A stretch of DNA of 64,000 nucleotides. Source: a virus. Shown here one piece after another: positions 1 to 64,000 of this stretch. The stretch lies in IMG/VR virus record IMGVR_UViG_3300014775_001776, positions 32,001-96,000 of that record, one strand, 5' to 3'. Within the stretch, counting starts at the first letter, position 1. Every line of letters starts with the position of its first letter. Made by a program: the position numbers and the translations under genes. A model generated the notes under the pieces. It was given only the letters and a program-made list of their open reading frames with translations, did not search any database and had not been told where the DNA came from.

Positions 1-2
1 TT

Positions 3-1154
3 GACAGTCAAAATGGGGTCACAGATTTTTCTAATAGAAACAAAGTTGTGGGATTTAATGTAAATTTTGGTAACCAAAATCAAAGTATCTTTAAAAACAT
101 ATCAATTGATATGGCAACACAAAAAACCACTTCACAAGCAATAAAGGTTCAGGCAGATTTAGCTGAACAATATGCAGGACAGGAAGTTGCACAACAGTCA
201 CAAAGCTTATATAATTATTATAAGGCATTGGCTTTTGAATGTACCGTTGAGTGTCTAGGTAATGCTATGATACAACCAACGATGTACTTTTATTTATCAA
301 ATGTACCTATGTTTCATGGTACATATCTGATTGAAGAAGTAAATCATTCAATCACCCCAAATAACTTCATAACTACTTTTACTGGTGTTAGGGCTCCAAT
401 TTACAGATCACAACCACCAGATAAATTGGTATCTTCAGTAAATAGAGATTTGATAAAAAAATATAGAGATCAAGTAAGAAGTATTGATGGAAGTGAAACG
501 CAGCAAAATAACTCACCTGTCACCTCAGCAACTACTGAAAGTACTTCTGGATTAACTGCTGCTAATTCTAGTGAATGTCAAAATATCACAAAGTATGATG
601 AAAAAGTTTTTGTAGATGCTAAACAAAACGTAGACGAGATAACTGAGTCTGAAGTATTAAATTATGTTACCAGTAGAACAAACGATAATAATTTAATAAA
701 CTTTATAATGACTCTTTCTAAAGTAGAAAGTGACACATATAAAAATATATTTAATAATAACCTTTTTGGTATAAGGACAGATAAAATGTGGGGTGGTACA
801 TTAAGTGAGATTTTTAATGAACAATTTTGTGGTAGAGTTAATAATGTTAATATACCATATGCTGTCTTTGAAAATTATGAAGATAGTATAGATTTTATGG
901 TAATTGCATTTACATCATACTTTATATTATTCGATGAATATAAAAGAGCGGAAATAGCAAATACTAATTTACAAAGTGCAACAGTCCTCACAGATATTTG
1001 GTTTTCACAATGGTATTATTTAAATACGGGAGGAGATTACCCGAGTCAAATAGTACAGAACATAGATGAAATTTTAACTAATAATCCAGATTTAAAATCA
1101 ATATATGAACAATATAGAGATCTATTTTATGTTAGGTATTTTTCTATTGTTTAA
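3..1154 (+). CDS. C-terminal part of a baseplate hub-like (gp27/gpD/VgrG-type) protein with an appended GH73/lysozyme-like domain; 5' truncated by the window edge
   Basis: Frame is open from nt 3 (DSQNGVTDFSNRNKVVGF...), so the track start at 48 is not the real start. Hub-like end: CLGNAMIQPTMYF...GTYLIEEVNHSI...FITTFTGVR. Then a Thr/Ser linker and ES...NNLFGI...YAVFENYEDS, resembling GH73 glucosaminidases. Confidence 0.55.
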   Translation, partial: DSQNGVTDFSNRNKVVGFNVNFGNQNQSIFKNISIDMATQKTTSQAIKVQADLAEQYAGQEVAQQSQSLYNYYKALAFECTVECLGNAMIQPTMYFYLSNVPMFHGTYLIEEVNHSITPNNFITTFTGVRAPIYRSQPPDKLVSSVNRDLIKKYRDQVRSIDGSETQQNNSPVTSATTESTSGLTAANSSECQNITKYDEKVFVDAKQNVDEITESEVLNYVTSRTNDNNLINFIMTLSKVESDTYKNIFNNNLFGIRTDKMWGGTLSEIFNEQFCGRVNNVNIPYAVFENYEDSIDFMVIAFTSYFILFDEYKRAEIANTNLQSATVLTDIWFSQWYYLNTGGDYPSQIVQNIDEILTNNPDLKSIYEQYRDLFYVRYFSIV

Positions 1155-1173
1155 CTATTTCTAAAAAATTAGA

Positions 1174-1180
1174 TATTTAT
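1174..1180 (+). promoter_or_regulatory. TATTTAT putative phage late-promoter element
   Basis: Same heptamer recurs in the short intergenic gaps before nine genes; here 13 nt before ATG 1194. Confidence 0.55.
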
Positions 1181-1193
1181 TATAAAAAAGATC

Positions 1194-1418
1194 ATGGACA
1201 TTAAACAATTATTAGATAATTACTTGAATAAAAATACAAGAATTACTGAAAGAAATGCCGGACCTGGAGTAAAAGAAGTTTGTGACTTAGATACTGGTGA
1301 TTGTTATACTGTAAGAATGAAAGATGGTTTAATAGAAAGAATTGATAACAGTGCATATATCAATAAAACGTTGAAAGTAGAAACTAATACAGGTATAAAA
1401 ACTTTATTAAATGGATGA
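1194..1418 (+). CDS. Hypothetical protein, 74 aa (CDLDTGDC motif)
   Basis: ATG in an A-rich context, preceded by TATTTAT; stop overlaps the next start. Confidence 0.7.
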   Translation: MDIKQLLDNYLNKNTRITERNAGPGVKEVCDLDTGDCYTVRMKDGLIERIDNSAYINKTLKVETNTGIKTLLNG

Positions 1419-2020
1419 TAATGGATAAGAAACTAATTAGTGAAATAGAAAAGTTTAATAAAATTAAACAATATATTAAAGAACAAGAAGATGCTGTTGA
1501 ACCTGAGACTGAGGTGGATGATTTAGAAGTAAGTGATGATACAGGATCTGGAGAATTAGAACCTCTTGATGTTGACACAGATCCAGACGTTGAGGTTGTG
1601 GGTGGAGAATCTGATATGGTAGATGACACTAACGATAGTGGAACGGAGGAACTAGAAATCACAGATCTAGTTAATAGTCAAACAGATATACTTAACAAAT
1701 TAGGAAATCTTGATAATGTTATGGCATCCTTAGAAGCTTTAAATTCAAAGATTGGTGAAATAGACCAAATCATTAATAAAATTGATAATTTAGAAGCTAA
1801 AGTTGAAAAGTACAAACCAAAAAGTCCTGAACAGAAGTTAGAATTAAGAAGTTTAGATAGTTACCCATATAATCAAAAATTGACTGATTTTTTTAATGAT
1901 AAAGAACTAGAATTTGATAAATCAGGAAAAAGTGAGTATATTCTAACAAGTGATGAAGTAGAAAACTTTTCGGATATGGATATCAAAGACAGTTTTGATG
2001 ATGTCTTCGAAGAAGAATAA
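1415..2020 (+). CDS. Hypothetical acidic coiled-coil protein (start may be ATG 1421)
   Basis: Asp/Glu-rich disordered middle followed by a heptad-like segment (LEALNSKIGEIDQIINKIDNLEAKVEK). Confidence 0.75.
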   Translation: MIMDKKLISEIEKFNKIKQYIKEQEDAVEPETEVDDLEVSDDTGSGELEPLDVDTDPDVEVVGGESDMVDDTNDSGTEELEITDLVNSQTDILNKLGNLDNVMASLEALNSKIGEIDQIINKIDNLEAKVEKYKPKSPEQKLELRSLDSYPYNQKLTDFFNDKELEFDKSGKSEYILTSDEVENFSDMDIKDSFDDVFEEE

Positions 2021-2041
2021 AAAAATATAATATAAAAATTT

Positions 2042-2071
2042 AAATGGATAGTGATTTGACTATCCATTTTT
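2042..2071 (+). terminator. Putative intrinsic terminator hairpin
   Basis: AAATGGATAGT (2042-2052), loop GATTTG, ACTATCCATTT (2059-2069), running into a T tract, just after the 1415-2020 stop. Confidence 0.5.
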
Positions 2072-2083
2072 GTGCACTATATT
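2056..2083 (+). promoter_or_regulatory. Sigma70-like promoter candidate for the replication operon
   Basis: TTGACT (2056-2061), 16-nt spacer, TATATT (2078-2083), about 30 nt upstream of ATG 2113. Confidence 0.35.
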
Positions 2084-2112
2084 TTAAGAGAGTAAAAGAA
2101 AAAAAATTTATT

Positions 2113-2949
2113 ATGGCAAATGTTTTAGATTCAGTGTTGGCTCAGTATGAGAAAAACACACAAAAATCGGGAAAGAGTATGGTATCCCAGGAAGAAAGAA
2201 TGAAGAAATACTTCACAACCTATCTTCCTAAAAATACTAAATCAGGACAAAAAACAGTTAGAATTCTTCCAACTACTGACGGTTCTTCACCTTTTAAAGA
2301 AGTGTGGTATCACGAAGTGCAGGTTGATGGTAAATGGACTAAACTTTACGATCCTGATAAAAACGATAGTGAAAGATCACCATTGAATGAGGTTTATGAA
2401 GAACTCATGTCAACTGGAAAAGAATCGGATAGAGAACTCGCAAGACAATATAGAGCTAGAAAGTTTTATATTGTGAAAGTCATCGACCGAGATAACGAAG
2501 AGGATGGACCCAAATTCTGGAGATTTAAGGATAACTATAAACAAGAGGGAATTCTTGATAAAATCATCCCAATCTGGAGAAATAAGGGAGATATTACTGA
2601 TGTTGAAAAAGGTCGTGATTTGATTGTCGAATTGACAAAAGCAAAAACACCATCGGGTATTGAGTATACAGTTGTCCAAACAATTATGTATGATGACCCA
2701 ACTCCGTTGAGTGAAGATCAAAACTTGATGAGTGAGTGGACTAATGATGAAACTACTTGGGAAGATGTATATTCCAAAAAACCAGTAGAGTATCTTGAAG
2801 CAATAGCTAGAGGTGAAACACCAGTATGGAGTTCAGATCTTGGTAAGTATGTCTATGATGACAGTGATTCACAGATCACCGAAACAAAGGCTGTTGTTGA
2901 CAACACAGTTGAAAAAGATTTAGAGGTAGACGAAGAACTACCTTTCTAA
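2113..2949 (+). CDS. gp32-like single-stranded DNA-binding protein
   Basis: VRILP...PF...WYH, RKFYIVKVIDRD...GPKFW, DITDVEKGRDL motifs typical of gp32-type SSBs; acidic tail ending DEELPF. ATG 2113 (MANVLD) is preferred over the track start 2044, which lies inside the hairpin/promoter. Confidence 0.8.
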   Translation: MANVLDSVLAQYEKNTQKSGKSMVSQEERMKKYFTTYLPKNTKSGQKTVRILPTTDGSSPFKEVWYHEVQVDGKWTKLYDPDKNDSERSPLNEVYEELMSTGKESDRELARQYRARKFYIVKVIDRDNEEDGPKFWRFKDNYKQEGILDKIIPIWRNKGDITDVEKGRDLIVELTKAKTPSGIEYTVVQTIMYDDPTPLSEDQNLMSEWTNDETTWEDVYSKKPVEYLEAIARGETPVWSSDLGKYVYDDSDSQITETKAVVDNTVEKDLEVDEELPF

Positions 2950-2961
2950 TCTGAATTTTTT

Positions 2962-2989
2962 GGGGAGAGAAAGTCTCTCCCCTTTTTTT
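2962..2989 (+). terminator. Rho-independent terminator
   Basis: GGGGAGAGA-AAG-TCTCTCCCC followed by T7. Confidence 0.85.
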
Positions 2990-3006
2990 ATTTAATTAAT
3001 TTAAAA

Positions 3007-4005
3007 ATGGCAATTAAGAAAAAAGATTTTAAGTCGTTGAAGAAAAAATTTTCTTCTTCTGCGAAGTTTAAAGCACAGAGATTTTTAGATTTAGGATCTG
3101 AATTTTTGGATGCGGTTGGAGTTCCAGGACCTGCAATCGGACATTTGAATATGTTTTTGGGTCACTCAGATACTGGTAAAACAACTGCACTGGTAAAAGC
3201 CGCTGTTGATGCGCAAAAGAAGGACATACTTCCAGTTTTTATAATTACAGAACAAAAGTGGTCTTTTGATCATGCCAAGATTATGGGTTTTCAGTGTGAA
3301 GAAGTTGTAGATGAAGAGACTGGTGAATTGGAATGGGACGGATTCTTTTTATTCAATAATAACTTTGAGTATATTGAACAAATTACTGATTATATAAATC
3401 AACTCATTGATGCTCAAGATAAGGGTGAGTTGGAATATGATTTGTTGTTTTTGTGGGATTCTGTTGGATCGGTACCTTGCAAAATGACATATGATGGTAA
3501 GGGTGGAAAACAACATAATGCTGCGGTATTAGCGGATAAGATAGGTATGGGTATTAACCAGAGAATTTCAGGATCTAGAAGATCTGATTCAAAATACGAG
3601 AATACACTGGTTATCGTTAACCAACCATGGGTTGAGTTACCAGATAATCCATTTGGTCAACCTAAGATTAAAGCTAAGGGTGGTGAAGCTATTTGGTTGA
3701 ACTCATCTTTGGTTTTCTTATTTGGAAATCAAAAAGGTGCTGGTACGACTAAGATAACCGCAGTTAAGGATAAGAGAAAAGTTAAGTTTGCGTCTAGAAC
3801 TAAAATTTCTGTTATGAAAAATCATATTAATGGTTTAGGTTATGAGGATGGTAAAATTTTGGTTACCCCTCACGGATTTTTAGCGGGTAAAGACTCCACG
3901 GAGGAAAAGAAGTCCATTGAGCAATATAAATCAGAACAGTCTGAATACTGGAAAGATATTATTGGTATGGGTAGTGATTTTAGTTTAGTTGAGGAAAACG
4001 AATAA
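3007..4005 (+). CDS. recA: RecA/UvsX-like recombinase
   Basis: Walker A GHSDTGKTT, Walker B LFLWDSVG, IVNQ and KAKGGEAI RecA-family motifs, KNHING C-terminal motif. Confidence 0.85.
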   Translation: MAIKKKDFKSLKKKFSSSAKFKAQRFLDLGSEFLDAVGVPGPAIGHLNMFLGHSDTGKTTALVKAAVDAQKKDILPVFIITEQKWSFDHAKIMGFQCEEVVDEETGELEWDGFFLFNNNFEYIEQITDYINQLIDAQDKGELEYDLLFLWDSVGSVPCKMTYDGKGGKQHNAAVLADKIGMGINQRISGSRRSDSKYENTLVIVNQPWVELPDNPFGQPKIKAKGGEAIWLNSSLVFLFGNQKGAGTTKITAVKDKRKVKFASRTKISVMKNHINGLGYEDGKILVTPHGFLAGKDSTEEKKSIEQYKSEQSEYWKDIIGMGSDFSLVEENE

Positions 4006-4016
4006 ACTAAAAAATT

Positions 4017-5036
4017 GTGAACACACTTATAGTTGACGGAAATAATCTTTTTAAGATTGGGTTTCACGGCGTACGTGATTTCTATTTTAAAGGTAATCAT
4101 ATTGGTGGTTTATTTCACTTTCTTAATACACTTAGAAAGTTTTTAGATGAAAATCATTATGATAAGGTAATCGTATTTTGGGATGGTAAAAACAACTCTT
4201 CTAGAAGACAAAAAATATCTGAGACGTATAAGGGTAATAAAAGATCTGATAGTAGGTATAATGACCCTAAAATGGAGTCGTATGACTATCAGATGAATCG
4301 AGTGAAAGAGTACCTTGAAGAAATATTTGTTAGACAAGTACAGGTCGATGATTTAGAGAGTGATGATATGATTGCATACTATTGTCGGATATCCAATAAC
4401 GAAAATAAAACCATATTTTCATCTGATAAAGACTTAACACAACTTATTGGTGATAACGTTAGAGTATATTCACCCTTAGAACGAGTCTTTATCAGTAAAG
4501 ACGATAAAGTCAAGATTGATAAAATAGAAATTCCTCACTATAATGTTGTAACTTATAAAATTATTAGGGGTGATAGATCAGATAATGTTGACGGAATATA
4601 CAATTTAGGTGAAAAGAAGATCCTAAACTTCTTTCCCGAAATTGCAGAAGAAAAAGTTACTATAGAACAAATTTTACAAAAAACAAAGGAGTTATATGAA
4701 AAAAATCCAAAGAATAAAACACTAGAAAATATTTTGACCGGAAAGTCAAAAAGGGGTATCTTTGGTGAAGAATTTTTCACAAAAAACAAAAAGTTAGTTG
4801 ATTTAAAAACGGATTATTTAGAAACGGAAGAAAAGGAAGTATTAAATGAAATTTATAATGATGTTATAGATCCAGAAGATCGAGGTTATAAAAATCTTAT
4901 TAGGATGATGAAAGAAGACGGGATCTTCAAGTACCTACCAAAAGATGATAGATGGACGGACTTTATAACACCATTTTTGAAACTTACTAGAAAAGAAAAA
5001 AAGAAATTTAAAGAATTTAAAAATCAAAAATTATGA
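4017..5036 (+). CDS. 5'-3' exonuclease / flap endonuclease (Pol I N-terminal domain, T4 RNase H-like)
   Basis: LIVDGNN, VFWDG, YKGN, ESDDMIA, SSDKDLTQL and GDRSDNVDGI..LGEK (H3TH) motifs; GTG start. Confidence 0.9.
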   Translation: MNTLIVDGNNLFKIGFHGVRDFYFKGNHIGGLFHFLNTLRKFLDENHYDKVIVFWDGKNNSSRRQKISETYKGNKRSDSRYNDPKMESYDYQMNRVKEYLEEIFVRQVQVDDLESDDMIAYYCRISNNENKTIFSSDKDLTQLIGDNVRVYSPLERVFISKDDKVKIDKIEIPHYNVVTYKIIRGDRSDNVDGIYNLGEKKILNFFPEIAEEKVTIEQILQKTKELYEKNPKNKTLENILTGKSKRGIFGEEFFTKNKKLVDLKTDYLETEEKEVLNEIYNDVIDPEDRGYKNLIRMMKEDGIFKYLPKDDRWTDFITPFLKLTRKEKKKFKEFKNQKL

Positions 5037-5482
5037 AAGAAAAAAATGATTTAACAAAGTTGGAATTTGTACTCAAACTAAATGATAACATAGTTGTACA
5101 AAGATTTTTCAACGTAAAAAACTTTAACAGTGAATCAAGTAATAGTATTGAACTTTATGAATACATTAAAGAGTTGGGTATGATGTTACAAGAAAGGATG
5201 AAATATAAGACACACGATTATTTGAACGATAACTTATTTCAACTTATGGTTGATCCTACAGTTATTGAAACATCAAACACTGATGAAGATGAATATTTTT
5301 ACTTGATGGTAAATCAAGGTGATCAGACAATTTGTCAGAGATCATGGAACGCAAAATTGTACCCACCAAAGGTAAGATATACAGTTGACATACGTCCAGA
5401 AATAAAAAACATTCTTAAAAGTTTGTCTGACATTTTTTCAGATAAAAATATTAGTAATGTTTACATGGATTATACCCTTTGA
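5033..5482 (+). CDS. Hypothetical protein in the replication operon, 149 aa
   Basis: ATGA overlap with the upstream exonuclease stop; no recognised motif. Confidence 0.75.
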   Translation: MKEKNDLTKLEFVLKLNDNIVVQRFFNVKNFNSESSNSIELYEYIKELGMMLQERMKYKTHDYLNDNLFQLMVDPTVIETSNTDEDEYFYLMVNQGDQTICQRSWNAKLYPPKVRYTVDIRPEIKNILKSLSDIFSDKNISNVYMDYTL

Positions 5483-5488
5483 TCACTA

Positions 5489-5495
5489 TATTTAT
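5489..5495 (+). promoter_or_regulatory. TATTTAT element upstream of the helicase
   Basis: 24 nt before ATG 5520. Confidence 0.35.
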
Positions 5496-5519
5496 AATTT
5501 ACAATACTCCATAATTTAA

Positions 5520-6896
5520 ATGTCAGCTAATAAAAATTTCGGTTATTTAGGTAATAACTTTCAGATACAATTATTGAATAATATTCTTGTTACATCAGAT
5601 TTTGCAAATACAATAATAGATGTTATTGATCCAAAATATTTCGATAATAATTATTTTAGGCTGATTATGCAAATGATTAAGGAGTATTATGTAAAATATG
5701 AACACACACCTTCTTACAATACATTAGAACAAATTGCAAAATCAGAAATTACGTCAGACATTGCTAGAAAATTAGTTATAGATACTATAGGTAATATTAA
5801 AGAATGTCCCTCAGATGGTGATGTTTTTGTTCAAGAAAAATCTTTGAAGTTCTGTAAACAACAAGAACTTAAAAAAGTTATGAATAAAGCTCAAAATATT
5901 ATAGATAAAGGAGATTTTGAAAGCTATGATACACTTGAAGAAATGGTCCGAGGAGCACTTCAAGTGGGAGAGTCAGACAAAGGAACCTCAGACGTTTTTT
6001 TTAATTTAGACAATGTTTTAGAGGATGATTATAGACACCCAGTACCTATGGGTATTAAAGGTATAGACAACCTGTTAAAAGGTGGTCTAGCTAAAGGAGA
6101 GATAGGTGTAATATTGGCACCAACTGGTGTTGGTAAAACAACAGTACTGACAAAAATAGCTAATAATGCATTCAATCACGGATATAATGTCTTACAAATA
6201 TTTTTTGAAGACAACCCAAAAATTATTCAAAGAAAACATTTCACTATGTGGACTGGTATCGCACCTGACAACTTAAGTGATCACAAAGATAAGGTTCTGG
6301 ATAAGGTTAGAAATATTAAAGAGAATACTTCGAATTCATTAATTTTAAAAAAATTACCTTCTGACAGTCTAACGATGAATCAAATTAAAAATCAGATCAG
6401 AAAAATGATTGCTGAGGGTTTTAAAATTGATCTGGTCGTGTTGGATTATATCGATTGTATTAATCCTGATAAAGTTCTAAGTGATGAATGGAAAAGTGAG
6501 GGTTCCGTAATGAGAGGATTTGAGTCGATGTGTCATGAACTTAATATTGTTGGTTGGACAGCAACACAGGGTAATAGATCATCCATTTCATCGGATGTGG
6601 TTACAACAGATCAAATGGGAGGATCGATAAAAAAAGCACAAGTCGGACACGTTATCATTTCAGTTGCTAAAACACTTCAACAAAAAGAAATGAATTTAGC
6701 CACAATTGCTATTACTAAATCCAGAATTGGAAAAGATGGAATCATTTTCGAAAATTGTAAATTTGATAACGAGATGTTGGAAATTGACACTGATCAAAGT
6801 GTAACATTCCTAGGTATGGAAGAACAAAAGGAAGAAAGAAAAAGGGATAGGATTAAAGAGCTTATGGTCAAAAGAAAAGAAAGAGAAAATCAATAA
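5520..6896 (+). CDS. dnaB: DnaB-like replicative helicase (T4 gp41-like)
   Basis: GGLAKGEIGVILAPTGVGKTT (Walker A), LVVLDYID (Walker B), WTATQGNR, ITKSRIG. Confidence 0.9.
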   Translation: MSANKNFGYLGNNFQIQLLNNILVTSDFANTIIDVIDPKYFDNNYFRLIMQMIKEYYVKYEHTPSYNTLEQIAKSEITSDIARKLVIDTIGNIKECPSDGDVFVQEKSLKFCKQQELKKVMNKAQNIIDKGDFESYDTLEEMVRGALQVGESDKGTSDVFFNLDNVLEDDYRHPVPMGIKGIDNLLKGGLAKGEIGVILAPTGVGKTTVLTKIANNAFNHGYNVLQIFFEDNPKIIQRKHFTMWTGIAPDNLSDHKDKVLDKVRNIKENTSNSLILKKLPSDSLTMNQIKNQIRKMIAEGFKIDLVVLDYIDCINPDKVLSDEWKSEGSVMRGFESMCHELNIVGWTATQGNRSSISSDVVTTDQMGGSIKKAQVGHVIISVAKTLQQKEMNLATIAITKSRIGKDGIIFENCKFDNEMLEIDTDQSVTFLGMEEQKEERKRDRIKELMVKRKERENQ

Positions 6897-6917
6897 ATTA
6901 TAATAAATAAATTAACA

Positions 6918-8198
6918 ATGGAAGAACTATTAAATGTTATAAACAAGGATATTAGATATGTCATTAAAAGGACTGGGTCTAGAGTACCATTCAAAACCGA
7001 AAAAATTGAAAAGGCAATTTTAAAAGCGATGTCAGGTATTGATGCTGAAGATACTGAGATGGCTGAAAAGATTGCAAGGATATCAACTAAGGCTCTTTTT
7101 AGAAATGATAAAAATAGAGTACCTCATGTTGATGATGTACACGATATGGTCGAGAATAAACTCATGGATAATGGGTTAAATGACGTTGCTAAAGAATACA
7201 TTTTGTATAGAGCAACAAGAAGAAGAAATATATTCACAAAAAGGACAAATCTTAAACCATATGAATATCCGAACTTGAATGACTATGTAGATGCTATAAG
7301 ACACTCATATTGGGTTCATACAGAATTTAATTTTACTTCCGATATACAAGATTTCAAAGTCCATTTGAATGAAAAAGAAAGAACTGCTTTAGAAAGAGCA
7401 ATGTTAGCTATTTCTCAAATAGAAGTTGCGGTGAAAACATTTTGGGGTGACATTTATAAAAGAATGCCAAAACCTGAAATTGGTAATGTTGGTGCGACAT
7501 TTGCTGAATCTGAGGTACGTCATGCAGATGCTTACTCTCACTTGATTCAATTACTTGGTTTGAACAAAGAGTTCGAAAATCTGTTACATGTACCTGCAAT
7601 AAGAAGAAGAATTAAGTATTTAGAGAAATCAATAACAGGATCAAAAGCAGTTGAAAATAGAGAATATTTTGAATCTATTGTATTATTCTCGATGTTTGTT
7701 GAAAATGTATCATTGTTCTCACAATTCTTAGTTATAATGTCATTCAATAAACACAAAAATATGCTGAAAGGTATAAGTAACGCTGTTGAGGCAACCTCAA
7801 AAGAAGAAAATATACACGCAGAGTTTGGTTTTGAGTTAGTAAACTTAATTAAAGAAGAAAATCCAGAATGGTGGACTGAAGAATTAGTTGATGATTTAAT
7901 ATTAGCAACTAAAGAAGCATATGGTGCGGAATTAGAGATAGTTGATTGGATTTTTGAAAATGGTGACCTCGATTTCTTGACAAGAAAACAGACATTAGAA
8001 TTTATTAAAAATAGATTTAACCTATCTTTAAATGCTATTGGTATTGATAATATATTTGATGTTAACGATACTTTACTAGAAACTACTGAGTGGTTTGATG
8101 ATGAGATTTTAACTACGAAACATACGGACTTTTTCAATAAGAGAAGTATTAATTACAGTAAAAAATCAAAATCAATCACCTTGAACGATTTATTTTAA
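6918..8198 (+). CDS. nrdB: Class I ribonucleotide reductase beta subunit with an N-terminal ATP-cone (class Id-like)
   Basis: N-terminal VIKRTGSRVPF..EKI..AI.KA...VE..LM.....VAKEYILYR is an ATP-cone. Ferritin-like ligands QIEVAVK, ESEVRHADAY, VENVSLF, EENIH; C-terminal DFF.KRS..Y. Confidence 0.92.
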   Translation: MEELLNVINKDIRYVIKRTGSRVPFKTEKIEKAILKAMSGIDAEDTEMAEKIARISTKALFRNDKNRVPHVDDVHDMVENKLMDNGLNDVAKEYILYRATRRRNIFTKRTNLKPYEYPNLNDYVDAIRHSYWVHTEFNFTSDIQDFKVHLNEKERTALERAMLAISQIEVAVKTFWGDIYKRMPKPEIGNVGATFAESEVRHADAYSHLIQLLGLNKEFENLLHVPAIRRRIKYLEKSITGSKAVENREYFESIVLFSMFVENVSLFSQFLVIMSFNKHKNMLKGISNAVEATSKEENIHAEFGFELVNLIKEENPEWWTEELVDDLILATKEAYGAELEIVDWIFENGDLDFLTRKQTLEFIKNRFNLSLNAIGIDNIFDVNDTLLETTEWFDDEILTTKHTDFFNKRSINYSKKSKSITLNDLF

Positions 8199-8217
8199 TT
8201 AAAACTATATAAAAAAT

Positions 8218-9924
8218 ATGAAGAATAGAGAATCATTCGATTGGATTAATGAAGAATCTACGACATTTTTGCGTCGTGGGTATCTTAGCGAGGGTGAAGA
8301 ACCGTTAGATCGAATTAGAAAAATAGCAAATCACGCTGAGGATCTTTTAGGTATAGAAGGATTTGCTGAAAAATTTTATGACTATATGGGTAGAGGATGG
8401 TATTCACTATCCTCACCCGTGTGGGCAAACTTTGGAAAAAAGAGAGGATTACCTGTAAGTTGTTTTGGATCAAACATAGGTGATAATATCGAATCAATAC
8501 TTTATACTCAGGCTGAAGTTGGTGAAATGAGTAAAATGGGAGGAGGGACTTCTGGTTATTTTGGTAATATAAGAGAAAGAGGTTCTGTTGTTACTGATAA
8601 CGGACATGCACCAGGAGCGGTGCACTTTATGAACTTGTTCGAAAGTGTTGTTGATAATATTTCACAGGGATCTACTAGACGAGGAAGGTTTTCACCGTAC
8701 CTACCAGTTGAACATCCAGATATTATGGAGTTTTTGGAAATAGGTACCGAAGGATTTCCAATCCAAGATCTTACACACGCAGTCACAGTAACTGATGAAT
8801 TTATGAAAGATATGATCGAAGGTGATAGTGAAAAAAGATCTATATGGGCTAAAGTAATACAAAGAAGAGGTGAAATTGGTTATCCATATATTATGTTTAC
8901 AGATACTATGAATAACAAATCTCCAGAGGTCTACCAAGATAAAGGGGCTAAAATCTATAATTCTAACCTATGTTCAGAAATTGCATTACACAATTCTGAA
9001 GAAGAATCTTTTGTTTGTGTTTTGTCATCTATGAATTTACTTCATTATGATGAATGGAAAGATACTGATGCTGTAGAAACTTTGACTTATTTTTTAGATG
9101 CAGTTGTCACTGAATTTATAAATAAAATTGAGTCTATTAGAGATAATGGAACTATAGAAGGTAAAAGAGCGTTTATATATCTTGAAAAGGCATATAATTT
9201 TGCTAAAAGACAGAGAGCGCTTGGATTAGGTGTTCTTGGATGGCACTCACTTCTTCAGTCAAAAAACCTACCTTTTGATACAAGAGAAACCGCAAAATTG
9301 AATGTAGAAGTGTTCAAAACAATTAAAGAAAAATCATACTCAGCTTCAAAAGAGTTAGCTGAAAAATATGGTGAACCTGAATACCTTGAAGGTTATGGTC
9401 GAAGAAATGTAACACTAAATGCAATTGCACCCACGACTTCTTCAGCATTTATTTTAGGACAAGTTTCGCAATCAATCGAACCTATTTGGTCTAATTGTTA
9501 TGTTAAAGATGTTGCAAAAATGAAAGTTACAATCAAGAATCCAGTCCTAGAAAAGTTACTCGAAGAAATCGGTGAGAATACCAAAAAAACTTGGAATAGT
9601 ATTAAAAAGAATGACGGATCTGTACAACATCTAGAATTTTTGACCGAAGAACAAAAAGAAGTGTTTAGAACTTTTGCTGAAATAAATCAGGCATCGATTA
9701 TAAATCAAGCAGCAATCAGACAAGATTTCATCGATCAATCACAATCTTTGAATTTAATGATATCTCCTGATATGCCAACACGAGATGTGAATAAGTTGTT
9801 GATAGATGCTTGGAAACTTGGGGTTAAAACTTTATACTACCAACATTCAATGAACTCAGCACAAGCATTTGCTAGAAAGAAACTAAACTTAAATGATCTA
9901 CAATGTGTAGCTTGTGAAGGATAA
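8218..9924 (+). CDS. nrdA: Class I ribonucleotide reductase alpha subunit, short form without ATP-cone
   Basis: SLSSP, PVSCF, GGGTS, SNLCSEI (thiyl Cys), VCVLSS, AIAPTTSS, KTLYY and C-terminal CVACEG. Confidence 0.95.
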   Translation: MKNRESFDWINEESTTFLRRGYLSEGEEPLDRIRKIANHAEDLLGIEGFAEKFYDYMGRGWYSLSSPVWANFGKKRGLPVSCFGSNIGDNIESILYTQAEVGEMSKMGGGTSGYFGNIRERGSVVTDNGHAPGAVHFMNLFESVVDNISQGSTRRGRFSPYLPVEHPDIMEFLEIGTEGFPIQDLTHAVTVTDEFMKDMIEGDSEKRSIWAKVIQRRGEIGYPYIMFTDTMNNKSPEVYQDKGAKIYNSNLCSEIALHNSEEESFVCVLSSMNLLHYDEWKDTDAVETLTYFLDAVVTEFINKIESIRDNGTIEGKRAFIYLEKAYNFAKRQRALGLGVLGWHSLLQSKNLPFDTRETAKLNVEVFKTIKEKSYSASKELAEKYGEPEYLEGYGRRNVTLNAIAPTTSSAFILGQVSQSIEPIWSNCYVKDVAKMKVTIKNPVLEKLLEEIGENTKKTWNSIKKNDGSVQHLEFLTEEQKEVFRTFAEINQASIINQAAIRQDFIDQSQSLNLMISPDMPTRDVNKLLIDAWKLGVKTLYYQHSMNSAQAFARKKLNLNDLQCVACEG

Positions 9925-9930
9925 TAAATG

Positions 9931-9953
9931 ACCCAACGAAAGTTGGGTTTTTT
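9931..9953 (+). terminator. Rho-independent terminator closing the replication module
   Basis: ACCCAAC-GAAA-GTTGGGT followed by TTTTT (GNRA loop). Confidence 0.85.
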
Positions 9954-9971
9954 ATTAAATTAAATCTAGGA

Positions 9972-9978
9972 TATTTAT
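9972..9978 (+). promoter_or_regulatory. TATTTAT putative late promoter
   Basis: Immediately after the terminator and 5 nt before ATG 9984 of the first baseplate gene. Confidence 0.65.
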
Positions 9979-9983
9979 ATGTT

Positions 9984-10469
9984 ATGAGTGAAACATATAC
10001 GTATGGTATTAATTTTCCATTTAGACAAAGTCTTAAAGGTAATTATTTAAGTCTATCTGAGGATCCAAATCAGGAGATTAGATCAGATTTAATACATTTA
10101 ATTCTTACTAGAAAAGGTAGTAGATACTATCTACCTGATTTTGGTACCAGAATATACGAATTCATTTTTGAACCTATGGATGGTACAACCTTTGACTTGA
10201 TCAAAGATGATTTGAGAACTGCTGTAGAAACATATTTACCTAATGTTATACTAAATAATATAGAAATATTACCATACAATGAATATCAATCACCACCTCA
10301 AGGAGAAGTTTCTTTTCCTGAAGAAATAAATGACATGGGTTACAGGACTTTTGATATTTATAGGTCAGTAAGTGAAGAAGCTGCGGAATACACAGCTAAG
10401 ATTAAAATAGAATACACAATACAAAGTGATACATTTGAGACTCGAGATTTTATAATTATTAATATTTAA
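9984..10469 (+). CDS. Baseplate wedge protein, gp25/GPW family
   Basis: GINFPF...IRSDLIHLILTRKGSRYYLPDFGTRIYEFIFEP signature. Confidence 0.88.
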   Translation: MSETYTYGINFPFRQSLKGNYLSLSEDPNQEIRSDLIHLILTRKGSRYYLPDFGTRIYEFIFEPMDGTTFDLIKDDLRTAVETYLPNVILNNIEILPYNEYQSPPQGEVSFPEEINDMGYRTFDIYRSVSEEAAEYTAKIKIEYTIQSDTFETRDFIIINI

Positions 10470-10473
10470 AAAA

Positions 10474-12312
10474 ATGGCTAATAGAAAAATATCATATACT
10501 GAAAGAGATTTCGAAGGTCTAAGACAAGACCTAATTAATTTTACACAACAGTATTATCCAGACTTAATAAATAATTTCAATGATGCCTCAGTCTTTTCAG
10601 TTTTATTAGATCTTAATGCCGCAATAGGTGATAATTTACACTATCACATAGATAGAAGTATTCAAGAAACAGTATTACAATATGCACAACAAAAATCATC
10701 AATATACAATATTGCTAGAACTTACGGTCTGAAAATTCCAGGTAATAGACCATCGGTTGCAATAGTAGATGTCTCGATAACAGTTCCTGCTTTTGGTGAT
10801 TCTGAAGATGAGAGGTATTTAGGAATAATCCAGCCTGGATCACAATTTATAGGAGGAGGTCAAATATTTGAAAATACTGATGAAATCAATTTTGCTTCTC
10901 AATATAATAGTAAAGGGTTCCCAAATAGAACAAAAATCCCAAACTTCGATAGTAACAACAAACTTATAAATTACACTATAACTAAAAGGGAAGTTGTGGT
11001 AAATGGTGTGACTAAAACATTCAAAAGAGTTATTACAGCATCAGACGTAAAACCTTTCTTCGAGTTTTTCTTACCAGAAAAAAATGTATTGTCAATAACT
11101 GATGTAATTCAAAAAGATGGTACAAGTTTTACTACGCCTCCTACGTATGAAGAATTTGTAAATGCACCAACTAAATGGTATGAAGTTGATGCGCTAGTAG
11201 AAGATAAAGTTTTTATCGAAGATTCATCAAAATCGTCGGATAATCCTGGTGTTAAAGTTGGGAAGTATATTGAGACTGAAAACAGATTTATTAGTGAATT
11301 TACGCCTTTAGGTTTTTGTAAACTAACATTTGGTGGTGGGACTACAACTCCAGACGATCAATTAGCACAATTCGCAAGAACTGGTATACCACTAAGAATT
11401 CAAGATTACCAAAATAATATTGGATTAGGATTAACAGTTAAAGCGAATACTACACTTTTTGTGAGATATAGGATTGGTGGTGGACAAACATCTAATGTTG
11501 GGGTAAACGTAATCAATCAAATAGGTACCGTAAACTTTAATGTTAAAGGTCCTTCGCAGAATATTAATCAGAATGTGATAGGAAGTTTAAGATGTAATAA
11601 TGTAACAGCAGCAATTGGTGGAGGAGACTTACCTACTACAGAAGAAGTTAGAAATATGGTAACGTACAACTTTGCGGCTCAAAAAAGAGCAGTAACGATC
11701 AATGACTATAATTCACTGTTAAAAACTATGCCAAGTAAATATGGTGCACCTGCAAAAGCTGCGATTACTGAAATAGATAATAAGATCAATATACAAGTAC
11801 TATCATATGATACTACAGGGTCCTTAACAGAGGCAGTATCTAATACTCTTAAAGAAAACATTGCTAGATATCTTTCTAACTATAGAATGATAAATGATTA
11901 CATTTCAGTTAGTAGTGCAAAAGTAATCGATTTAGAAGTTGATTACTCAATAGTCTTAGATAGTGCTCAAAATCAAGGGGATATTATAACAAATGTTGTT
12001 AATACTACAAATAAGTACTTTACACCTACATCTAATGAATTGGGTAGAAATATTAATATCTCAGATTTAAGAAGAACAATTCAAGATCTACCAGGTGTAG
12101 TTAATATTACGGATTTGAAAATATTTAATTTGGTTGGTGGAAGATACTCGTCTTCACAGACATCACAACAATATGTTGATAATACAACCAGAGAGATTAG
12201 ATTGATTGATAATACCATATTTGCAGAACCAAATCAAATCTATCAAATAAGGTTTCCTGAGAATGATGTCAAAGTAAGAGTGAAAAACTTGACAGATGTA
12301 CAATTTACCTAA
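10474..12312 (+). CDS. Baseplate wedge protein, T4 gp6 / baseplate J-like
   Basis: RDFEGLRQDL..F...YYP, NIARTYG.K, YRIGGG..SNV, AAIGGGD and QKRAVTINDY motifs; follows the gp25-like gene. Confidence 0.85.
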   Translation: MANRKISYTERDFEGLRQDLINFTQQYYPDLINNFNDASVFSVLLDLNAAIGDNLHYHIDRSIQETVLQYAQQKSSIYNIARTYGLKIPGNRPSVAIVDVSITVPAFGDSEDERYLGIIQPGSQFIGGGQIFENTDEINFASQYNSKGFPNRTKIPNFDSNNKLINYTITKREVVVNGVTKTFKRVITASDVKPFFEFFLPEKNVLSITDVIQKDGTSFTTPPTYEEFVNAPTKWYEVDALVEDKVFIEDSSKSSDNPGVKVGKYIETENRFISEFTPLGFCKLTFGGGTTTPDDQLAQFARTGIPLRIQDYQNNIGLGLTVKANTTLFVRYRIGGGQTSNVGVNVINQIGTVNFNVKGPSQNINQNVIGSLRCNNVTAAIGGGDLPTTEEVRNMVTYNFAAQKRAVTINDYNSLLKTMPSKYGAPAKAAITEIDNKINIQVLSYDTTGSLTEAVSNTLKENIARYLSNYRMINDYISVSSAKVIDLEVDYSIVLDSAQNQGDIITNVVNTTNKYFTPTSNELGRNINISDLRRTIQDLPGVVNITDLKIFNLVGGRYSSSQTSQQYVDNTTREIRLIDNTIFAEPNQIYQIRFPENDVKVRVKNLTDVQFT

Positions 12313-12356
12313 TTGTATACTTTGAAGGTATTATAATTAAAATTATCTAAAATAAC

Positions 12357-12363
12357 TATTTAT
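12357..12363 (+). promoter_or_regulatory. TATTTAT putative late promoter
   Basis: 14 nt before ATG 12378. Confidence 0.55.
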
Positions 12364-12377
12364 TTTAAAAGATTATA

Positions 12378-15300
12378 ATGCCCAAAAACATAAGGATAAG
12401 GACACAGATTGGTGAGGATAGAAACCTAAATGTAAAAATAGACCAAGATTTTGATTTTTTAGAAATTCTTTCTTTAAAAATTAGACAAGAAGATGTTTAT
12501 GATCGTTTTTGTGCAGATTATGGTATTGTAACAGGAAGGGTAATTGCGAATGGGGGTTTTGGTATTCCTAATGCTAATGTATCGGTATTTATTCCGCTTA
12601 ATAGTATGGATGAAAATGACCCAGTAATCTCCACACTCTATCCATACAAGAGACCATCTGATAAAAATGAAGACGGATATAGATATAATCTATTACCTTA
12701 CACCCAAGAAAACTATGCACATAATCCAACGGGGACTTTTCCTTCAAGAAATGATATTTTAACAAGAAGTGAAGTATTACATGTATATGAAAACTATTAT
12801 AAATTCACAGTAAAAACAAATGATTCAGGTGATTTTATGATAGTTGGGGTTCCACTAGGACAACAAAAAGTTGTATTAGATCTTGATTTATCTAATATAG
12901 GTCAATTCTCATTGAGACCAACTGATTTAGTTAGGATGGGAATGGGTGTAGAAACACAATTTGACGGGCAATTTTTCAGAAGATCAGAAAACATTGATTC
13001 ATTACCTCAAATAATTCATGACGTTGTTGATGTTGATGTTGCTTCATTTTGGGGTGATAGTGAAAACTGTGATGTGGGTATAACAAGAGTCGATTTTGAT
13101 CTTAGAGAACTGGGTGTTGAAATTGAACCTACTTCCATTTTTATGGGTTCTTTTTTTAGTTCCAGTGAAAGGGATTTTCTAAAATCTAACTGTAAACCCA
13201 AACCAAACACGGGTAATTTATGTACATTAGAGACCGCACCTGGTCAGATTTTATCAATCAGACAAACTATCGATTTAGATGAAGATGGATATCCAATTCT
13301 TGAAGAATATAGATTAGAAAATAATGGTAATCTGATCGATGAAGATGGTACTTGGATGGTTGATTTACCTATGAACCTAGATTATTTAATTACTAATGAA
13401 TTTGGAGAAACAGTAATTTCTAATGATCCTACTGTTGGTATACCGACTAGAGGTAAATACAGATTTAAAATAAAATGGCAAAGTGAGGCTGGGTTAAAAA
13501 AGAATATTCTAAGGGCAAATTATTTAGTACCTAACATTAAAGAACATTGGTTATTATCAGGATCAAGACCGAATGATTTTACAATGAATCAATCGTATTC
13601 ATTTTCTTTAGATTGGGATGATTATTTCGATAAAGACGCCGCTATAACGTGTAAAGATACATTCTATGAATTTAAATATAATAAAGTATATACAGTTTCA
13701 TCTCATATTGATAGGTTCAAGTTTGGTAGAAACAGAGCAAGACATTTAGGTATTAAAGAGATCGACGATCGTGAATGTGAGAGTAATATAAATAAATTAC
13801 CAGTTAATGATGGGGTCAGAAATTTCGATTTTATATTTTTTGTATTCAGTATAATGTTATTTCTATTTACACCGAATGTTTTTGTGATTTTACCTATTAT
13901 ACATTTCTTGGCTTGGTTTTGGCCGGTAATAAGGATAATTATAAATGCTATAAGAGTTTTCTTAAATGCTGTTAGACGAATATTGTGTAAAATTAGTGGT
14001 ATTAAAATTGCTGGGTGGTACCCATTCAAATTTATAAAAGAAAACAACCCAGATATCTGTGAAGAAAAACCTTTACTAGGTGATGAAAATCCTTTTTCAA
14101 ATCTTGGATTACCAATGTTACCATATCCAGATTGTGAGACTTGTAATTGTTCTAATGAGCCATTACCTCCAGATACAAATTCACCCGAATACCAAGAAGC
14201 TCAAGTGGAATTGGCTCAACTAAGTAATGTTAGTTCACTTGCAGATATAAATGTATATCAGTTATATGACCCAGTAGATTGTCAATCTGATGGTGTCTAT
14301 CCTAATTATGATGAGTCAAATGACGAGAATTTACAAAATCGGATGATGGCATTTGCAGGTAACGCAATCACAAATGACATACCTCAGAATAATAACTTAG
14401 GTATAGACGCTTCATTTGCTAGGTGGTTTATGTCGCCAGTATATCCAAGAAGAAAATGGGAATATTGGGAGGGTCAAGAAGGATGTGTAGTACTTAAAAA
14501 GTTTTGGTTAGCGTCGGATAGTCCAACTTTCCCTCAAGTTTTGAATCTTATGAATCAAAGAGCTAGGTATTTTGCACCTGAGACTGCAAATGCTTTTGAG
14601 TTAGGTTATTATACAAATGCATCCAATAGATTTATGGGTATTAGAAGTAGGTTGATAAATGACCAATTTAATACTGGTGGTGGTGTAACTGGAGTTGGAG
14701 TTGGAGGTGGAGGTGGTAATAATACAAATGAACCGTGGTGGGATATGCCATTAGTTGTTTTAGCCGATGCTGGTGTTAATTGGGAAAGTGGTAATTTGAT
14801 AACATTTAATGATCCAGAAAGTTCTGCGCAAGATGATCCAAACCTAAATTATTATACTGGTGGTACTGTTGGAACAGATAATGGATTTGGAAGAAAAGGT
14901 ATTACCGGGTTAACAGATTACAATACAAACAATTATATAGTAAAAGAAGTAAAGTGGATGAACCCATTTTATACTCCAACAAATGGTGAGGATTTAGTCA
15001 AAACATCTCAGATTCAGTACTTTAATACTGCTTCAACTACTGACTATAAATTCACTTCTGGAGTGGAATATTTTCAAGTTATTACAGGTATGACTGTAAA
15101 TGAATTTTTGGCGAATTTTCAAACTACGATAAATGATGATGATGAATTGGTAATACCTGATGATGAAATAGTACCATACTCTACTGGTGGATTAGTTTGG
15201 GGAACAAATGCCGGTGGAGGACAAAAGGTGGGAGATATAAAACACCAAAGTATAATTTATCAACATTTAATGCGTTCCACACAAAGAGTGATTTGTAATA

Positions 15301-18038
15301 CATTTAATACTGTAAACCCAGATTTAGATCCGTGTGAAAATTCGCTGGTTATTTTTAGTCAACAACAAGGTGAAGAAACATGGGTAACTAAATACAATTG
15401 GTCTCAGTATCCAGATTTTAAAAACCAAAAAATATATATAATGACTCGTGGAGTTGATCCACACGGACCTAGGCAAAAAATGAGATTTGAATTGGGTAAA
15501 TTGTTCGGTAGAAATAATCCAGGTTATCCTGGATGTGTAGTAGAGGGAGATTTTTATATGAATATACCAATACAACCAAATGGTGGACAAAATACACAGG
15601 CTATTTATGACCACAAATCACCTAATGCTATTTATAAGTGGATTCAACAGGAACCACAAAATGGATACTGGGAATCAAATAGTGCTGGTGCGGATTTTAT
15701 ACCTACTATGTCCGATCCTACATTGGCTGGATTTAGTTGTTTTCATAGACCATTTAGTTTTTATATGGGGTTCAATGATCCAGATGATCCTAACTCATAT
15801 GGGAAAAGGTTTCAAACTACAGGATTTACAAATTATGTATCGTTATCGAAAGATATAGCATCTACGATGTCTTATAGGTTTTCAACATACAGTAATTTCA
15901 CGACTGGTAATAGTACTATAGAAAATATTGGAAACTTATCTGCTGGTAATTTGGCGGTGAGGATAAATGGATTTAATACACGTCTTTTAGAAGGTAGTGA
16001 TGGTTGTGGTAATAGAATAGGAGGGACACAGGTTCAAAACTTTGAACAAGGAGATGGTAATCTGGAAAAATATGAAGGTAGGATAGAGGGGTGTAGTCAA
16101 CAATTTGCTAAAAGAAGCTCAAATACTGGGAGTGGTTGTGATAATTGGGGTAGATGTATTGATAGATCGGATGTTGGAACCATTTCACCATCTTACTATA
16201 GAAGTGATAACTCTATACCTCATACTACTTTGTATGGTATGACAGTCTTCAGGACTGATAGATTACCAACGTCGGATTCAATTAGTTTGGGATTTGATGG
16301 TACCCTCCAAGTTGATCAAAGATTTGCTTTACATATGAATCCTAATTTTAGGGCTTATAAGTATGATGATTTTGGAAATATTACAGAAATAACAGGAGGA
16401 AACTTAGGAACTACGCAGAGTGATACTACAGGTAATTTAGACGATAATATAGATGAATTCCCAAGCCAGTTGCAAAGCTTACAAAACTCCTTTACTTGTG
16501 AAGGTATGACATCTATCAAATGTTATCAAGGTGAGGGTGAAGACTTCGGAATTTTATCCCCTTGTGTTGAGGATGTTGGTACACCTAAATTTATTGATCT
16601 TGAATCAAGAACAAAAAATGGATGTTATAGATTTGTAAGGGAAAGGTATTTGAGAACACTAGGAAAGGACTTCCAACTCTTTTTCGAATATAAAGCTAGG
16701 TTTAGATTAATGTTTGCAATGTGTAGAGGAGTACTAAGTCACGTTTTCCAAAATAATTGGATTAACGGTACATTATATTTTCCTTCTTTCCAAAAGAAGA
16801 CAATTTTTGGGATCGAGAATTCTACAACGCAAGAATTATTTCAAAATGCTAGTAGCGACTCTACCTCTATATACACCTTCAACTTCAATGGGTATGTGAC
16901 TATATTAGAAACAGAAAACGTAAGTTCTTATACTTTATTTATTAATGATGAAGAAATTGGAGATGACATAACATCATTCCAATTCAATAGTAATTATGAC
17001 GTATATTTTAAATTAATACCGACAAATCCAAATATAATCTCGTCCATCACAATGGAGGTTACCGATACTAATATTTCTTATAGATATTGTGGAGGTAGTT
17101 CAGATGATGGACCACTTTACTTTAATACGCAAAGTAATTCATTCTTCTATAGATCCACACCATATTACAATAACAACTTCATAGGTCAAACACCTTCTCA
17201 AAGTTATAAAGGGGCTAATAAAAAGAATATATGGTTTCCAACTACAATAATGGATTTAGGTCCTAGAGAGCAATTACTTAAAGAAGTCATAAATTCTGCG
17301 GAATATGAATCTTTTGTGTTAGATAAATTACAAAGTACCTCTTATGAAAGTACAGGGGACATTATAAACTTATTTTTGATTAGTAGACTAGTTAATGCTA
17401 ACTTCTTAGAAAATTTATTCAGTGCAGGAGATGCTTCCGTTAGAGGACTTTTTTCTCGTGATGAGGGTGCTGGGTTCCAGGAGGATAGAGTAGATGGTGA
17501 TTGTGCACAAATGTTCAGTATTAATTCTGAATTCGGTGTGGTACCATACTTAGCTGGAAACTACCTAGACAGTGTTACGGTTTTAGAAAATAGGTTTGGT
17601 ATTTGGTTTGATTCTGATTTGATAGATAGAAGAGAAGTAAATCCAGGAATAACTACTTTTGGAACAAATGAGATTACCTCACCAACAAATTATTTTGGAT
17701 ATACTAGTTCTCAAATAGTACCATATTATAGATGGTATATAGAACCTAATAATGGTCTTTTTGGTGTAGATAGTGAAAATAACTGGAATACCAATGACAT
17801 TTATTCTATGAACTATCAAAATTCACCTTTAGATAGTTCAGGATATGCAGTACCAAATAGCGGTCCTGCTTATGGTTATCTATATAATGCTAGTGTTAAT
17901 GATCCTGAATTAGATATGTTCCCAGGAACCAATCACTCTGTAAAAGTGGGATCACCTTACCATTTTTACTTTGGTCTTCAAAAAGGTAAATCAGCATTAA
18001 ATAAATTTTTAAGTAAGTACTTATTTTTAGAGACATGA
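12378..18038 (+). CDS. Large putative baseplate/tail structural protein, 1886 aa, with an N-terminal prealbumin/carboxypeptidase-regulatory-like fold and an internal hydrophobic segment
   Basis: GIVTGRVIANGGFGIPNANVSV...TVKTNDSGDFMIVGVPLG near the N-terminus; long hydrophobic run at about 13824-13990; located in the baseplate cluster. Confidence 0.6.
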   Translation: MPKNIRIRTQIGEDRNLNVKIDQDFDFLEILSLKIRQEDVYDRFCADYGIVTGRVIANGGFGIPNANVSVFIPLNSMDENDPVISTLYPYKRPSDKNEDGYRYNLLPYTQENYAHNPTGTFPSRNDILTRSEVLHVYENYYKFTVKTNDSGDFMIVGVPLGQQKVVLDLDLSNIGQFSLRPTDLVRMGMGVETQFDGQFFRRSENIDSLPQIIHDVVDVDVASFWGDSENCDVGITRVDFDLRELGVEIEPTSIFMGSFFSSSERDFLKSNCKPKPNTGNLCTLETAPGQILSIRQTIDLDEDGYPILEEYRLENNGNLIDEDGTWMVDLPMNLDYLITNEFGETVISNDPTVGIPTRGKYRFKIKWQSEAGLKKNILRANYLVPNIKEHWLLSGSRPNDFTMNQSYSFSLDWDDYFDKDAAITCKDTFYEFKYNKVYTVSSHIDRFKFGRNRARHLGIKEIDDRECESNINKLPVNDGVRNFDFIFFVFSIMLFLFTPNVFVILPIIHFLAWFWPVIRIIINAIRVFLNAVRRILCKISGIKIAGWYPFKFIKENNPDICEEKPLLGDENPFSNLGLPMLPYPDCETCNCSNEPLPPDTNSPEYQEAQVELAQLSNVSSLADINVYQLYDPVDCQSDGVYPNYDESNDENLQNRMMAFAGNAITNDIPQNNNLGIDASFARWFMSPVYPRRKWEYWEGQEGCVVLKKFWLASDSPTFPQVLNLMNQRARYFAPETANAFELGYYTNASNRFMGIRSRLINDQFNTGGGVTGVGVGGGGGNNTNEPWWDMPLVVLADAGVNWESGNLITFNDPESSAQDDPNLNYYTGGTVGTDNGFGRKGITGLTDYNTNNYIVKEVKWMNPFYTPTNGEDLVKTSQIQYFNTASTTDYKFTSGVEYFQVITGMTVNEFLANFQTTINDDDELVIPDDEIVPYSTGGLVWGTNAGGGQKVGDIKHQSIIYQHLMRSTQRVICNTFNTVNPDLDPCENSLVIFSQQQGEETWVTKYNWSQYPDFKNQKIYIMTRGVDPHGPRQKMRFELGKLFGRNNPGYPGCVVEGDFYMNIPIQPNGGQNTQAIYDHKSPNAIYKWIQQEPQNGYWESNSAGADFIPTMSDPTLAGFSCFHRPFSFYMGFNDPDDPNSYGKRFQTTGFTNYVSLSKDIASTMSYRFSTYSNFTTGNSTIENIGNLSAGNLAVRINGFNTRLLEGSDGCGNRIGGTQVQNFEQGDGNLEKYEGRIEGCSQQFAKRSSNTGSGCDNWGRCIDRSDVGTISPSYYRSDNSIPHTTLYGMTVFRTDRLPTSDSISLGFDGTLQVDQRFALHMNPNFRAYKYDDFGNITEITGGNLGTTQSDTTGNLDDNIDEFPSQLQSLQNSFTCEGMTSIKCYQGEGEDFGILSPCVEDVGTPKFIDLESRTKNGCYRFVRERYLRTLGKDFQLFFEYKARFRLMFAMCRGVLSHVFQNNWINGTLYFPSFQKKTIFGIENSTTQELFQNASSDSTSIYTFNFNGYVTILETENVSSYTLFINDEEIGDDITSFQFNSNYDVYFKLIPTNPNIISSITMEVTDTNISYRYCGGSSDDGPLYFNTQSNSFFYRSTPYYNNNFIGQTPSQSYKGANKKNIWFPTTIMDLGPREQLLKEVINSAEYESFVLDKLQSTSYESTGDIINLFLISRLVNANFLENLFSAGDASVRGLFSRDEGAGFQEDRVDGDCAQMFSINSEFGVVPYLAGNYLDSVTVLENRFGIWFDSDLIDRREVNPGITTFGTNEITSPTNYFGYTSSQIVPYYRWYIEPNNGLFGVDSENNWNTNDIYSMNYQNSPLDSSGYAVPNSGPAYGYLYNASVNDPELDMFPGTNHSVKVGSPYHFYFGLQKGKSALNKFLSKYLFLET

Positions 18039-19744
18039 GTAATTTGAAAACAGATAGTATAAGGATCGTAAAAGGATCTGAAAGGTTTGCAGGTTCCACG
18101 GATAATGATATGTCTTTAGATATTGAATTGAGGGCGGATCAAAAGAATTATGTTGAAAAAGATCGTACAACAATACTAAATCTTGCTGAAAGATTTGATG
18201 TAGAACGTCAGATAAGTAATAAAATAAGAGTATCGGGAAAAATAACTAATATTTTTAAAAATGATATTGTTGGTACATCTACATATGAACCTTTTTTGAA
18301 CAATTTGTTTTATGTTAATCCTGAAGTTACGGTACAGAATGGTTCCCCATTTAAAGGTTATCCACCTGCGGATGAATTTGTATTTGTCAGAACTACCGTC
18401 CCTGTAGGTCATATACCATATAACTCAGAAAGTGCATCTACTTATAATTGGAGAGTCTATTTAAGTTATCCATTTGAAAATGATTATGATCAAGAATTAC
18501 AATTTGAAGACGAACAGACTAATATAACAAATCAATATGTTGTGTCGGATGGTATACCATTCATAATAAAAAATAAAAAAAGTCGAGGAAAAAATCTTAT
18601 CTATTTTTATTGTGCATATAATCATAACCTACAAATAGGTGAATCAATCGAATTGACGCAACCTATTGATGGTAGAACAATTTTTGAAGTCTATAGTCTT
18701 GGTGATAATAGTTACGGAAACGACAAAAAAGTTTTTACAATATACAACTTTGGTTACCAACAATTTTTTGAAAATACTATAGGTAATTTTAAGAGAATAA
18801 TAGATATTAATAACCCTGAAGAAACAAAGTCAGAGTATTATTGTAGAAAGCATAAAATACTATTTAATAGTAAGGATGTTGATATTGTAAAACTTGCATA
18901 CGAACAAAATCCATTTTTTATAGAAAAAAAATTACAATATTCGGCACTAACACCAAACAATGTTGAAAGACTGGCTGTTAAAGAAAATAGTCAGACGTAT
19001 AGTCTGACATTTAATAAAGACCTTGACATAAGTGGACTTAGGGATAATAATAAAAGACCTTTGAGTAGTTTATTTGTTACAATAGTAAAAAGTGGATACA
19101 TTGGATGGTTTAATAACGCGGTTCCTGCTGGAAACACTACTAGTATCGAAGTGGGTTGGGACATGAATTTTTCAAATGATCAAATTGATGGATGGTGGTC
19201 AAAACTAAACCCCTATAACCGTGATAATTTACCTAATAATCACTACACAATAAATGGTAGAGATTTTTATTTTACAAAAGAATTAGAAATAGGAACAGAG
19301 ATCAAAGGAGATATTTGTGAGTGGAATGAATACGATCAAAAAGAAAATGTTTTATCAAGTATTAACCACAAAATAAGTTTCAATCTAAATAATTTTAATG
19401 ATGGGTCAGACGAAAATCCTAATCTACCTAATGGATATAGTTATAAACCTCATCATGAAGTAAAAGTAAAACAATTTTCGGATTCAGTTGAGTTTGGTGA
19501 TAAAGATAAGATAGATCAATTTCCAGATTATGCATTTTTTTCAGATTATGACCAACAATGGAGATGGAGAGACTTATATGATTATGGTTTTATAGATGAA
19601 AATGGAGACGGGGTTAATTTCCCTTTTTTGAATGGTTCTCACTATCCATTTAAAGAAATAATATTTTTACAAACACCTATGTTTAAGAACTTAAATCTAT
19701 TTACAGATATAATAATTGCACCAAATACGGACGATTGTGAATAA
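18035..19744 (+). CDS. Putative baseplate-region structural protein, 569 aa
   Basis: ATGA coupling to the upstream gene; aromatic/Asn-rich; C-terminal WRWRDLYDYGFID...FPFLNG.HY. Confidence 0.65.
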   Translation: MSNLKTDSIRIVKGSERFAGSTDNDMSLDIELRADQKNYVEKDRTTILNLAERFDVERQISNKIRVSGKITNIFKNDIVGTSTYEPFLNNLFYVNPEVTVQNGSPFKGYPPADEFVFVRTTVPVGHIPYNSESASTYNWRVYLSYPFENDYDQELQFEDEQTNITNQYVVSDGIPFIIKNKKSRGKNLIYFYCAYNHNLQIGESIELTQPIDGRTIFEVYSLGDNSYGNDKKVFTIYNFGYQQFFENTIGNFKRIIDINNPEETKSEYYCRKHKILFNSKDVDIVKLAYEQNPFFIEKKLQYSALTPNNVERLAVKENSQTYSLTFNKDLDISGLRDNNKRPLSSLFVTIVKSGYIGWFNNAVPAGNTTSIEVGWDMNFSNDQIDGWWSKLNPYNRDNLPNNHYTINGRDFYFTKELEIGTEIKGDICEWNEYDQKENVLSSINHKISFNLNNFNDGSDENPNLPNGYSYKPHHEVKVKQFSDSVEFGDKDKIDQFPDYAFFSDYDQQWRWRDLYDYGFIDENGDGVNFPFLNGSHYPFKEIIFLQTPMFKNLNLFTDIIIAPNTDDCE

Positions 19745-20570
19745 GTTTAGATTTACAATATCAGATTTAGATCAACAAATCAATATTCCAGTAAAAATTG
19801 ATTTTGATCTCAATGGACAAGAAGATTTAATCAAAATATTTGAAAATGATGTAATAGATAAAGTCATAAATCCAATCAAAAATTTTGAAACGATCAAATT
19901 CTCACATAAGCCAATAGGCGATCCACCAAAATCGGAAATAAATTATATATTTAATTTTTTCGATTATAGTCAAAACATATCAAATACATCTTTTGGGGAT
20001 TCTGAATTATGGATTAACGATTACAATTCAACGACAAACCCAGATTTTACAGGACAGTCCTTTACTGATAAAGAAATATATTATGGTGCGAATTCATTCA
20101 AAAGAAGTTTTTTCAAATTAGATTTTTATGATAGTAAAAACTCATCAGATCAAAAAAATTACTTTACAGTTATAATACCAACACAACAAGGGGGAAACGT
20201 AATAAGAAATATTGGAACAGAACTGGTTCCCAATAACGTAAAAATTCGTATACCTAACTTTAAATTAGACTATGTGGGGGATAAAGAAGGGTTTTATATA
20301 TATTTCACTGAAGATTTATCTTTAATATCTTCTAATACTTTCTTTATGTCAGTTAAGTTCTTCAACGCAAAAATAGGAGAGTTTGTGAGGTTTTTAACCT
20401 CACCACAATCGATCATTTCTACCAAATTTAATTTTAAAAAAGAGGATTATTTTTATCACAAAATTGTAATGGATTTTGAATCATTAAAATATTCAGTTTT
20501 TAATGATCAAGACCAACTAATAGGAAGTGAGAATAATCCAATAAACTGGTATGAATATGTAAATCCATGA
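19737..20570 (+). CDS. Putative structural protein (probable GTG start at 19737)
   Basis: In-frame GTG overlapping the upstream gene end is more plausible than the TTG at 19716; SFKRSFFKLDFYD motif; ends WYEYVNP. Confidence 0.65.
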   Translation: MNKFRFTISDLDQQINIPVKIDFDLNGQEDLIKIFENDVIDKVINPIKNFETIKFSHKPIGDPPKSEINYIFNFFDYSQNISNTSFGDSELWINDYNSTTNPDFTGQSFTDKEIYYGANSFKRSFFKLDFYDSKNSSDQKNYFTVIIPTQQGGNVIRNIGTELVPNNVKIRIPNFKLDYVGDKEGFYIYFTEDLSLISSNTFFMSVKFFNAKIGEFVRFLTSPQSIISTKFNFKKEDYFYHKIVMDFESLKYSVFNDQDQLIGSENNPINWYEYVNP

Positions 20571-21520
20571 GTCAAGATAAATATTATTTTAAAATTTCAC
20601 CTGAAGTTTTACAAAAAGACATAATAGAAAAAAATTACGATGAAGTAGAATTTGGTTTATATAAACCAATAGAATATGTTTTGCAAAATGGTATAATCCA
20701 AGAGTTGAATTTTACAATATCACTGTCACAAGATATTAAAGATATTGGTTTTTACACTCCTTTTGATGGTACAGTAGATCAACTGAGTCAGATTACTAAT
20801 TTTATAATATCAGGAAACCCGATTAATATCTATGAAATAATATTTTTTGATACATCAATAAAAGAAGGTAAAATAAATATAGGATCGGAATTTACAATAG
20901 ATTGGGGTGATGGATTATCAGAACAAATAAATCCTTTTTTGAATGATTCTATATCGCACATTTATCCATTTGAAGATAATAATTATACAATAACATATAC
21001 TAGAAAAAACAAATGGGGTGAAGTTGAAATAAAAAAAACCATTTCGATTCCGTTTAATCCTTCTAATGTTGAGGGTGAAATTTCATATGAAAATGAGCCT
21101 TTTATTATTAGTGGTTATACAAGTTCGAAACTTAATGAATTGAAACTATATGGTCAGATAAAATATGAGACTTTAAGACCAATAATTAAAAAAGGAGAGT
21201 TTTATGGTCAGGTGACTGAAATGAACGATCAGTATACAGCTTATACAGTTAATCAAATAGATTATTTCGATTATTCAGATGGTACTACAATTTTCTTTGT
21301 TGAGAGTTATGGACTTAATGAAGAGAACCAAGTCTATTCAGGTACAACAAAAGAAGAAGTTCTTTTAGGAATTGTAGATTCTCCAGAAATACAATCAGAA
21401 GTATTTATTGATAGAGGTAAATTATCAGGTTTGGAAAGTTTACAAAGACTAGGTGAAATAGACAATATTGGTGATTTACAAAACTACGGGTATAAATATT
21501 TTAAAATTAATAATCAATAA
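20567..21520 (+). CDS. Putative structural protein with a PKD-like Ig domain
   Basis: FTIDWGDG...ISHIY....YTIT matches the PKD WDFGDG/H.Y/Y.V pattern; ATGA-coupled. Confidence 0.6.
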   Translation: MSQDKYYFKISPEVLQKDIIEKNYDEVEFGLYKPIEYVLQNGIIQELNFTISLSQDIKDIGFYTPFDGTVDQLSQITNFIISGNPINIYEIIFFDTSIKEGKINIGSEFTIDWGDGLSEQINPFLNDSISHIYPFEDNNYTITYTRKNKWGEVEIKKTISIPFNPSNVEGEISYENEPFIISGYTSSKLNELKLYGQIKYETLRPIIKKGEFYGQVTEMNDQYTAYTVNQIDYFDYSDGTTIFFVESYGLNEENQVYSGTTKEEVLLGIVDSPEIQSEVFIDRGKLSGLESLQRLGEIDNIGDLQNYGYKYFKINNQ

Positions 21521-21522
21521 TT

Positions 21523-22431
21523 ATGGCACTAGGAAGTTATGGAACCCAAAGACCGGCAGATGTTTTACCCTCTGATGTCGAAGTAATATTAAACTACTCA
21601 CCAAGTAGGGATGTAAGTAATGATACTTTACTTAAAAAATTAAATGCGCAAGATGTATTAACTCCTTTATATCATAACAGTAATACAGGGGGTAACCCTA
21701 ATGTTGAAGTAATTGGTGGATTATATAATCTTAAGTTACCTTCATCAGAATTTAATAAAATAGGTATATATACTCTTTATATTAAACCTGTAGAAATAAG
21801 AACCACAATAAGAGATTGTGGTGTTTTATCAGCGCTCCCAAATGTAAAAGGAATAATTTTAGATATTACACAAGTACCGTCTGAATTCAGAAGTAGATTT
21901 ACAAATAATGGATTAGTGGGGTATAGAGTAGAATATTTAAATAATGACGGGAGTAAGACGAACAATTTTTTTAGAATTATCACATCTTCTTTTTTCTGTG
22001 AGCCAGTAGTTTCTAATCAAAGTAATACTACTCAGAAAAGTATTAGATATAGATATGTTGATAATGGTAGTGATTTGATATTTTTGACATTATCACCTTC
22101 GAGTGCACCATCTAATAAACCAAACGCAACACCGTTTATTGGTAACCCAGATCAAAACATTATTGTAACTAATACATTTTTTAATCCAGTTTCTATAGAT
22201 ATTCAATTAGCTGAACATGATATTGATACGTTGGCATTAGCCTTATATGGTAATCAGACTAAGAGTATTGAAGACGGTATCTATACAATTTATGATAACC
22301 AACTTAATATATACAAACAGTATAACTTATTCGAAATCAGAGATGAATTTAATAATTTATTATATGAAGTCCGTCAAAATAGGAATGATAATATAGACTT
22401 CAGTAAAAATTTCACTAGCATCATTGAATAA
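21523..22431 (+). CDS. Putative structural protein, 302 aa
   Basis: Tightly packed in the baseplate operon; no recognised motif. Confidence 0.65.
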   Translation: MALGSYGTQRPADVLPSDVEVILNYSPSRDVSNDTLLKKLNAQDVLTPLYHNSNTGGNPNVEVIGGLYNLKLPSSEFNKIGIYTLYIKPVEIRTTIRDCGVLSALPNVKGIILDITQVPSEFRSRFTNNGLVGYRVEYLNNDGSKTNNFFRIITSSFFCEPVVSNQSNTTQKSIRYRYVDNGSDLIFLTLSPSSAPSNKPNATPFIGNPDQNIIVTNTFFNPVSIDIQLAEHDIDTLALALYGNQTKSIEDGIYTIYDNQLNIYKQYNLFEIRDEFNNLLYEVRQNRNDNIDFSKNFTSIIE

Positions 22432-25367
22432 TGGCTGATAATAAGTTTAGATATCCACCAGCACCTCCTAATGGAGGTGATACGTTCTCTAAGAACTTAG
22501 TTGGTTTGCAAATCACTGATGGTGGAGGACTAACTCAAGGGAATTTTGATTTTGGTAGTGGTGTAAGTGAAAAGAGTAATAGAAACTTTGATATAGGTGT
22601 TTTCTCCGATCCAATCACTTTAAGTGATTTACAAGTTAATTCAGTTAATGAAGCTAGAGAAATCGCATCCAAAAAGTTTAATGTCTACCCAAATTATGAT
22701 CTTACTAGGGTTACTAATTATGCTCTTTATGGTTCATTAAGAAAAAGATTATCAGCTTCGGTAACTAAAATAATTAATAATTTTCCAGCGGCATTACAGG
22801 TAAATTTTATTTCTAATAATTATACAACTGGTAATACTGCATATGATATTACATATGATATTAATAACAATGTTACAGAGCTAAAGATAGATGTTAACAG
22901 ATTAAAAAACCCTTTTGGTATAGATTATTCGAAAAACTCAAGTAGAAACATTTCATTGAATCCAATTGGTGTGAGTGAGGTAAGAGATTTAACTAATAAT
23001 TTCAGTAAATATTCATTATATGTTGATAATGAGTTTAATAATGAATTTAATCTTGTTGATTTCGAGCCATCTGAATTTGTTAGTGGGGGAACAATTACAC
23101 TATTTGTAAATGGTAACCCATTCTTAACAAATACAACAACTAAAACTCTAGTAATTAAGCCTAGTAATTTAGAGACTGAAAAAATATTTGATCAAAGTTT
23201 TGATGAAGTCGAAAAATTCATACTTAATAGACAAATTGTACCAAAATATACTGCTGAATTCCAAGTAATTGAGGAAGACATTAGTGGTAGATATTTCAAG
23301 ACTAATAAAAGAGCAACATGGCCACTTGATGGTGAATGGAATTTAGATATTGTTACAAATAGTTATGAAGAATATTTAGAAAAACTTAATAGTATTGGTG
23401 AAAGTCTGGATGAGTTTAAAACAGATTTAATCTCCAGATTTTTGACTACAGGGGCATTTAAAGATTTCGATACTGATGACCAAAAAATGGAAAAAGTTCT
23501 ACAACTATATGGTAGAAGTTTTGACGAAATTAAAAAATTTATAGACGCTTTAGCACACATAAATTCTGTAAATTATAATGTTCAGGATGATATACCTTCT
23601 CAGTTATTAAAAAACTTATCTATGACATTAGGATGGAACACTGATATTTCTCCGATCAGTAACTCAGATTTCTTAGAATCAGTTTTTAATACAAAAGAAG
23701 GATCAATATACAGTGGATTATCAAAGGATAAAAGTCCTGCAGAATTGAATTACCAATATTATAGAAATTTAATTTTAAATTCTGCATATCTTTTTAAGTC
23801 AAAAGGTACTCATAGGTCTCTAGAATATTTACTTAGATTCATAGGTGCACCAAAGGCATTGATAGAATTTAATGAGACGGTTTATTTAGCTGATGGTCCG
23901 ATCAATATTAATAATTTTAATCAAGAATTTAATTCATTCTCCGGTGGTTCTAAGATTATTACCGATACTGTATTAGACCCTAATGATGTGTTTAGTTTTG
24001 AAGGTGTTCAATACACAGGATTTACAACTCAAAGTAGAGTGGTAAATGTTACTGCCACACTCGAAGATTTTCCAGTAGATGAGTTAGGTTATCCTAAAAG
24101 TCCTAAACAAACTGAAGAGTATTTCTTTGAACAAGGTGCGGGATGGTTCCAACAAACTCCAGATCACAGGTCACTAGAAGTTTTAGATGTTGGTAATTCT
24201 ACATTCACTGGACAAAATTCTAATGTTCAAACAACATTAGAGTCATTCACGTATGGTGAAAAATATCTTTCGAGATACAAATATTTCCCAGAAATGAATA
24301 TTGGATTTGGAATTACAAGAACAATAGATAATCAAAAGTCATGGGCTTATGATGAAACAGGACTAAGAAAAAATAGTAATCAAGGATTTAATTCATATTA
24401 TCAGGTTTCGGATGAAAGACTTGTCATAAATGCAAAAAACATAGAAGTATTTTTGAATATGGGTCAAGGACTAGTCTATGATGTTTGGGATATGTCCAGA
24501 AAATTCAATTATCCAATTCCTTCTTCAGGATTGACCACAGAATTGTTAAATACTACTGGTACTGACAGAACTATAATAGATCCTAAACCCCAAGAAAAGA
24601 CCTTCTTTGAATTTGCACAAACATTTTACAGAAATTTAATAGACGTAAAAAAACGTCAGACATCATATTACACTTACCCATCTTTACAACAAATTTATTG
24701 GGATTACTTACAATCGGAAGAAAATATCAATATTCCATCCAATAAATACACTTACCAAAAAATGATCGATTTTACCAACGGTCTAGGTAGTTACTGGACA
24801 AAGCTACTAGAACAAGTTGTTCCTGCGACAACACTTTGGACTGGTGGTCAGAAACTCGAAAACAGTGTCTTTCACAGGCAGAAGGTAGTGTGGAGAAAAC
24901 AAAGAGGATGTGAAATAGTACCAATTCCTTGTATACCTTGTACTCTTACAGGACAAATATTTGGATACGATTGTGTCACGAAAGAATTAAGTTGTGATAT
25001 TACTACTAGTTTATCATCAATATTGAATTCAACCTTACAAAACTTATTAAATACTAATAACTTAACCACTTCTAATTGTGATCTAAATTCTTTGACTAGT
25101 GAATGGTATGTCTTGTTCAAACTAGATGAAAACGTGATATTAGAAGAAAATTTTTATTCAGGCAATGGGAGTAATGATTTTCCTACACAAGATGAATGGT
25201 ATAATTCGGTACTAGAAAATTTGAATATTTTTACGACTTATGGTCTTGTTTATACTGTGAATGAAAATGTCATTAATATTCAGAATGCTGGGTGTGATAC
25301 ACTATTTGAAGAAGAATCACTTTCCATAAATGCGAAAGTAGATATTTCAATTAATTGTCAGACATAA
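22431..25367 (+). CDS. Baseplate wedge-like protein (P2 gpI / T4 gp7-type motif), 978 aa
   Basis: PSQLLKNLSMTLGW...YRNLILNSAYLFKSKGTHRSLEYLLRFIG matches the gpI-type 'L..LA..LG....R.....Y..KGT...L' pattern. Confidence 0.6.
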   Translation: MADNKFRYPPAPPNGGDTFSKNLVGLQITDGGGLTQGNFDFGSGVSEKSNRNFDIGVFSDPITLSDLQVNSVNEAREIASKKFNVYPNYDLTRVTNYALYGSLRKRLSASVTKIINNFPAALQVNFISNNYTTGNTAYDITYDINNNVTELKIDVNRLKNPFGIDYSKNSSRNISLNPIGVSEVRDLTNNFSKYSLYVDNEFNNEFNLVDFEPSEFVSGGTITLFVNGNPFLTNTTTKTLVIKPSNLETEKIFDQSFDEVEKFILNRQIVPKYTAEFQVIEEDISGRYFKTNKRATWPLDGEWNLDIVTNSYEEYLEKLNSIGESLDEFKTDLISRFLTTGAFKDFDTDDQKMEKVLQLYGRSFDEIKKFIDALAHINSVNYNVQDDIPSQLLKNLSMTLGWNTDISPISNSDFLESVFNTKEGSIYSGLSKDKSPAELNYQYYRNLILNSAYLFKSKGTHRSLEYLLRFIGAPKALIEFNETVYLADGPININNFNQEFNSFSGGSKIITDTVLDPNDVFSFEGVQYTGFTTQSRVVNVTATLEDFPVDELGYPKSPKQTEEYFFEQGAGWFQQTPDHRSLEVLDVGNSTFTGQNSNVQTTLESFTYGEKYLSRYKYFPEMNIGFGITRTIDNQKSWAYDETGLRKNSNQGFNSYYQVSDERLVINAKNIEVFLNMGQGLVYDVWDMSRKFNYPIPSSGLTTELLNTTGTDRTIIDPKPQEKTFFEFAQTFYRNLIDVKKRQTSYYTYPSLQQIYWDYLQSEENINIPSNKYTYQKMIDFTNGLGSYWTKLLEQVVPATTLWTGGQKLENSVFHRQKVVWRKQRGCEIVPIPCIPCTLTGQIFGYDCVTKELSCDITTSLSSILNSTLQNLLNTNNLTTSNCDLNSLTSEWYVLFKLDENVILEENFYSGNGSNDFPTQDEWYNSVLENLNIFTTYGLVYTVNENVINIQNAGCDTLFEEESLSINAKVDISINCQT

Positions 25368-25396
25368 AATCTACACTTAATAAATATTTTTATCAG

Positions 25397-25403
25397 TATT
25401 TAT
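25397..25403 (+). promoter_or_regulatory. TATTTAT putative late promoter
   Basis: 5 nt before ATG 25409. Confidence 0.65.
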
Positions 25404-25408
25404 AACAA

Positions 25409-28400
25409 ATGGCCAATACTGCAAAATTAAGATTTTTAACACTATTACAAGATTCAGGATTTAATAATCCTGGATTACTAGTTAGTGGATCTTCGGGTGT
25501 TGCGACAAGTAATAGTCTTGGAGGTGCTCAGGTTGGTGACAATATAGTATTAAAAGGGTTAACAACAGGTATTCCTGTAGGTTCAACAATTGATGGATTA
25601 GAGTTTAGTAACTTAGTTGGTGCTACCCAAAAATCGATTTTTTTAAGGTTTATAATTGGTTTTTCTAGCGTTCCGGATAATTTAATAAGAGCTGAAGAAG
25701 TAACTGGTTCGACACAACAAGTAACCATTGGTGGGCCCACAGAACTTTTCGGTTATACGGGTCTTACAGTATCACTTTTAGAACAACTAACTTTAAAGTT
25801 TTTAGTAACGTCTAATACGGGTATCGGTGATTTATCAATCACCGGAAGTTCTGTATCGGGAAGTGAACTACCATCAGTTAAAGTTTATTATACTATTCCT
25901 CCTACTCCTACACCAACAATAACTAGTACTGTTACTAGAACCCCAAAAGGAACTCAGACCGCTACTCCAACCATTACCCCAACCAATACCACTTCAAATA
26001 CTCCAACTCCGACTGTTACTCCAGACCCTACTAAAACTCCTGCGTATTATAATTTAATACCTTGTTGTAGATCAGATGTAAATGAATATTATAGAATTAG
26101 TCAATCAAGTTGGGTTCAAAGCCCAATAGGTACATGGCAAATAGAAAATGATTACAATATACCTTCAGGTTGTTATACATTTTCACAAATAGTACCATCT
26201 GCGGACCCGTTAGGTAGTTTTGATTTTACAGGTGATGCGGTCGGTCCAATCTTTCTAGGTTGCGATGATAATAGTCTTTGTTTATGTCCTACAAATACAC
26301 CTACTCCTACAATAACCAGTACACCAACAATCACTCCAAGTAATCCTGTAACGCCAACCCCAACATATACACCTTTACCACCATTTGCCACTCCAACACC
26401 CTCTGAAGATCCTAAATATAAGGATCAATATCCTAAACGTAATACTCAATATTTTACTTCTAATAATTGTGACGCTACAGTTCAGGATCCAATAATAAAA
26501 ATATTTGGAACTTATGAAGATGGTGAAAATTTAATAAATAAAGTTGTAACTTATGTAGATGATTTAGGTCATTCATTTAGTACGATAATTATTAATAGGG
26601 CTAGTTCACTTACAGACGATCAGATATCTGATGCTAAGTTTGCACAAACAGTTCATGATGATTGTGATGATGCTATAGAATTCATCGAGTATTATGATGG
26701 TGACATATCAAATATGTCATTTAGGGTCAACACATGTGAAGTAAAACCACAAAAGGCATTGCTTAGTATGACATTAAGTAATTCAAATGCTCTTTATCCA
26801 TATACACATTTTAAAGTAGGTAGTACATGTTACTCCTTTAATATGTTCTATAAAGATAGTGGTGGATTAGTTGTGAATGAAAAATACTCTTCTTGTAGTG
26901 AGTGTGGATTTAATGGAACACAAACACCAACACCCACACAAACAAGTACACCTACATCAAGTCCAACATATACACCAACATCAACAGTAACTAATACGAT
27001 TGATACAACACCCACTGTAACGCCAACACAAAAATCGACAACTTATATTGCAACAAATTGTTGTAATGATAGTTTGGACATAAATGTTCAAGGTCCAATC
27101 AATCCTAAAAAAATATTTGTTTTTTATGATGGTACTATCCGTGATGAGAAAAAACTCAAATCAGCTTCAAAACAAATTAGGGAATGGTATTCTAGTTATC
27201 TAGTTAAAAATCAATTTCAGACTGGTAACCTTTATGAGACTGTTATTGGTAATAGTCAGGATAATGCAAATGGTGAAAACTGGTTATGGTGGTCAGTTTA
27301 TCCATACCTAGGTTCTTTATCTGGTGGTGATTTATCTGATGGTACTACAATTAACGAGTTTGATGATGTTGTTGAAAATAGTACTTTTATTAGTGAGTCT
27401 TGTGATTCAAGTAAATCAGGTTATAGATGTGCACCATATAAAACCCAAGTTAATGACTTTGGTTCTATCGCACAAAGAATTAACAGAGGTCTTGACCTAG
27501 ATGACGGAATAAGTTCAACAGTATCTAATGGTGTTGCTTTTAGTCATGATAATCTGAATCAGACTTATAATTCAGGAGTAGGACAATTTAATGGTGGTGA
27601 AAAAGATTATTTGGTAATAACATTTATTGAAGAATCTGATGGTGAGATCGGGATGTACCATGGGCAAAGTACTAAAGATGATTTAATATATGATCCTTTT
27701 ACACTAAAAGGTTATGGATGGGATCTGTCTCAAAGTAAAGAACCGACCAACAGGTATAAACATGATTATGAATCTTATCTTTCTGTTTGGGCTGACATTA
27801 CTAACAATTTATCTGGTGAAATAAATACTGCATTATATAATGTTACTGATGACTTACTGTCAAACTTTGCGTTTTCATTACATAATTTAGCTGCGGTTGA
27901 AGGTAATACTATAAGTGCGTCTGATTTCCAAACAAAGTATGGTGATTCTATAACTGATGTGGGTCCTCAAAACTTAAATTTATCTATACTCACATCTGAA
28001 AATCCATACTCTGATCTTGAAACTACGACTAATTTTAATGATGTACTAAATCCTGAACAAAGAGAAAATGGTCCTGGTCTCACAAACTTTGGTTTCTTTA
28101 CTAATCCTACACTCACAGAATGGGATGATAATACTTACTTAAGTGAAATAGGTACAAATGTCGACTATTTCTTAAAAGACGGATTTATACATGCTGGTCA
28201 ATGTTATCAATTCTTAAGATATGAAAATGTTACTCCCGCAGTTGTCATAAATGAATCAGATATTGTAAAAAATATTTGTTCAACTGACGATTGTGTACCT
28301 TTGTTATGTCCTAGTCCTACTGCAACGCCTACAAATACTATCCAACTTACACCAAATGTAACACCTACAATAACGAATACACCATTTATTACTAGAACAC

Positions 28401-31400
28401 CAACAGTCACATCGACAATACCAGTAACACCTACACAATCTGTAGGAATTGCAAAATTACCTCCACAAACATTAGAATTCAATAAATGTAGTGTCGGAAC
28501 TCCCGGTGATAACACTCTTTATGTTAATCTGACATTATGGCAAAGTAATGGAGAAAAAATATCCTTTTACCATGGAGGATCATGTTATGAAGCAAAAAAC
28601 ACTAATCAAGTAACTACCAATTCACCCACTGCTTATCCAACAGTATGGTTCATCAGATGTCAAGATTGCGTAAACTATTTGGATGAATTACCCACACCAA
28701 CACCTACACAAACACCAACAATCACCCCACAATATAGATGGGTTAACTTTGTAAGTTGTTGTGATAGCGGATTCTTGGTAAGAATAAAATTAAGAGTTGA
28801 TGTTACACCCCTAGCTGGCCAAGGATTTTTCTATAATGACTGTTATTATTATGATCCGGTTTACGAGTTTTATAGTGGTGGTGTAGATTTAATAATAAGT
28901 AGTATTGTTTTAGATGGTCTCGATGATGATTTTTGTCAATCCTCATATTGTTCAACTTATGATCCGTGTCCAACATTAACGCCTACAAGTACACCAACAA
29001 TTTCAATAACCCCCTCACCTACAGAGACGACACCATTAAATTATTATAAAATTAATCCAAAAAGTTGTTGTGATGAATCACAACCATTTACAAACGGTTT
29101 ATTTATAAATGATTTAGTACCTGAAGGAAGTGTATTCATATATAATGGTGAAGAAATTGCATCCCTTAGAGGACAATGTTTTATTGCCGAATATGATCCA
29201 AATGTCAATCCTACTGAATATATTGTAGTTAATGAATTTTTAGGTAAATGCACTGAATGTAGCCAATTACCAGGATTTAAAGCTTGTGAAACACCAACCC
29301 CAACACCAACAATAACATTGACTCAAACTCCAGACCTTTGTGCAGATCAAGACATAGTTATTCTTATTGATCAGTCAGGAAGTATTGGTAGTCAATCTAA
29401 TTTTGATTTCTTAGTAAATGGTGCTATCGAAATAGCAAATTTATTAGAGGATCGTATGGATGCTGGTGAAGTACAAATAGGCGCTTATAAATGGTCAGAT
29501 TGTGCTGAAGATAAAATAGAACTATTAACAGGACTAACATCCAACCATACAAACTTTGTTAATGCATTAAGTGGTACGAGTTGGGATTTAGGTTATACGT
29601 ATGCATCCAAACCCATAGAACTGGCTTATAACCTTTTAAGTGGAAGTACAAATACTGAAGCTAAAAAGAACATCATTTTGATAACTGATGGTGTGATTTC
29701 AGATTTTACAGAGGCACCGGAATGTATTGATTTAGACAATCCGTTATATTCAACATCTCAGATCGCTTCCTTATTAAAGTTAGGATTGTATGGAAATGGT
29801 GAGCAAGTAAATATTTACACCGTTAATGTAATAAATGGAAGTAATAATCAATTAGAAAGTATTTCATCAGGAGATGGATACCACTTCTATGCAGATTCCT
29901 TCTCAGATTTTCAAAATGTTGTATCTGGACTTATTGTTGATCAGGTATGTTCAGAAAGACCTATAGTTGAATCTGTAGAGAAATATCGAGCAAATCCATG
30001 CTGTGGGGGTGATCCTATTCTTGTTGGTGTTGCTAATGCAACGACTAGTGTTATAGGTAAAGGATTTGTATTTAATGGTGCTTGTTATGAAATCGAAGTT
30101 ATAGTTCCAGGGAATGATGCTCCCGATCATGAAGTTTCTTCTAATGATTTATTTGACGATATTTGTTTAGATGTTAACAAATGTTCTTGTTTAAATTACA
30201 GAAAATTTGAACTAGAAAATTGTTGCGATCCAAGTGATGTTATAACAATTGGATATTCAGCGGGTCAACCAGTATTAGGTTCAGGTATCGAATACAATAA
30301 AAAATGTTATCAGTATAGAGGAAATGAAGGTAGTGGAGATACACAATTACTTTTAGATACTTTAGTGTTATCTATGTGTGGACAGGAAGGTTGTTTATGT
30401 GCTACACCGACACCAACTGTTAGTCCAACGACTACAATGACCCAAACACCATCAATTACCAGTTCACCAACTGTGACAATAACTCCCTCTATAACTTCTT
30501 CCGAGACTCCGACACAAACACCCACCAACACAATTACTTCGACTATTACTGCTAGTCAATCGCCAACTATAACACCTTCTAATACATTAACAGTTACACC
30601 TACTAATACTACACCTTCAGAATATGTAATTTACTCATTATCTGGTGTATGTGGAGAAGGGACTAAGTTATTATTTGTCAGTTCGATTGTAGAACCAGGA
30701 GATTTTATCCAATACAGTGGAACGTGTTATGAAGTTTTACAATACTCGGCCGGTACACCGACTGATACAGTAGACGTATTACCGAGTGAAATTTATGAAA
30801 ATGCAGATGCATGTACTCAAGATAGTCCTTGTGTTACATTAACTCCAACACCAACTCTCACACAAACACCGACAGTAACCATTAATAATACGCCTACTAA
30901 TACTCCAACACACTCACACACCGTCACACCATCTAAAGCAACTAAAGTTGCTATTATTCAATCTTGTTGTACTGGGGGTACGACTTATGAAATTTCAGTT
31001 ACTACTGACGTAACAATAGGTGATTCTTTATTATATTCTGGATCGTGTTTTAATGTAATTTCACTTCCAGCAGGTCCAACAACTGGATTGATATATTATG
31101 ATTTACCTTACACTAGTTGTACTGACTGTACATCTTCTGAGACAATCTGTCCGACAGCGACCCCGACTGAAACACCAGCCGTTACTACTACCCCAACAAA
31201 AACACCTAATATTACTCCAGAAGTAACTTCGACACCAACTGGAAGTTTACCAATAGATACTTGGTTGGCTAGGGGTTGTTGTGACTTTAATGATACATTA
31301 AGAGTTAACGTACCGGAAAACCCACAAAAGGTCTATGTCTTTTATGATGGTACATTTATTAATGAGACTCAACTTAAAAATGCTTCAGAAAATATAAGAT

Positions 31401-34400
31401 CTTGGTATCAAGGTAAAGTTTTAAATGATGAGTTAGCTCCGAATGTACTTTATGAGGGTATTATAGGTAAAGATGATAATAATGGTCAAAATTGGTTATG
31501 GTTTGCAACTTATCCATATCTTGGGTCTCTATCGGCAGGTACGGTAAACGGAAGTACAGTATCTGCATTTGGTATAAGTGGTGAATCTGAGACTCACAGT
31601 AAATACGATTCCAGATGGTGTTCATCTAATGATGGTGGAAAATGTGTTCCAAGAACACCATCGTTCAACCTCAGTCAAAGTGGTATATCTACTAGTGATA
31701 TATACAAGAGAGTTACTTATGGTTATCAATTAGAAGGGTCTTACGGTGTAAGTGATCCAAGATCACAAGGTATACCATTTACTCCTGAATCTGGACAAGC
31801 CGATACTTTTGATACTGTCTATGGTAATTTCGCAGGTGAAGAAACAGACTATATAGTCATAATTGTTACCAATCAGAGTAGTGGTGAGGTTGGTTTATAT
31901 CATGGGTCTACATCATATAATGAAGGTAACGCTAAAAAGTCAGACTTAGTAAACCATCCATTTAGATTAGATGGAAAGGGATGGGAAGGAGAAATAACGG
32001 ATCTAGATGATACGGTAGGACAGTTCTTTGAACCAACAGATAGATTCACACATGATTATGAATCATATCTGAAAGTTTGGGAAGAAATCAAAAAATCGGG
32101 TGGTACTCCAAACGTTTTTGTCTATCCTGTCTCAAGTGACGATCAAGAAGTTGTTCCATTTACACAACATCTGATTGGGTCGATTGAAGGTGGACAAATT
32201 TCATCCGATCAATTCCAATCTAAATATGGATCTTCGATTTATAATGTTAGTAATCAAAACGTAGATCTTTCTACTCTTACTACAAAAAATCTTTATTCTG
32301 GGTTCGGAATTAACTCAATATTCTTAGATCTAAATATACAATATCAATCTGGTGGGCCTGGATTGAAAAACTTTAATGTTTATACTGATCCTAATGTCTT
32401 AGATTATTCATTGAGTTCAGTATCGAATTCACTTAACAAACTGATCGATGAAGTTGGGTATCAAAGTGGTTACGGATTTATATATGGTGGAAAATGTTAT
32501 TACTTAGATAGTGTTAGTTCTGGTGTTCCCGATTACTCACCGACAAGTGATGACATCATTGAAAATATATGTTCTTATTCGGGATGTCCAAGTTGTATAC
32601 CATCTGGTTGTTATTCTGGTTTGACAACAGGTTTAGAACACTATTACTACGATTGTTGTAATGGTACATATATTACAGGTACTAGTAATAATGTGACTGT
32701 TTGTATCGATACTTCTAAACCTTTCAGTGGTGTTGATATTTCAGATTATATATCTTGTACACCTGAATGTTTGACTGGATTTTCAATTACTAAATCAGTA
32801 ACAGGAACATGTGAAAATCCAGGTAATGGTATTATATTAATTCAAGTTCAGGATGCATTACAACCATTTATTATAACACCTATTGGACCTTCATACCCAT
32901 CATATAGTGGAAGTCAAACATTCGATGGTATTATAACATATTCAGGTCTTTCTATAGGTGCTTATGGATTTACGGTTACAGATAGTATAAACCAAAGTGA
33001 GACATTTACACTGGTTGTTGATGGTTGTGTATCAGTTCAAATAAGTAATTCGAAAAATACTAGTTGTGGTCTGAATAATGGTACTATAACTGGTACTACA
33101 AATGCTTCACAACTACCTTTAAATGGTAAATTATATAAAGACGGTGGTCTTTATGAAGAATTCGAGATAAGTAATGGAACTTTTGTAAGAACGGAATTAC
33201 CTGCAGGTGTTTATATACTCGAAATTTTAGATTTATTCAATAATGTTTTAGATCAATCAGGGGCAGTAACTGTAAACGATTCGAATAATCTTACTTACGA
33301 TTTGTCTGGTACATCAATACCACAATGTAATAGTACGGGCGCCACAATGACTGTGAGTAATATCGTGGGTGAGTCACCATTTACTTATATTGCTAGTAAT
33401 GGAGATACTGGAACGACTACCGCAACTACTTTCACATTAACAGGGTTTACTGTAGGGTCTCAAAGTATTTCAATAACAGGTAATAATAATTGCTCACTTT
33501 ACCAAAGTATACTTTACAGTGGGGCTGCAACAGTAGGAGTGGCTGAACCAGATATTGAAATTGCCACATGTTTAGAATGTAACGGATCAATAGACTTCAG
33601 AATATCTGGGGGAACACCACCTTTCCAAACAAAACTAGATCAAAATGAATATATCTCATATTCTAGCACTGATTACGATACTGTCTACAATTATAGTGGA
33701 ATATGTAGTGGAAGTCACCAAATTACTATAAAAGATAGTGCTGGTTGTATATCTAACCCTTATACTTTCTTTGTTGAAAACCAGGGAGGTCTTAATGGTG
33801 TTTCTATAAGTGCAACACAACCAACTTGTAATAATTTAGGGTCATTCTTAATACAGATCGATTCTGAATACGTGGCGAATCAAACCTTATTTAGATTTTA
33901 TGGTCAGTGTAGTAATATTCCTGAAGGTGTCCCTGTTGGGGTTACAGTATTTGATAGAGTGGATTTCTTCCCACAATTCCATTTCGAAAATTTATCACCT
34001 GGAACGTGGTCGATAAGTGCTGGTACAATTAATAACGCTACTGAAAAAGAATTTATTTGTGAATATAATACGCAATTTGTATTAGAGGATGATGGAGATC
34101 CGTTCCCGTTAATTATTACACCGACAGGTACTACATGTGGTATACCAAATGGTGTTATAGAGGTAAGATTATATGAAAATATCGAAGCACTAATAAATGG
34201 ATTATTGGCGGTACCATTTGATTACTATATCTATAACGAGAATAATCAAATAGTTTATCAAAAAATAAATTCTTCAGATTTTAAAATAACAGTCAATAAT
34301 TTAAGTTCTGGAATTTATACCGTAAAAGTTGTAGATAATGAATCATGTGAAAAGCAACAAAACGTTACGATAACTGCATCGGAGGGGATGGATTTCACAC

Positions 34401-36664
34401 TTGAAGGTACCGATACCGTCAATGGAAATGATGGATCAATAAAGGCTGTGATCACATCAGGACAACCACCATTTACTTATCAATGGTCTTCAGGTCAAGT
34501 AACTCAAAATATTGAATCCATCACTCAAGGTGGATATACGCTTACAATTGCAGATGCTAATGGATGTTCTTTACAAAGGGAAATAACTTTAGGAGGTACT
34601 GTATTATTCTCTTCATCTCAGACGGTTGAAGTATGTTCTAATGAATTTGCTATTTCTTCATCATCAAAACGTTCTATTAAAGACATGTATGATGAAGGTT
34701 TTGCTGAAGTTACATTTGGTGACACTGGATGTACATTGAATCAAGCTACTTTTACATGTGTAGTTGATTTATCTGGTCCAGTAGAAATAACAGAACAAGA
34801 GATTTTCTTCTACTCTGAATCACTTGACACATATCCATCTGACAATATATGGGTTGCGGCTATAGGTGTGGTTTTAAACAGTATTGAGGAAATACAAGAT
34901 TACAATATAGATTTATTAAGTAATACTATAACAATTAATTCATCATGTTCTGGTGAAGAAGATCCATTGAGGGGTGCATCCTTATCGTTAAGTTTATTTA
35001 TTGAATATGATGTCGAATGTCAATTCGTTAGTGAGGTATCACCAGAACCATCATCAACACCTTCACCAACAATTACATTTACACCAACAATGACAATAAC
35101 TCCAACACGTACATTGAGTCCTATGATTAAGTCAATATTTGCCGAAAACTGTTGTGATCAAACTATTATTCAATTGAGAGTTAATTCTAACGTCATAATT
35201 GGTGATGTTGTGAGTTATGATTCCGGTTGTTATAGAATGATCGGTAATAATGATAATAATGATTCCCCATATGTTGATTCTATAATATACACTTCTTGTA
35301 CTGAATGTTCACCGTCCACTACTCAATGTGTGACACCAACTGTGACAATGACAAATACTGTCACACCTACTATCACTCAATCACCATCTGTAACACCAAC
35401 TAATACTATTACAAATACAGTATCACCATCTGTAACACCAACTAATACTTTGACACCAAGTGAAACTCCAACTAATACTCCAACTAATACAACTACTATT
35501 ACTGCTACACCAACTGGAACTCCAGCAGTAACACCTAATGACACACCATCAGTAACACCAACAAATACTATCACACCAACGAATACTATAACGAATACTG
35601 CGACACTGACTAATACTCCGACTAATACAAACACAAATACTATTACGGCTAGTCAGACAACAACACCAACAAACTCACCAACACAAACAGGTACACCTGG
35701 TTTATCGTCTACACCAACTGAGACACCAACAAATACAGTGACTTCAACACCTACTGATACACCTGTAGAAACTCCAACGGTGACTCCATCAATTACAAAT
35801 ACGATGACAATGACGCCAACAAATACTATCACTAATACACAAACAATGACATATACACCAACATTAACACAAACACCGACTGAAACGTGGCCATTAGATA
35901 CGCCACAACCGACACCAAGTATAACACAGACAAATACACCAACATTGGCATATCAAGCAGTAATATTATTCGACAGATGCTGTACTGGTGAGATCGATTA
36001 CGGTACTGCAATTGCTGTTAACATTCCCGTAGGAAAGGCCCTTGAAACAAATTCAATATTCCTTTCTGGTGAATGTAAATATGTTGGTATTGTTAGTGGT
36101 ATTGATTATCCGACCATTGAATATGTAAACCCAGATAGTTCTGACATCTATGAAGATTGTGAATTGTGTAAGCAACAAAACGGTTGTCCAACCCCAACAC
36201 CGACCAAAACACCACAAGCAACACCACCAGCAACCGCACCAGGAGCTTCACCAACGGGAACTCCATCGGTAACTTCTACTCCTGAAGTGACACCAACTAA
36301 TACTATAACAAATACTCAAACACCTACACAGACTAAGCAAATATTGGATCCGACACCATTCCCAACTCCGAGTAATACGCCTGATGTTGTGAGTGATACT
36401 GTAATAAGAGCTGCAGGTCTAGTAGATGGTGATTTCAGAACATGGGCTGATACTGATGGATTCTGGCCATGGGAAGTTGACGGATATGTTGGAGGATGGA
36501 TCAGAGTTTCCAGAGAAGATAGTGAAGAAATGTTAGAAAGAAATGTTAGCTTTATATATGAACTCGATGGGTACTACATCATGGCAGGTCAACTTGGACA
36601 ACCAGTAGGTATACCTTCACCACAAATATTAGTTAATAATAAAGTTGGTGAGATTGACAACTGA
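25409..36664 (+). CDS. Giant mucin-like putative virion fibre/adhesin, 3751 aa: Thr/Pro stalks, about 14 Cys-rich modules, two copies of a ~360-380 aa inserted domain, a vWA domain and SprB repeats
   Basis: TPTPT linkers; CC...CY...CxxC...C modules; vWA MIDAS DQSGS (29369-29383) plus ILITDG; SprB-type GNDGSIKAVITSGQPPFTYQWSSG...GGYTLTIADANGC; no signal peptide. Confidence 0.8.
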   Translation: MANTAKLRFLTLLQDSGFNNPGLLVSGSSGVATSNSLGGAQVGDNIVLKGLTTGIPVGSTIDGLEFSNLVGATQKSIFLRFIIGFSSVPDNLIRAEEVTGSTQQVTIGGPTELFGYTGLTVSLLEQLTLKFLVTSNTGIGDLSITGSSVSGSELPSVKVYYTIPPTPTPTITSTVTRTPKGTQTATPTITPTNTTSNTPTPTVTPDPTKTPAYYNLIPCCRSDVNEYYRISQSSWVQSPIGTWQIENDYNIPSGCYTFSQIVPSADPLGSFDFTGDAVGPIFLGCDDNSLCLCPTNTPTPTITSTPTITPSNPVTPTPTYTPLPPFATPTPSEDPKYKDQYPKRNTQYFTSNNCDATVQDPIIKIFGTYEDGENLINKVVTYVDDLGHSFSTIIINRASSLTDDQISDAKFAQTVHDDCDDAIEFIEYYDGDISNMSFRVNTCEVKPQKALLSMTLSNSNALYPYTHFKVGSTCYSFNMFYKDSGGLVVNEKYSSCSECGFNGTQTPTPTQTSTPTSSPTYTPTSTVTNTIDTTPTVTPTQKSTTYIATNCCNDSLDINVQGPINPKKIFVFYDGTIRDEKKLKSASKQIREWYSSYLVKNQFQTGNLYETVIGNSQDNANGENWLWWSVYPYLGSLSGGDLSDGTTINEFDDVVENSTFISESCDSSKSGYRCAPYKTQVNDFGSIAQRINRGLDLDDGISSTVSNGVAFSHDNLNQTYNSGVGQFNGGEKDYLVITFIEESDGEIGMYHGQSTKDDLIYDPFTLKGYGWDLSQSKEPTNRYKHDYESYLSVWADITNNLSGEINTALYNVTDDLLSNFAFSLHNLAAVEGNTISASDFQTKYGDSITDVGPQNLNLSILTSENPYSDLETTTNFNDVLNPEQRENGPGLTNFGFFTNPTLTEWDDNTYLSEIGTNVDYFLKDGFIHAGQCYQFLRYENVTPAVVINESDIVKNICSTDDCVPLLCPSPTATPTNTIQLTPNVTPTITNTPFITRTPTVTSTIPVTPTQSVGIAKLPPQTLEFNKCSVGTPGDNTLYVNLTLWQSNGEKISFYHGGSCYEAKNTNQVTTNSPTAYPTVWFIRCQDCVNYLDELPTPTPTQTPTITPQYRWVNFVSCCDSGFLVRIKLRVDVTPLAGQGFFYNDCYYYDPVYEFYSGGVDLIISSIVLDGLDDDFCQSSYCSTYDPCPTLTPTSTPTISITPSPTETTPLNYYKINPKSCCDESQPFTNGLFINDLVPEGSVFIYNGEEIASLRGQCFIAEYDPNVNPTEYIVVNEFLGKCTECSQLPGFKACETPTPTPTITLTQTPDLCADQDIVILIDQSGSIGSQSNFDFLVNGAIEIANLLEDRMDAGEVQIGAYKWSDCAEDKIELLTGLTSNHTNFVNALSGTSWDLGYTYASKPIELAYNLLSGSTNTEAKKNIILITDGVISDFTEAPECIDLDNPLYSTSQIASLLKLGLYGNGEQVNIYTVNVINGSNNQLESISSGDGYHFYADSFSDFQNVVSGLIVDQVCSERPIVESVEKYRANPCCGGDPILVGVANATTSVIGKGFVFNGACYEIEVIVPGNDAPDHEVSSNDLFDDICLDVNKCSCLNYRKFELENCCDPSDVITIGYSAGQPVLGSGIEYNKKCYQYRGNEGSGDTQLLLDTLVLSMCGQEGCLCATPTPTVSPTTTMTQTPSITSSPTVTITPSITSSETPTQTPTNTITSTITASQSPTITPSNTLTVTPTNTTPSEYVIYSLSGVCGEGTKLLFVSSIVEPGDFIQYSGTCYEVLQYSAGTPTDTVDVLPSEIYENADACTQDSPCVTLTPTPTLTQTPTVTINNTPTNTPTHSHTVTPSKATKVAIIQSCCTGGTTYEISVTTDVTIGDSLLYSGSCFNVISLPAGPTTGLIYYDLPYTSCTDCTSSETICPTATPTETPAVTTTPTKTPNITPEVTSTPTGSLPIDTWLARGCCDFNDTLRVNVPENPQKVYVFYDGTFINETQLKNASENIRSWYQGKVLNDELAPNVLYEGIIGKDDNNGQNWLWFATYPYLGSLSAGTVNGSTVSAFGISGESETHSKYDSRWCSSNDGGKCVPRTPSFNLSQSGISTSDIYKRVTYGYQLEGSYGVSDPRSQGIPFTPESGQADTFDTVYGNFAGEETDYIVIIVTNQSSGEVGLYHGSTSYNEGNAKKSDLVNHPFRLDGKGWEGEITDLDDTVGQFFEPTDRFTHDYESYLKVWEEIKKSGGTPNVFVYPVSSDDQEVVPFTQHLIGSIEGGQISSDQFQSKYGSSIYNVSNQNVDLSTLTTKNLYSGFGINSIFLDLNIQYQSGGPGLKNFNVYTDPNVLDYSLSSVSNSLNKLIDEVGYQSGYGFIYGGKCYYLDSVSSGVPDYSPTSDDIIENICSYSGCPSCIPSGCYSGLTTGLEHYYYDCCNGTYITGTSNNVTVCIDTSKPFSGVDISDYISCTPECLTGFSITKSVTGTCENPGNGIILIQVQDALQPFIITPIGPSYPSYSGSQTFDGIITYSGLSIGAYGFTVTDSINQSETFTLVVDGCVSVQISNSKNTSCGLNNGTITGTTNASQLPLNGKLYKDGGLYEEFEISNGTFVRTELPAGVYILEILDLFNNVLDQSGAVTVNDSNNLTYDLSGTSIPQCNSTGATMTVSNIVGESPFTYIASNGDTGTTTATTFTLTGFTVGSQSISITGNNNCSLYQSILYSGAATVGVAEPDIEIATCLECNGSIDFRISGGTPPFQTKLDQNEYISYSSTDYDTVYNYSGICSGSHQITIKDSAGCISNPYTFFVENQGGLNGVSISATQPTCNNLGSFLIQIDSEYVANQTLFRFYGQCSNIPEGVPVGVTVFDRVDFFPQFHFENLSPGTWSISAGTINNATEKEFICEYNTQFVLEDDGDPFPLIITPTGTTCGIPNGVIEVRLYENIEALINGLLAVPFDYYIYNENNQIVYQKINSSDFKITVNNLSSGIYTVKVVDNESCEKQQNVTITASEGMDFTLEGTDTVNGNDGSIKAVITSGQPPFTYQWSSGQVTQNIESITQGGYTLTIADANGCSLQREITLGGTVLFSSSQTVEVCSNEFAISSSSKRSIKDMYDEGFAEVTFGDTGCTLNQATFTCVVDLSGPVEITEQEIFFYSESLDTYPSDNIWVAAIGVVLNSIEEIQDYNIDLLSNTITINSSCSGEEDPLRGASLSLSLFIEYDVECQFVSEVSPEPSSTPSPTITFTPTMTITPTRTLSPMIKSIFAENCCDQTIIQLRVNSNVIIGDVVSYDSGCYRMIGNNDNNDSPYVDSIIYTSCTECSPSTTQCVTPTVTMTNTVTPTITQSPSVTPTNTITNTVSPSVTPTNTLTPSETPTNTPTNTTTITATPTGTPAVTPNDTPSVTPTNTITPTNTITNTATLTNTPTNTNTNTITASQTTTPTNSPTQTGTPGLSSTPTETPTNTVTSTPTDTPVETPTVTPSITNTMTMTPTNTITNTQTMTYTPTLTQTPTETWPLDTPQPTPSITQTNTPTLAYQAVILFDRCCTGEIDYGTAIAVNIPVGKALETNSIFLSGECKYVGIVSGIDYPTIEYVNPDSSDIYEDCELCKQQNGCPTPTPTKTPQATPPATAPGASPTGTPSVTSTPEVTPTNTITNTQTPTQTKQILDPTPFPTPSNTPDVVSDTVIRAAGLVDGDFRTWADTDGFWPWEVDGYVGGWIRVSREDSEEMLERNVSFIYELDGYYIMAGQLGQPVGIPSPQILVNNKVGEIDN
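32790..34590 (+). repeat. Array of SprB-like Ig repeats within the 3751-aa protein
   Basis: Repeated TC...NG.I.....GG..P(F/Y)......L..G.Y...V.D...C units (e.g. TCLECNGSIDFRISGGTPPF, TTCGIPNGVIEV...LSSGIYTVKVVDNESC). Confidence 0.7.
35380..35449 (+). repeat. 28-nt direct repeat with a 42-nt period in the Thr/Pro stalk
   Basis: ATCACCATCTGTAACACCAACTAATACT at 35380-35407 and 35422-35449. Confidence 0.8.
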
Positions 36665-36679
36665 ATTTATTTTATAATG

Positions 36680-36686
36680 TATTTAT
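36680..36686 (+). promoter_or_regulatory. TATTTAT putative late promoter
   Basis: 6 nt before ATG 36693. Confidence 0.6.
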
Positions 36687-36692
36687 TAGATA

Positions 36693-39600
36693 ATGGAAAA
36701 GACTAATTATATCTATTTATCTGGTATTTCTTCAAATCAGGTTTATGCCATTTGGGCTTTAGCATTCAAATATCCAGGTACTGATATTGTTACTACAGAT
36801 TCTGAATTTATAGGAAAAGAAGGACAGTATATCAGAGCAGAAATTTACTTAGATGATTTACCATATGGTACTTATTCTAATAATGGGTATAAAACACCTA
36901 TTTATGCTTCTGGTGCAACGAATAATTTAGCACCTGCTGGTGAATCTATATTTTTAATAATTACTGAGGAAGAGTACAATAATAACAAATGGAGTCAGTG
37001 GGCTAATTTTGGAAAATCTGCATTTGCTAGAGTCTATGATTATATTAATCCATATGGTAATGAGATAATACATGAACTAGATTACATTAGTGAAACTTTT
37101 GCATTTGATAATATAAAATCCTTCGATGAACCAAGAATAATTAGACATTTATATGAAATTGATAAGGTAGTTTTCAATTTTTTTGATTCTTACAACGAAT
37201 GTCTATCTACCTTCACTAATATAGGTGAAAGATGTAAAGAATTTATCGAAAATTCTTTTACGGGATACACATATGAATATGTGATCAATATAAATGAAGA
37301 TGAATTTGTTTTTTCTGATGGAGAAAATTATTATAATGGTGCTGGATCTTCTAGTAGTGAAAATTATTGGTATGCATTAGAATCTAAATATCGACCCACT
37401 GGGGGGATTTATAATACAACAGGATGTCACTTTGCAATTATAATTACTAAGTTACCTAATGATGTATTTTATGGTATTGCGAAGCAATTTCATTATCTAA
37501 CCGCTTTTAATTATACTGATCAAATTGCCAATTCTTACCCGAAGTTAGATACTGACAATATGGAAATTTTTGCTCAAAAATTAATTGTTCATGAATTAGG
37601 TCACAATCTAGGCTTAGACCATACTTTTTCTGACATTCAGGCAGAATGGAAAACTTTATATCCAGATTTACATTTGAATGCGTTAGACAATCTAAGGAGA
37701 TTTGAACTTAACCCACCATTTAGTGAACCATATTATGATGATGGTAATAGTTATATTGCTTATTCAGGTGAGGCACCTGGTAAATCTGCTGCAATGTCGT
37801 ATGATTTAGATCCTAGTCATGGGTATGGATGTCCGTTGAATCCAAACGTACTGTTAGATGTTAATTACGATCAATTTTCAGGAGTGACAAGGTATCGTGA
37901 TTACCCAATCAATGAGAATAAAATTAATACACTTTTCTTAAATCAAGGAAGGACTGATGATTTTACAAGTTCTAAAAATGGTTTGACTTATTATTCTGGA
38001 AATAATCTTAATTTATTTTCATACATGGTAGATGGTGAATTTGTTGAAGGAGAAATCACTGGTATGACATTGAATTTTACTGCAACTACCGCAGTACAAA
38101 GATTAAAACAGCCATTTTGGGAAAATCCGGCAACATCGGAGTTTAATGATGATTTGAGTTGGACAGATTTAATGTCTTATACTATGTATTTCACCAAAAA
38201 TAATACATTACAAAAATATCCTATATATGCTAAGACAAGTTCGACAGATTCTCCAGAGAATTCTACTGGAATTACTACAAATATTTCGGTACCACTTACA
38301 GGGACCGTTTGGAATATTATCTCATTAGGTTTTCTAGATTATACTGATCTTTCTACAAATGGAATTTTTATTGAATATTTCAGTGGGGCGTACAGTTATA
38401 GCGGAACACCTTCAGGTACAACTATTATACCAAATGGTAGTAATGTGGTATTAGAATTGGATGATTTGAATTTACAAATTCATACAACTGGTGGAACATT
38501 CACAAGAAAGGCTAGAGGTTACGATAGCAGATTTACTGGTCATACATTGTCAACAAAAATATATGAAGAAGGATCCAAAATACAAAGAATAGGTATTGGA
38601 CCTCCAGTAAATGACAGATTTGTTAGTTATGAAAGAGATGCTGCTATTTATATGTTGAAAAAATACGACAGATTTTTCGCATTAAGTCAACCAGCATCTA
38701 ATGAAACAATTAAAGTTGAACAAATATTTTACTATCTATTTGATGATATTGGTAAACCGACCCTAGCTAAAATAGATATAACCAAGGATAATATTCAGTC
38801 CACGTATGATATATCAGATTTGAGAATACAAAATACAGAAATTATAAATATTTTATTTGCAGTCGTTGAAAGTCAAACTTATTTGTTCCTTTTACAAAAA
38901 GAAAGTAATGAAAAATTCTATCTTACCAAACATCTTGTTTTAGATTATTTGAATTTGAATTTAGTAAATGAATCGGTAAAGACTACGACAATAAATCTAG
39001 ATTCATATAATGGTACATTTACATTACTTAGAATGTCTTTGTATGACGATTCAAATATCATAATTTCTACAGATTATTATTTTAATTCGCCTAGTTTCTT
39101 AGTAAATGTAGTTGGGTCGACCAATACAACGGTAGACTTTGATTTGGATTCTCAATTACCTTATGGTAGTGGAGGTATAACAAGTTCGATAAGGGCCAAT
39201 TTAAGTGGAACTACATATTATCATCAATATTGGAGATCTGGTACTAATAAAAGAATATATCAAAATCACGAAACATTTTATAATGGTAATGTTTTTGCAT
39301 ATGATATAGATCATCCTTTGGAATCATCAGAAGAGGTATTAAGAATTTTTTATTATTCGTGGGATGATAATGAGAATAAAATAAATGTTATAACAGATCA
39401 AGGGAGGGTAATAAGTCTTGACGGAAATAATTATACGGGTGGTACTTATACCATAACTGGCACTTCTATCTTAAGACAATTTGATGATCATCAAATAATT
39501 TCAATTTCTAACCTTCAAAACTTCTCTAATACGTATGATATTACATTCGATTTAGAACAATATTACTTGAGAGGTCTCAATAGTGATATCGTTTATGTGA

Positions 39601-41225
39601 TTGAAAAAGCGAGGTGTGAAAACGAACTTACAATAGGTACAGTGGTTAGTGGAAATACTTATTTGTCTTATACCCAAGCAGGTGATAGTTTAAGATATCC
39701 GTATGTCAATAACCAACCGGTCACACAAAATGAAAAATTTTATGAAGTAATTTCTCTGGATGATGCAGTGACATCAAAATACTTTGATTATTACAGTAGA
39801 ATGATTACAAAACAACCAAGTTATTCTGGTACTTCTTTATTTGGATTTGATAATCCTAATATACCAGAGGGTGAAATTAATTACTCTTTTGATACTGTAG
39901 AGTATGGTGATGGTGAGGAAATAATACCATTTACAGGAACTATCAGAGTTTTAGTTTTAATTTATGTATGGGATGATGATGAAGTTATGAATCAAGATGG
40001 AAGGCCTGAATCTACAGGCGATTTTGTTTGTGCAATTTCTGAAGAAAGGTTAAATGAAGAGATAGATCTAGGATTCAATTTTGAATTTAATTATGAGATA
40101 ATTAATTCAAGTCATGAGTGGTATCTATCGTTACAAAGTCCTTCAGATCCTACAGTTGGTATTGGTATAGATCATTTCCAAGGATGGTGGTATGAAAATT
40201 ATGGAAGTGTTTATGATTATAATCAATATCACTATTGTACGTTACTACAAAAGCATGGACCAAATACGGGTAATATAGGTGGTACTTTATTGAGAATGAG
40301 TACTTTTACTTCTCCAACACCAGGATCTATCATGGGTATATATTTACATGAATTCGGACATGTGTTAGGATTAAGACATTCTTTTGATAATGTTTGGGGT
40401 GATGTATTTCCCGAATTAGGTACACCATATTTAGATCCAGGTAGAAGAGAGATTGCTAGTATAATAGGATATGAATGTTGTAAAGGAGGAAATCAAATTC
40501 TACCTTACTATAATGAGTTTATAGACGACGATGTAAATAGTAAAAAAATCAGTATCATGTCTTATGGTGGAATGACCAATGAAGGGTATAATGCACCAAA
40601 AGACGCACAAAATGTACTAGACGTCAAAATATTATTTGATAAGCCTACTAACGAGACTTATACAAATATAACACCAAAGTCTAATGTTACATATTATGAT
40701 TTTATATCTATTGGTGATGAAATAACTTCGAAAGTTATTACTGGATTGACAATAACTTATACGGCTCCTGAAAGTAATGATGAATTAGAGAATCAAATTA
40801 GACTTGTCAATACTGCAAACACATTGAACCAAATCGTATTAGATCGTGAAACTACTACAACATCAGGTAATTATGAAAAAACATTTAATCAAGAAGAAAT
40901 ACAAGGAATATACTTAAGTGGTGACCCACTTTCCTTGGGATTAGAAATTACAAGATTCGATGTGTCAACAAATAATAATGTAGGAGACTTTGATTTCCAG
41001 TGGAAAATTTATAGAGGAGAACTCAAGATTACTTTTAAAGACGATCAAGGTACGGAATATGATAGATTACCTAAAAATTGTTTTACGATTGCGCCGGATT
41101 CTTCTATAATACATAATTATGTAGATGCTTCGATATTCCAATTAGAAATTTTTACATCGTATGAAAGAGAGATTATCAAAAATAACATAAACAATAGAAT
41201 GCAAACTTATTTAAATCTATCATGA
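36693..41225 (+). CDS. Tandem metzincin zinc-metalloprotease protein, 1510 aa, with two catalytic domains (M12B reprolysin-like / M43 pappalysin-like)
   Basis: HELGHNLGLDH (37590-37622) with Met-turn AAMSY; HEFGHVLGLRH (40347-40379) with Met-turn SIMSY. Confidence 0.85.
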   Translation: MEKTNYIYLSGISSNQVYAIWALAFKYPGTDIVTTDSEFIGKEGQYIRAEIYLDDLPYGTYSNNGYKTPIYASGATNNLAPAGESIFLIITEEEYNNNKWSQWANFGKSAFARVYDYINPYGNEIIHELDYISETFAFDNIKSFDEPRIIRHLYEIDKVVFNFFDSYNECLSTFTNIGERCKEFIENSFTGYTYEYVININEDEFVFSDGENYYNGAGSSSSENYWYALESKYRPTGGIYNTTGCHFAIIITKLPNDVFYGIAKQFHYLTAFNYTDQIANSYPKLDTDNMEIFAQKLIVHELGHNLGLDHTFSDIQAEWKTLYPDLHLNALDNLRRFELNPPFSEPYYDDGNSYIAYSGEAPGKSAAMSYDLDPSHGYGCPLNPNVLLDVNYDQFSGVTRYRDYPINENKINTLFLNQGRTDDFTSSKNGLTYYSGNNLNLFSYMVDGEFVEGEITGMTLNFTATTAVQRLKQPFWENPATSEFNDDLSWTDLMSYTMYFTKNNTLQKYPIYAKTSSTDSPENSTGITTNISVPLTGTVWNIISLGFLDYTDLSTNGIFIEYFSGAYSYSGTPSGTTIIPNGSNVVLELDDLNLQIHTTGGTFTRKARGYDSRFTGHTLSTKIYEEGSKIQRIGIGPPVNDRFVSYERDAAIYMLKKYDRFFALSQPASNETIKVEQIFYYLFDDIGKPTLAKIDITKDNIQSTYDISDLRIQNTEIINILFAVVESQTYLFLLQKESNEKFYLTKHLVLDYLNLNLVNESVKTTTINLDSYNGTFTLLRMSLYDDSNIIISTDYYFNSPSFLVNVVGSTNTTVDFDLDSQLPYGSGGITSSIRANLSGTTYYHQYWRSGTNKRIYQNHETFYNGNVFAYDIDHPLESSEEVLRIFYYSWDDNENKINVITDQGRVISLDGNNYTGGTYTITGTSILRQFDDHQIISISNLQNFSNTYDITFDLEQYYLRGLNSDIVYVIEKARCENELTIGTVVSGNTYLSYTQAGDSLRYPYVNNQPVTQNEKFYEVISLDDAVTSKYFDYYSRMITKQPSYSGTSLFGFDNPNIPEGEINYSFDTVEYGDGEEIIPFTGTIRVLVLIYVWDDDEVMNQDGRPESTGDFVCAISEERLNEEIDLGFNFEFNYEIINSSHEWYLSLQSPSDPTVGIGIDHFQGWWYENYGSVYDYNQYHYCTLLQKHGPNTGNIGGTLLRMSTFTSPTPGSIMGIYLHEFGHVLGLRHSFDNVWGDVFPELGTPYLDPGRREIASIIGYECCKGGNQILPYYNEFIDDDVNSKKISIMSYGGMTNEGYNAPKDAQNVLDVKILFDKPTNETYTNITPKSNVTYYDFISIGDEITSKVITGLTITYTAPESNDELENQIRLVNTANTLNQIVLDRETTTTSGNYEKTFNQEEIQGIYLSGDPLSLGLEITRFDVSTNNNVGDFDFQWKIYRGELKITFKDDQGTEYDRLPKNCFTIAPDSSIIHNYVDASIFQLEIFTSYEREIIKNNINNRMQTYLNLS

Positions 41226-41560
41226 TACAAATAATAACAACTGTTGATGAAAACAACCCAGAAATAACTCATGGACGTGGAATTTATGATGTAGTTTCGG
41301 ATGGTCCAGGTACATTTAATTATAATGGAAAGATTACAAAAGCCACATTTAGAAACAAAACAAAAAATGGTAGAAATTTTGTTTTGGTGACGAATTTTGA
41401 TGGGTATGACGCATTCATTATTGACTCAGGTAATAATTTCTATGGAGAATTGAAAGGATTATTCTATTATTCAAAGTATGGTGTGTCTGTTCCAAGTTTT
41501 AACAACCCTGAGAGTAAAAATCCTGGAGAAATAAATTGTCAAAATTTATTCGATAATTAA
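41222..41560 (+). CDS. Hypothetical protein, 112 aa, single Cys near the C-terminus
   Basis: ATGA-coupled to the metalloprotease gene; ends PGEINCQNLFDN. Confidence 0.7.
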   Translation: MIQIITTVDENNPEITHGRGIYDVVSDGPGTFNYNGKITKATFRNKTKNGRNFVLVTNFDGYDAFIIDSGNNFYGELKGLFYYSKYGVSVPSFNNPESKNPGEINCQNLFDN

Positions 41561-41571
41561 TTTTAAAATGA

Positions 41572-41578
41572 TATTTAT
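41572..41578 (+). promoter_or_regulatory. TATTTAT putative late promoter
   Basis: 5 nt before ATG 41584. Confidence 0.65.
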
Positions 41579-41583
41579 ACAAA

Positions 41584-41901
41584 ATGGTAATTATAGAAAA
41601 AAATAATAATACTATAAAGTTCGAGGTAACGCAAGATTCGAACGTAGTCAAATTGAATAATATGATTTATAATGGTAACAGTTTAAAATATAAATCATTA
41701 AGTCAGGCGGGAAAAACTATCGAAAGATATGAAATAAATTCTTTAAAATTTAATATTATCGAAGGTGAAGTCTTCGGAAAAACCTCAGACAAAAAAAACT
41801 TCAGTGGTAGAATTAATGAAGTTCTAGAGCTTAAACCACAAAAAGTTCTCCAAGATCTAGGACCTGAATATCAACAGATAAAATTTTGTGGTCACGAGTA
41901 A
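41584..41901 (+). CDS. Hypothetical protein, 105 aa, single Cys near the C-terminus
   Basis: Own TATTTAT element; ends IKFCGHE; stop is 3 nt before the next giant gene. Confidence 0.7.
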   Translation: MVIIEKNNNTIKFEVTQDSNVVKLNNMIYNGNSLKYKSLSQAGKTIERYEINSLKFNIIEGEVFGKTSDKKNFSGRINEVLELKPQKVLQDLGPEYQQIKFCGHE

Positions 41902-41904
41902 AAA

Positions 41905-44900
41905 ATGGCTAATGTAATAATAAGATTGACTATAGGGTCTAATGCTAGAGGTCCATTTAATGTGTATTCAGGATCAACAAGTGATACTCCATTAATAAGT
42001 GGTGCATCTAGATTTGATTTACAAAAAGGTCAGGTAGTTGATTTACCAGGTTCAGTAAACGGTACTGAATATATTATTACAGTTGTTGATACTTTTAGTG
42101 AAGAGTATTCAGAATATGTAGAAAAGAAAATAGTCGTATACGATGATGATGATGAGGAGCAAAGATTGATAAGATCTAATCCTGAGATGACACCAACACC
42201 ATCTGCCTTAAGTGATTATGATTTATATCTTTATAGAAAATGTAATTCGGATAATATAGATGTTGAATACAAGTTTTTGAATATCAAAAGAATCTTTGGT
42301 AATACTGATTTTTTGATGTTTGAAAATGAATGTTATGAAAAAGAGGTAGGACCATTAAACGCTAGTCACAAACATCCATATATCGAAAACAATTTTTACA
42401 ATTCATGTAATGAGTGTTATATCGAAAGAACTAAAGAATTCAATGAAAAAAGTATTGCCCCACCACCGACATATTATGCGGTTAAGGCGGTAAAATGTTG
42501 TGATGAAGGACATTCTGGACAAGCTGAATTGTACTACTTTAATGTAAATTTTTCTTTTTTCCTTTCAAATCCATTTATTTCGCCTAGTCCTAGTAACTTT
42601 ACAAATTACGTATTTAATTATGGTGGTGAATGTTATAGAATTTTACAGGCGTATAATTTTGCATTTGCTTTTATGCCTAATATTACCGGTAATTTTTTCA
42701 AAAAATGTTCAGATTGTATTGGACGAAATGGATGTCCCACCGCCTATTTAGCAATCTCCTGTGACGAGAGTTTAAATCTTCAAATGATAGTACAGATAGG
42801 TGAGGATATATTAGATTTTGTCCCAGGATCTAATCCACCTCAACTATCTAGTCAAAACGTCTATATATACGAAGGAATATGTTATCAGATAATTGAGCCA
42901 GTTAATCAGGCCCCAACATCACAAAATATTGATGTGTCAGATTTGTATGTTCCAGGTATAAAATGTAGCGTATGTGAGGAACCAGTATTATGGTCGTATA
43001 TTTTGAAAAAATGTTGTGGAACTTACAGTGATCCTAATGTATATTTTATTTCATCAACCCAAGACCATTATGTTGGTGAGGCAATTTATTGGAATGGAGA
43101 CTGTTATAAAATAATTGATGTATTCGAAGAGGACTTAGGTTACGAATGGGGTGGGAATCAATTCTTTAATGATTGTGATGAGTGTTATGAAGAGTCCCCG
43201 GCTCATATTTGCCCAACTCCAACACAAACAGTCACGCCGTCAACCACAATGACAACACCGACTCCTACCACTACACCAACTTATACCCCTACTAATTCAT
43301 TGACTGCCTCAATAACCCCAACACCCACAAAAATTAAATTTAAGGTAAGAATAAAAAAATGTTGTGCAACATATAATGATGTACAACAATATATTGAGTT
43401 AAGTTATGGTTTAGGAACATTAGTTCCTGCTGCGGGGCATGTAATACCATATCTAGGTACTTGTTGGAGAATAGTGCAAATTAACACTGGTTCTGGTCCA
43501 GAAGTTTTTGTACCTCCTATATTAGTTTATGTAAATGATGATCCGGATACTGCTTGTACTGAGTGTATTGCCCAGGGTAGTTACAGTTGTGATTCATTAT
43601 ATTTTACTGGTTGTACAACAGGTCAATTATATAGAATTAATGGTACTGGTGGTAATGCTGATTATATTCCTGGTCAAACATACTATTTTCCAGCGGCACC
43701 ACCATTCAATATAGAGTTAACCTATGGAACTGATTATTGTTTTACAAATGTTATTCAAACAAATACACCTCCAAGTAATTCATATATTACATTAACTTAT
43801 CTTGGTTATCCACAATATCCTGAGATTGTTAATTGTGAAGACGAACAATGCGTATATATCCCACCAACCCCCACACCTACTGTGACAATTACACCTACAC
43901 AAATTATAATGTATATAAAATTAAGAAGATGTTGTGGTGGTACGTATGAATTTTGGAGAAGAGTATATTTACCTAACAATTATGAAGTTGGTGATGTAAT
44001 AAGAATGCAAAATAACATCAATTGTTTTCAAATAATTCAAACTTCATTATCTCAACCCTCTGGTAACCTTCCTGAATTTGCTAATATACAATTTCATTAT
44101 TCAGATGGTGATGTATTAGAAAATTGTGCAGAATGTGTTTGTGATGCTGACCCTGATTGTAACAACCCAGATCTTGCTTGTACACCTCCAGTAACTGAAA
44201 CTCCTGCAGTTACTCCTTCGATAACGCCAAGTCCATCAAGACAAAAGGCTATAACTGTTCCTTGTTGTGAAGTTGATGAAGATTTGTATCCTAATGCCAT
44301 CTCAATCGTCCAATTTTATGTACCACTTGATGCTGAAATAGGTGATGTAATATATTATGAGCTTTATCCAGTACAAGCACAAATGATAGGTACCTGTTTT
44401 AGAATAATTGAGTTGTTACCTATGACAGAACAATATCCAGGGTATCCATATACACCAACAAATAATACAATAATTCCTCAATATAGTAGTGGTGTTCACG
44501 CCTGTCAAAATTGTATAAATGAACACCCATGTCCAATAGAACCATCTGCTACACCAACACCAACGGGAACACCAGTACAAACCCCAACACCTTCCGAAGT
44601 TTCAGTTGTATTACCGCCTACAGGCGGAGTTAGTGGTAATCCACAATGTCCTATACAGCCATGCTTAACATTCGATCAAAATTTACCTAGAATCGAGGAT
44701 GTAGCATTAGGTAGAGCATGTTGTTCATTTTCAGAAAGAAGACTTAGGATAATGTATTTAATAGATGTTCCTAATACTATTAATGTCCCCGGACCAAACG
44801 GTGTAATTCCTGATCAAGAAAAGACATATTTCAAAAATATGATGACATCAAATGAATGGTCAACATTATTAAATTTTATAGGAACTAATTACACATATCT

Positions 44901-47787
44901 TTGGGATCCTACTATACCGAGTAATCCTTGGTCTAACCAAACAGATGGTTATGGATATGCTCAAGTAGCTTCTTTACCATTTATTCCTGTGTACGATCCG
45001 CAGGATGTGACATATCAAGAATCTGTTGATAGAGTTGCATATGCCCCACAATATAATTCTTGGATTTACTTTTTAACTCCAGTAACTCAACAAAGTGGAG
45101 CATTTTTTAGTTTAGTATCACAGGAGGCACTTAGTCCTGATTATGGATTCGGCCCTGTAAATGCTGAAACACATACAACTGCTCTTGATACAATTCTTAA
45201 AGAAAGATATGGGAATAATTTACCTGCAGGATTATTAAAAATAATTGGTACATTAAACTCAGTAAAAAATTTAGAAAATTGGAAGTTAGGAGGTGATCAA
45301 GATGAAGGTACATATGATGGTTTAGGAAATCAAACTGAACATATACTTTCATATCCTTTGGTTGTGGATGATCTTGAATTCCCCTGTGAAAATAGCTATT
45401 GGGGAATAGATGAAAATCAGTTTAATCCTAGAATAGCTAAAAAAATTGTGTTATTTATTCTAGATCCAAATTCTTATAATGGTAATGCATTAACTTGGGG
45501 ACCAAACACACACTTGACAGATGAGGATGGTGTTTTTGTTGGAACAAATAAAGTTAATGACCCGTTATTTACGTGGTTCCAAACTAGATTTATTGTTGAA
45601 GGTATGCAATCACCATTTGCAGGTAAATTAGGAAATGCTCTTGATCCTGCATTAGGAATCGAAGATCCTAATGATCTTCCTGATGATCCTACTTCTAGTG
45701 TAGTTTACCATACTGAAATAATTGCGGTAGGAATTGGGGAGGGTGCAGAATGGGAACATCTCGAAGATCTAGCGTCGTACCCAGACTATGTTCATAAGGT
45801 ATCGGATATTGGACAATTAAACGATTTAACATTTGCTGAAAATTTAAACTGTCAAATCAAACAAAATCTTTGTGATCGAGATAGATTTGGATTTTTGTGG
45901 CTTAGTGGATTAACTACTGGATTTATTTATGAATTTAATCCAGAAACAAATTTTTATAATTATTATACCAATACAATTCAAGAAGGTCCACTAGGATATT
46001 TCACTATAGGTGACATAGTATCAGGTAAAACATATGTGAAAAATTACGGAAATCCACCAGGATTGGATCTAACTGTTTGTGGTGACATGAGAAAGAATAG
46101 ACATTTTGCAGTCACACAAGATGGTGAACTAATTGAAAATTGGGAGACTAAATATAGAGTAGTTTCGTATAAAGAGGTATATGAAACTGGAAAGTTCAAT
46201 TATCATGATTGGTGGAGAACGCAACCAATTCATAAATTACTTACTTGTTCATCGGTCGATGCGTCTAGTGAGTCTAGTTCAACATATTTAAAGATTGATT
46301 ATTTCTTTAATAAATTATATGAATACGGTTATGACTGTGAGACACCTGGATGTAAGTATGATATAAATCCCCCTACATTACCAATACCTGCGGGTGCTGA
46401 TGAACCAGAAGAATATCAATCATTTAGTGGTACCCTTAAAGTTAGAATTGACGTTGCTCAAGACGTAATAGAATTGGCTAATGAAAGTGGAATAAATATA
46501 TTATCACAGGCTATAGATTGTGGTGAACTATTAAAAGAAGTTATAGAAAATACTCCTGAATGTAATTTCGATGTAGAATATGAAGTTATACTCCATACGA
46601 CTAATGATTTAAATGGTTTAGATAGATTTGATTATGAATGTTGGTTAAAAGAAACCACTGAAACACCAACAAGTTCTGGTAGTATTATAGACACTGGATT
46701 CCATAAAGGTTGTATATTTACGACACATTCGCCAAATCCAGGTACAGTGGGAATTGCTACATTACCTGGTTTTGTTTGTCAAATGTGTTGTACATCTCAA
46801 TTTATATTAGAATTAGATATTTTTGAATCGGCATTTGTACACGAAATGGGACACACATTTGGGTTACACCATACATTTATTTGTGATAGATGGCAAAAGG
46901 AATATCCGGAATTAGAAAAAGAAACTTTAGATAATGTATTACCCTTCAACACTTTTAGTGAATGTTTAGAGTGCGGTGATTACCAACCATATTTTGAGGA
47001 GACTAATGGTAAAGCAGCAATTATGTCTTATTTTGGATATAGGGTTGATATGTGTGGATCGGTGAGAAATACTTTTGGACCTTTAGATGATGATTATGTA
47101 CCTGATTTGGGTTATAAATATGTAGTATCTACACCTGCAGGTAATGCGAATATAAATGACTTTATATTTGATCCATTTAGAACCCAAAACTATGTAAATA
47201 TAGTTGGATTAGATAAGAAGGCTAATATAACATACAATAAATTTGTACTAGACAACGAGTTCGAATTTGGAAATCCTCAAATCCAGAGTATACAAATCAA
47301 TTTCAAGATTATAGGTAATTCAAATGGGATGGGAAATGATTTTACAAATCTTACAGCAAAAATCATTAATTCTTCAGGTGGTGTCTATCAATTCTACAGT
47401 AAAGGTATAAACGCACTTGCTAGTGGAGTTATAAATAATGTAACATATACTATTTCATCAACAGCAAATCCTTATTTATATTTATTTGACTACTCAAATC
47501 AAGAGGGTTTTGGTGTTAGATTCGAGCATGAATTCCTAGATGAATCCCAAAATAATTGGACTTTCATAATTCGTGATTTGAATATGACATTCAATTTTAG
47601 TAATGGTACTAGTCTCAATAAAAAAGCAAAAGATTATTATAACATACTTCAAGATTCAACAGGATCTTACCAAATGAAAGCAACTGATACTGAAATGTAC
47701 GTTGCACAAAGATTTACATCATATGAAGGGAAAATAATTCAATTCTACATGGATATGAATAAAAATTACTTCGATTATTTAAATTAA
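41905..47787 (+). CDS. Giant putative virion appendage protein, 1960 aa: shared N-terminal domain, about 8 Cys-rich modules with Thr/Pro linkers, degenerate vWA, C-terminal metzincin protease
   Basis: HEMGHTFGLHH (46840-46872) with AAIMSY Met-turn; IIAVGIG...LEDLASYPDYV vWA C-terminal pattern; N-terminus homologous to the 47831 protein. Confidence 0.8.
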   Translation: MANVIIRLTIGSNARGPFNVYSGSTSDTPLISGASRFDLQKGQVVDLPGSVNGTEYIITVVDTFSEEYSEYVEKKIVVYDDDDEEQRLIRSNPEMTPTPSALSDYDLYLYRKCNSDNIDVEYKFLNIKRIFGNTDFLMFENECYEKEVGPLNASHKHPYIENNFYNSCNECYIERTKEFNEKSIAPPPTYYAVKAVKCCDEGHSGQAELYYFNVNFSFFLSNPFISPSPSNFTNYVFNYGGECYRILQAYNFAFAFMPNITGNFFKKCSDCIGRNGCPTAYLAISCDESLNLQMIVQIGEDILDFVPGSNPPQLSSQNVYIYEGICYQIIEPVNQAPTSQNIDVSDLYVPGIKCSVCEEPVLWSYILKKCCGTYSDPNVYFISSTQDHYVGEAIYWNGDCYKIIDVFEEDLGYEWGGNQFFNDCDECYEESPAHICPTPTQTVTPSTTMTTPTPTTTPTYTPTNSLTASITPTPTKIKFKVRIKKCCATYNDVQQYIELSYGLGTLVPAAGHVIPYLGTCWRIVQINTGSGPEVFVPPILVYVNDDPDTACTECIAQGSYSCDSLYFTGCTTGQLYRINGTGGNADYIPGQTYYFPAAPPFNIELTYGTDYCFTNVIQTNTPPSNSYITLTYLGYPQYPEIVNCEDEQCVYIPPTPTPTVTITPTQIIMYIKLRRCCGGTYEFWRRVYLPNNYEVGDVIRMQNNINCFQIIQTSLSQPSGNLPEFANIQFHYSDGDVLENCAECVCDADPDCNNPDLACTPPVTETPAVTPSITPSPSRQKAITVPCCEVDEDLYPNAISIVQFYVPLDAEIGDVIYYELYPVQAQMIGTCFRIIELLPMTEQYPGYPYTPTNNTIIPQYSSGVHACQNCINEHPCPIEPSATPTPTGTPVQTPTPSEVSVVLPPTGGVSGNPQCPIQPCLTFDQNLPRIEDVALGRACCSFSERRLRIMYLIDVPNTINVPGPNGVIPDQEKTYFKNMMTSNEWSTLLNFIGTNYTYLWDPTIPSNPWSNQTDGYGYAQVASLPFIPVYDPQDVTYQESVDRVAYAPQYNSWIYFLTPVTQQSGAFFSLVSQEALSPDYGFGPVNAETHTTALDTILKERYGNNLPAGLLKIIGTLNSVKNLENWKLGGDQDEGTYDGLGNQTEHILSYPLVVDDLEFPCENSYWGIDENQFNPRIAKKIVLFILDPNSYNGNALTWGPNTHLTDEDGVFVGTNKVNDPLFTWFQTRFIVEGMQSPFAGKLGNALDPALGIEDPNDLPDDPTSSVVYHTEIIAVGIGEGAEWEHLEDLASYPDYVHKVSDIGQLNDLTFAENLNCQIKQNLCDRDRFGFLWLSGLTTGFIYEFNPETNFYNYYTNTIQEGPLGYFTIGDIVSGKTYVKNYGNPPGLDLTVCGDMRKNRHFAVTQDGELIENWETKYRVVSYKEVYETGKFNYHDWWRTQPIHKLLTCSSVDASSESSSTYLKIDYFFNKLYEYGYDCETPGCKYDINPPTLPIPAGADEPEEYQSFSGTLKVRIDVAQDVIELANESGINILSQAIDCGELLKEVIENTPECNFDVEYEVILHTTNDLNGLDRFDYECWLKETTETPTSSGSIIDTGFHKGCIFTTHSPNPGTVGIATLPGFVCQMCCTSQFILELDIFESAFVHEMGHTFGLHHTFICDRWQKEYPELEKETLDNVLPFNTFSECLECGDYQPYFEETNGKAAIMSYFGYRVDMCGSVRNTFGPLDDDYVPDLGYKYVVSTPAGNANINDFIFDPFRTQNYVNIVGLDKKANITYNKFVLDNEFEFGNPQIQSIQINFKIIGNSNGMGNDFTNLTAKIINSSGGVYQFYSKGINALASGVINNVTYTISSTANPYLYLFDYSNQEGFGVRFEHEFLDESQNNWTFIIRDLNMTFNFSNGTSLNKKAKDYYNILQDSTGSYQMKATDTEMYVAQRFTSYEGKIIQFYMDMNKNYFDYLN

Positions 47788-47818
47788 AAAAAAAATAAAT
47801 AACATTCTACTTTAGTAA

Positions 47819-47825
47819 TATTTAT
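47819..47825 (+). promoter_or_regulatory. TATTTAT putative late promoter
   Basis: 5 nt before ATG 47831. Confidence 0.65.
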
Positions 47826-47830
47826 ATTTG

Positions 47831-50800
47831 ATGGCACAGGTAATAATCAGACTCACACTTTCTTCGAATGCAATTGGTCCATTCGATATACACACTGGTT
47901 CCACTGCAACATCACCTATAGCTTTAAATTTAACTAGAGATCAATTGATTTATGGTCAAATTGTTGAATTAGACGGATCAGAAGAGGGTACTCGATACGA
48001 TCTTTTCATAGTTAGTAAAGAAACAGATTGTGGAAACGTAATCGAAAAAGAGATTATTGTTTATGATGATGAAACTACTAGACAGAAAGACAGAGTACCA
48101 ACAGTGACACCGAGTCCTACGGTTTTACCTGAAGACTATAGCCTTTATTTATTTAACAGTGTCTGTGCGGATTTTGGAGAAACACAGACAATATTTTTGA
48201 ATATACCTGATAGTGATTCTTTCGGTGATATTGTAAGTTACAATGATGTGTGTTGGAAAAAAGTTGCGGGTCCACTAGATTTAGATTATAGACATCCAGT
48301 CATAAGTTCTTCTTACTCAGACAAAGATGCTTGTTTGACTGAAAATCCATGTGAAGATATGTATAAAACAATCCAAGCATCTAAATGTTGTGATTCTAAT
48401 TTTTCTACGACCTTAAATGTACCGTCAAAATTACAAGTTGGGCAAACATTTATTTATGAAGGTCAATGTTGGATAAACGAACAAATTTTATCAAAAACAA
48501 GTACAATTGGATTTCCAAGGGTACAAGATCAACAGTTTTATGAGGATTGTTTTTCATGTTTGTCAGTAAGACCATGTTATTTTGCCTATGAGTGTGTACC
48601 CTGTTGCGGAGATCAAACAACTGAATATTTCAATATTCCATTTACTAATTTGGATACCAACATAACACATGTTAGTTACAATAATACGTGTTATAGTGTT
48701 GTATCTCTATTTGCTAATTATGAAATTTCGACTTATCCAAGAATTGATGAAAGAAGAATTTATGATAGTTGTGCTAGTTGCAGAAACGTATTTCCATGTA
48801 TAAACTTTTATTTATTCTCAGCTAAAAAATGCTGTGATGGAAGTTCAGGAGATACCTACTTTAAATTATTAGTAAATGAATCAAACCTTGATGAAACATT
48901 CTACTTCTCTTATGAAGAAGAATGTTATTATTCAGATCAGTTTATATCAATTACTTTAAGTGACTTCGAAGGTGATAACATACCAGAGATTACTAATTTC
49001 TATACATCATGTAATACATGTCAAGGTCTTTATGGGTGTACCCCATCTCTTACACCTACATATACCCCAACTAATACAGTTCCTATTACCTATTATACTA
49101 TTGTGTGTAGTCAGGGATGTTGTGGTGATTATGAAGACTGGATTATATTCAGAATAGATTCAAATCTAGAACCCGAACAAGATAAAGTAGTTAATTTTGA
49201 GAATAGTTGTTTTGTTATAGAAAGTGTTCTTGAGTATCAAGTCCAAAGTGACTTTCCAATTGTTGAATTAATTTACGACAATTGTGATAGTTGTTCAACA
49301 TTATATCCATGTCCTACACCAACCCCCACTGTTACATTAACACAAAGCTCATCATTGAAACATGTTTATATACAAAGATGTTGTCCCGCCCAATATCAAG
49401 TACAAGTCGTAGTTCAGACAGATGAAAACGCCACAATTGGTGATATTATAGTTGTTGATGGTAAATGTCATACAATTATTGGTCTCGATGCTCCTGATAC
49501 AGGGGACTATCATCCTGTAAGTAATTATAGTCAGTGTAGTGACTGTGAAACGGATTATCCATGTCCTACGCCTACACCAACTTTACCATTAAGTCCTACA
49601 GTGACAAGAACAAATACTCCAACACCTACAAATACCTCTACATATACACAAACACCCACAGCCTCTGGGGAAGTTTTTATTGATGTGGATTTTGGTGTTG
49701 AGTATGAAACTGGATCAACGATTGCTAATTTTAGCATTTGTGCGACTACCGTAGTTACTGAAGTTACAACTATTAATTTTGATAATATCTTATACCTTGC
49801 AAGTGATCCAACTAAAACAGAAAGATTAAGTGTAAGAGTTGATATTTTAGCAGGTGAAACTGAAGGAACTGCACAAGTCACATCTACTAAAGATCTATCA
49901 CTTTTTATTCCATATCAAACTTCATATGAAAATATAAGATCTGATAGGGGTAATTCATTAAGAACAATTAACAAATATGCAAAAGTTGTATTCCCAGAAA
50001 CTGCGCCAATTACAGCAGGTTATCAATTTGCAAATTGTTGCTGGACAGACATAAAAAATGGTCCGCCTGAATTTGTTTATGCCTTTGTTGATGCTACACA
50101 AATTAATGGATGGATATCACTAGGATATGGTATAACCTATAGTGGTGAATGTTATTATCCAAGATCTTTAGGAACACCAGGTCCAACTGATATTAGTTTG
50201 GGTACTATTTGGGGTCCAGATAATAAAGGATGTACTGATGTAAACTGTGCTTGTGTTACCCCTACTCCGACTAGAACAAGTACGCCAACACCTACACCAA
50301 CTAATACTGTTACGGCAACAATTACTAAAACGCCTCAACAAACACAATCACTAACACCTTCTCCAACTAGAACTCCAGTTGCTACGGTTACAAAAACACC
50401 TGCAGTTACAACTACACCAGTCATGTCCTACAATTGCTGGACTGCATTTTCATGTTGTTCACCAGAATCACAATTAATATCACTACCAACTATTGTTTCA
50501 GGTAATACATTCTCGTCAGGTGATTATATTACACTAAGTGGTATTTGTTACCAATTAGGTACAATAGCGACTTCTGGAGTTTGTCCTGTTAATTCAAATT
50601 ATGGTAATTATGATAACTTAACGTATACTAGTTGTACAGACTGTAATTTTTCTAATCCATGTGTAACACCAACACCTACAAGAACAGTTACGCCGACTCA
50701 ATCAAATACACCTACTTATACATATACAAATACATCCACTCCTACAATAACTGCAACAGTTTCTGTGGGATCGGATATAAGTCCAACACCAACACATACA

Positions 50801-53800
50801 CCAACTATTACACCTACTAGAGATATTTCAATTGTAGATGCTCAAAGCTGTTGTAGTTCATCTGTTATAAAAGTTAACATTCCCTATGATTTACAACCAG
50901 CTAGTGGTTTGACCTCTGTGATCGGGACTGTGATTAGTTTCGATAATCAATGTTATACGATAATTACAACTGGAAGTACTGGTACCCCAGTAGGTATTAT
51001 CGATACAGATGGTTCAGGAAATTATATTACTTACTCTGGGTGTTCAGCATGTACAAACGATGAACCATGTCCTACACCTACAATCACTGTAACAAATACT
51101 AATACAACAACTAATACTCCGACTAATACACCAACTACTACAGTTACACCTACTGTTACCACTACAAATACACAAACACCAACACTTACAATGACAAAAC
51201 AGTTTGAAAAATGGATTGCAGTAAAATGTAATACAGGTGAATTATTAATAGTGGAATCTGAAAGTGGAACTACTGCTGGAAGTATTATACTTGTTGATAA
51301 TCAATGTTACACCGCAACCTACACAACTACGACTGGTGTTACTGCATCTGCGGCTACATTAACTGAGTATGTTAATTGCGATCAATGTAGGACTGAATAT
51401 CCAGATTTGTCACCAACTCCTGTGGCTTCACCTACTTCAACACCTTCATATACGCCTACATTAACATTAACTAGAACGAATACGCCAACACCATCACAGT
51501 CTAGTGGTTTTCCTATAGTTTACGCTCAAACAATTTGTTCTACAGGTACTACAAGTTTGAATAATGGACAGTTTTATGCTACCAATGAAGATCCAGAAAT
51601 TGGGCAATATGGTGAATTCGAAGGATCCTGCTACGAAATAATCTATATTTATCCAAGTGACTACGGATTCCCAGTTTATCCATTAGGTCTTGTTAATTTC
51701 CAATATAGTGGTGAATCAGAATGTAGTGACGTAAATCCATGTCCAACACCTACTCCGACCTTAACTGTGACAGTAACAAATACTATTACAAATACTATTA
51801 CAAATACTATTACCCCGACACCAACAATAACAAATACTAATACGGTTACTCAAACTATCACGTCTACTAGTGGGTTTAAATCTTACACATTAATTTCATG
51901 TTCAGCTTGTACATACCAAGTTGATTTCTATAACATGTCTGAAATATATGAAGTTAACGATGTGGTTGAGGTTAGTGGTGTTTGTTATACTATAACTGGT
52001 GAAATTTCGTATAATCCGTCTTTTGATACTGTAACTGCTACGACTTATGGTAATTGTGATTTATGTATAAGTTCTAATCCTTGTGTGACTCCTTCACCAT
52101 CTAATACACCAACTTTAACTCCTACACTAACAGTAACAACTTCTATAGGTCAAAGGTTAGCTAGAGTAATAAACTGCTGTGACCCAAGTGATGTACAATT
52201 TTACAATGTAATTAATGGTTCGACAGGAAGAACATTCAATAGTTCATATAAGTGCTGGGAAATAGTAGAGATTTACACATATCCGGCATCTGAGGTACCA
52301 GTATTTGTTGGTACATACTACAGTTCATGTACACAATGTACTACTGTACATTCAATTTGTCCGACCACCACACCGACAAATACACCAACATATACCTCAA
52401 CAAACACACCAACTCCCACAAATACCGTAACAGTTACAAATACTATTACAAATACAAATACTCTTACAAACACCAATACACCTACACATACTGTTACAAA
52501 TTCACCCACACCTTCAGTGACACCATCATTTGGGACAACACCGACTCCAACACCTGGATTAACCGTAACACCAACGGTGACTGCGACAAACACCAGTACA
52601 CCTACTCAAACTGTTACACATTCAGTTACACCTTCAGTAACACCTTCAGTCGGAACAACTTCGACTCCAACACCGGGATTAACAGTAACACCAACAGCTA
52701 CAGTCACAAATACTCCTACAAACACGAGTACACCAACTCACACAGTCACAAATTCAGTAACACCTTCAGTCGGAACAACTTCGACCCCAACCCCTAATAC
52801 AACTTCTACACCTACACCAACTATAACTACTACACCTACATTTACACTGACAAATACCGAAACCCCAACGTATACTCCATCACCTACTCCGACACTAACA
52901 ATATTTGCATCACAAACACCAACTTTGAGTCCTACACCCACCAAAACATTTGCCGGGACTCCAACGAACACTCCAACCCTAACAAATACGCCAACTGTCA
53001 CAGTCACGAATACAAATACAAATACTCCTACATATTCTAACACTGTCACACCAACAAATACTTCAACGACTACATTAACACCTACTGTAACACAGACGAT
53101 AACGAGCACGTCAGCTTTATTCACATGGTCATTGGTGGATACTTGTACAAATACCGTTTACGTATTTGCGAACCTTCCACAATATGTGAATGGTTATGAA
53201 CTTATAAGCGGTGATCAAGTAGGTCTTTCAGGTGCATGTTATACATTACAATCAAAAATTAAATATATTAGTACTGGAACTACTGCTGAGTACCCATGTA
53301 CATATATCTGTCCCTCTCCACAAAGTACATCTGGTGCTACACCAACACCAACTCCAACAATTACTAGGACACCAACTGTGACTCCAAGTGTGACAGGAAC
53401 ACAAGTTGCGACACCTACAGTAACTGCTACAGTTACAAAGACAGCAACAGTCACAGTTACGAATACAATAACTAGGACGCATACTAGTACTCCTACAGTT
53501 ACAAGTACTACAGGTGCAACACCAACACCAACATTGTCGAACACAATGACAAATACACCAACAATTACTAAAACTGCTGGACCATTCCCAGTCACACCTT
53601 CTAATACTCCAACAACATCTGTGACACCGACATTATCACCTACAGGTCAATTTAAAGATGTAATAGCTTCTGGATCGTGTGAGGTTAGTGGTATTATAGC
53701 AGTTAATGTTCCACACTACGTCCTAATCGGTGAAATTATTACAGTTGAGGTCCCATATCAAGGTTATGTGGTAAATCAATGTTACCAAGTAATACAAGAG

Positions 53801-56503
53801 ATCCCTGCAGGTGCTACTTTGATCGGTGAAACAACTACATACTCATCAGTTCAAGAATGTATTTCAAATAACAATCCATGTGCTGGTTTATTACCTAGTT
53901 CTACACCTTCAGTCACTAATACACCTACATATACAAACACACCTACATATACAAATACACCTACTTTGACATCTAACTTCAGAAGAGCTGCGTTTATGTC
54001 ATTATGTTGTCCAAGTAGTGGTAGTTCGGAAATCACATATTTCAATATAAGTGCAAATATAATATCAGGTATTTTCTTCTACAATGGAACTTGTTATACA
54101 CTAATACCAGATGATTATGGTCAATTTAGTGGTACGACAGATACTTCTTTACCTTACTTGACTGATTATTATGAAAGTTGTTACGAATGTTCTGCAAGTA
54201 ATACTGTAATTTGTGGTACACCGCCAGTAACACCTACTAATACCTTGACACCGACAAATACGCCAACACATACTATAACCAGAACAATAAATGCTACACC
54301 AACACCATCATTTACACAAACTCAGACGGGTACATTATTAGTTACATCAACACCATCTGGGTCTGCAGGTTTAATTGATATTCGGGTTAGTGGGGTTTGT
54401 TCTGGAGATATATATGATGCATTATCAACAGTACCAGTATTTTTCGGACAAGTCGGTGTGTTTAATGGAGAATGTGCCACAGTTGTTGGTATAGGGGTTG
54501 GTAATGGAACCGAAGTATTTACCGCAACTTATTTGACTGGAGACACTATTAATAATTGTCTAAGTGATAATACTTGTCCAACACCAACACCACAAATTAC
54601 TTATACACCAACGACAACACCAACTTTAACAAAAACATTAGCGGCAACAAGTGCTCCAAGATATTCCTACAATTATTACTTATGTCAATCATGTACTAAT
54701 GAGACACAATTTAGATACTTTAATGTTAGAAGTGATTTCCCTGAAGGAGGTGTTGTATTTGACGTTGAGACAAATAATTGTTTCCAGAGAGTTGAACAAT
54801 TAGATCCACCAAAAGACAATAATGCTCCTCAGATTAACTCATTCTTTGTTGATTGTGAGACGTGTTTTGCAAGTAGAGGTAAGTCACTACCAACACCGAC
54901 TGTTACTCCACAAGTTACAACTACAGCTACACCAACGGGTAGTCCAACATATAGATTAAGGTTAGCACAAAGTTGTTGTACTGATTCTTATGAATACTTC
55001 AACGCACCTGAGAACTTACCAGTAGGTCAAATTGTTACTGTTAATGATGAGTGTTATACGTTGTTTGAGAGTTTACCAGTAGGTCCGTTCTTTGGATATC
55101 AGTATGTGACAGTTGAAAATTTCCAAGATTGTGAAACTTGTACCCAAAATAAATCTTGCTATTCCTTATTCTTAATTAGAAGATGTAACGATTCAACAAT
55201 TTATGATGTGGTAAACATTTATAAAGGCAATGAAGTTCCATTCTCGATAATTTATGATAATGAATGTTGGGATGTATTGACAAAATTAAGTGATACTGAA
55301 AATTCAGATTACGAATATGCCACTATTGGTTTAGAATATGATAGTTGTGAGTTATGTTCAGACGATCTTACAAACTATTTAAATTCTATTGGAGCTTCGA
55401 TGACACCAACACCAAATGTCACACCAACAATTACACCAACAATACCACAGGCTAAGAGTTTACCAGAAAATACAGTCTGTCTGACTCAAAATACACCAGT
55501 GACTGTTGAATCAGGAAGTAATGGTTTTGAATATGTATTTGGAAATGGTAACTATGGAAAACAATATGCGGTCAATACTGGAACTTATATATTCCAGAAC
55601 GTACCAATAGATAATCCGATTACATTCTTAAATAGATTTGTGACTGGAACAACTGTTACAGGACAATATTTAAAAGGTACCAAAATTGCTAGTGATGGTA
55701 ATGTTTATGAATTCTTCTATGGTGATGTGACATTGACTGTTGAACAAGAATTTATTTCTATGAGTTATGAATCATGGGATCAAGGTTATTTAGGAGGACT
55801 AAATAATGTTATATTCGATCCAACATGTTCAGATGGAATAGATTCGGATATGATAATATTTTATGTATGGGAAGATGGGATAGTCGCAAGGAAAAATGGG
55901 TTACCAGTCTTCAAAGAAATTGAAGATGTAATTAAGTTCTCTAACAAAAATAATTTTGACGGATATCATCTAGTTAAGTATGATTTACTAGGTTATAATT
56001 TTGAAAAACCGGATGAATTACAAATACTCGTTGAAGATAAAATAGGTTATTCACCAGGAAGTAATGAAAGAGCAGGATCGGAATTTGAAAGATTGGAGTT
56101 GAGATATGCTTTAAGATTAAGTGACCTTGTTAATAACACTAAAAATGTGAGAACCAAGACTGATTTCTATGGTCAAACATACTTACTTCAAGGAGATACA
56201 TTATATGAAGGTATTGACAGACAAACTAATTCTACTGATTCTTACTACGTTGAGCAATATGGTAGATATTTCTATATAAGTGATTGTGGATTAGTAAATT
56301 TACCAGAAGATGATGTAAATGATCTTTTCCCAGAAGCTGGTGGATTTAAGCGTTGTACTTGTGAAGTCAGAAGACCAGATTATTGCGGAGAAGAAGGAGT
56401 ATATATCCAAAGTTCGATAACGATTAGATGTTGGAGACCAATTCCATGTCCTGTTTGTTGTACCGCATTTTCAATTGGAAACGGAGGAAAACAAATTGTT
56501 TAA
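47831..56503 (+). CDS. Giant mucin-like putative virion fibre, about 2890 aa: about 20 Cys-rich modules on Thr/Pro stalks
   Basis: ATG 47831 (MAQVIIRLT) aligns with the start of the 41905 paralogue, so the track TTG at 47828 is unlikely. Repeated CC...CY...CxxC...PC-PTPTPT units. Confidence 0.8.
51776..51811 (+). repeat. Perfect 12-nt tandem repeat x3 (TNTI)
   Basis: ACAAATACTATT three times. Confidence 0.85.
52501..52800 (+). repeat. Imperfect 120-nt (40 aa) tandem repeat, about 2.5-3 copies
   Basis: TTCAGTAACACCTTCAGTCGGAACAACTTCGAC is identical at 52633-52665 and 52753-52785; a diverged copy lies 120 nt earlier ([21 protein letters not shown]). Confidence 0.75.
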
Positions 56504-56571
56504 TTAAGATCAAAAAAAACTTTACAATTTAATTTATTATCCGAAATTTTTTCTAAGTAAAATTTAAAAAG

Positions 56572-57840
56572 ATGCCTAGAAAAAAAGAAACAATATTTGT
56601 TCAGATTGCATCATACAGAGATCCAGAACTAGTAAATACTCTGGAAAGTATGATAAAAAACGCTAAAAGACCAAAGAATTTGGTAATTGGTATTTGTAGA
56701 CAATATCATCCAGAAGATGGATTTGATAACTTAGATAAGTGGAAAGATGATAAAAGATTTAGAGTAATCGATGTACCTTATACTGAAAGTAAGGGAGTTT
56801 GTTGGGCAAGACACCAAGTCCAACAAGTTTATAGTGGTGAGACCTATACACTACAGATTGATTCACATATGAGATTTGAAAAAGATTGGGATGTTGAGAT
56901 GATAGGTATGGTAAAGCAATTACAAAAAATGGGAATACCAAAACCATTATTGACATCATATGTTTCTTCTTTTGATCCAGAAAATGATCCACAAGCAAGG
57001 GTTACAGAACCATGGAGAATGGCTTTTGATAGATTTATACCTGAAGGTGCGGTATTCTTCTTACCAGAAACAATACCCAATTGGAAAGAATTAGATACCC
57101 CAGTTCCATCTCGTTTCTATTCTGCCCACTATGCGTTTACGTTAGGAGAATTTTCAACAGAGGTACAACACAACCCTGAATATTATTTCCACGGTGAAGA
57201 AATTTCAATTGCTGCTAGAGCATATACTTGGGGTTATGATTTATTCCACCCACACAAAGTTTTAATTTGGCACGAATATACTAGAAAAGGTAGGACAAAA
57301 CAATGGGATGATGATAAAAAGTGGGTAGATCGTAATAAGCATTCGCATCTTACAAATAGAAAATTATTCGGAATGGATGGTGAAATCCAAGAGGGTCACG
57401 ATGGTAAGTATGGTTTTGGACCTGTGAGAACTTTAGAAGAATACGAAGAATATAGTGGATTACATTTTCAGAAAAGAGGAATACAACAATATACATTAGA
57501 TAAAAACTACCCACCAAACCCAGGAATCGATACATTCGAAAATAAAGAGGCTTGGTTAGATAGTTTTGCAACAATCTACAAGCACTGTATTGATGTTGGT
57601 TATGATTCTGTACCTGAAAAAGATTATGAATTCTGGGTGGTTGCTTTCCACGATAAAGAAGATAATACAATTTTCAGAAAAGATGCGGATAAGGGTGAAA
57701 TTGATAGAATGATGAGAGATCCTGATGGTTATTGTAAAATTTGGAGAGAATTTAATATTACTGAGAAACCAGCATATTGGGTTGTTTGGCCATACTCAAC
57801 TGAAAAAGGATGGTGTGAAAGATTAACAGGTAATCTTTAA
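56572..57840 (+). CDS. GT60-family (Pfam 'GlcNAc') UDP-GlcNAc:polypeptide/hydroxyproline GlcNAc-transferase homologue with an extra C-terminal domain
   Basis: TIFVQIASYRDPEL, GICRQ, SKGVCWAR, YTLQIDSHMRFEKDWD (DxH metal motif), FHGEEISIAARAYTWGYDLF: the motif set of Dictyostelium Gnt1/Gnt2-type GT60 enzymes. Confidence 0.8.
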   Translation: MPRKKETIFVQIASYRDPELVNTLESMIKNAKRPKNLVIGICRQYHPEDGFDNLDKWKDDKRFRVIDVPYTESKGVCWARHQVQQVYSGETYTLQIDSHMRFEKDWDVEMIGMVKQLQKMGIPKPLLTSYVSSFDPENDPQARVTEPWRMAFDRFIPEGAVFFLPETIPNWKELDTPVPSRFYSAHYAFTLGEFSTEVQHNPEYYFHGEEISIAARAYTWGYDLFHPHKVLIWHEYTRKGRTKQWDDDKKWVDRNKHSHLTNRKLFGMDGEIQEGHDGKYGFGPVRTLEEYEEYSGLHFQKRGIQQYTLDKNYPPNPGIDTFENKEAWLDSFATIYKHCIDVGYDSVPEKDYEFWVVAFHDKEDNTIFRKDADKGEIDRMMRDPDGYCKIWREFNITEKPAYWVVWPYSTEKGWCERLTGNL

Positions 57841-57861
57841 ACTAAATTATAATTCTACTAA

Positions 57862-59568
57862 ATGACTACACCTACTAAAAATGAAAAGAGTAAAGTAACA
57901 ATTGTTACAGGAATATGGGATATTAAAAGAGAGGAGTTAACGGAAGGTTGGTCCAGATCATATGAGCATTATATCCAGAAGTTTAAACAACTTCTGGATA
58001 TGCCATATAATATGATAATTTTTGGAGAAAAAGATTTGAAAGAGATTGTTTTCGAAAATAATTATAGAGATCAATCAAATACACAATTCATTCAAAGAGA
58101 TCAAGAATGGTTTAAAAATCATTTTTATGAACAAATACAAGAGATCAGAAATAATGAATCGTGGAAAAATCAAGCAGGGTGGTTAGCAGATTCTACACAA
58201 AGTAGATTAGAAATGTATAATCCACTAGTTATGTCAAAACCATTTTTGTTGAATGATGCTAGAATTTTTGATAAATTTGATTCTGAACAATTGTTTTGGT
58301 TAGATGGTGGAATTACTAATACTGTACATTCTGGGTATTTTACACATGATAAAGTACTCGATAACTTAGAATTCCATGACAAAATATCATTTTTAGCATT
58401 TCCATATGTTGCAGATAAAGAAATACACGGATTTGATTACGAAGAGTTATGTAGGTTATCTGGTGCAAAAGTAGACAAGGTATGTAGAGGTGGATTCTTC
58501 GGAGGATCGAAAACAGCTATCGAAAAGTTCAGTAGTCAATACTACGGTTTAATGAGTTCCACACTTCATAGTGGATTTATGGGTACTGAAGAATCACTAT
58601 TCTCAATTCTTTTATATCAAGATACTGAAAATTATCAATACTATTCAATAAATGGAAACGGACTAGTTTCTAAATTCTTTGAAGATCTTAAGAATAAAAC
58701 AAATGAAGTAAAAAAAGAAAAGACAAGAATAAGAGGTAGTAAGTCGAAATTAGATGTAAATAATGTTGCGGTTTATATTTTAACTTTCAACAGTCCGAAA
58801 CAATTAGAAACTTTATTTAGGTCTATGTTATACTATGATAATGACTTCCTAAGTAAACCTGATATTATTGTAATTGATAATTCTGTTGATGCAAGTACAT
58901 ACGATGAATATACAAGGATATGTCAAGATAATAATGCAACACACGTTAAAATGGAAGAAAACTTGGGGGTGTGTGGAGGAAGACAGTATGTTGCAGAGCA
59001 CGCTGCGAAAGCAGATTATGACTATTATTATTTCTTTGAAGATGATATGTTCTTCTATCCAAAAGAGGGTGAGGTTTGTAAGAATGGTTTTAACAGATAC
59101 GTAAAAGGTTTATACAGAAAATCATTACAGATTGCTAAGAAAAATAATTTTGATTTCTTGAAACTCTCTTTCTCTGAGTTTTATGGTGATAACAGAACAC
59201 AATGGGCGTGGTATAACGTACCACAATCATTCCGTGAAGAACATTGGCCAGAAAAACCAATTTTACCTGTTCAAGGTTTAGACCCAAATGCTCCAAAAAC
59301 GGCAATCACTAAAATTGATTGTTTCGAGGGTATACCATTTGCTCACGGTGAGATTTACTATTGTAACTGGCCTCAGGTGGTTTCAAAATATGGTAATAGA
59401 AAAATGTTCTTAACTGAGAAATGGGTACGTCCATTCGAACAAACATGGATGTCTTATATGTTCCAAGAAACAATTAAAGGTAACATATATCCAGGTATTC
59501 TTTTATTGAGTCCTACAGAGCACGATAGATTTGACCATTATGATGGAAATTTGAGGAAGGAATCCTGA
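57862..59568 (+). CDS. Two-domain glycosyltransferase: N-terminal HtrL/YibB-like, C-terminal GT2-like (GT-A)
   Basis: N: VTIVTGIWDIKRE...RSYEHY...YNPLVMSKPF...FWLDGG...GGFFGG...GTEE. C: VYILTFNSPKQL...IVIDNS...ENLGVCGGR...YYFFEDD. Confidence 0.72.
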   Translation: MTTPTKNEKSKVTIVTGIWDIKREELTEGWSRSYEHYIQKFKQLLDMPYNMIIFGEKDLKEIVFENNYRDQSNTQFIQRDQEWFKNHFYEQIQEIRNNESWKNQAGWLADSTQSRLEMYNPLVMSKPFLLNDARIFDKFDSEQLFWLDGGITNTVHSGYFTHDKVLDNLEFHDKISFLAFPYVADKEIHGFDYEELCRLSGAKVDKVCRGGFFGGSKTAIEKFSSQYYGLMSSTLHSGFMGTEESLFSILLYQDTENYQYYSINGNGLVSKFFEDLKNKTNEVKKEKTRIRGSKSKLDVNNVAVYILTFNSPKQLETLFRSMLYYDNDFLSKPDIIVIDNSVDASTYDEYTRICQDNNATHVKMEENLGVCGGRQYVAEHAAKADYDYYYFFEDDMFFYPKEGEVCKNGFNRYVKGLYRKSLQIAKKNNFDFLKLSFSEFYGDNRTQWAWYNVPQSFREEHWPEKPILPVQGLDPNAPKTAITKIDCFEGIPFAHGEIYYCNWPQVVSKYGNRKMFLTEKWVRPFEQTWMSYMFQETIKGNIYPGILLLSPTEHDRFDHYDGNLRKES

Positions 59569-59588
59569 TACAAAAGGGTCTAACCGAT

Positions 59589-59595
59589 TATTTAT
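59589..59595 (+). promoter_or_regulatory. TATTTAT putative late promoter
   Basis: 19 nt before ATG 59615. Confidence 0.55.
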
Positions 59596-59614
59596 AGGTT
59601 AAGTGTATCTTTAA

Positions 59615-62600
59615 ATGTCAGGATTTAAATTAGGTCAAAAAGTATTATTGAGTAATGGTTCTCAAGTTGAAATAGAAAATATTCAACTTGGGGACCAATT
59701 ATTTTCTTTTGATATACCCGAAATCGTTGTCGGTAAAGATTTCCGTGACATTACTTTTCCATCTATAGATGTTGAAAATGTAAGAACCCCTGAGGTAGTT
59801 GAGGTCTACCAAAATGAGGGTAACTATATCCAAATTAATGATTTGGGTTTAATTGATGAGTATGTCTTAGCTTATCACAAACAATCAAAACAATATCAAT
59901 TTGTTCACACCACAGATTTACTTGTTGGTGGATATTATGATATGGTTAGATATGTGGAGGGTGATATTGTCCACGAGGAGGTTGTCAGTAAAGAAATTGT
60001 ATATTCTTTTGACCCTCTTTATAACTTAAGTCTTACTAAACCTAACTACTATGTTTTGGATGGTTATATCGTCCATAACGTAGGTTATGCTTGTATTTCA
60101 CCATGTGACCCCGCATTAACCCAAGTGGCGTGTATACAAAACGTATATGGTTTTACCACTGGAAATGCTTTTATTGATAATCTTAATGTTTGTTGGGAGG
60201 TAATAAGTGTAGGACCTTGTGAGGGATGTTCTGCTAACGTATCATTTATTGGTAGTGTGGTGTCCACTTTTGAAAACTGTGATGGTTGTAGAGGTGGTGG
60301 AGAGCCGGTGCCTTTTGACCCTGAGAATCCTGAAAATCCTTATGATATTGGTAATGCAGAAGACCCTTGTTGTGTTTATCTAATTGCTTGTAGTGATATT
60401 GACCCTGGTGCTTGTGCAGAGTGTTCATATACTCTGAATCAACAATATGTTACCATTAACAATTTAACTCCGTGTCCAAATGCTGGTCAGGTTGTTAAGT
60501 TAGATACTTGTGATAACTGTTGTTATTTCATTGAGGGAGTGGTTCCTAACTGTACTCCTGTTGCCACTTGTGATGCTACGGTATATGAAACGTGTACTGA
60601 GTGTTGTAATGCTGCACCACCTGAGTCACCGACCCCAACACCTACTCGTACTCCAACTCGTACTCCATCTCCAACACCTACTAAGACTCCGACTCCCACA
60701 CCAACACCTGCGGTTGATAAGTATTTAATGGCTAATTGTTGTGATGAGAATGATACAATAATTCTTTCTGTACAATCTGGTACTGTAATTTATCAGGGTG
60801 ATGGTGTTATTAACCCATTAGGTAATAATAAGTGTTATTATGTTGTAAACTCTTCAACAGGCACTCCGGATGCATTTGTTGATGCGGGTAGTTGGATTGA
60901 GCAGATATGTGATTATCCTGAATGTCCTACATGTCCTTCACCTACACCAACCCCGACTAAAACGGTAACGCCTTCACCTACTCGTACCCCAACTAATACT
61001 CCTACTGCGTCTGTTACTCGTACTCCTACGAATACTCCGACCAACACGGTAACTCCTTCTATAACTAGAACCCCAACAAATACGCCAACCGCATCGGTAA
61101 CGAGAACCCCAACCGTTACTCCAACAAATACGGTTACACCATCTATTACTAGAACTCCTACAAATACTCCTACTGCGTCTGTTACTCCTTCTGTTACTGC
61201 CTCAGTTACTCCATCACAAACCGCAGCGGTTACACCTACAAATACGCCGACAAATACGGTCACTCCGTCAATCACACGTACCCCAACGAATACTCCAACA
61301 TCATCGGTAACTCCATCGGTGACTAGGACGCCAACAGTAACTCCGTCTATCACTCGTACACCGACTAATACTCCTACTAGTACGGTAACACCATCTATTA
61401 CACGTACTCCAACGAATACGCCGACACCTTCTATCACCCCAACGAACACCCCAACACCATCTATTACGCCTTCTGTAACTAGAACACCAACTAATACTCC
61501 TACGAGTACGGTCACTCCTTCTATTACTAGAACACCTACGAATACTCCAACCCCGTCAATTACGCCAACTAACACTCCAACTAACACTGTTACTCCTTCA
61601 ATCACAAGGACGCCAACTAATACGCCGACCAGTACCGTAACACCATCTATTACTCGTACTCCGACTAATACTCCAACACCGTCAATAACCCCTACAAATA
61701 CTCCCACGAATACAGTTACTCCTTCAATCACAAGGACACCGACAAATACACCAACGTCAACTGTAACTCCTTCTATCACTAGAACACCAACTAATACTCC
61801 AACGGCTTCGGTTACCCCTACTCATACGCCGACAAATACGGTTACCCCATCTATCACTCGTACACCAACGAATACACCAACTGCGTCTATCACTCCGTCC
61901 AACACTGTAACCCCAACGGTTACTCCATCTATTACTCGTACTCCTACAAATACACCTACGGCGTCTGTTACTGCAACTCCAACTGAGACCCCGACAAACA
62001 CGCCAACAAATACGGTAACTCCGTCAATTACTCGCACCCCTACAAATACACCAACGGCATCTGTAACACCATCTGTTACTGCTTCGGTAACACCTTCTCA
62101 GACCGCTGCGGTTACACCAACGAATACCCCGACAAATACTGTTACTCCTTCAATTACTCGCACACCAACAAACACACCTACATCTACGGTAACACCTTCT
62201 ATTACCAGAACACCAACTAATACTCCAACGGCATCTGTAACTCCAACAAATACTGTAACACCATCTATAACTCGTACACCAACGAATACTCCTACGGCGT
62301 CTGTTACTCCATCTGTTACTGCTTCGGTAACTCCGTCTCAGACTGCCGCAGTTACTCCTACAAATACGCCAACGAACACAGTTACACCTTCAATTACTAG
62401 AACACCAACCAATACTCCAACTGCTTCAGTTACACCATCTAATACTGTAACCCCATCTATAACTCGTACTCCTACTTATACTCCAACTTCTACTGTAACT
62501 CCTTCTATTACTCGTACACCTACCAATACTCCGACAGCATCTGTAACTGCTTCGGTTACTCCGTCTGTTACCCCAACTGAAACTCCTACGAATACTCCAA

Positions 62601-64000
62601 CAGCATCTGTTACACCATCACAGACGGCTGCGGTTACTCCTACAAACACACCTACATCTACGGTAACACCATCATTGACTAGAACTCCAACTAATACTCC
62701 AACTGCGTCAGTAACTGCAACACCTACGAATACTCCTACGAATACGGTTACACCGTCAATCACTCGTACTCCGACAAACACTCCAACTGCGTCTGTAACG
62801 GCATCGGTAACGCCATCAGTAACTCCAACTGAAACACCAACTAATACACCTACTGCGTCAGTGACTCCGTCACAAACGGCTGCGGTTACTCCGACAAATA
62901 CTCCTACATCAACAGTTACTCCATCAATCACTCGTACTCCGACAAACACACCAACGGCATCAGTAACTGCGACACCTACTAATACGCCGACATCAACGGT
63001 AACGCCTTCTATTACTAGAACCCCGACATATACACCGACTGCTTCAGTAACGGCTTCGGTTACTCCATCTATTACTCCTACTGAAACCCCAACACAGACT
63101 CCAACGAATACTGTTACTCCGTCTATCACTCCAACTGAAACTCCGACTAACACTCCTACGGCTTCAGTTACACCATCGGTAACTCCAACGGAGACGCCAA
63201 CGAACACTCCAACTGCATCTGTTACTCCATCTCAAACTGCGGCAGTTACACCAACAAACACTTCTACTCCGACAAATACTCCTACATCAACTGTAACACC
63301 AACACAAACGGTAACTCCTTCAAATACTGTTACTCCAACATTCACGCCGACAAATACAATAACCCCTACAAACACGGTAACTCCGTCTAATACTGTTACT
63401 CCAACATTTACTCCAACAGCATCAGTCACCCCATCTGTAACACCAACCGAAACGCCAACTAATACGCCAACCGCATCGGTAACACCATCGGTAACGCCAA
63501 CTGAGACCCCAACGAATACTCCAACAGCATCTGTAACACCATCTCAGACTGCAGCGGTTACACCTACTAATACACCAACATCGACTGTAACACCTACTGC
63601 GACGGTTACACCAACCAATACGGTAACACCTTCAAATACGGTAACTCCGACTTACACTCCAACTAATACGATTACCCCTACAAATACGGTAACTCCATCG
63701 AATACCGTGACACCTACCTTTACACCTACCGCTTCTGTTACTCCGACAGAAACACCAACTCAAACGCCAACAAATACTCCAACTGCGAGTGTCACTCCTT
63801 CTATTACTCCAACAGAGACACCAACAAATACTCCTACCGCATCTGTTACACCATCTCAGACTGCTCAGGTTACTCCTACGAATACACCGACATCTACGAT
63901 TACTCCAACGGTTACTTCATCGGTAACACCAACTGAAACGCCAACACAGACTCCAACTAACACTCCAACTGCGTCAGTGACCCCTTCACAGACAGCCGCA
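59615..64000 (+). CDS. Giant mucin-like protein with an N-terminal Hint (intein-like) domain; 3' truncated, at least 1462 aa; absent from the supplied ORF track
   Basis: Translated by hand through about 61000 (remainder checked for frame at the window end): [31 protein letters not shown]...[21 protein letters not shown](155)-VGYAC..., about 3 Cys-rich modules, then Thr/Pro repeat ending in frame at nt 64000 (...TPSQTAA). Confidence 0.85.
60935..64000 (+). repeat. About 1020-codon Thr/Ser-Pro mucin-like tract (units such as [16 protein letters not shown])
   Basis: Composed almost entirely of T, P, S, V, A, N, I, R with some E/Q; synonymous codons are scrambled, so DNA copies are imperfect. 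Confidence 0.9.

Follow-up and report, generated by a model that had tools for sequence, protein, structure and literature searches.

What are two glycosyltransferase genes doing between giant Thr/Pro-rich genes in the fibre region of an uncultured large freshwater phage? The question is raised by the window studied here, a stretch of 64,000 nucleotides of viral DNA, for which an earlier note had proposed that the phage glycosylates its own fibres in the cytoplasm. We favour, at a probability of roughly 0.65, a phage-encoded, GT60-initiated O-glycosylation system, in which a cytoplasmic cassette (56572-59568) is aimed at the Thr/Pro (PT) stalks of the neighbouring proteins. The phage probably sugar-coats its own fibres, because a GT60 and an HtrL/GT2 enzyme are set between the giants and because this pairing recurs in phages and in many bacteria.

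Layout of the locus and the giant proteins

All of the open reading frames listed earlier were found where they had been placed (Table 1); for the giant reported at 47831 there is indeed an ATG at that position, but the frame opens at a TTG at 47828. As had been described, the giants follow the baseplate module, whose two wedge genes are at 9984-12312, and this position makes them candidate virion parts. They match no PHROG family, and neither a nucleotide search of a phage collection with the baseplate-to-fibre region nor a protein search with the N-terminus of 25409 returned a match. The earlier statement that the giants lack a signal peptide agrees with a Kyte-Doolittle scan, which found no signal-like or transmembrane-like N-terminal stretch in the four giants or in either glycosyltransferase.

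Table 1. Features of the locus, in window coordinates.
Feature	Position	Strand	Evidence or remark
gp25-like baseplate wedge gene	9984-10469	+	phrog_261 at E 1e-18
gp6-like baseplate wedge gene	10474-12312	+	phrog_219 at E 1e-20
TATTTAT	25397-25403		before 25409
Giant protein, 3,751 aa; candidate acceptor	25409..36664	+	ORF, PT scoring, VWA domain
1,510-aa protein, metzincin HExxH-type motifs	36693..41225	+	Peptidase_M10 and Reprolysin matches
1,960-aa protein	41905..47787	+	single 65-aa PT segment, aa 423-487
TATTTAT	47819-47825		before 47828
2,891-aa protein; candidate acceptor	47828..56503	+	ORF, PT scoring; directly upstream of GT60
Soluble GT60 glycosyltransferase, 422 aa	56572..57840	+	PF11397 at E 7e-69
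Two-domain glycosyltransferase, 568 aa	57862..59568	+	HtrL/WlaTC-type aa 11-253 (HtrL_YibB) and GT2 aa 304-403
TATTTAT	59589-59595		before 59615
Giant protein, 2,574 aa	59615..64000, past the window end to window-equivalent 67339 (contig position 99339)	+	

PT content was scored in 50-aa windows (T+S+P >= 60% and P >= 12%). PT linkers as such are frequent in the proteins of aquatic phages and bacteria, and many of them have no GT60 gene nearby. By this scoring the protein at 25409 holds seven Thr/Ser/Pro-rich segments (664 aa summed), and its VWA domain, at aa 1315-1504, is supported. The protein at 47828 holds nine PT segments (807 aa summed) and resembles beads on a string, with PT linkers, the longest of 259 aa, set between many small Cys-containing modules. 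The protein at 59615 carries a single continuous stalk of 1,963 aa (aa 425-2387) with small Cys-rich modules at both ends of the protein; the 1,001 Thr/Ser of the stalk stand in a strict every-second-residue register, and 893 of them have Pro at -1, +1 or +3. Pro at such positions near Thr/Ser is the context preferred by mucin-type initiating enzymes, and 59615 is the most mucin-like candidate acceptor of the locus. The stalk length given earlier, over 1000 aa, was an underestimate, since the gene continues past the window. Long stalks had been ascribed to all four giants; they are present in 25409, 47828 and 59615, but the lone 65-aa segment of 41905 means that the description overstated that protein.

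The N-terminus of 41905 is similar to that of 47828. Metzincins had also been mentioned, and the motifs of 36693 are supported, whereas those of 41905 are supported only weakly (a weak reprolysin-like match). No PT segment was scored in 36693, which we treat as a neighbour rather than a predicted acceptor.

The motif TATTTAT occurs 5-20 nt upstream of 25409, 47828 and 59615 and is absent upstream of 41905, so three of the four giants do have a motif of their own, as had been claimed. Across the whole window the motif is found at chance frequency (45 found vs 46.6 expected), and its placement is non-random in intergenic DNA only, where 833 bases hold 9 of the 29 plus-strand matches vs about 1.2 expected from local composition. 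The two glycosyltransferase genes are flanked by stalk proteins, 47828 and 59615, as first described, and neither a terminator-like site nor a further TATTTAT motif was found in between; this layout fits a co-transcription of the glycosyltransferase genes with the upstream fibre gene.

The two glycosyltransferases

The enzyme at 56572-57840 had been expected to belong to GT60, and this is confirmed: PF11397 scores 233 bits against a cut-off of 21, phrog_24687 matches at E 8e-166, the IASYRD, QIDSH and HGEE motifs are all present, and the DSH metal motif (D97-S98-H99) is invariant in an alignment of 21 sequences. In the AlphaFold model (pLDDT 91), a GT-A catalytic domain is followed by a beta-rich C-terminal domain of ~120 aa, and the best PDB fold matches in a Foldseek search are GalNAc-T4, T2 and T1 of family GT27 (E 1e-9); a sequence search against PDB chains returned no match, and only the fold search was informative. 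A Pfam scan found no second domain, and the enzyme lacks the ricin-type lectin domain by which GT27 is told apart from GT60 at the C-terminus. No transmembrane segment appears in a Kyte-Doolittle scan, in keeping with a soluble protein. A predicted complex of the enzyme with a 40-residue stalk fragment and Mn scored 0.00 and, being without controls, speaks neither for nor against binding. The characterised GT60 activities act on polypeptides, namely on Thr of protist mucins and on hydroxyproline of Skp1 (PMC8724618), and from its motifs and modelled fold we predict the phage enzyme to be an initiating polypeptide O-glycosyltransferase.

The second enzyme joins an HtrL to a GT2 domain, as had been proposed. 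The HtrL domain scores 50.7 bits with PF09612 (cut-off 24.1) but only 64 bits with the NCBIfam equivalog TIGR02192 (cut-off 264.9), which makes it a member of the HtrL/WlaTC family and not an orthologue of E. coli YibB. Asked whether this domain equals CAZy GT74, a homologue search gave environmental HtrL/WlaTC-type proteins only, and a literature search found no link between the HtrL and GT74 names. The GT2 domain (PF00535, 28 bits against a cut-off of 23.3) is a GT-A fold in its predicted structure, and its DxD-type motif, E393-D394-D395, is invariant in 17 sequences. The two-domain enzyme is predicted to extend the glycan by two sugars.

Relatives in viruses and bacteria

Close relatives of the GT60 enzyme are encoded on at least 337 IMG/VR contigs. 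An HtrL/GT2 gene follows 1-9.5 kb downstream in 75 of 80 close viral relatives, and at 14 of 18 distant viral loci one is present within ±10 kb; the phages XacN1, Xoo-sp13, CM1 and RAS14 also have it. Co-occurrence of GT60 with PT-rich genes had been named beforehand as a check, and it is pronounced: an ORF rich in Thr, Ser and Pro directly adjoins the cassette in 63/80 close viral loci and lies within 10 kb in 74/80, vs 0/80 DnaB control loci (1.0 Mb). The density of such ORFs is 88 per 100 kb at gaps of <= 500 bp vs 0.8-5.0 at 5-10 kb. Most of the close loci come from one clade, so that the 80 do not amount to 80 independent observations. In the tree, viral GT60 falls in three separate places, beside Bacteroidota, Burkholderiaceae and Verrucomicrobiota, each with PT neighbours; in the XacN1-like set a PT-rich ORF lies within 10 kb in only 7 of 18 loci. 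The PT neighbours begin with at least eight unrelated N-terminal families, which leaves the stalk as the feature in common. A 270-kb relative (G001, 88% complete) shares the gene order and has PT-rich proteins but no GT60 match; we rejected it as evidence of absence, given that its contig ends inside the fibre region, exactly where the cassette would be.

The pairing of GT60 with a PT gene also recurs in bacteria of five phyla. A PT-stalk protein, GT60 and HtrL/GT2 are found together in Saprospiraceae, Lewinellaceae, Verrucomicrobia, Vicinamibacterales (where only the HtrL-type domain is present) and the isolate Jiulongibacter sediminis; in the isolate, GT60 and an FkbM-HtrL/GT2 fusion have a carbamoyltransferase gene between them. 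One Saprospiraceae locus has a sulfotransferase-domain protein beside GT60, but a Pfam scan gave no sulfotransferase in the phage contig, and a direct comparison with that protein gave no match either. At these loci the density of Thr/Ser/Pro-rich ORFs is 23 per 100 kb at gaps of <= 500 bp vs 0.4-1.8 at 5-10 kb. The bacterial PT neighbours often begin with a twin-arginine-like leader, as judged from the motif and a hydrophobic stretch only; the TIGR01409 model gave a single weak match.

Alternative explanations

An unlikely reading, although the one that survives best beside ours, is that the cassette glycosylates phage or host proteins and not the PT stalks, such as capsid or tail-tube subunits, and sits in the fibre region only because insertions are tolerated there. 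It would accommodate the glycans of mycobacteriophages, which are carried on the C-termini of capsid and tail-tube subunits (Freeman et al. 2023, as cited in PMC12619734), as well as the stained bands of XacN1, which are not tied to named proteins, and the high variability among relatives of the stretch between GT60 and HtrL/GT2. It does not readily account for a PT-gene adjacency that is immediate and decays with distance, that is met in three viral lineages and on bacterial chromosomes without phage context, and whose neighbours have the PT tract alone in common.

We think it quite improbable that the enzymes remodel envelope glycans of the host (LPS, capsule or surface glycoproteins) during infection, as a block to superinfection or an aid to release. 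No undecaprenyl-phosphate priming transferase, flippase, polymerase or ligase was seen among the genes of the window or ten representative cassette genes of relatives, and the characterised GT60 activities described in one review include no lipid or polysaccharide acceptor (PMC8724618). The HtrL/WlaTC relatives do take their names from LPS/LOS loci, the cassettes of relatives include GT25, GT10 and GT9-type genes that are typical of LPS loci, and the phage enzymes are 67-73% identical to chromosomal copies of Saprospiraceae; the bacterial copies, however, adjoin PT-stalk proteins and not LPS clusters.

That the PT tracts serve as plain spacers without any glycan, and that the proximity of GT60 is meaningless, seems very improbable, since PT genes are 10- to 100-fold over-represented around the cassette in three data sets and the control loci have none. 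This explanation can draw on the many PT linkers that occur without dedicated glycosyltransferases and on G001, with the caveat that the apparent absence there coincides with a contig break. Hypermodification of phage DNA against restriction, the classical role of phage glycosyltransferases, merits the least credence, since the match of the GT2 domain to the PHROG of T4-type glucosyl-HMC glucosyltransferases is faint (E 0.007, its best stretch alone being below threshold), polypeptides are the acceptors for GT60 and its fold relatives, the genes sit in a late structural block with no promoter motif of their own, homologous pairs on bacterial chromosomes adjoin secreted PT proteins, and no gene for a base-hydroxymethylase was seen on the 105-kb contig (~35% of the genome).

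Proposed mechanism and implications

Glycosylation of the PT stalks is the reading that we retain, and the cassette is probably a new variant of phage virion glycosylation. It builds on the family, fold, metal motif and solubility of the initiating enzyme, on its pairing with HtrL/GT2, and on a positional association with PT genes that spans three lineages of viruses and five phyla of bacteria; in these respects, and in the glycoproteins of XacN1 virions, the earlier proposal is supported in part, and the roles it raised (capture radius, protection from proteases, mimicry) are conjectural. The acceptor, the sugar, the timing and the location in the virion are those that we infer. In the cytoplasm of the host, while late genes are being expressed, the soluble GT60 enzyme would place the first sugar, most likely alpha-GlcNAc from UDP-GlcNAc, on Thr/Ser in unfolded PT tracts of the giants that the phage itself encodes. 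Two more sugars would then be added by the HtrL + GT2 double transferase, and in relatives the glycan may be diversified by variable extra transferases, methyltransferases and carbamoyltransferases. The product would be a stiff, hydrated and protease-resistant stalk that keeps small Cys-rich, VWA or lectin-like modules off the particle.

A broader reading, which we offer tentatively and hold to be rather doubtful, is that GT60 and HtrL/GT2 together make up a prokaryotic system, widespread but as yet uncharacterised, that builds mucin-type O-glycans on Thr/Pro stalks in the cytoplasm. Its bacterial acceptors might be surface proteins exported by the twin-arginine pathway (in Bacteroidota then by type IX), a route they would use because their sugars are already attached. 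Capture by large phages may have happened three times or more, to build glycan-clad fibres of up to about half a micrometre, and the module would be the prokaryotic counterpart of eukaryotic GT60/GT27 initiation and of the Gnt1-PgtA pair.

Were the stalks glycosylated, a self-made glycocalyx would cover many of the abundant phages of fresh water; their particles would then differ from the naked protein shells that phage ecology assumes, with consequences for adsorption, stability, grazing and aggregation. The variable genes between the two conserved enzymes suggest selection for glycan diversity, which could add a new dimension to the conflict of phages with hosts or predators. GT60, known from protists, would be extended to working protein glycosylation in bacteria and phages, and glyco-engineers would gain a soluble mucin-type initiating enzyme active in the bacterial cytoplasm.

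Comparison with known systems

The nearest phage precedent is the Xanthomonas jumbo phage XacN1, whose ORF334 is 48% identical to the GT60 enzyme and whose HtrL/GT2 homologue is 38% identical to ours; it encodes another glycosyltransferase too (ORF328). Next to the XacN1 cassette are baseplate wedge genes and the gene of a 3,313-aa protein whose PT linkers are short. Yoshikawa et al. (2018, PMC5852040) obtained two glycoprotein bands from purified XacN1 virions with periodic-acid-Schiff stain, did not name the proteins behind them, and proposed phage glycosyltransferases as the makers of the virion glycoproteins. The enzyme was not recognised there as GT60, the HtrL/GT2 protein was left hypothetical and no acceptor was named, and the PT tracts of XacN1 are short. 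Mycobacteriophages encode glycosyltransferases that attach O-glycans to structural proteins of the phage itself within the cytoplasm of the host (Freeman et al. 2023, as cited in PMC12619734); the sources available on that system report neither a GT60 assignment nor a PT-stalk acceptor. In the present phage, by comparison, the candidate acceptors are mucin-like stalks, from hundreds to ~2,000 residues long.

In the serine-rich-repeat adhesins of Gram-positive bacteria, GtfA/GtfB prime long Ser/Thr repeats with GlcNAc in the cytoplasm, soluble glycosyltransferases extend the glycan, and the product leaves by accessory Sec export. The bacterial loci with PT stalk, GT60, HtrL/GT2 and twin-arginine-like leaders parallel that system, which differs in its GT4-type families, its repeats and its export system, and involves no phage.

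In the Skp1 pathway, Gnt1 (GT60) is followed by the bifunctional PgtA (GT2 + GT74), and the phage likewise pairs a GT60 with one two-domain transferase that includes GT2, all soluble. The likeness is one of architecture only: the second domain of the phage enzyme is HtrL/WlaTC-type, the domain order is reversed, and there is no Skp1 and no hydroxylase, prolyl 4-hydroxylase (PF13640) having no match in the source contig or three relatives (one 88% complete; all four records incomplete). Like cytosolic Gnt1, the phage GT60 is soluble and would act in the cytoplasm, and its acceptors are likely to be Thr-rich repeats, as they are for the Golgi forms of the protist family. The GT60 enzymes of Dictyostelium and Trypanosoma cruzi and that of the phage have in common PF11397, a GT-A fold nearest GT27, the DSH motif and the lack of a ricin-type lectin domain; the phage enzyme differs from them in its phage/bacterial origin, its extra beta-rich C-terminal domain and its candidate acceptor, a giant protein of the phage itself.

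Results

The product of 56572-57840, which the earlier note had read as a GT60 enzyme, does belong to that family, as it matches PF11397 (E 7e-69) and, along its entire length, a phage glycosyltransferase PHROG. D97-S98-H99 is invariant in an alignment of 21 sequences, and the structure model (pLDDT 91) is best matched among solved structures by the polypeptide GalNAc-transferases T4, T2, T1 and Toxoplasma T3, with other GT-A enzymes ranking below; modification of DNA by the cassette enzymes fits less well than action on a polypeptide. GT60 is a family of polypeptide alpha-GlcNAc-transferases which, in Dictyostelium and T. cruzi, initiate chains of the mucin type, and is without the ricin domain found in GT27 (PMC8724618). 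No prolyl hydroxylase was found in the contig or in three relatives, a result that speaks for Thr/Ser rather than hydroxyproline as the acceptor. The closest cellular relatives are Saprospiraceae copies (68-73% identity), and a 138-kb relative has a tandem pair of GT60 paralogues that share 57% and 41% identity with the window enzyme.

The adjacent gene encodes an HtrL/WlaTC-type domain joined to a GT2 domain, with an EDD motif (393-395) that is invariant among aligned homologues, and its model comprises two GT-A domains nearest to the tandem-GT-A enzymes Mimivirus R699, LH3, LARGE1 and K4CP. Many relatives (homologues P0007-P0012, P0022-P0024) have an HtrL domain joined to O-methyltransferase domains (FkbM, TylF-like, Methyltransf_24), either in place of GT2 or alongside it, which suggests methylated sugars. 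Neither cassette enzyme has a signal-like or membrane-spanning stretch, and none was found in any of the giants, for which the earlier note had already seen no signal peptide. All ORFs were likewise found where it had placed them. Long stalks had been ascribed to all four giants; with tracts defined by T+S+P >= 60% and P >= 12% in 50-aa windows (TSP tracts), the description suits 25409, 47828 and 59615 and overstates 41905, whose single tract is short.

Giant 59615 extends past the window end, up to contig position 99339, and its main stalk of 1,963 aa carries 1,001 Thr/Ser, strictly at every second residue (autocorrelation -0.84 at lag 1, +0.84 at lag 2), with Pro at -1, +1 or +3 beside 893 of them. 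As the DNA repeats coding for this stalk have a mutual identity of just 72-78%, an assembly artefact is unlikely to explain its length, and its composition has been retained despite codon drift. Fully extended, at 0.25-0.3 nm per residue, the stalk would span ~0.5-0.6 µm. Giants 41905 and 47828 begin with a similar N-terminal segment (41905-41994 and 47828-47920; MA.VIIRLT..SNA.GPF...), which could be a shared attachment or recognition module. The superoxide dismutase-domain and thioredoxin/AhpC-like proteins of the contig may have a role in how the giants' numerous Cys-rich modules fold.

In IMG/VR the GT60 has at least 337 relatives. Among the best 80 of these (72-85% identity, mostly one clade), the HtrL/GT2 gene lies 1-9.5 kb 3' of GT60 in 75, and a TSP-rich ORF directly adjoins the cassette in 63 and lies within 10 kb of it in 74, which bears out the expected co-occurrence with PT-rich genes. 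In 80 control loci taken around the DnaB helicase in this phage group (1.0 Mb) no TSP tracts were found, and in the viral loci the density of TSP-rich ORFs per 100 kb is 88 at gaps of up to 500 bp versus ~1-5 at 5-10 kb; a meaningless adjacency of GT60 and PT genes fits less well. By their N-termini the PT neighbours form at least eight unrelated families rather than one conserved gene, and almost no contig genes recur in the close loci beyond the two glycosyltransferases and three genes from the contig's far end. It is the PT tract itself that accompanies GT60, and a cassette acting upon some protein other than the PT stalks fits less well. The gene set between GT60 and HtrL/GT2 varies among relatives (GT25, a PLOD-like glycosyltransferase, a GT4-like gene, two GT10-type fucosyltransferase-like genes, FkbM methyltransferases and carbamoyltransferases), and the interval resembles a locus for diversifying glycan assembly, free of lipid-carrier machinery; remodelling of the host envelope by these enzymes fits less well than modification of the stalks.

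Since the 80 close loci come mostly from one clade, independence was sought in more distant sets. In a second viral set, for which the enzyme of the cultured Xanthomonas jumbo phage XacN1 served as query, the pair is kept in 14 of 18 loci and PT proteins adjoin the cassette in several: one, of 742 aa, has a 363-aa stalk, and another, a repeat protein of 1,675 aa, has PT linkers. In two viral loci with a GT60 only 35-37% identical to that of XacN1, the gene directly upstream encodes a protein of 402 aa in which (PT)n connects Cys-containing modules. In a tree of 108 GT60 sequences the viral enzymes occupy three separate positions: that of the window beside Saprospiraceae/Lewinellaceae, inside a Bacteroidota-dominated group, the XacN1-like ones with Burkholderiaceae, and a third set with Verrucomicrobiota. 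Numerous contigs (L013, L015, L019, L020, L024, L052, L054, L061 and others) end no more than a few hundred bases from GT60 or inside a PT gene, and a large relative, G001, which gave no GT60 match, has its contig ends in the fibre region itself. Metagenomic assemblies seem to break at PT-repeat DNA, with a resulting bias in presence/absence counts.

Among 80 bacterial and MAG loci a TSP-rich ORF directly adjoins the cassette in 15; such ORFs number 23 per 100 kb beside it, versus 0.4-1.8 at 5-10 kb. The Saprospiraceae locus lies among Omp85, OmpA and UvrB genes and is therefore chromosomal, and that of the isolate Jiulongibacter sediminis also holds a UDP-glucose dehydrogenase, an epimerase, a second GT60 and an FkbM-HtrL/GT2 fusion. 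Nine neighbours at eight loci, from three phyla (Bacteroidota, Verrucomicrobiota and Acidobacteriota), have the N-terminal order twin-arginine-like motif, hydrophobic stretch, PT stalk; three of these reach the curated threshold for a C-terminal type IX sorting domain, and a fourth (Lewinellaceae) is weaker. These leaders are twin-arginine-like by motif and not confirmed by HMM. The arrangement is as expected for stalks that would receive their sugars in the cytoplasm and leave it in folded form. In Gemmatimonadaceae the product of the gene directly 5' of GT60 has a PqqD-like peptide-chaperone domain, then an arginine-rich/hydrophobic stretch, then a PT-rich tail. A short GT60 (~310 aa, without the C-terminal domain) occurs in Burkholderiaceae and relatives (L215, L229, L237, L239, L246, L247, L257, L259-L261), ~1-6 kb from a protein of ~760-1,040 aa with PT tracts and a conserved N-terminus that looked VgrG-like.

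The contig (104,710 bp, the window being its bases 32001-96000) is ~35% complete by CheckV, which places the genome size near 300 kb. GC content is ~32%, and all long frames taken as genes in the window lie on the plus strand; in a PHROG profile search of window genes, the large genes from 12378 on matched no family. TATTTAT(A) stands 5-31 nt 5' of nine genes, including 25409, 36693, 41584, 47828 and 59615, and 9 of the 29 plus-strand copies of TATTTAT fall within 833 intergenic bases, where ~1.2 would be expected. For this phage group it seems to be a late-promoter-like or initiation-region motif; read in mirror image it comes close to the T4 late promoter, TATAAATA. The GT genes lack a copy of their own, and the stretch between them and 47828 holds no terminator-like site, which makes co-transcription with this fibre gene probable. 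SprB repeats, known from gliding adhesins of Bacteroidota, occur in a gene 3' of the last giant, and together with the Saprospiraceae affinity of the nearest cellular GT60s this points to a Bacteroidota host.

Features of the window, its contig and related loci (window positions unless a locus or contig piece is named)
Feature	Position	Remarks
SSB, UvsX-like recombinase, exonuclease, DnaB-type helicase, ribonucleotide reductase	5' part, before baseplate genes	replication/nucleotide metabolism
T4-type baseplate wedge genes	9984-12312	downstream of replication/nucleotide-metabolism genes
Giant 25409	from 25409	3,751 aa; 7 TSP tracts, 664 TSP residues
Giant 41905	from 41905	1,960 aa; 1 tract, 65 residues
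Giant 47828	from 47828	2,891 aa; 9 tracts, 807 residues
GT60	56572-57840	
HtrL/GT2	57862-59568	
Giant 59615	from 59615	2,574 aa; 3 tracts (one aa 425-2387), 2,112 residues
TATTTAT(A) before start codons	5489, 9972, 12357, 25397, 36680, 41572, 47819, 59589	plus strand
Fe/Mn superoxide dismutase-domain protein	L002:1346-2842	minus strand; contig; 498 aa
Thioredoxin/AhpC-like domain protein	L002:11790-13673	contig; 627 aa
SprB-repeat protein	L001:9269-10657	462 aa; E 3e-17
Tandem GT60 paralogues, 138-kb relative	G002:C1:5786-8318	loci L265, L266
Jiulongibacter sediminis module	L204:7954-15157	chromosomal; PT-stalk protein with twin-arginine-like leader, GT60, HtrL/GT2; carbamoyltransferase, FkbM methyltransferase
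Saprospiraceae MAG module	L185:6370-13113	PT-stalk protein with twin-arginine-like leader and type IX sorting domain, GT60, HtrL/GT2; sulfotransferase-domain gene
PqqD-like proteins, Gemmatimonadaceae	L202:9245-9970, L205:9164-9883, L198:3839-4471	

Discussion

The identity of the enzyme and the genomic coupling of its cassette with PT genes are solid, and in these respects the earlier proposal, in which GT60 primes Thr/Ser of the phage's own fibres and the HtrL/GT2 enzyme extends, has held; its chemistry and biology we infer. A form of phage virion glycosylation is thus partly supported.

XacN1 encodes homologues of both enzymes (GT60 48%, HtrL/GT2 38% identity) in a cassette that also holds a carbamoyltransferase and a GT9, and that adjoins baseplate wedge genes as well as the gene for a protein of 3,313 aa whose PT linkers are short. 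Purified XacN1 virions gave at least two periodic-acid-Schiff-positive bands, which its authors proposed to be made by phage glycosyltransferases; that study left the bands without identity and did not recognise the enzyme as GT60 (PMC5852040). A literature search found no link between GT60 or PF11397 and phages, and a 2025 account of large freshwater Bacteroidota phages counts glycosyltransferases among their core genes, with generic roles only (PMC12619734).

A parallel in architecture is the Skp1 pathway, in which a cytosolic GT60 member primes Skp1 and a bifunctional GT2 + GT74 enzyme acts next (PMC8724618). The phage likewise pairs a GT60 initiator with a double transferase, although the domain standing in place of GT74, which a homologue search matched only to environmental HtrL/WlaTC-type proteins and a literature search did not link with GT74, is of the HtrL type.

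Follow-up and report, generated by a model that had tools for sequence, protein, structure and literature searches.

A nucleophile-less Hint domain as a candidate self-removing leader at the start of a giant mucin-like phage protein

What does a Hint domain do at the extreme N-terminus of a giant mucin-like phage protein when the residues that would cut its front end have been lost and those that would cut its back end have been kept? The question is raised by a stretch of viral DNA of 64,000 nucleotides (IMG/VR record IMGVR_UViG_3300014775_001776, positions 32,001 to 96,000), hereafter the window. It derives from a large, uncultured phage whose baseplate is of the T4 type. The relevant features are listed below in window coordinates.

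56572..57840, + strand: GT60-type GlcNAc transferase (Pfam PF11397, E 7e-69; phrog_24687, E 8e-166)
57862..59568, + strand: HtrL/YibB-like and GT2 fusion glycosyltransferase (Pfam PF09612, E 2e-13; PF00535, E 2e-6)
59615, + strand: ATG of the ORF with the N-terminal Hint cap; in-frame stop two codons upstream
59615..60079, + strand: N-terminal Hint domain, residues 1-155 (AF2, VIA-align, profile against the PDB, dN/dS)
59621..59623, + strand: Gly3 at the intein Cys/Ser-1 nucleophile position (aligns with Cys1 of P0031, P0032 and P0035)
59852..59863, + strand: degenerate block B, I80-D-E-Y83 replacing T-x-x-H (aligned with canonical VTGNH, VTWEH and TTEYH)
60074..60079, + strand: His154-Asn155, the block G C-terminal cleavage dyad (His 60074-60076, Asn 60077-60079)
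60080..60082, + strand: Val156 at +1, predicted to become the new N-terminus VGYAC... (variable column in the family)
60080..60634, + strand: Cys-rich, beta-rich module, residues 156-340, with 22 Cys; N-terminus of the predicted mature protein
60635..64000, + strand: Thr/Pro/Ser-rich mucin-like repeats, running about 6 kb past the window to a stop at G000:C1:99339

The ORF runs off the end of the window, as the original prediction had said of a gene with no stop there, and encodes 2574 aa in the full record. A mis-called start codon was considered and rejected: besides the stop two codons upstream, the same start Met is found in every homologue of 14 loci, with a stop 0-7 codons upstream. Residues 1-155 have a computed mass of 17.9 kDa, within the 17-18 kDa that had been predicted for a released fragment, a pI of 4.4 and zero cysteine. 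No endonuclease lies within the Hint domain and its N-extein is Met-Ser alone, so placing it at the extreme N-terminus was correct; there is nothing at the N-terminal junction to cut off anyway. The Cys-rich module that follows has Cys columns that are invariant in the family alignments and an AF2 pLDDT of ~80. VIA-align of residues 156-340, taken as part of a larger model, gave a best Z of at most 4.3 and no convincing fold, and comparison with the ESM atlas gave no usable match. A query with this domain returned only already known contigs, with no Hint-less homologue found at that sensitivity. The mucin-like body (T 41%, P 19% and S 10% across residues 346-2330) ends in a second Cys-rich domain. 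The giant protein is probably O-glycosylated, and we infer that it is a virion fibre from the genes around it and from the collagen repeats and tail-fibre-type S74 chaperone domain seen in relatives.

The two glycosyltransferase genes upstream keep constant company with the Hint-mucin gene. In all six mucin-type loci the GT60-type gene lies upstream of it in conserved synteny, and the HtrL/YibB-like and GT2 fusion gene is found immediately upstream of it, again in 6/6. The locus is therefore a testable phage system for mucin-type glycoprotein synthesis.

The Hint pattern that had been read across residues 3-155 from the letters alone is recovered as a fold. AF2 modelled the domain with a pLDDT of 87 and a pTM of 0.82, and a second AF2 model of 345 residues, built with family sequences only as input, reached a pLDDT of 82 (two-part pTM 0.58). 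Over model range 1-155, VIA-align returned Z scores of 16.9 against the Tetrahymena BIL2 structure 6tmm, 16.6 against hedgehog (1at0) and 16.5 against a Clostridium BIL (2lwy), with superpositions at an rmsd of about 1.9-2.0 Å over 127-134 residues. The top 50 Foldseek matches were all BIL, intein or hedgehog Hint structures at probability 1.00. At the level of sequence, the family profile matched BIL2 (6y75) in the PDB at E 6e-9, phmmer against 1.84 billion proteins found canonical tandem-Hint proteins at E 1e-7 to 1e-4, and the ESM-atlas neighbours of the domain were phage clusters with PF07591 or PF14890. Single-sequence Pfam matches are collinear with a Hint domain, with Hom_end_hint at residues 4-31 and the end of Intein_splicing falling precisely on residue 155, at scores under the gathering cut-offs (PF05203 and PF14890; 17.1 vs 32.1 and 15.2 vs 35.8). 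Single-sequence phmmer of the domain against the PDB gave no match, and no PHROGs family covers this part of the protein. The match to Hint is far above chance, and the models identify residues 1-155 as a mini Hint domain of the bacterial-intein-like kind, with the horseshoe-like, all-beta fold of the superfamily.

The block motifs stand as the original prediction described them. Block A reads G3-F-K-L-G-Q-K-V and blocks F/G read LYNLSL...[11 protein letters not shown]; TxxH has given way to I80...Y83, position 1 and +1 are Gly3 and Val156, and His-Asn is intact. Across the family, 27 of 31 non-redundant relatives have Gly at position 1 and the MSVKNGQ subgroup has Ser; none has Cys. Both Thr/His columns of block B are variable, as is the column of the block F His, which is Asn144 here; the F:4 Asp is missing too. 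The +1 column holds V in 19 relatives, I and S in 3 each, F in 2, and A, L, N and P in one each. Since +1 is mostly a non-nucleophile, splicing is excluded; the lack of a position-1 nucleophile and of block B, together with Val at +1 and the absence of any Cys, makes both N-junction cutting and splicing impossible.

None of the Hint classes compared here shares this combination in full. Class 1 inteins share its His-Asn, while their position-1 nucleophile, block B TxxH, +1 nucleophile and conserved host protein are all absent here. The features of class 2 (Cys at +1) and class 3 (block F Cys, WCT triad) are also absent, given Val at +1 and no Cys in residues 1-155. A splicing intein of class 1, 2 or 3 was accordingly rejected, there being no nucleophile at position 1, +1 or block F. 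A-type BILs come closer, with a C-terminal His-Asn that needs no +1 nucleophile and a variable host protein, but their Cys1, block B TxxH and N-terminal flank are not present (only two residues precede the domain). A Hog-Hint is not indicated either: Gly3 replaces Cys1, His-Asn is present, and a Cys-rich module lies downstream where a Hog-Hint has its sterol-recognition region.

Conservation of the dyad was a point on which the original prediction had staked itself. All 31 non-redundant relatives (24-82% identity) have His-Asn, including 25 retrieved with queries lacking the motif. The survey it proposed, for homologues with His-Asn beside a lost position-1 Cys, gave the same answer throughout the family. 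The dyad is present in every locus from the HN-free queries that reaches the domain end and in all phmmer matches of the unbiased full-database search. Its codons vary synonymously (CAT 25, CAC 6; AAT 27, AAC 4), and the block G strand varies beside it (GYVIHN, DYVVHN), never in H or N. Decay has thus been differential, position 1, block B and the block F His having drifted while His-Asn stayed fixed, and the alignments indicate that the dyad is under strict purifying selection. For the Hint domain as a whole, six of the seven informative pairs gave dN/dS values of 0.11-0.17; with this and the missing endonuclease, the earlier view that it is not a parasitic intein holds. The relatives come from many metagenomes and all 31 share an identical architecture. 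All known members lie on contigs of uncultured viruses or metagenomes: two of them used as tblastn queries had no match among 50,697 GenBank phage records, a scan of the genomes of 185,579 species gave no relative, and a single-protein scan of IMG/VR gave no match. By baseplate, the nearest relatives are Flavobacterium phages, so the hosts may be marine Bacteroidota.

The same Hint cap heads both mucin-like and collagen-like giants, the collagen-type clade being nested inside the mucin-type clade in the tree. A second Hint lineage, forming a phylogenetically separate clade that groups with canonical tandem Hints, caps adjacent collagen genes. Its position 1 is S, A or G, its His-Asn is kept, and the collagen repeat begins exactly at +1, as in L013:4480-7968 (HN|TGPTGP); judged by the tree, the design seems to have arisen independently here. 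One relative, P0040, starts with a Hint and ends with a self-cleaving S74 chaperone. A virion-docking domain, too, would be expected to look like a conserved N-terminal module carried on differing fibre bodies.

With the front-end cutting residues lost and the back-end His-Asn strictly kept, a natural self-removing leader is the most likely, predicted, role of the domain. We modestly favour the reading that the Hint cap undergoes autocatalytic cleavage by Asn cyclisation, releasing a mature protein that starts VGYAC. In this scheme the domain would fold in the host cytoplasm, and the side-chain amide of Asn155, assisted by His154, would attack its own backbone carbonyl. Formation of a succinimide would break the Asn155-Val156 bond, freeing the 17.9-kDa Hint fragment and a 2419-residue mature protein with the Cys-rich module first. 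Cleavage might, speculatively, aid folding and oligomerisation or act as a self-removing assembly lock, an N-terminal counterpart of the C-terminal S74 chaperone. Timing and release from the virion, which the original prediction proposed beside folding and assembly, are purposes of the same conjectural standing. There is precedent for the chemistry: C-terminal cleavage without a +1 nucleophile occurs in A-type BILs with His-Asn, and position-1 intein mutants serve as C-cleaving tags (PMC7765530). In studied inteins, Asn cyclisation is ~200-fold faster once the branched intermediate has formed (PMC7765530). That intermediate cannot form in the Gly3 Hint cap, which counts against cleavage, as does the loss of the block F His, a reported aid to Asn cyclisation. 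In intein tag systems a beta-branched +1 residue may slow cleavage; Val or Ile is usual at this position here, and Pro occurs once.

The main rival, which we consider rather unlikely, is a non-cleaving docking or oligomerisation module, in which a co-opted Hint domain attaches the long fibres to a conserved virion partner and His-Asn is kept for packing or partner binding. The cap and first Cys module are conserved while the mucin- and collagen-like bodies are swapped, which is the pattern of the N-terminal anchors of phage receptor-binding proteins; the Asn-cyclisation helpers (the block F and block B His) are gone, and in many inteins the uncoupled reaction is slow (PMC7765530). However, the Hint fold itself is independent of His-Asn, as seen from Hog-Hint (1at0) and from B-type BILs without the dyad, and such Hint folds without C-terminal cleavage do not retain it (PMC7765530). 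Here it is the sole retained catalytic motif and marks the precise end of the domain in two independent lineages; in the second, the collagen repeat starts at +1. Neighbouring positions of the block G strand tolerate changes that H and N do not, which also speaks against a role in docking alone.

The same conservation of His-Asn would suit a variant in which the Asn155-Val156 bond is cut and the Hint fragment stays bound non-covalently, giving a fibre-virion joint that could be released mechanically or chemically. In mucin SEA domains and adhesion-GPCR GAIN domains, the fragments made by autoproteolysis remain joined in this way. In the 345-residue model, strand 158-163 continues straight from the last Hint strand (151-155), but the pTM of that two-part model leaves the interface unsupported and inteins normally release their exteins, and we regard this variant as improbable. 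Least credible by far is a degenerating parasitic mini-intein or a chance resemblance. Pfam scores beneath the curated cut-offs and the missing catalytic residues of the N-terminal junction would fit it, yet the fold match is strong, one architecture recurs across the family, and the domain, which lacks both an N-extein and an endonuclease, does not interrupt a conserved host protein. Purifying selection over the whole domain in the six pairs shows that it is not a decaying relic, a candidate that conservation, fold match and dN/dS effectively refute.

Returning to self-removal by Asn cyclisation, a broader and more tentative proposal can be made. Nucleophile-less N-terminal Hint caps may be a general maturation device of giant mucin- and collagen-like phage fibres that evolved at least twice. 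They would serve as self-removing pro-domains, either intramolecular chaperones or assembly locks, relying solely on Asn cyclisation with the block G His-Asn as the minimal catalytic set, and would form a new functional Hint class, the natural counterpart of engineered C-cleaving tags. Full-text literature searches, reaching only a minority of subscription-journal papers, returned no account of phage fibres capped by a Hint at the N-terminus. Should cleavage be confirmed, the cap would be an example from nature of a Hint that opens a protein and is dedicated to cutting at its own C-terminal end alone; intein biotechnology reached the same arrangement by mutation, and no natural case was found in the literature searched. 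Its removal would be a new maturation step for giant phage surface proteins, beside the S74 chaperone already known at the C-terminus. The cap would likewise show a minimal active site for Asn cyclisation, with no Cys, block B His or block F His, of use for work on mechanism and for small, cysteine-free cleavable tags.

Several known systems resemble the phage cap in part. The PT-HINT domains of polymorphic toxins act as peptidases that release what lies downstream of them in a large protein (PMC3482391), as is proposed here, but are internal, keep their N-terminal nucleophile and free a C-terminal toxin, whereas the phage cap would free a 245-kDa mucin-like body. Peptidase S74, the chaperone of phage tailspikes and fibres, is a functional analogue, a terminal module that assists in assembly before removing itself (PMC7824862); its fold is unrelated and its chemistry uses a Ser-Lys dyad, and it is C-terminal and experimentally established, while cleavage by the phage cap is predicted.

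Among the nearest sequence relatives of the cap are canonical phage BIL-type Hints (P0032, P0035 and L063:5983-6999). P0032 is sister to the cap family clade with weak support (83/30), and P0032 and P0035 share an LP...W(S/T) insertion with the cap. Canonical phage Hints occur in structural-type proteins with Thr/Pro or Thr/Gln linkers and Cys knots. Unlike the phage cap, P0031, P0032, P0035 and L063 keep Cys1, TxxH and His-Asn, and the Hints of P0032, P0035 and L063 are internal and flanked on both sides rather than N-terminal.

A-type BILs (Clostridium thermocellum 2lwy; BIL2 of the Tetrahymena BUBL locus, 6y75/6tmm) share with the cap a mini Hint fold, a C-terminal His-Asn without a required +1 nucleophile and residence in variable, non-housekeeping proteins. 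They are able to cut at their C-terminal end via Asn (PMC7765530, which cites Amitai 2003 and Dassa 2004). BILs nevertheless keep Cys1 and block B between two flanks, whereas the cap has Gly, no block B and no Cys at the extreme N-terminus; BIL2 also passes its N-terminal ubiquitin-like cargo to lysines, which is impossible for the cap. In arrangement the cap resembles engineered C-cleaving tags (position-1 mutants of mini-inteins such as Ssp DnaB or Mxe GyrA), in which an N-terminal Hint without its first nucleophile and with His-Asn intact precedes a cargo protein and cleaves by uncoupled Asn cyclisation (PMC7765530). Those tags were made in the laboratory and still have their block B and block F helpers, whereas the phage cap is a natural domain, pared down further and conserved across phages.

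The mucin-like gene starts at ATG 59615, with an in-frame stop two codons 5' of the ATG; no Shine-Dalgarno motif was found at 59600-59614. It was noted to lack a stop within the window, and the ORF indeed continues past the window end, reaching 2574 aa in the whole IMG/VR virus record (104,710 bases; CheckV completeness 35%). The window spans positions 32001-96000 of this record. The gene's parts and neighbours, including those on L002, the locus that runs past the window end, are as follows:

12378-56503 (+): five giant ORFs in succession (1886, 3751, 1510, 1960 and 2891 aa) separating the baseplate gene from the glycosyltransferase genes, interrupted only by five mid-sized ORFs at 18035-25367
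56572-57840 (+): GT60 GlcNAc-transferase
57862-59568 (+): HtrL/YibB+GT2 fusion
59615 to past the window end (+): Hint-mucin ORF
Residues 1-155 (59615-60079): N-terminal domain, 155 residues
Residues 156 to about 340: Cys-rich module
Roughly 2000 residues: Thr/Pro/Ser-rich repeats (T 41%, P 19%, S 10%)
C-terminal end: second Cys-rich domain
L002:7778-8653, just beyond the window end: 291-aa protein 3' of the giant, with Cys-rich/TP-linker modules in common (same BLAST family)
L002:8655-10043: the next protein, 462 aa, with SprB repeats (Pfam E 3e-17)

The N-terminal domain contains no cysteines, compared with 41 in the other 2419 residues, where they cluster in the N- and C-terminal modules. 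The source virus is a large, deeply divergent myovirus-type phage: it has genes for a wedge protein of the Baseplate_J/T4 type, for a helicase like DnaB and for a class I ribonucleotide reductase, its large ORFs all lie on the same strand, and the closest cultured relatives of its baseplate protein, from Flavobacterium phage immuto and Microcystis phage Mel-JY01, share ~26% identity. The neighbouring SprB-repeat gene and the missing Shine-Dalgarno motif hint at a Bacteroidota host.

The N-terminal domain is a Hint domain. Two collinear, sub-threshold Pfam matches were found, Hom_end_hint (residues 4-31) and Intein_splicing, the latter profile ending precisely at residue 155. Searched exhaustively with phmmer, 1.84 billion representatives yielded 36 matches, consisting of family members and canonical tandem-Hint proteins (CFLxGT...VHNK; E 1e-7 to 1e-4). 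Against solved structures, the family profile best matched 6y75/6tmm (E 6e-9), the BIL2 (bacterial intein-like) domain of Tetrahymena (PMC8616854), with weaker scores for PI-SceI, the DnaX mini-intein and a C. thermocellum BIL. The original prediction of a Hint fold within residues 1-160 is upheld by AlphaFold2, which gave pLDDT 87 and pTM 0.82 for residues 1-170, and pLDDT 82 for residues 1-345 with family sequences as the only input. Foldseek's top matches were exclusively BIL, intein or hedgehog Hint structures. VIA-align (48,161 chains) gave Z-scores of 16.9 for BIL2, 16.6 for hedgehog 1at0 and 16.5 for BIL 2lwy (24% identity), with rmsd ~1.9 Å; the aligned model range is 1-155, and the fold therefore ends at Asn155.

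Alignment with the nearest canonical relatives (P0031, P0032 and P0035, each with Cys1, T-x-x-H and HN) bears out the predicted residue pattern: Cys1 is replaced by Gly3 and the block B Thr and His by I80 and Y83, while the block G dyad His154-Asn155 is intact and followed by Val156 at +1. Beyond that prediction, the block F His is also gone, being Asn144 here. A splicing intein of any class is excluded, as the nucleophile is absent at position 1, +1 and block F.

About 40 related loci were recovered from IMG/VR and JGI metagenome scans. The pattern used in the first scan included the His and was thus biased for HN conservation. The three later scans used queries stopping short of HN (residues 1-140); every locus from these that extends to the domain end keeps HN, even where adjacent residues are altered (e.g. 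GYVIHN, DYVVHN). Loss of HN among homologues would have counted against the original proposal, yet the dyad is present in all 31 non-redundant sequences (24-82% identity), H154 and N155 being among only 12 invariant columns. Their codons vary synonymously (His CAT 25/CAC 6; Asn AAT 27/AAC 4). Position 1 is Gly in 27 of the 31 and never Cys; in the MSVKNGQ subgroup it is Ser, preceded by Met alone. The columns for blocks B and F are variable, and the +1 residue can be V, I, S, F, A, L, N or P. For the domain as a whole, six pairs gave dN/dS values of 0.11-0.17 and one pair gave 0.55. Across the 14 loci of the first set, all homologues share the start Met, and a stop lies 0-7 codons before it. 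This conservation, together with the fold match and dN/dS, effectively excludes a decaying intein or chance likeness.

The cap, with an invariant Cys nine residues past HN, occurs on two types of giant protein:

Mucin-like (L003-L008): Thr/Pro-rich bodies, 2034 to >2865 aa
Collagen-like (L009-L016): Gly-X-Y bodies, 1177-1902 aa

In all six mucin-type loci the GT60 and HtrL/YibB+GT2 genes (56572-59568 here) lie upstream, the fusion being the immediate neighbour; some loci carry 2-3 more conserved ORFs in between in this region. The pair resembles a conserved cassette that would glycosylate the Thr/Pro repeats, and its position in all six loci fits a putative O-glycosylation of the Thr/Ser repeats. 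Fibre identity of the family is supported by P0040, a 494-aa member, since in it the N-terminal Hint and Cys module are followed by collagen repeats and, at the C-terminus, by a Peptidase_S74 self-cleaving intramolecular chaperone (SDSRLKN motif). P0040 thus has self-processing-type modules at both termini; P0041 (790 aa) is a similarly short member. On L061, a 1002-base marine contig (coverage 1.35), a Hint ORF resembles the family over 96 residues and then continues into a tail like a type IX secretion C-terminal sorting domain (NIYPNPV...); it is probably an assembly chimera. A 338-aa protein at L063:5983-6999, a separate locus, carries a canonical phage BIL-type Hint (CFIEGT...TEYH...THN/IKQ) flanked on both sides by small Cys-knot modules (C..G.C...G.Y....C...C) and Thr/Gln linkers, and adjoins a 1672-aa structural giant ending in the same Cys-knot module.

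In collagen-type phages, the gene immediately 5' of the Hint-fibre encodes a second collagen giant with a different N-terminal Hint:

L009:4574-7987, L012:4472-7987, L013:4480-7968 and L016:3461-7969: upstream collagen giants with second-lineage Hint

This Hint reads MS.IH[S/A/G]LH...EPDHNYFVG.LLVHN/TGPTGP. Position 1 is occupied by S, A or G, HN and the His of block F are both retained, and the collagen starts precisely at the +1 Thr (HN/TGPTGP). In a maximum-likelihood tree, a single clade (support 100/99) unites the mucin-type and stand-alone caps with those of the downstream collagen proteins, collagen bodies falling within mucin-type diversity. The upstream-collagen caps form their own clade (100/99), grouped with canonical tandem Hints (95/91), which suggests that an N-terminal Hint design without a nucleophile evolved twice, albeit in a tree with long branches for a short domain.

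In Hint domains, the C-terminal Asn forms a succinimide, breaking the bond to +1 with assistance from the penultimate His (PMC7765530). A-type BILs keep HN and cleave C-terminally without a +1 nucleophile, and C-cleaving tags are inteins with a position-1 mutation; B-type BILs and hedgehog Hints are without HN and show no C-terminal cleavage of the Asn type (PMC7765530). As the N-junction machinery is all lost and HN is frozen exactly at the domain boundary, we favour, by a modest degree, selection for Asn155-dependent cleavage. This would split off a 17.9-kDa piece and leave a 245-kDa protein with the N-terminus VGYAC. Against it stand the missing block F His, the beta-branched +1 residue, and the ~200-fold slower Asn cyclisation without a branched intermediate (PMC7765530). 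The main alternative, a docking or oligomerisation module that is never cleaved, is a less probable though serious reading: virion anchors look like one conserved N-terminus on exchanged bodies, while the frozen HN speaks for cleavage. That the Asn155-Val156 bond is cut and the Hint fragment stays bound seems improbable.

Neither 50,697 GenBank phage records nor genomes representing 185,579 species of prokaryotes held a relative, and the literature searched does not describe phage fibres that carry a Hint cap at the N-terminus; a jumbo-phage survey treats the S74 domain alone in this role (PMC7824862). The cap is real and well conserved, and belongs with the BIL-type Hint autoprocessing domains, a known kind in which it is placed as a phage variant with predicted autoprocessing activity.
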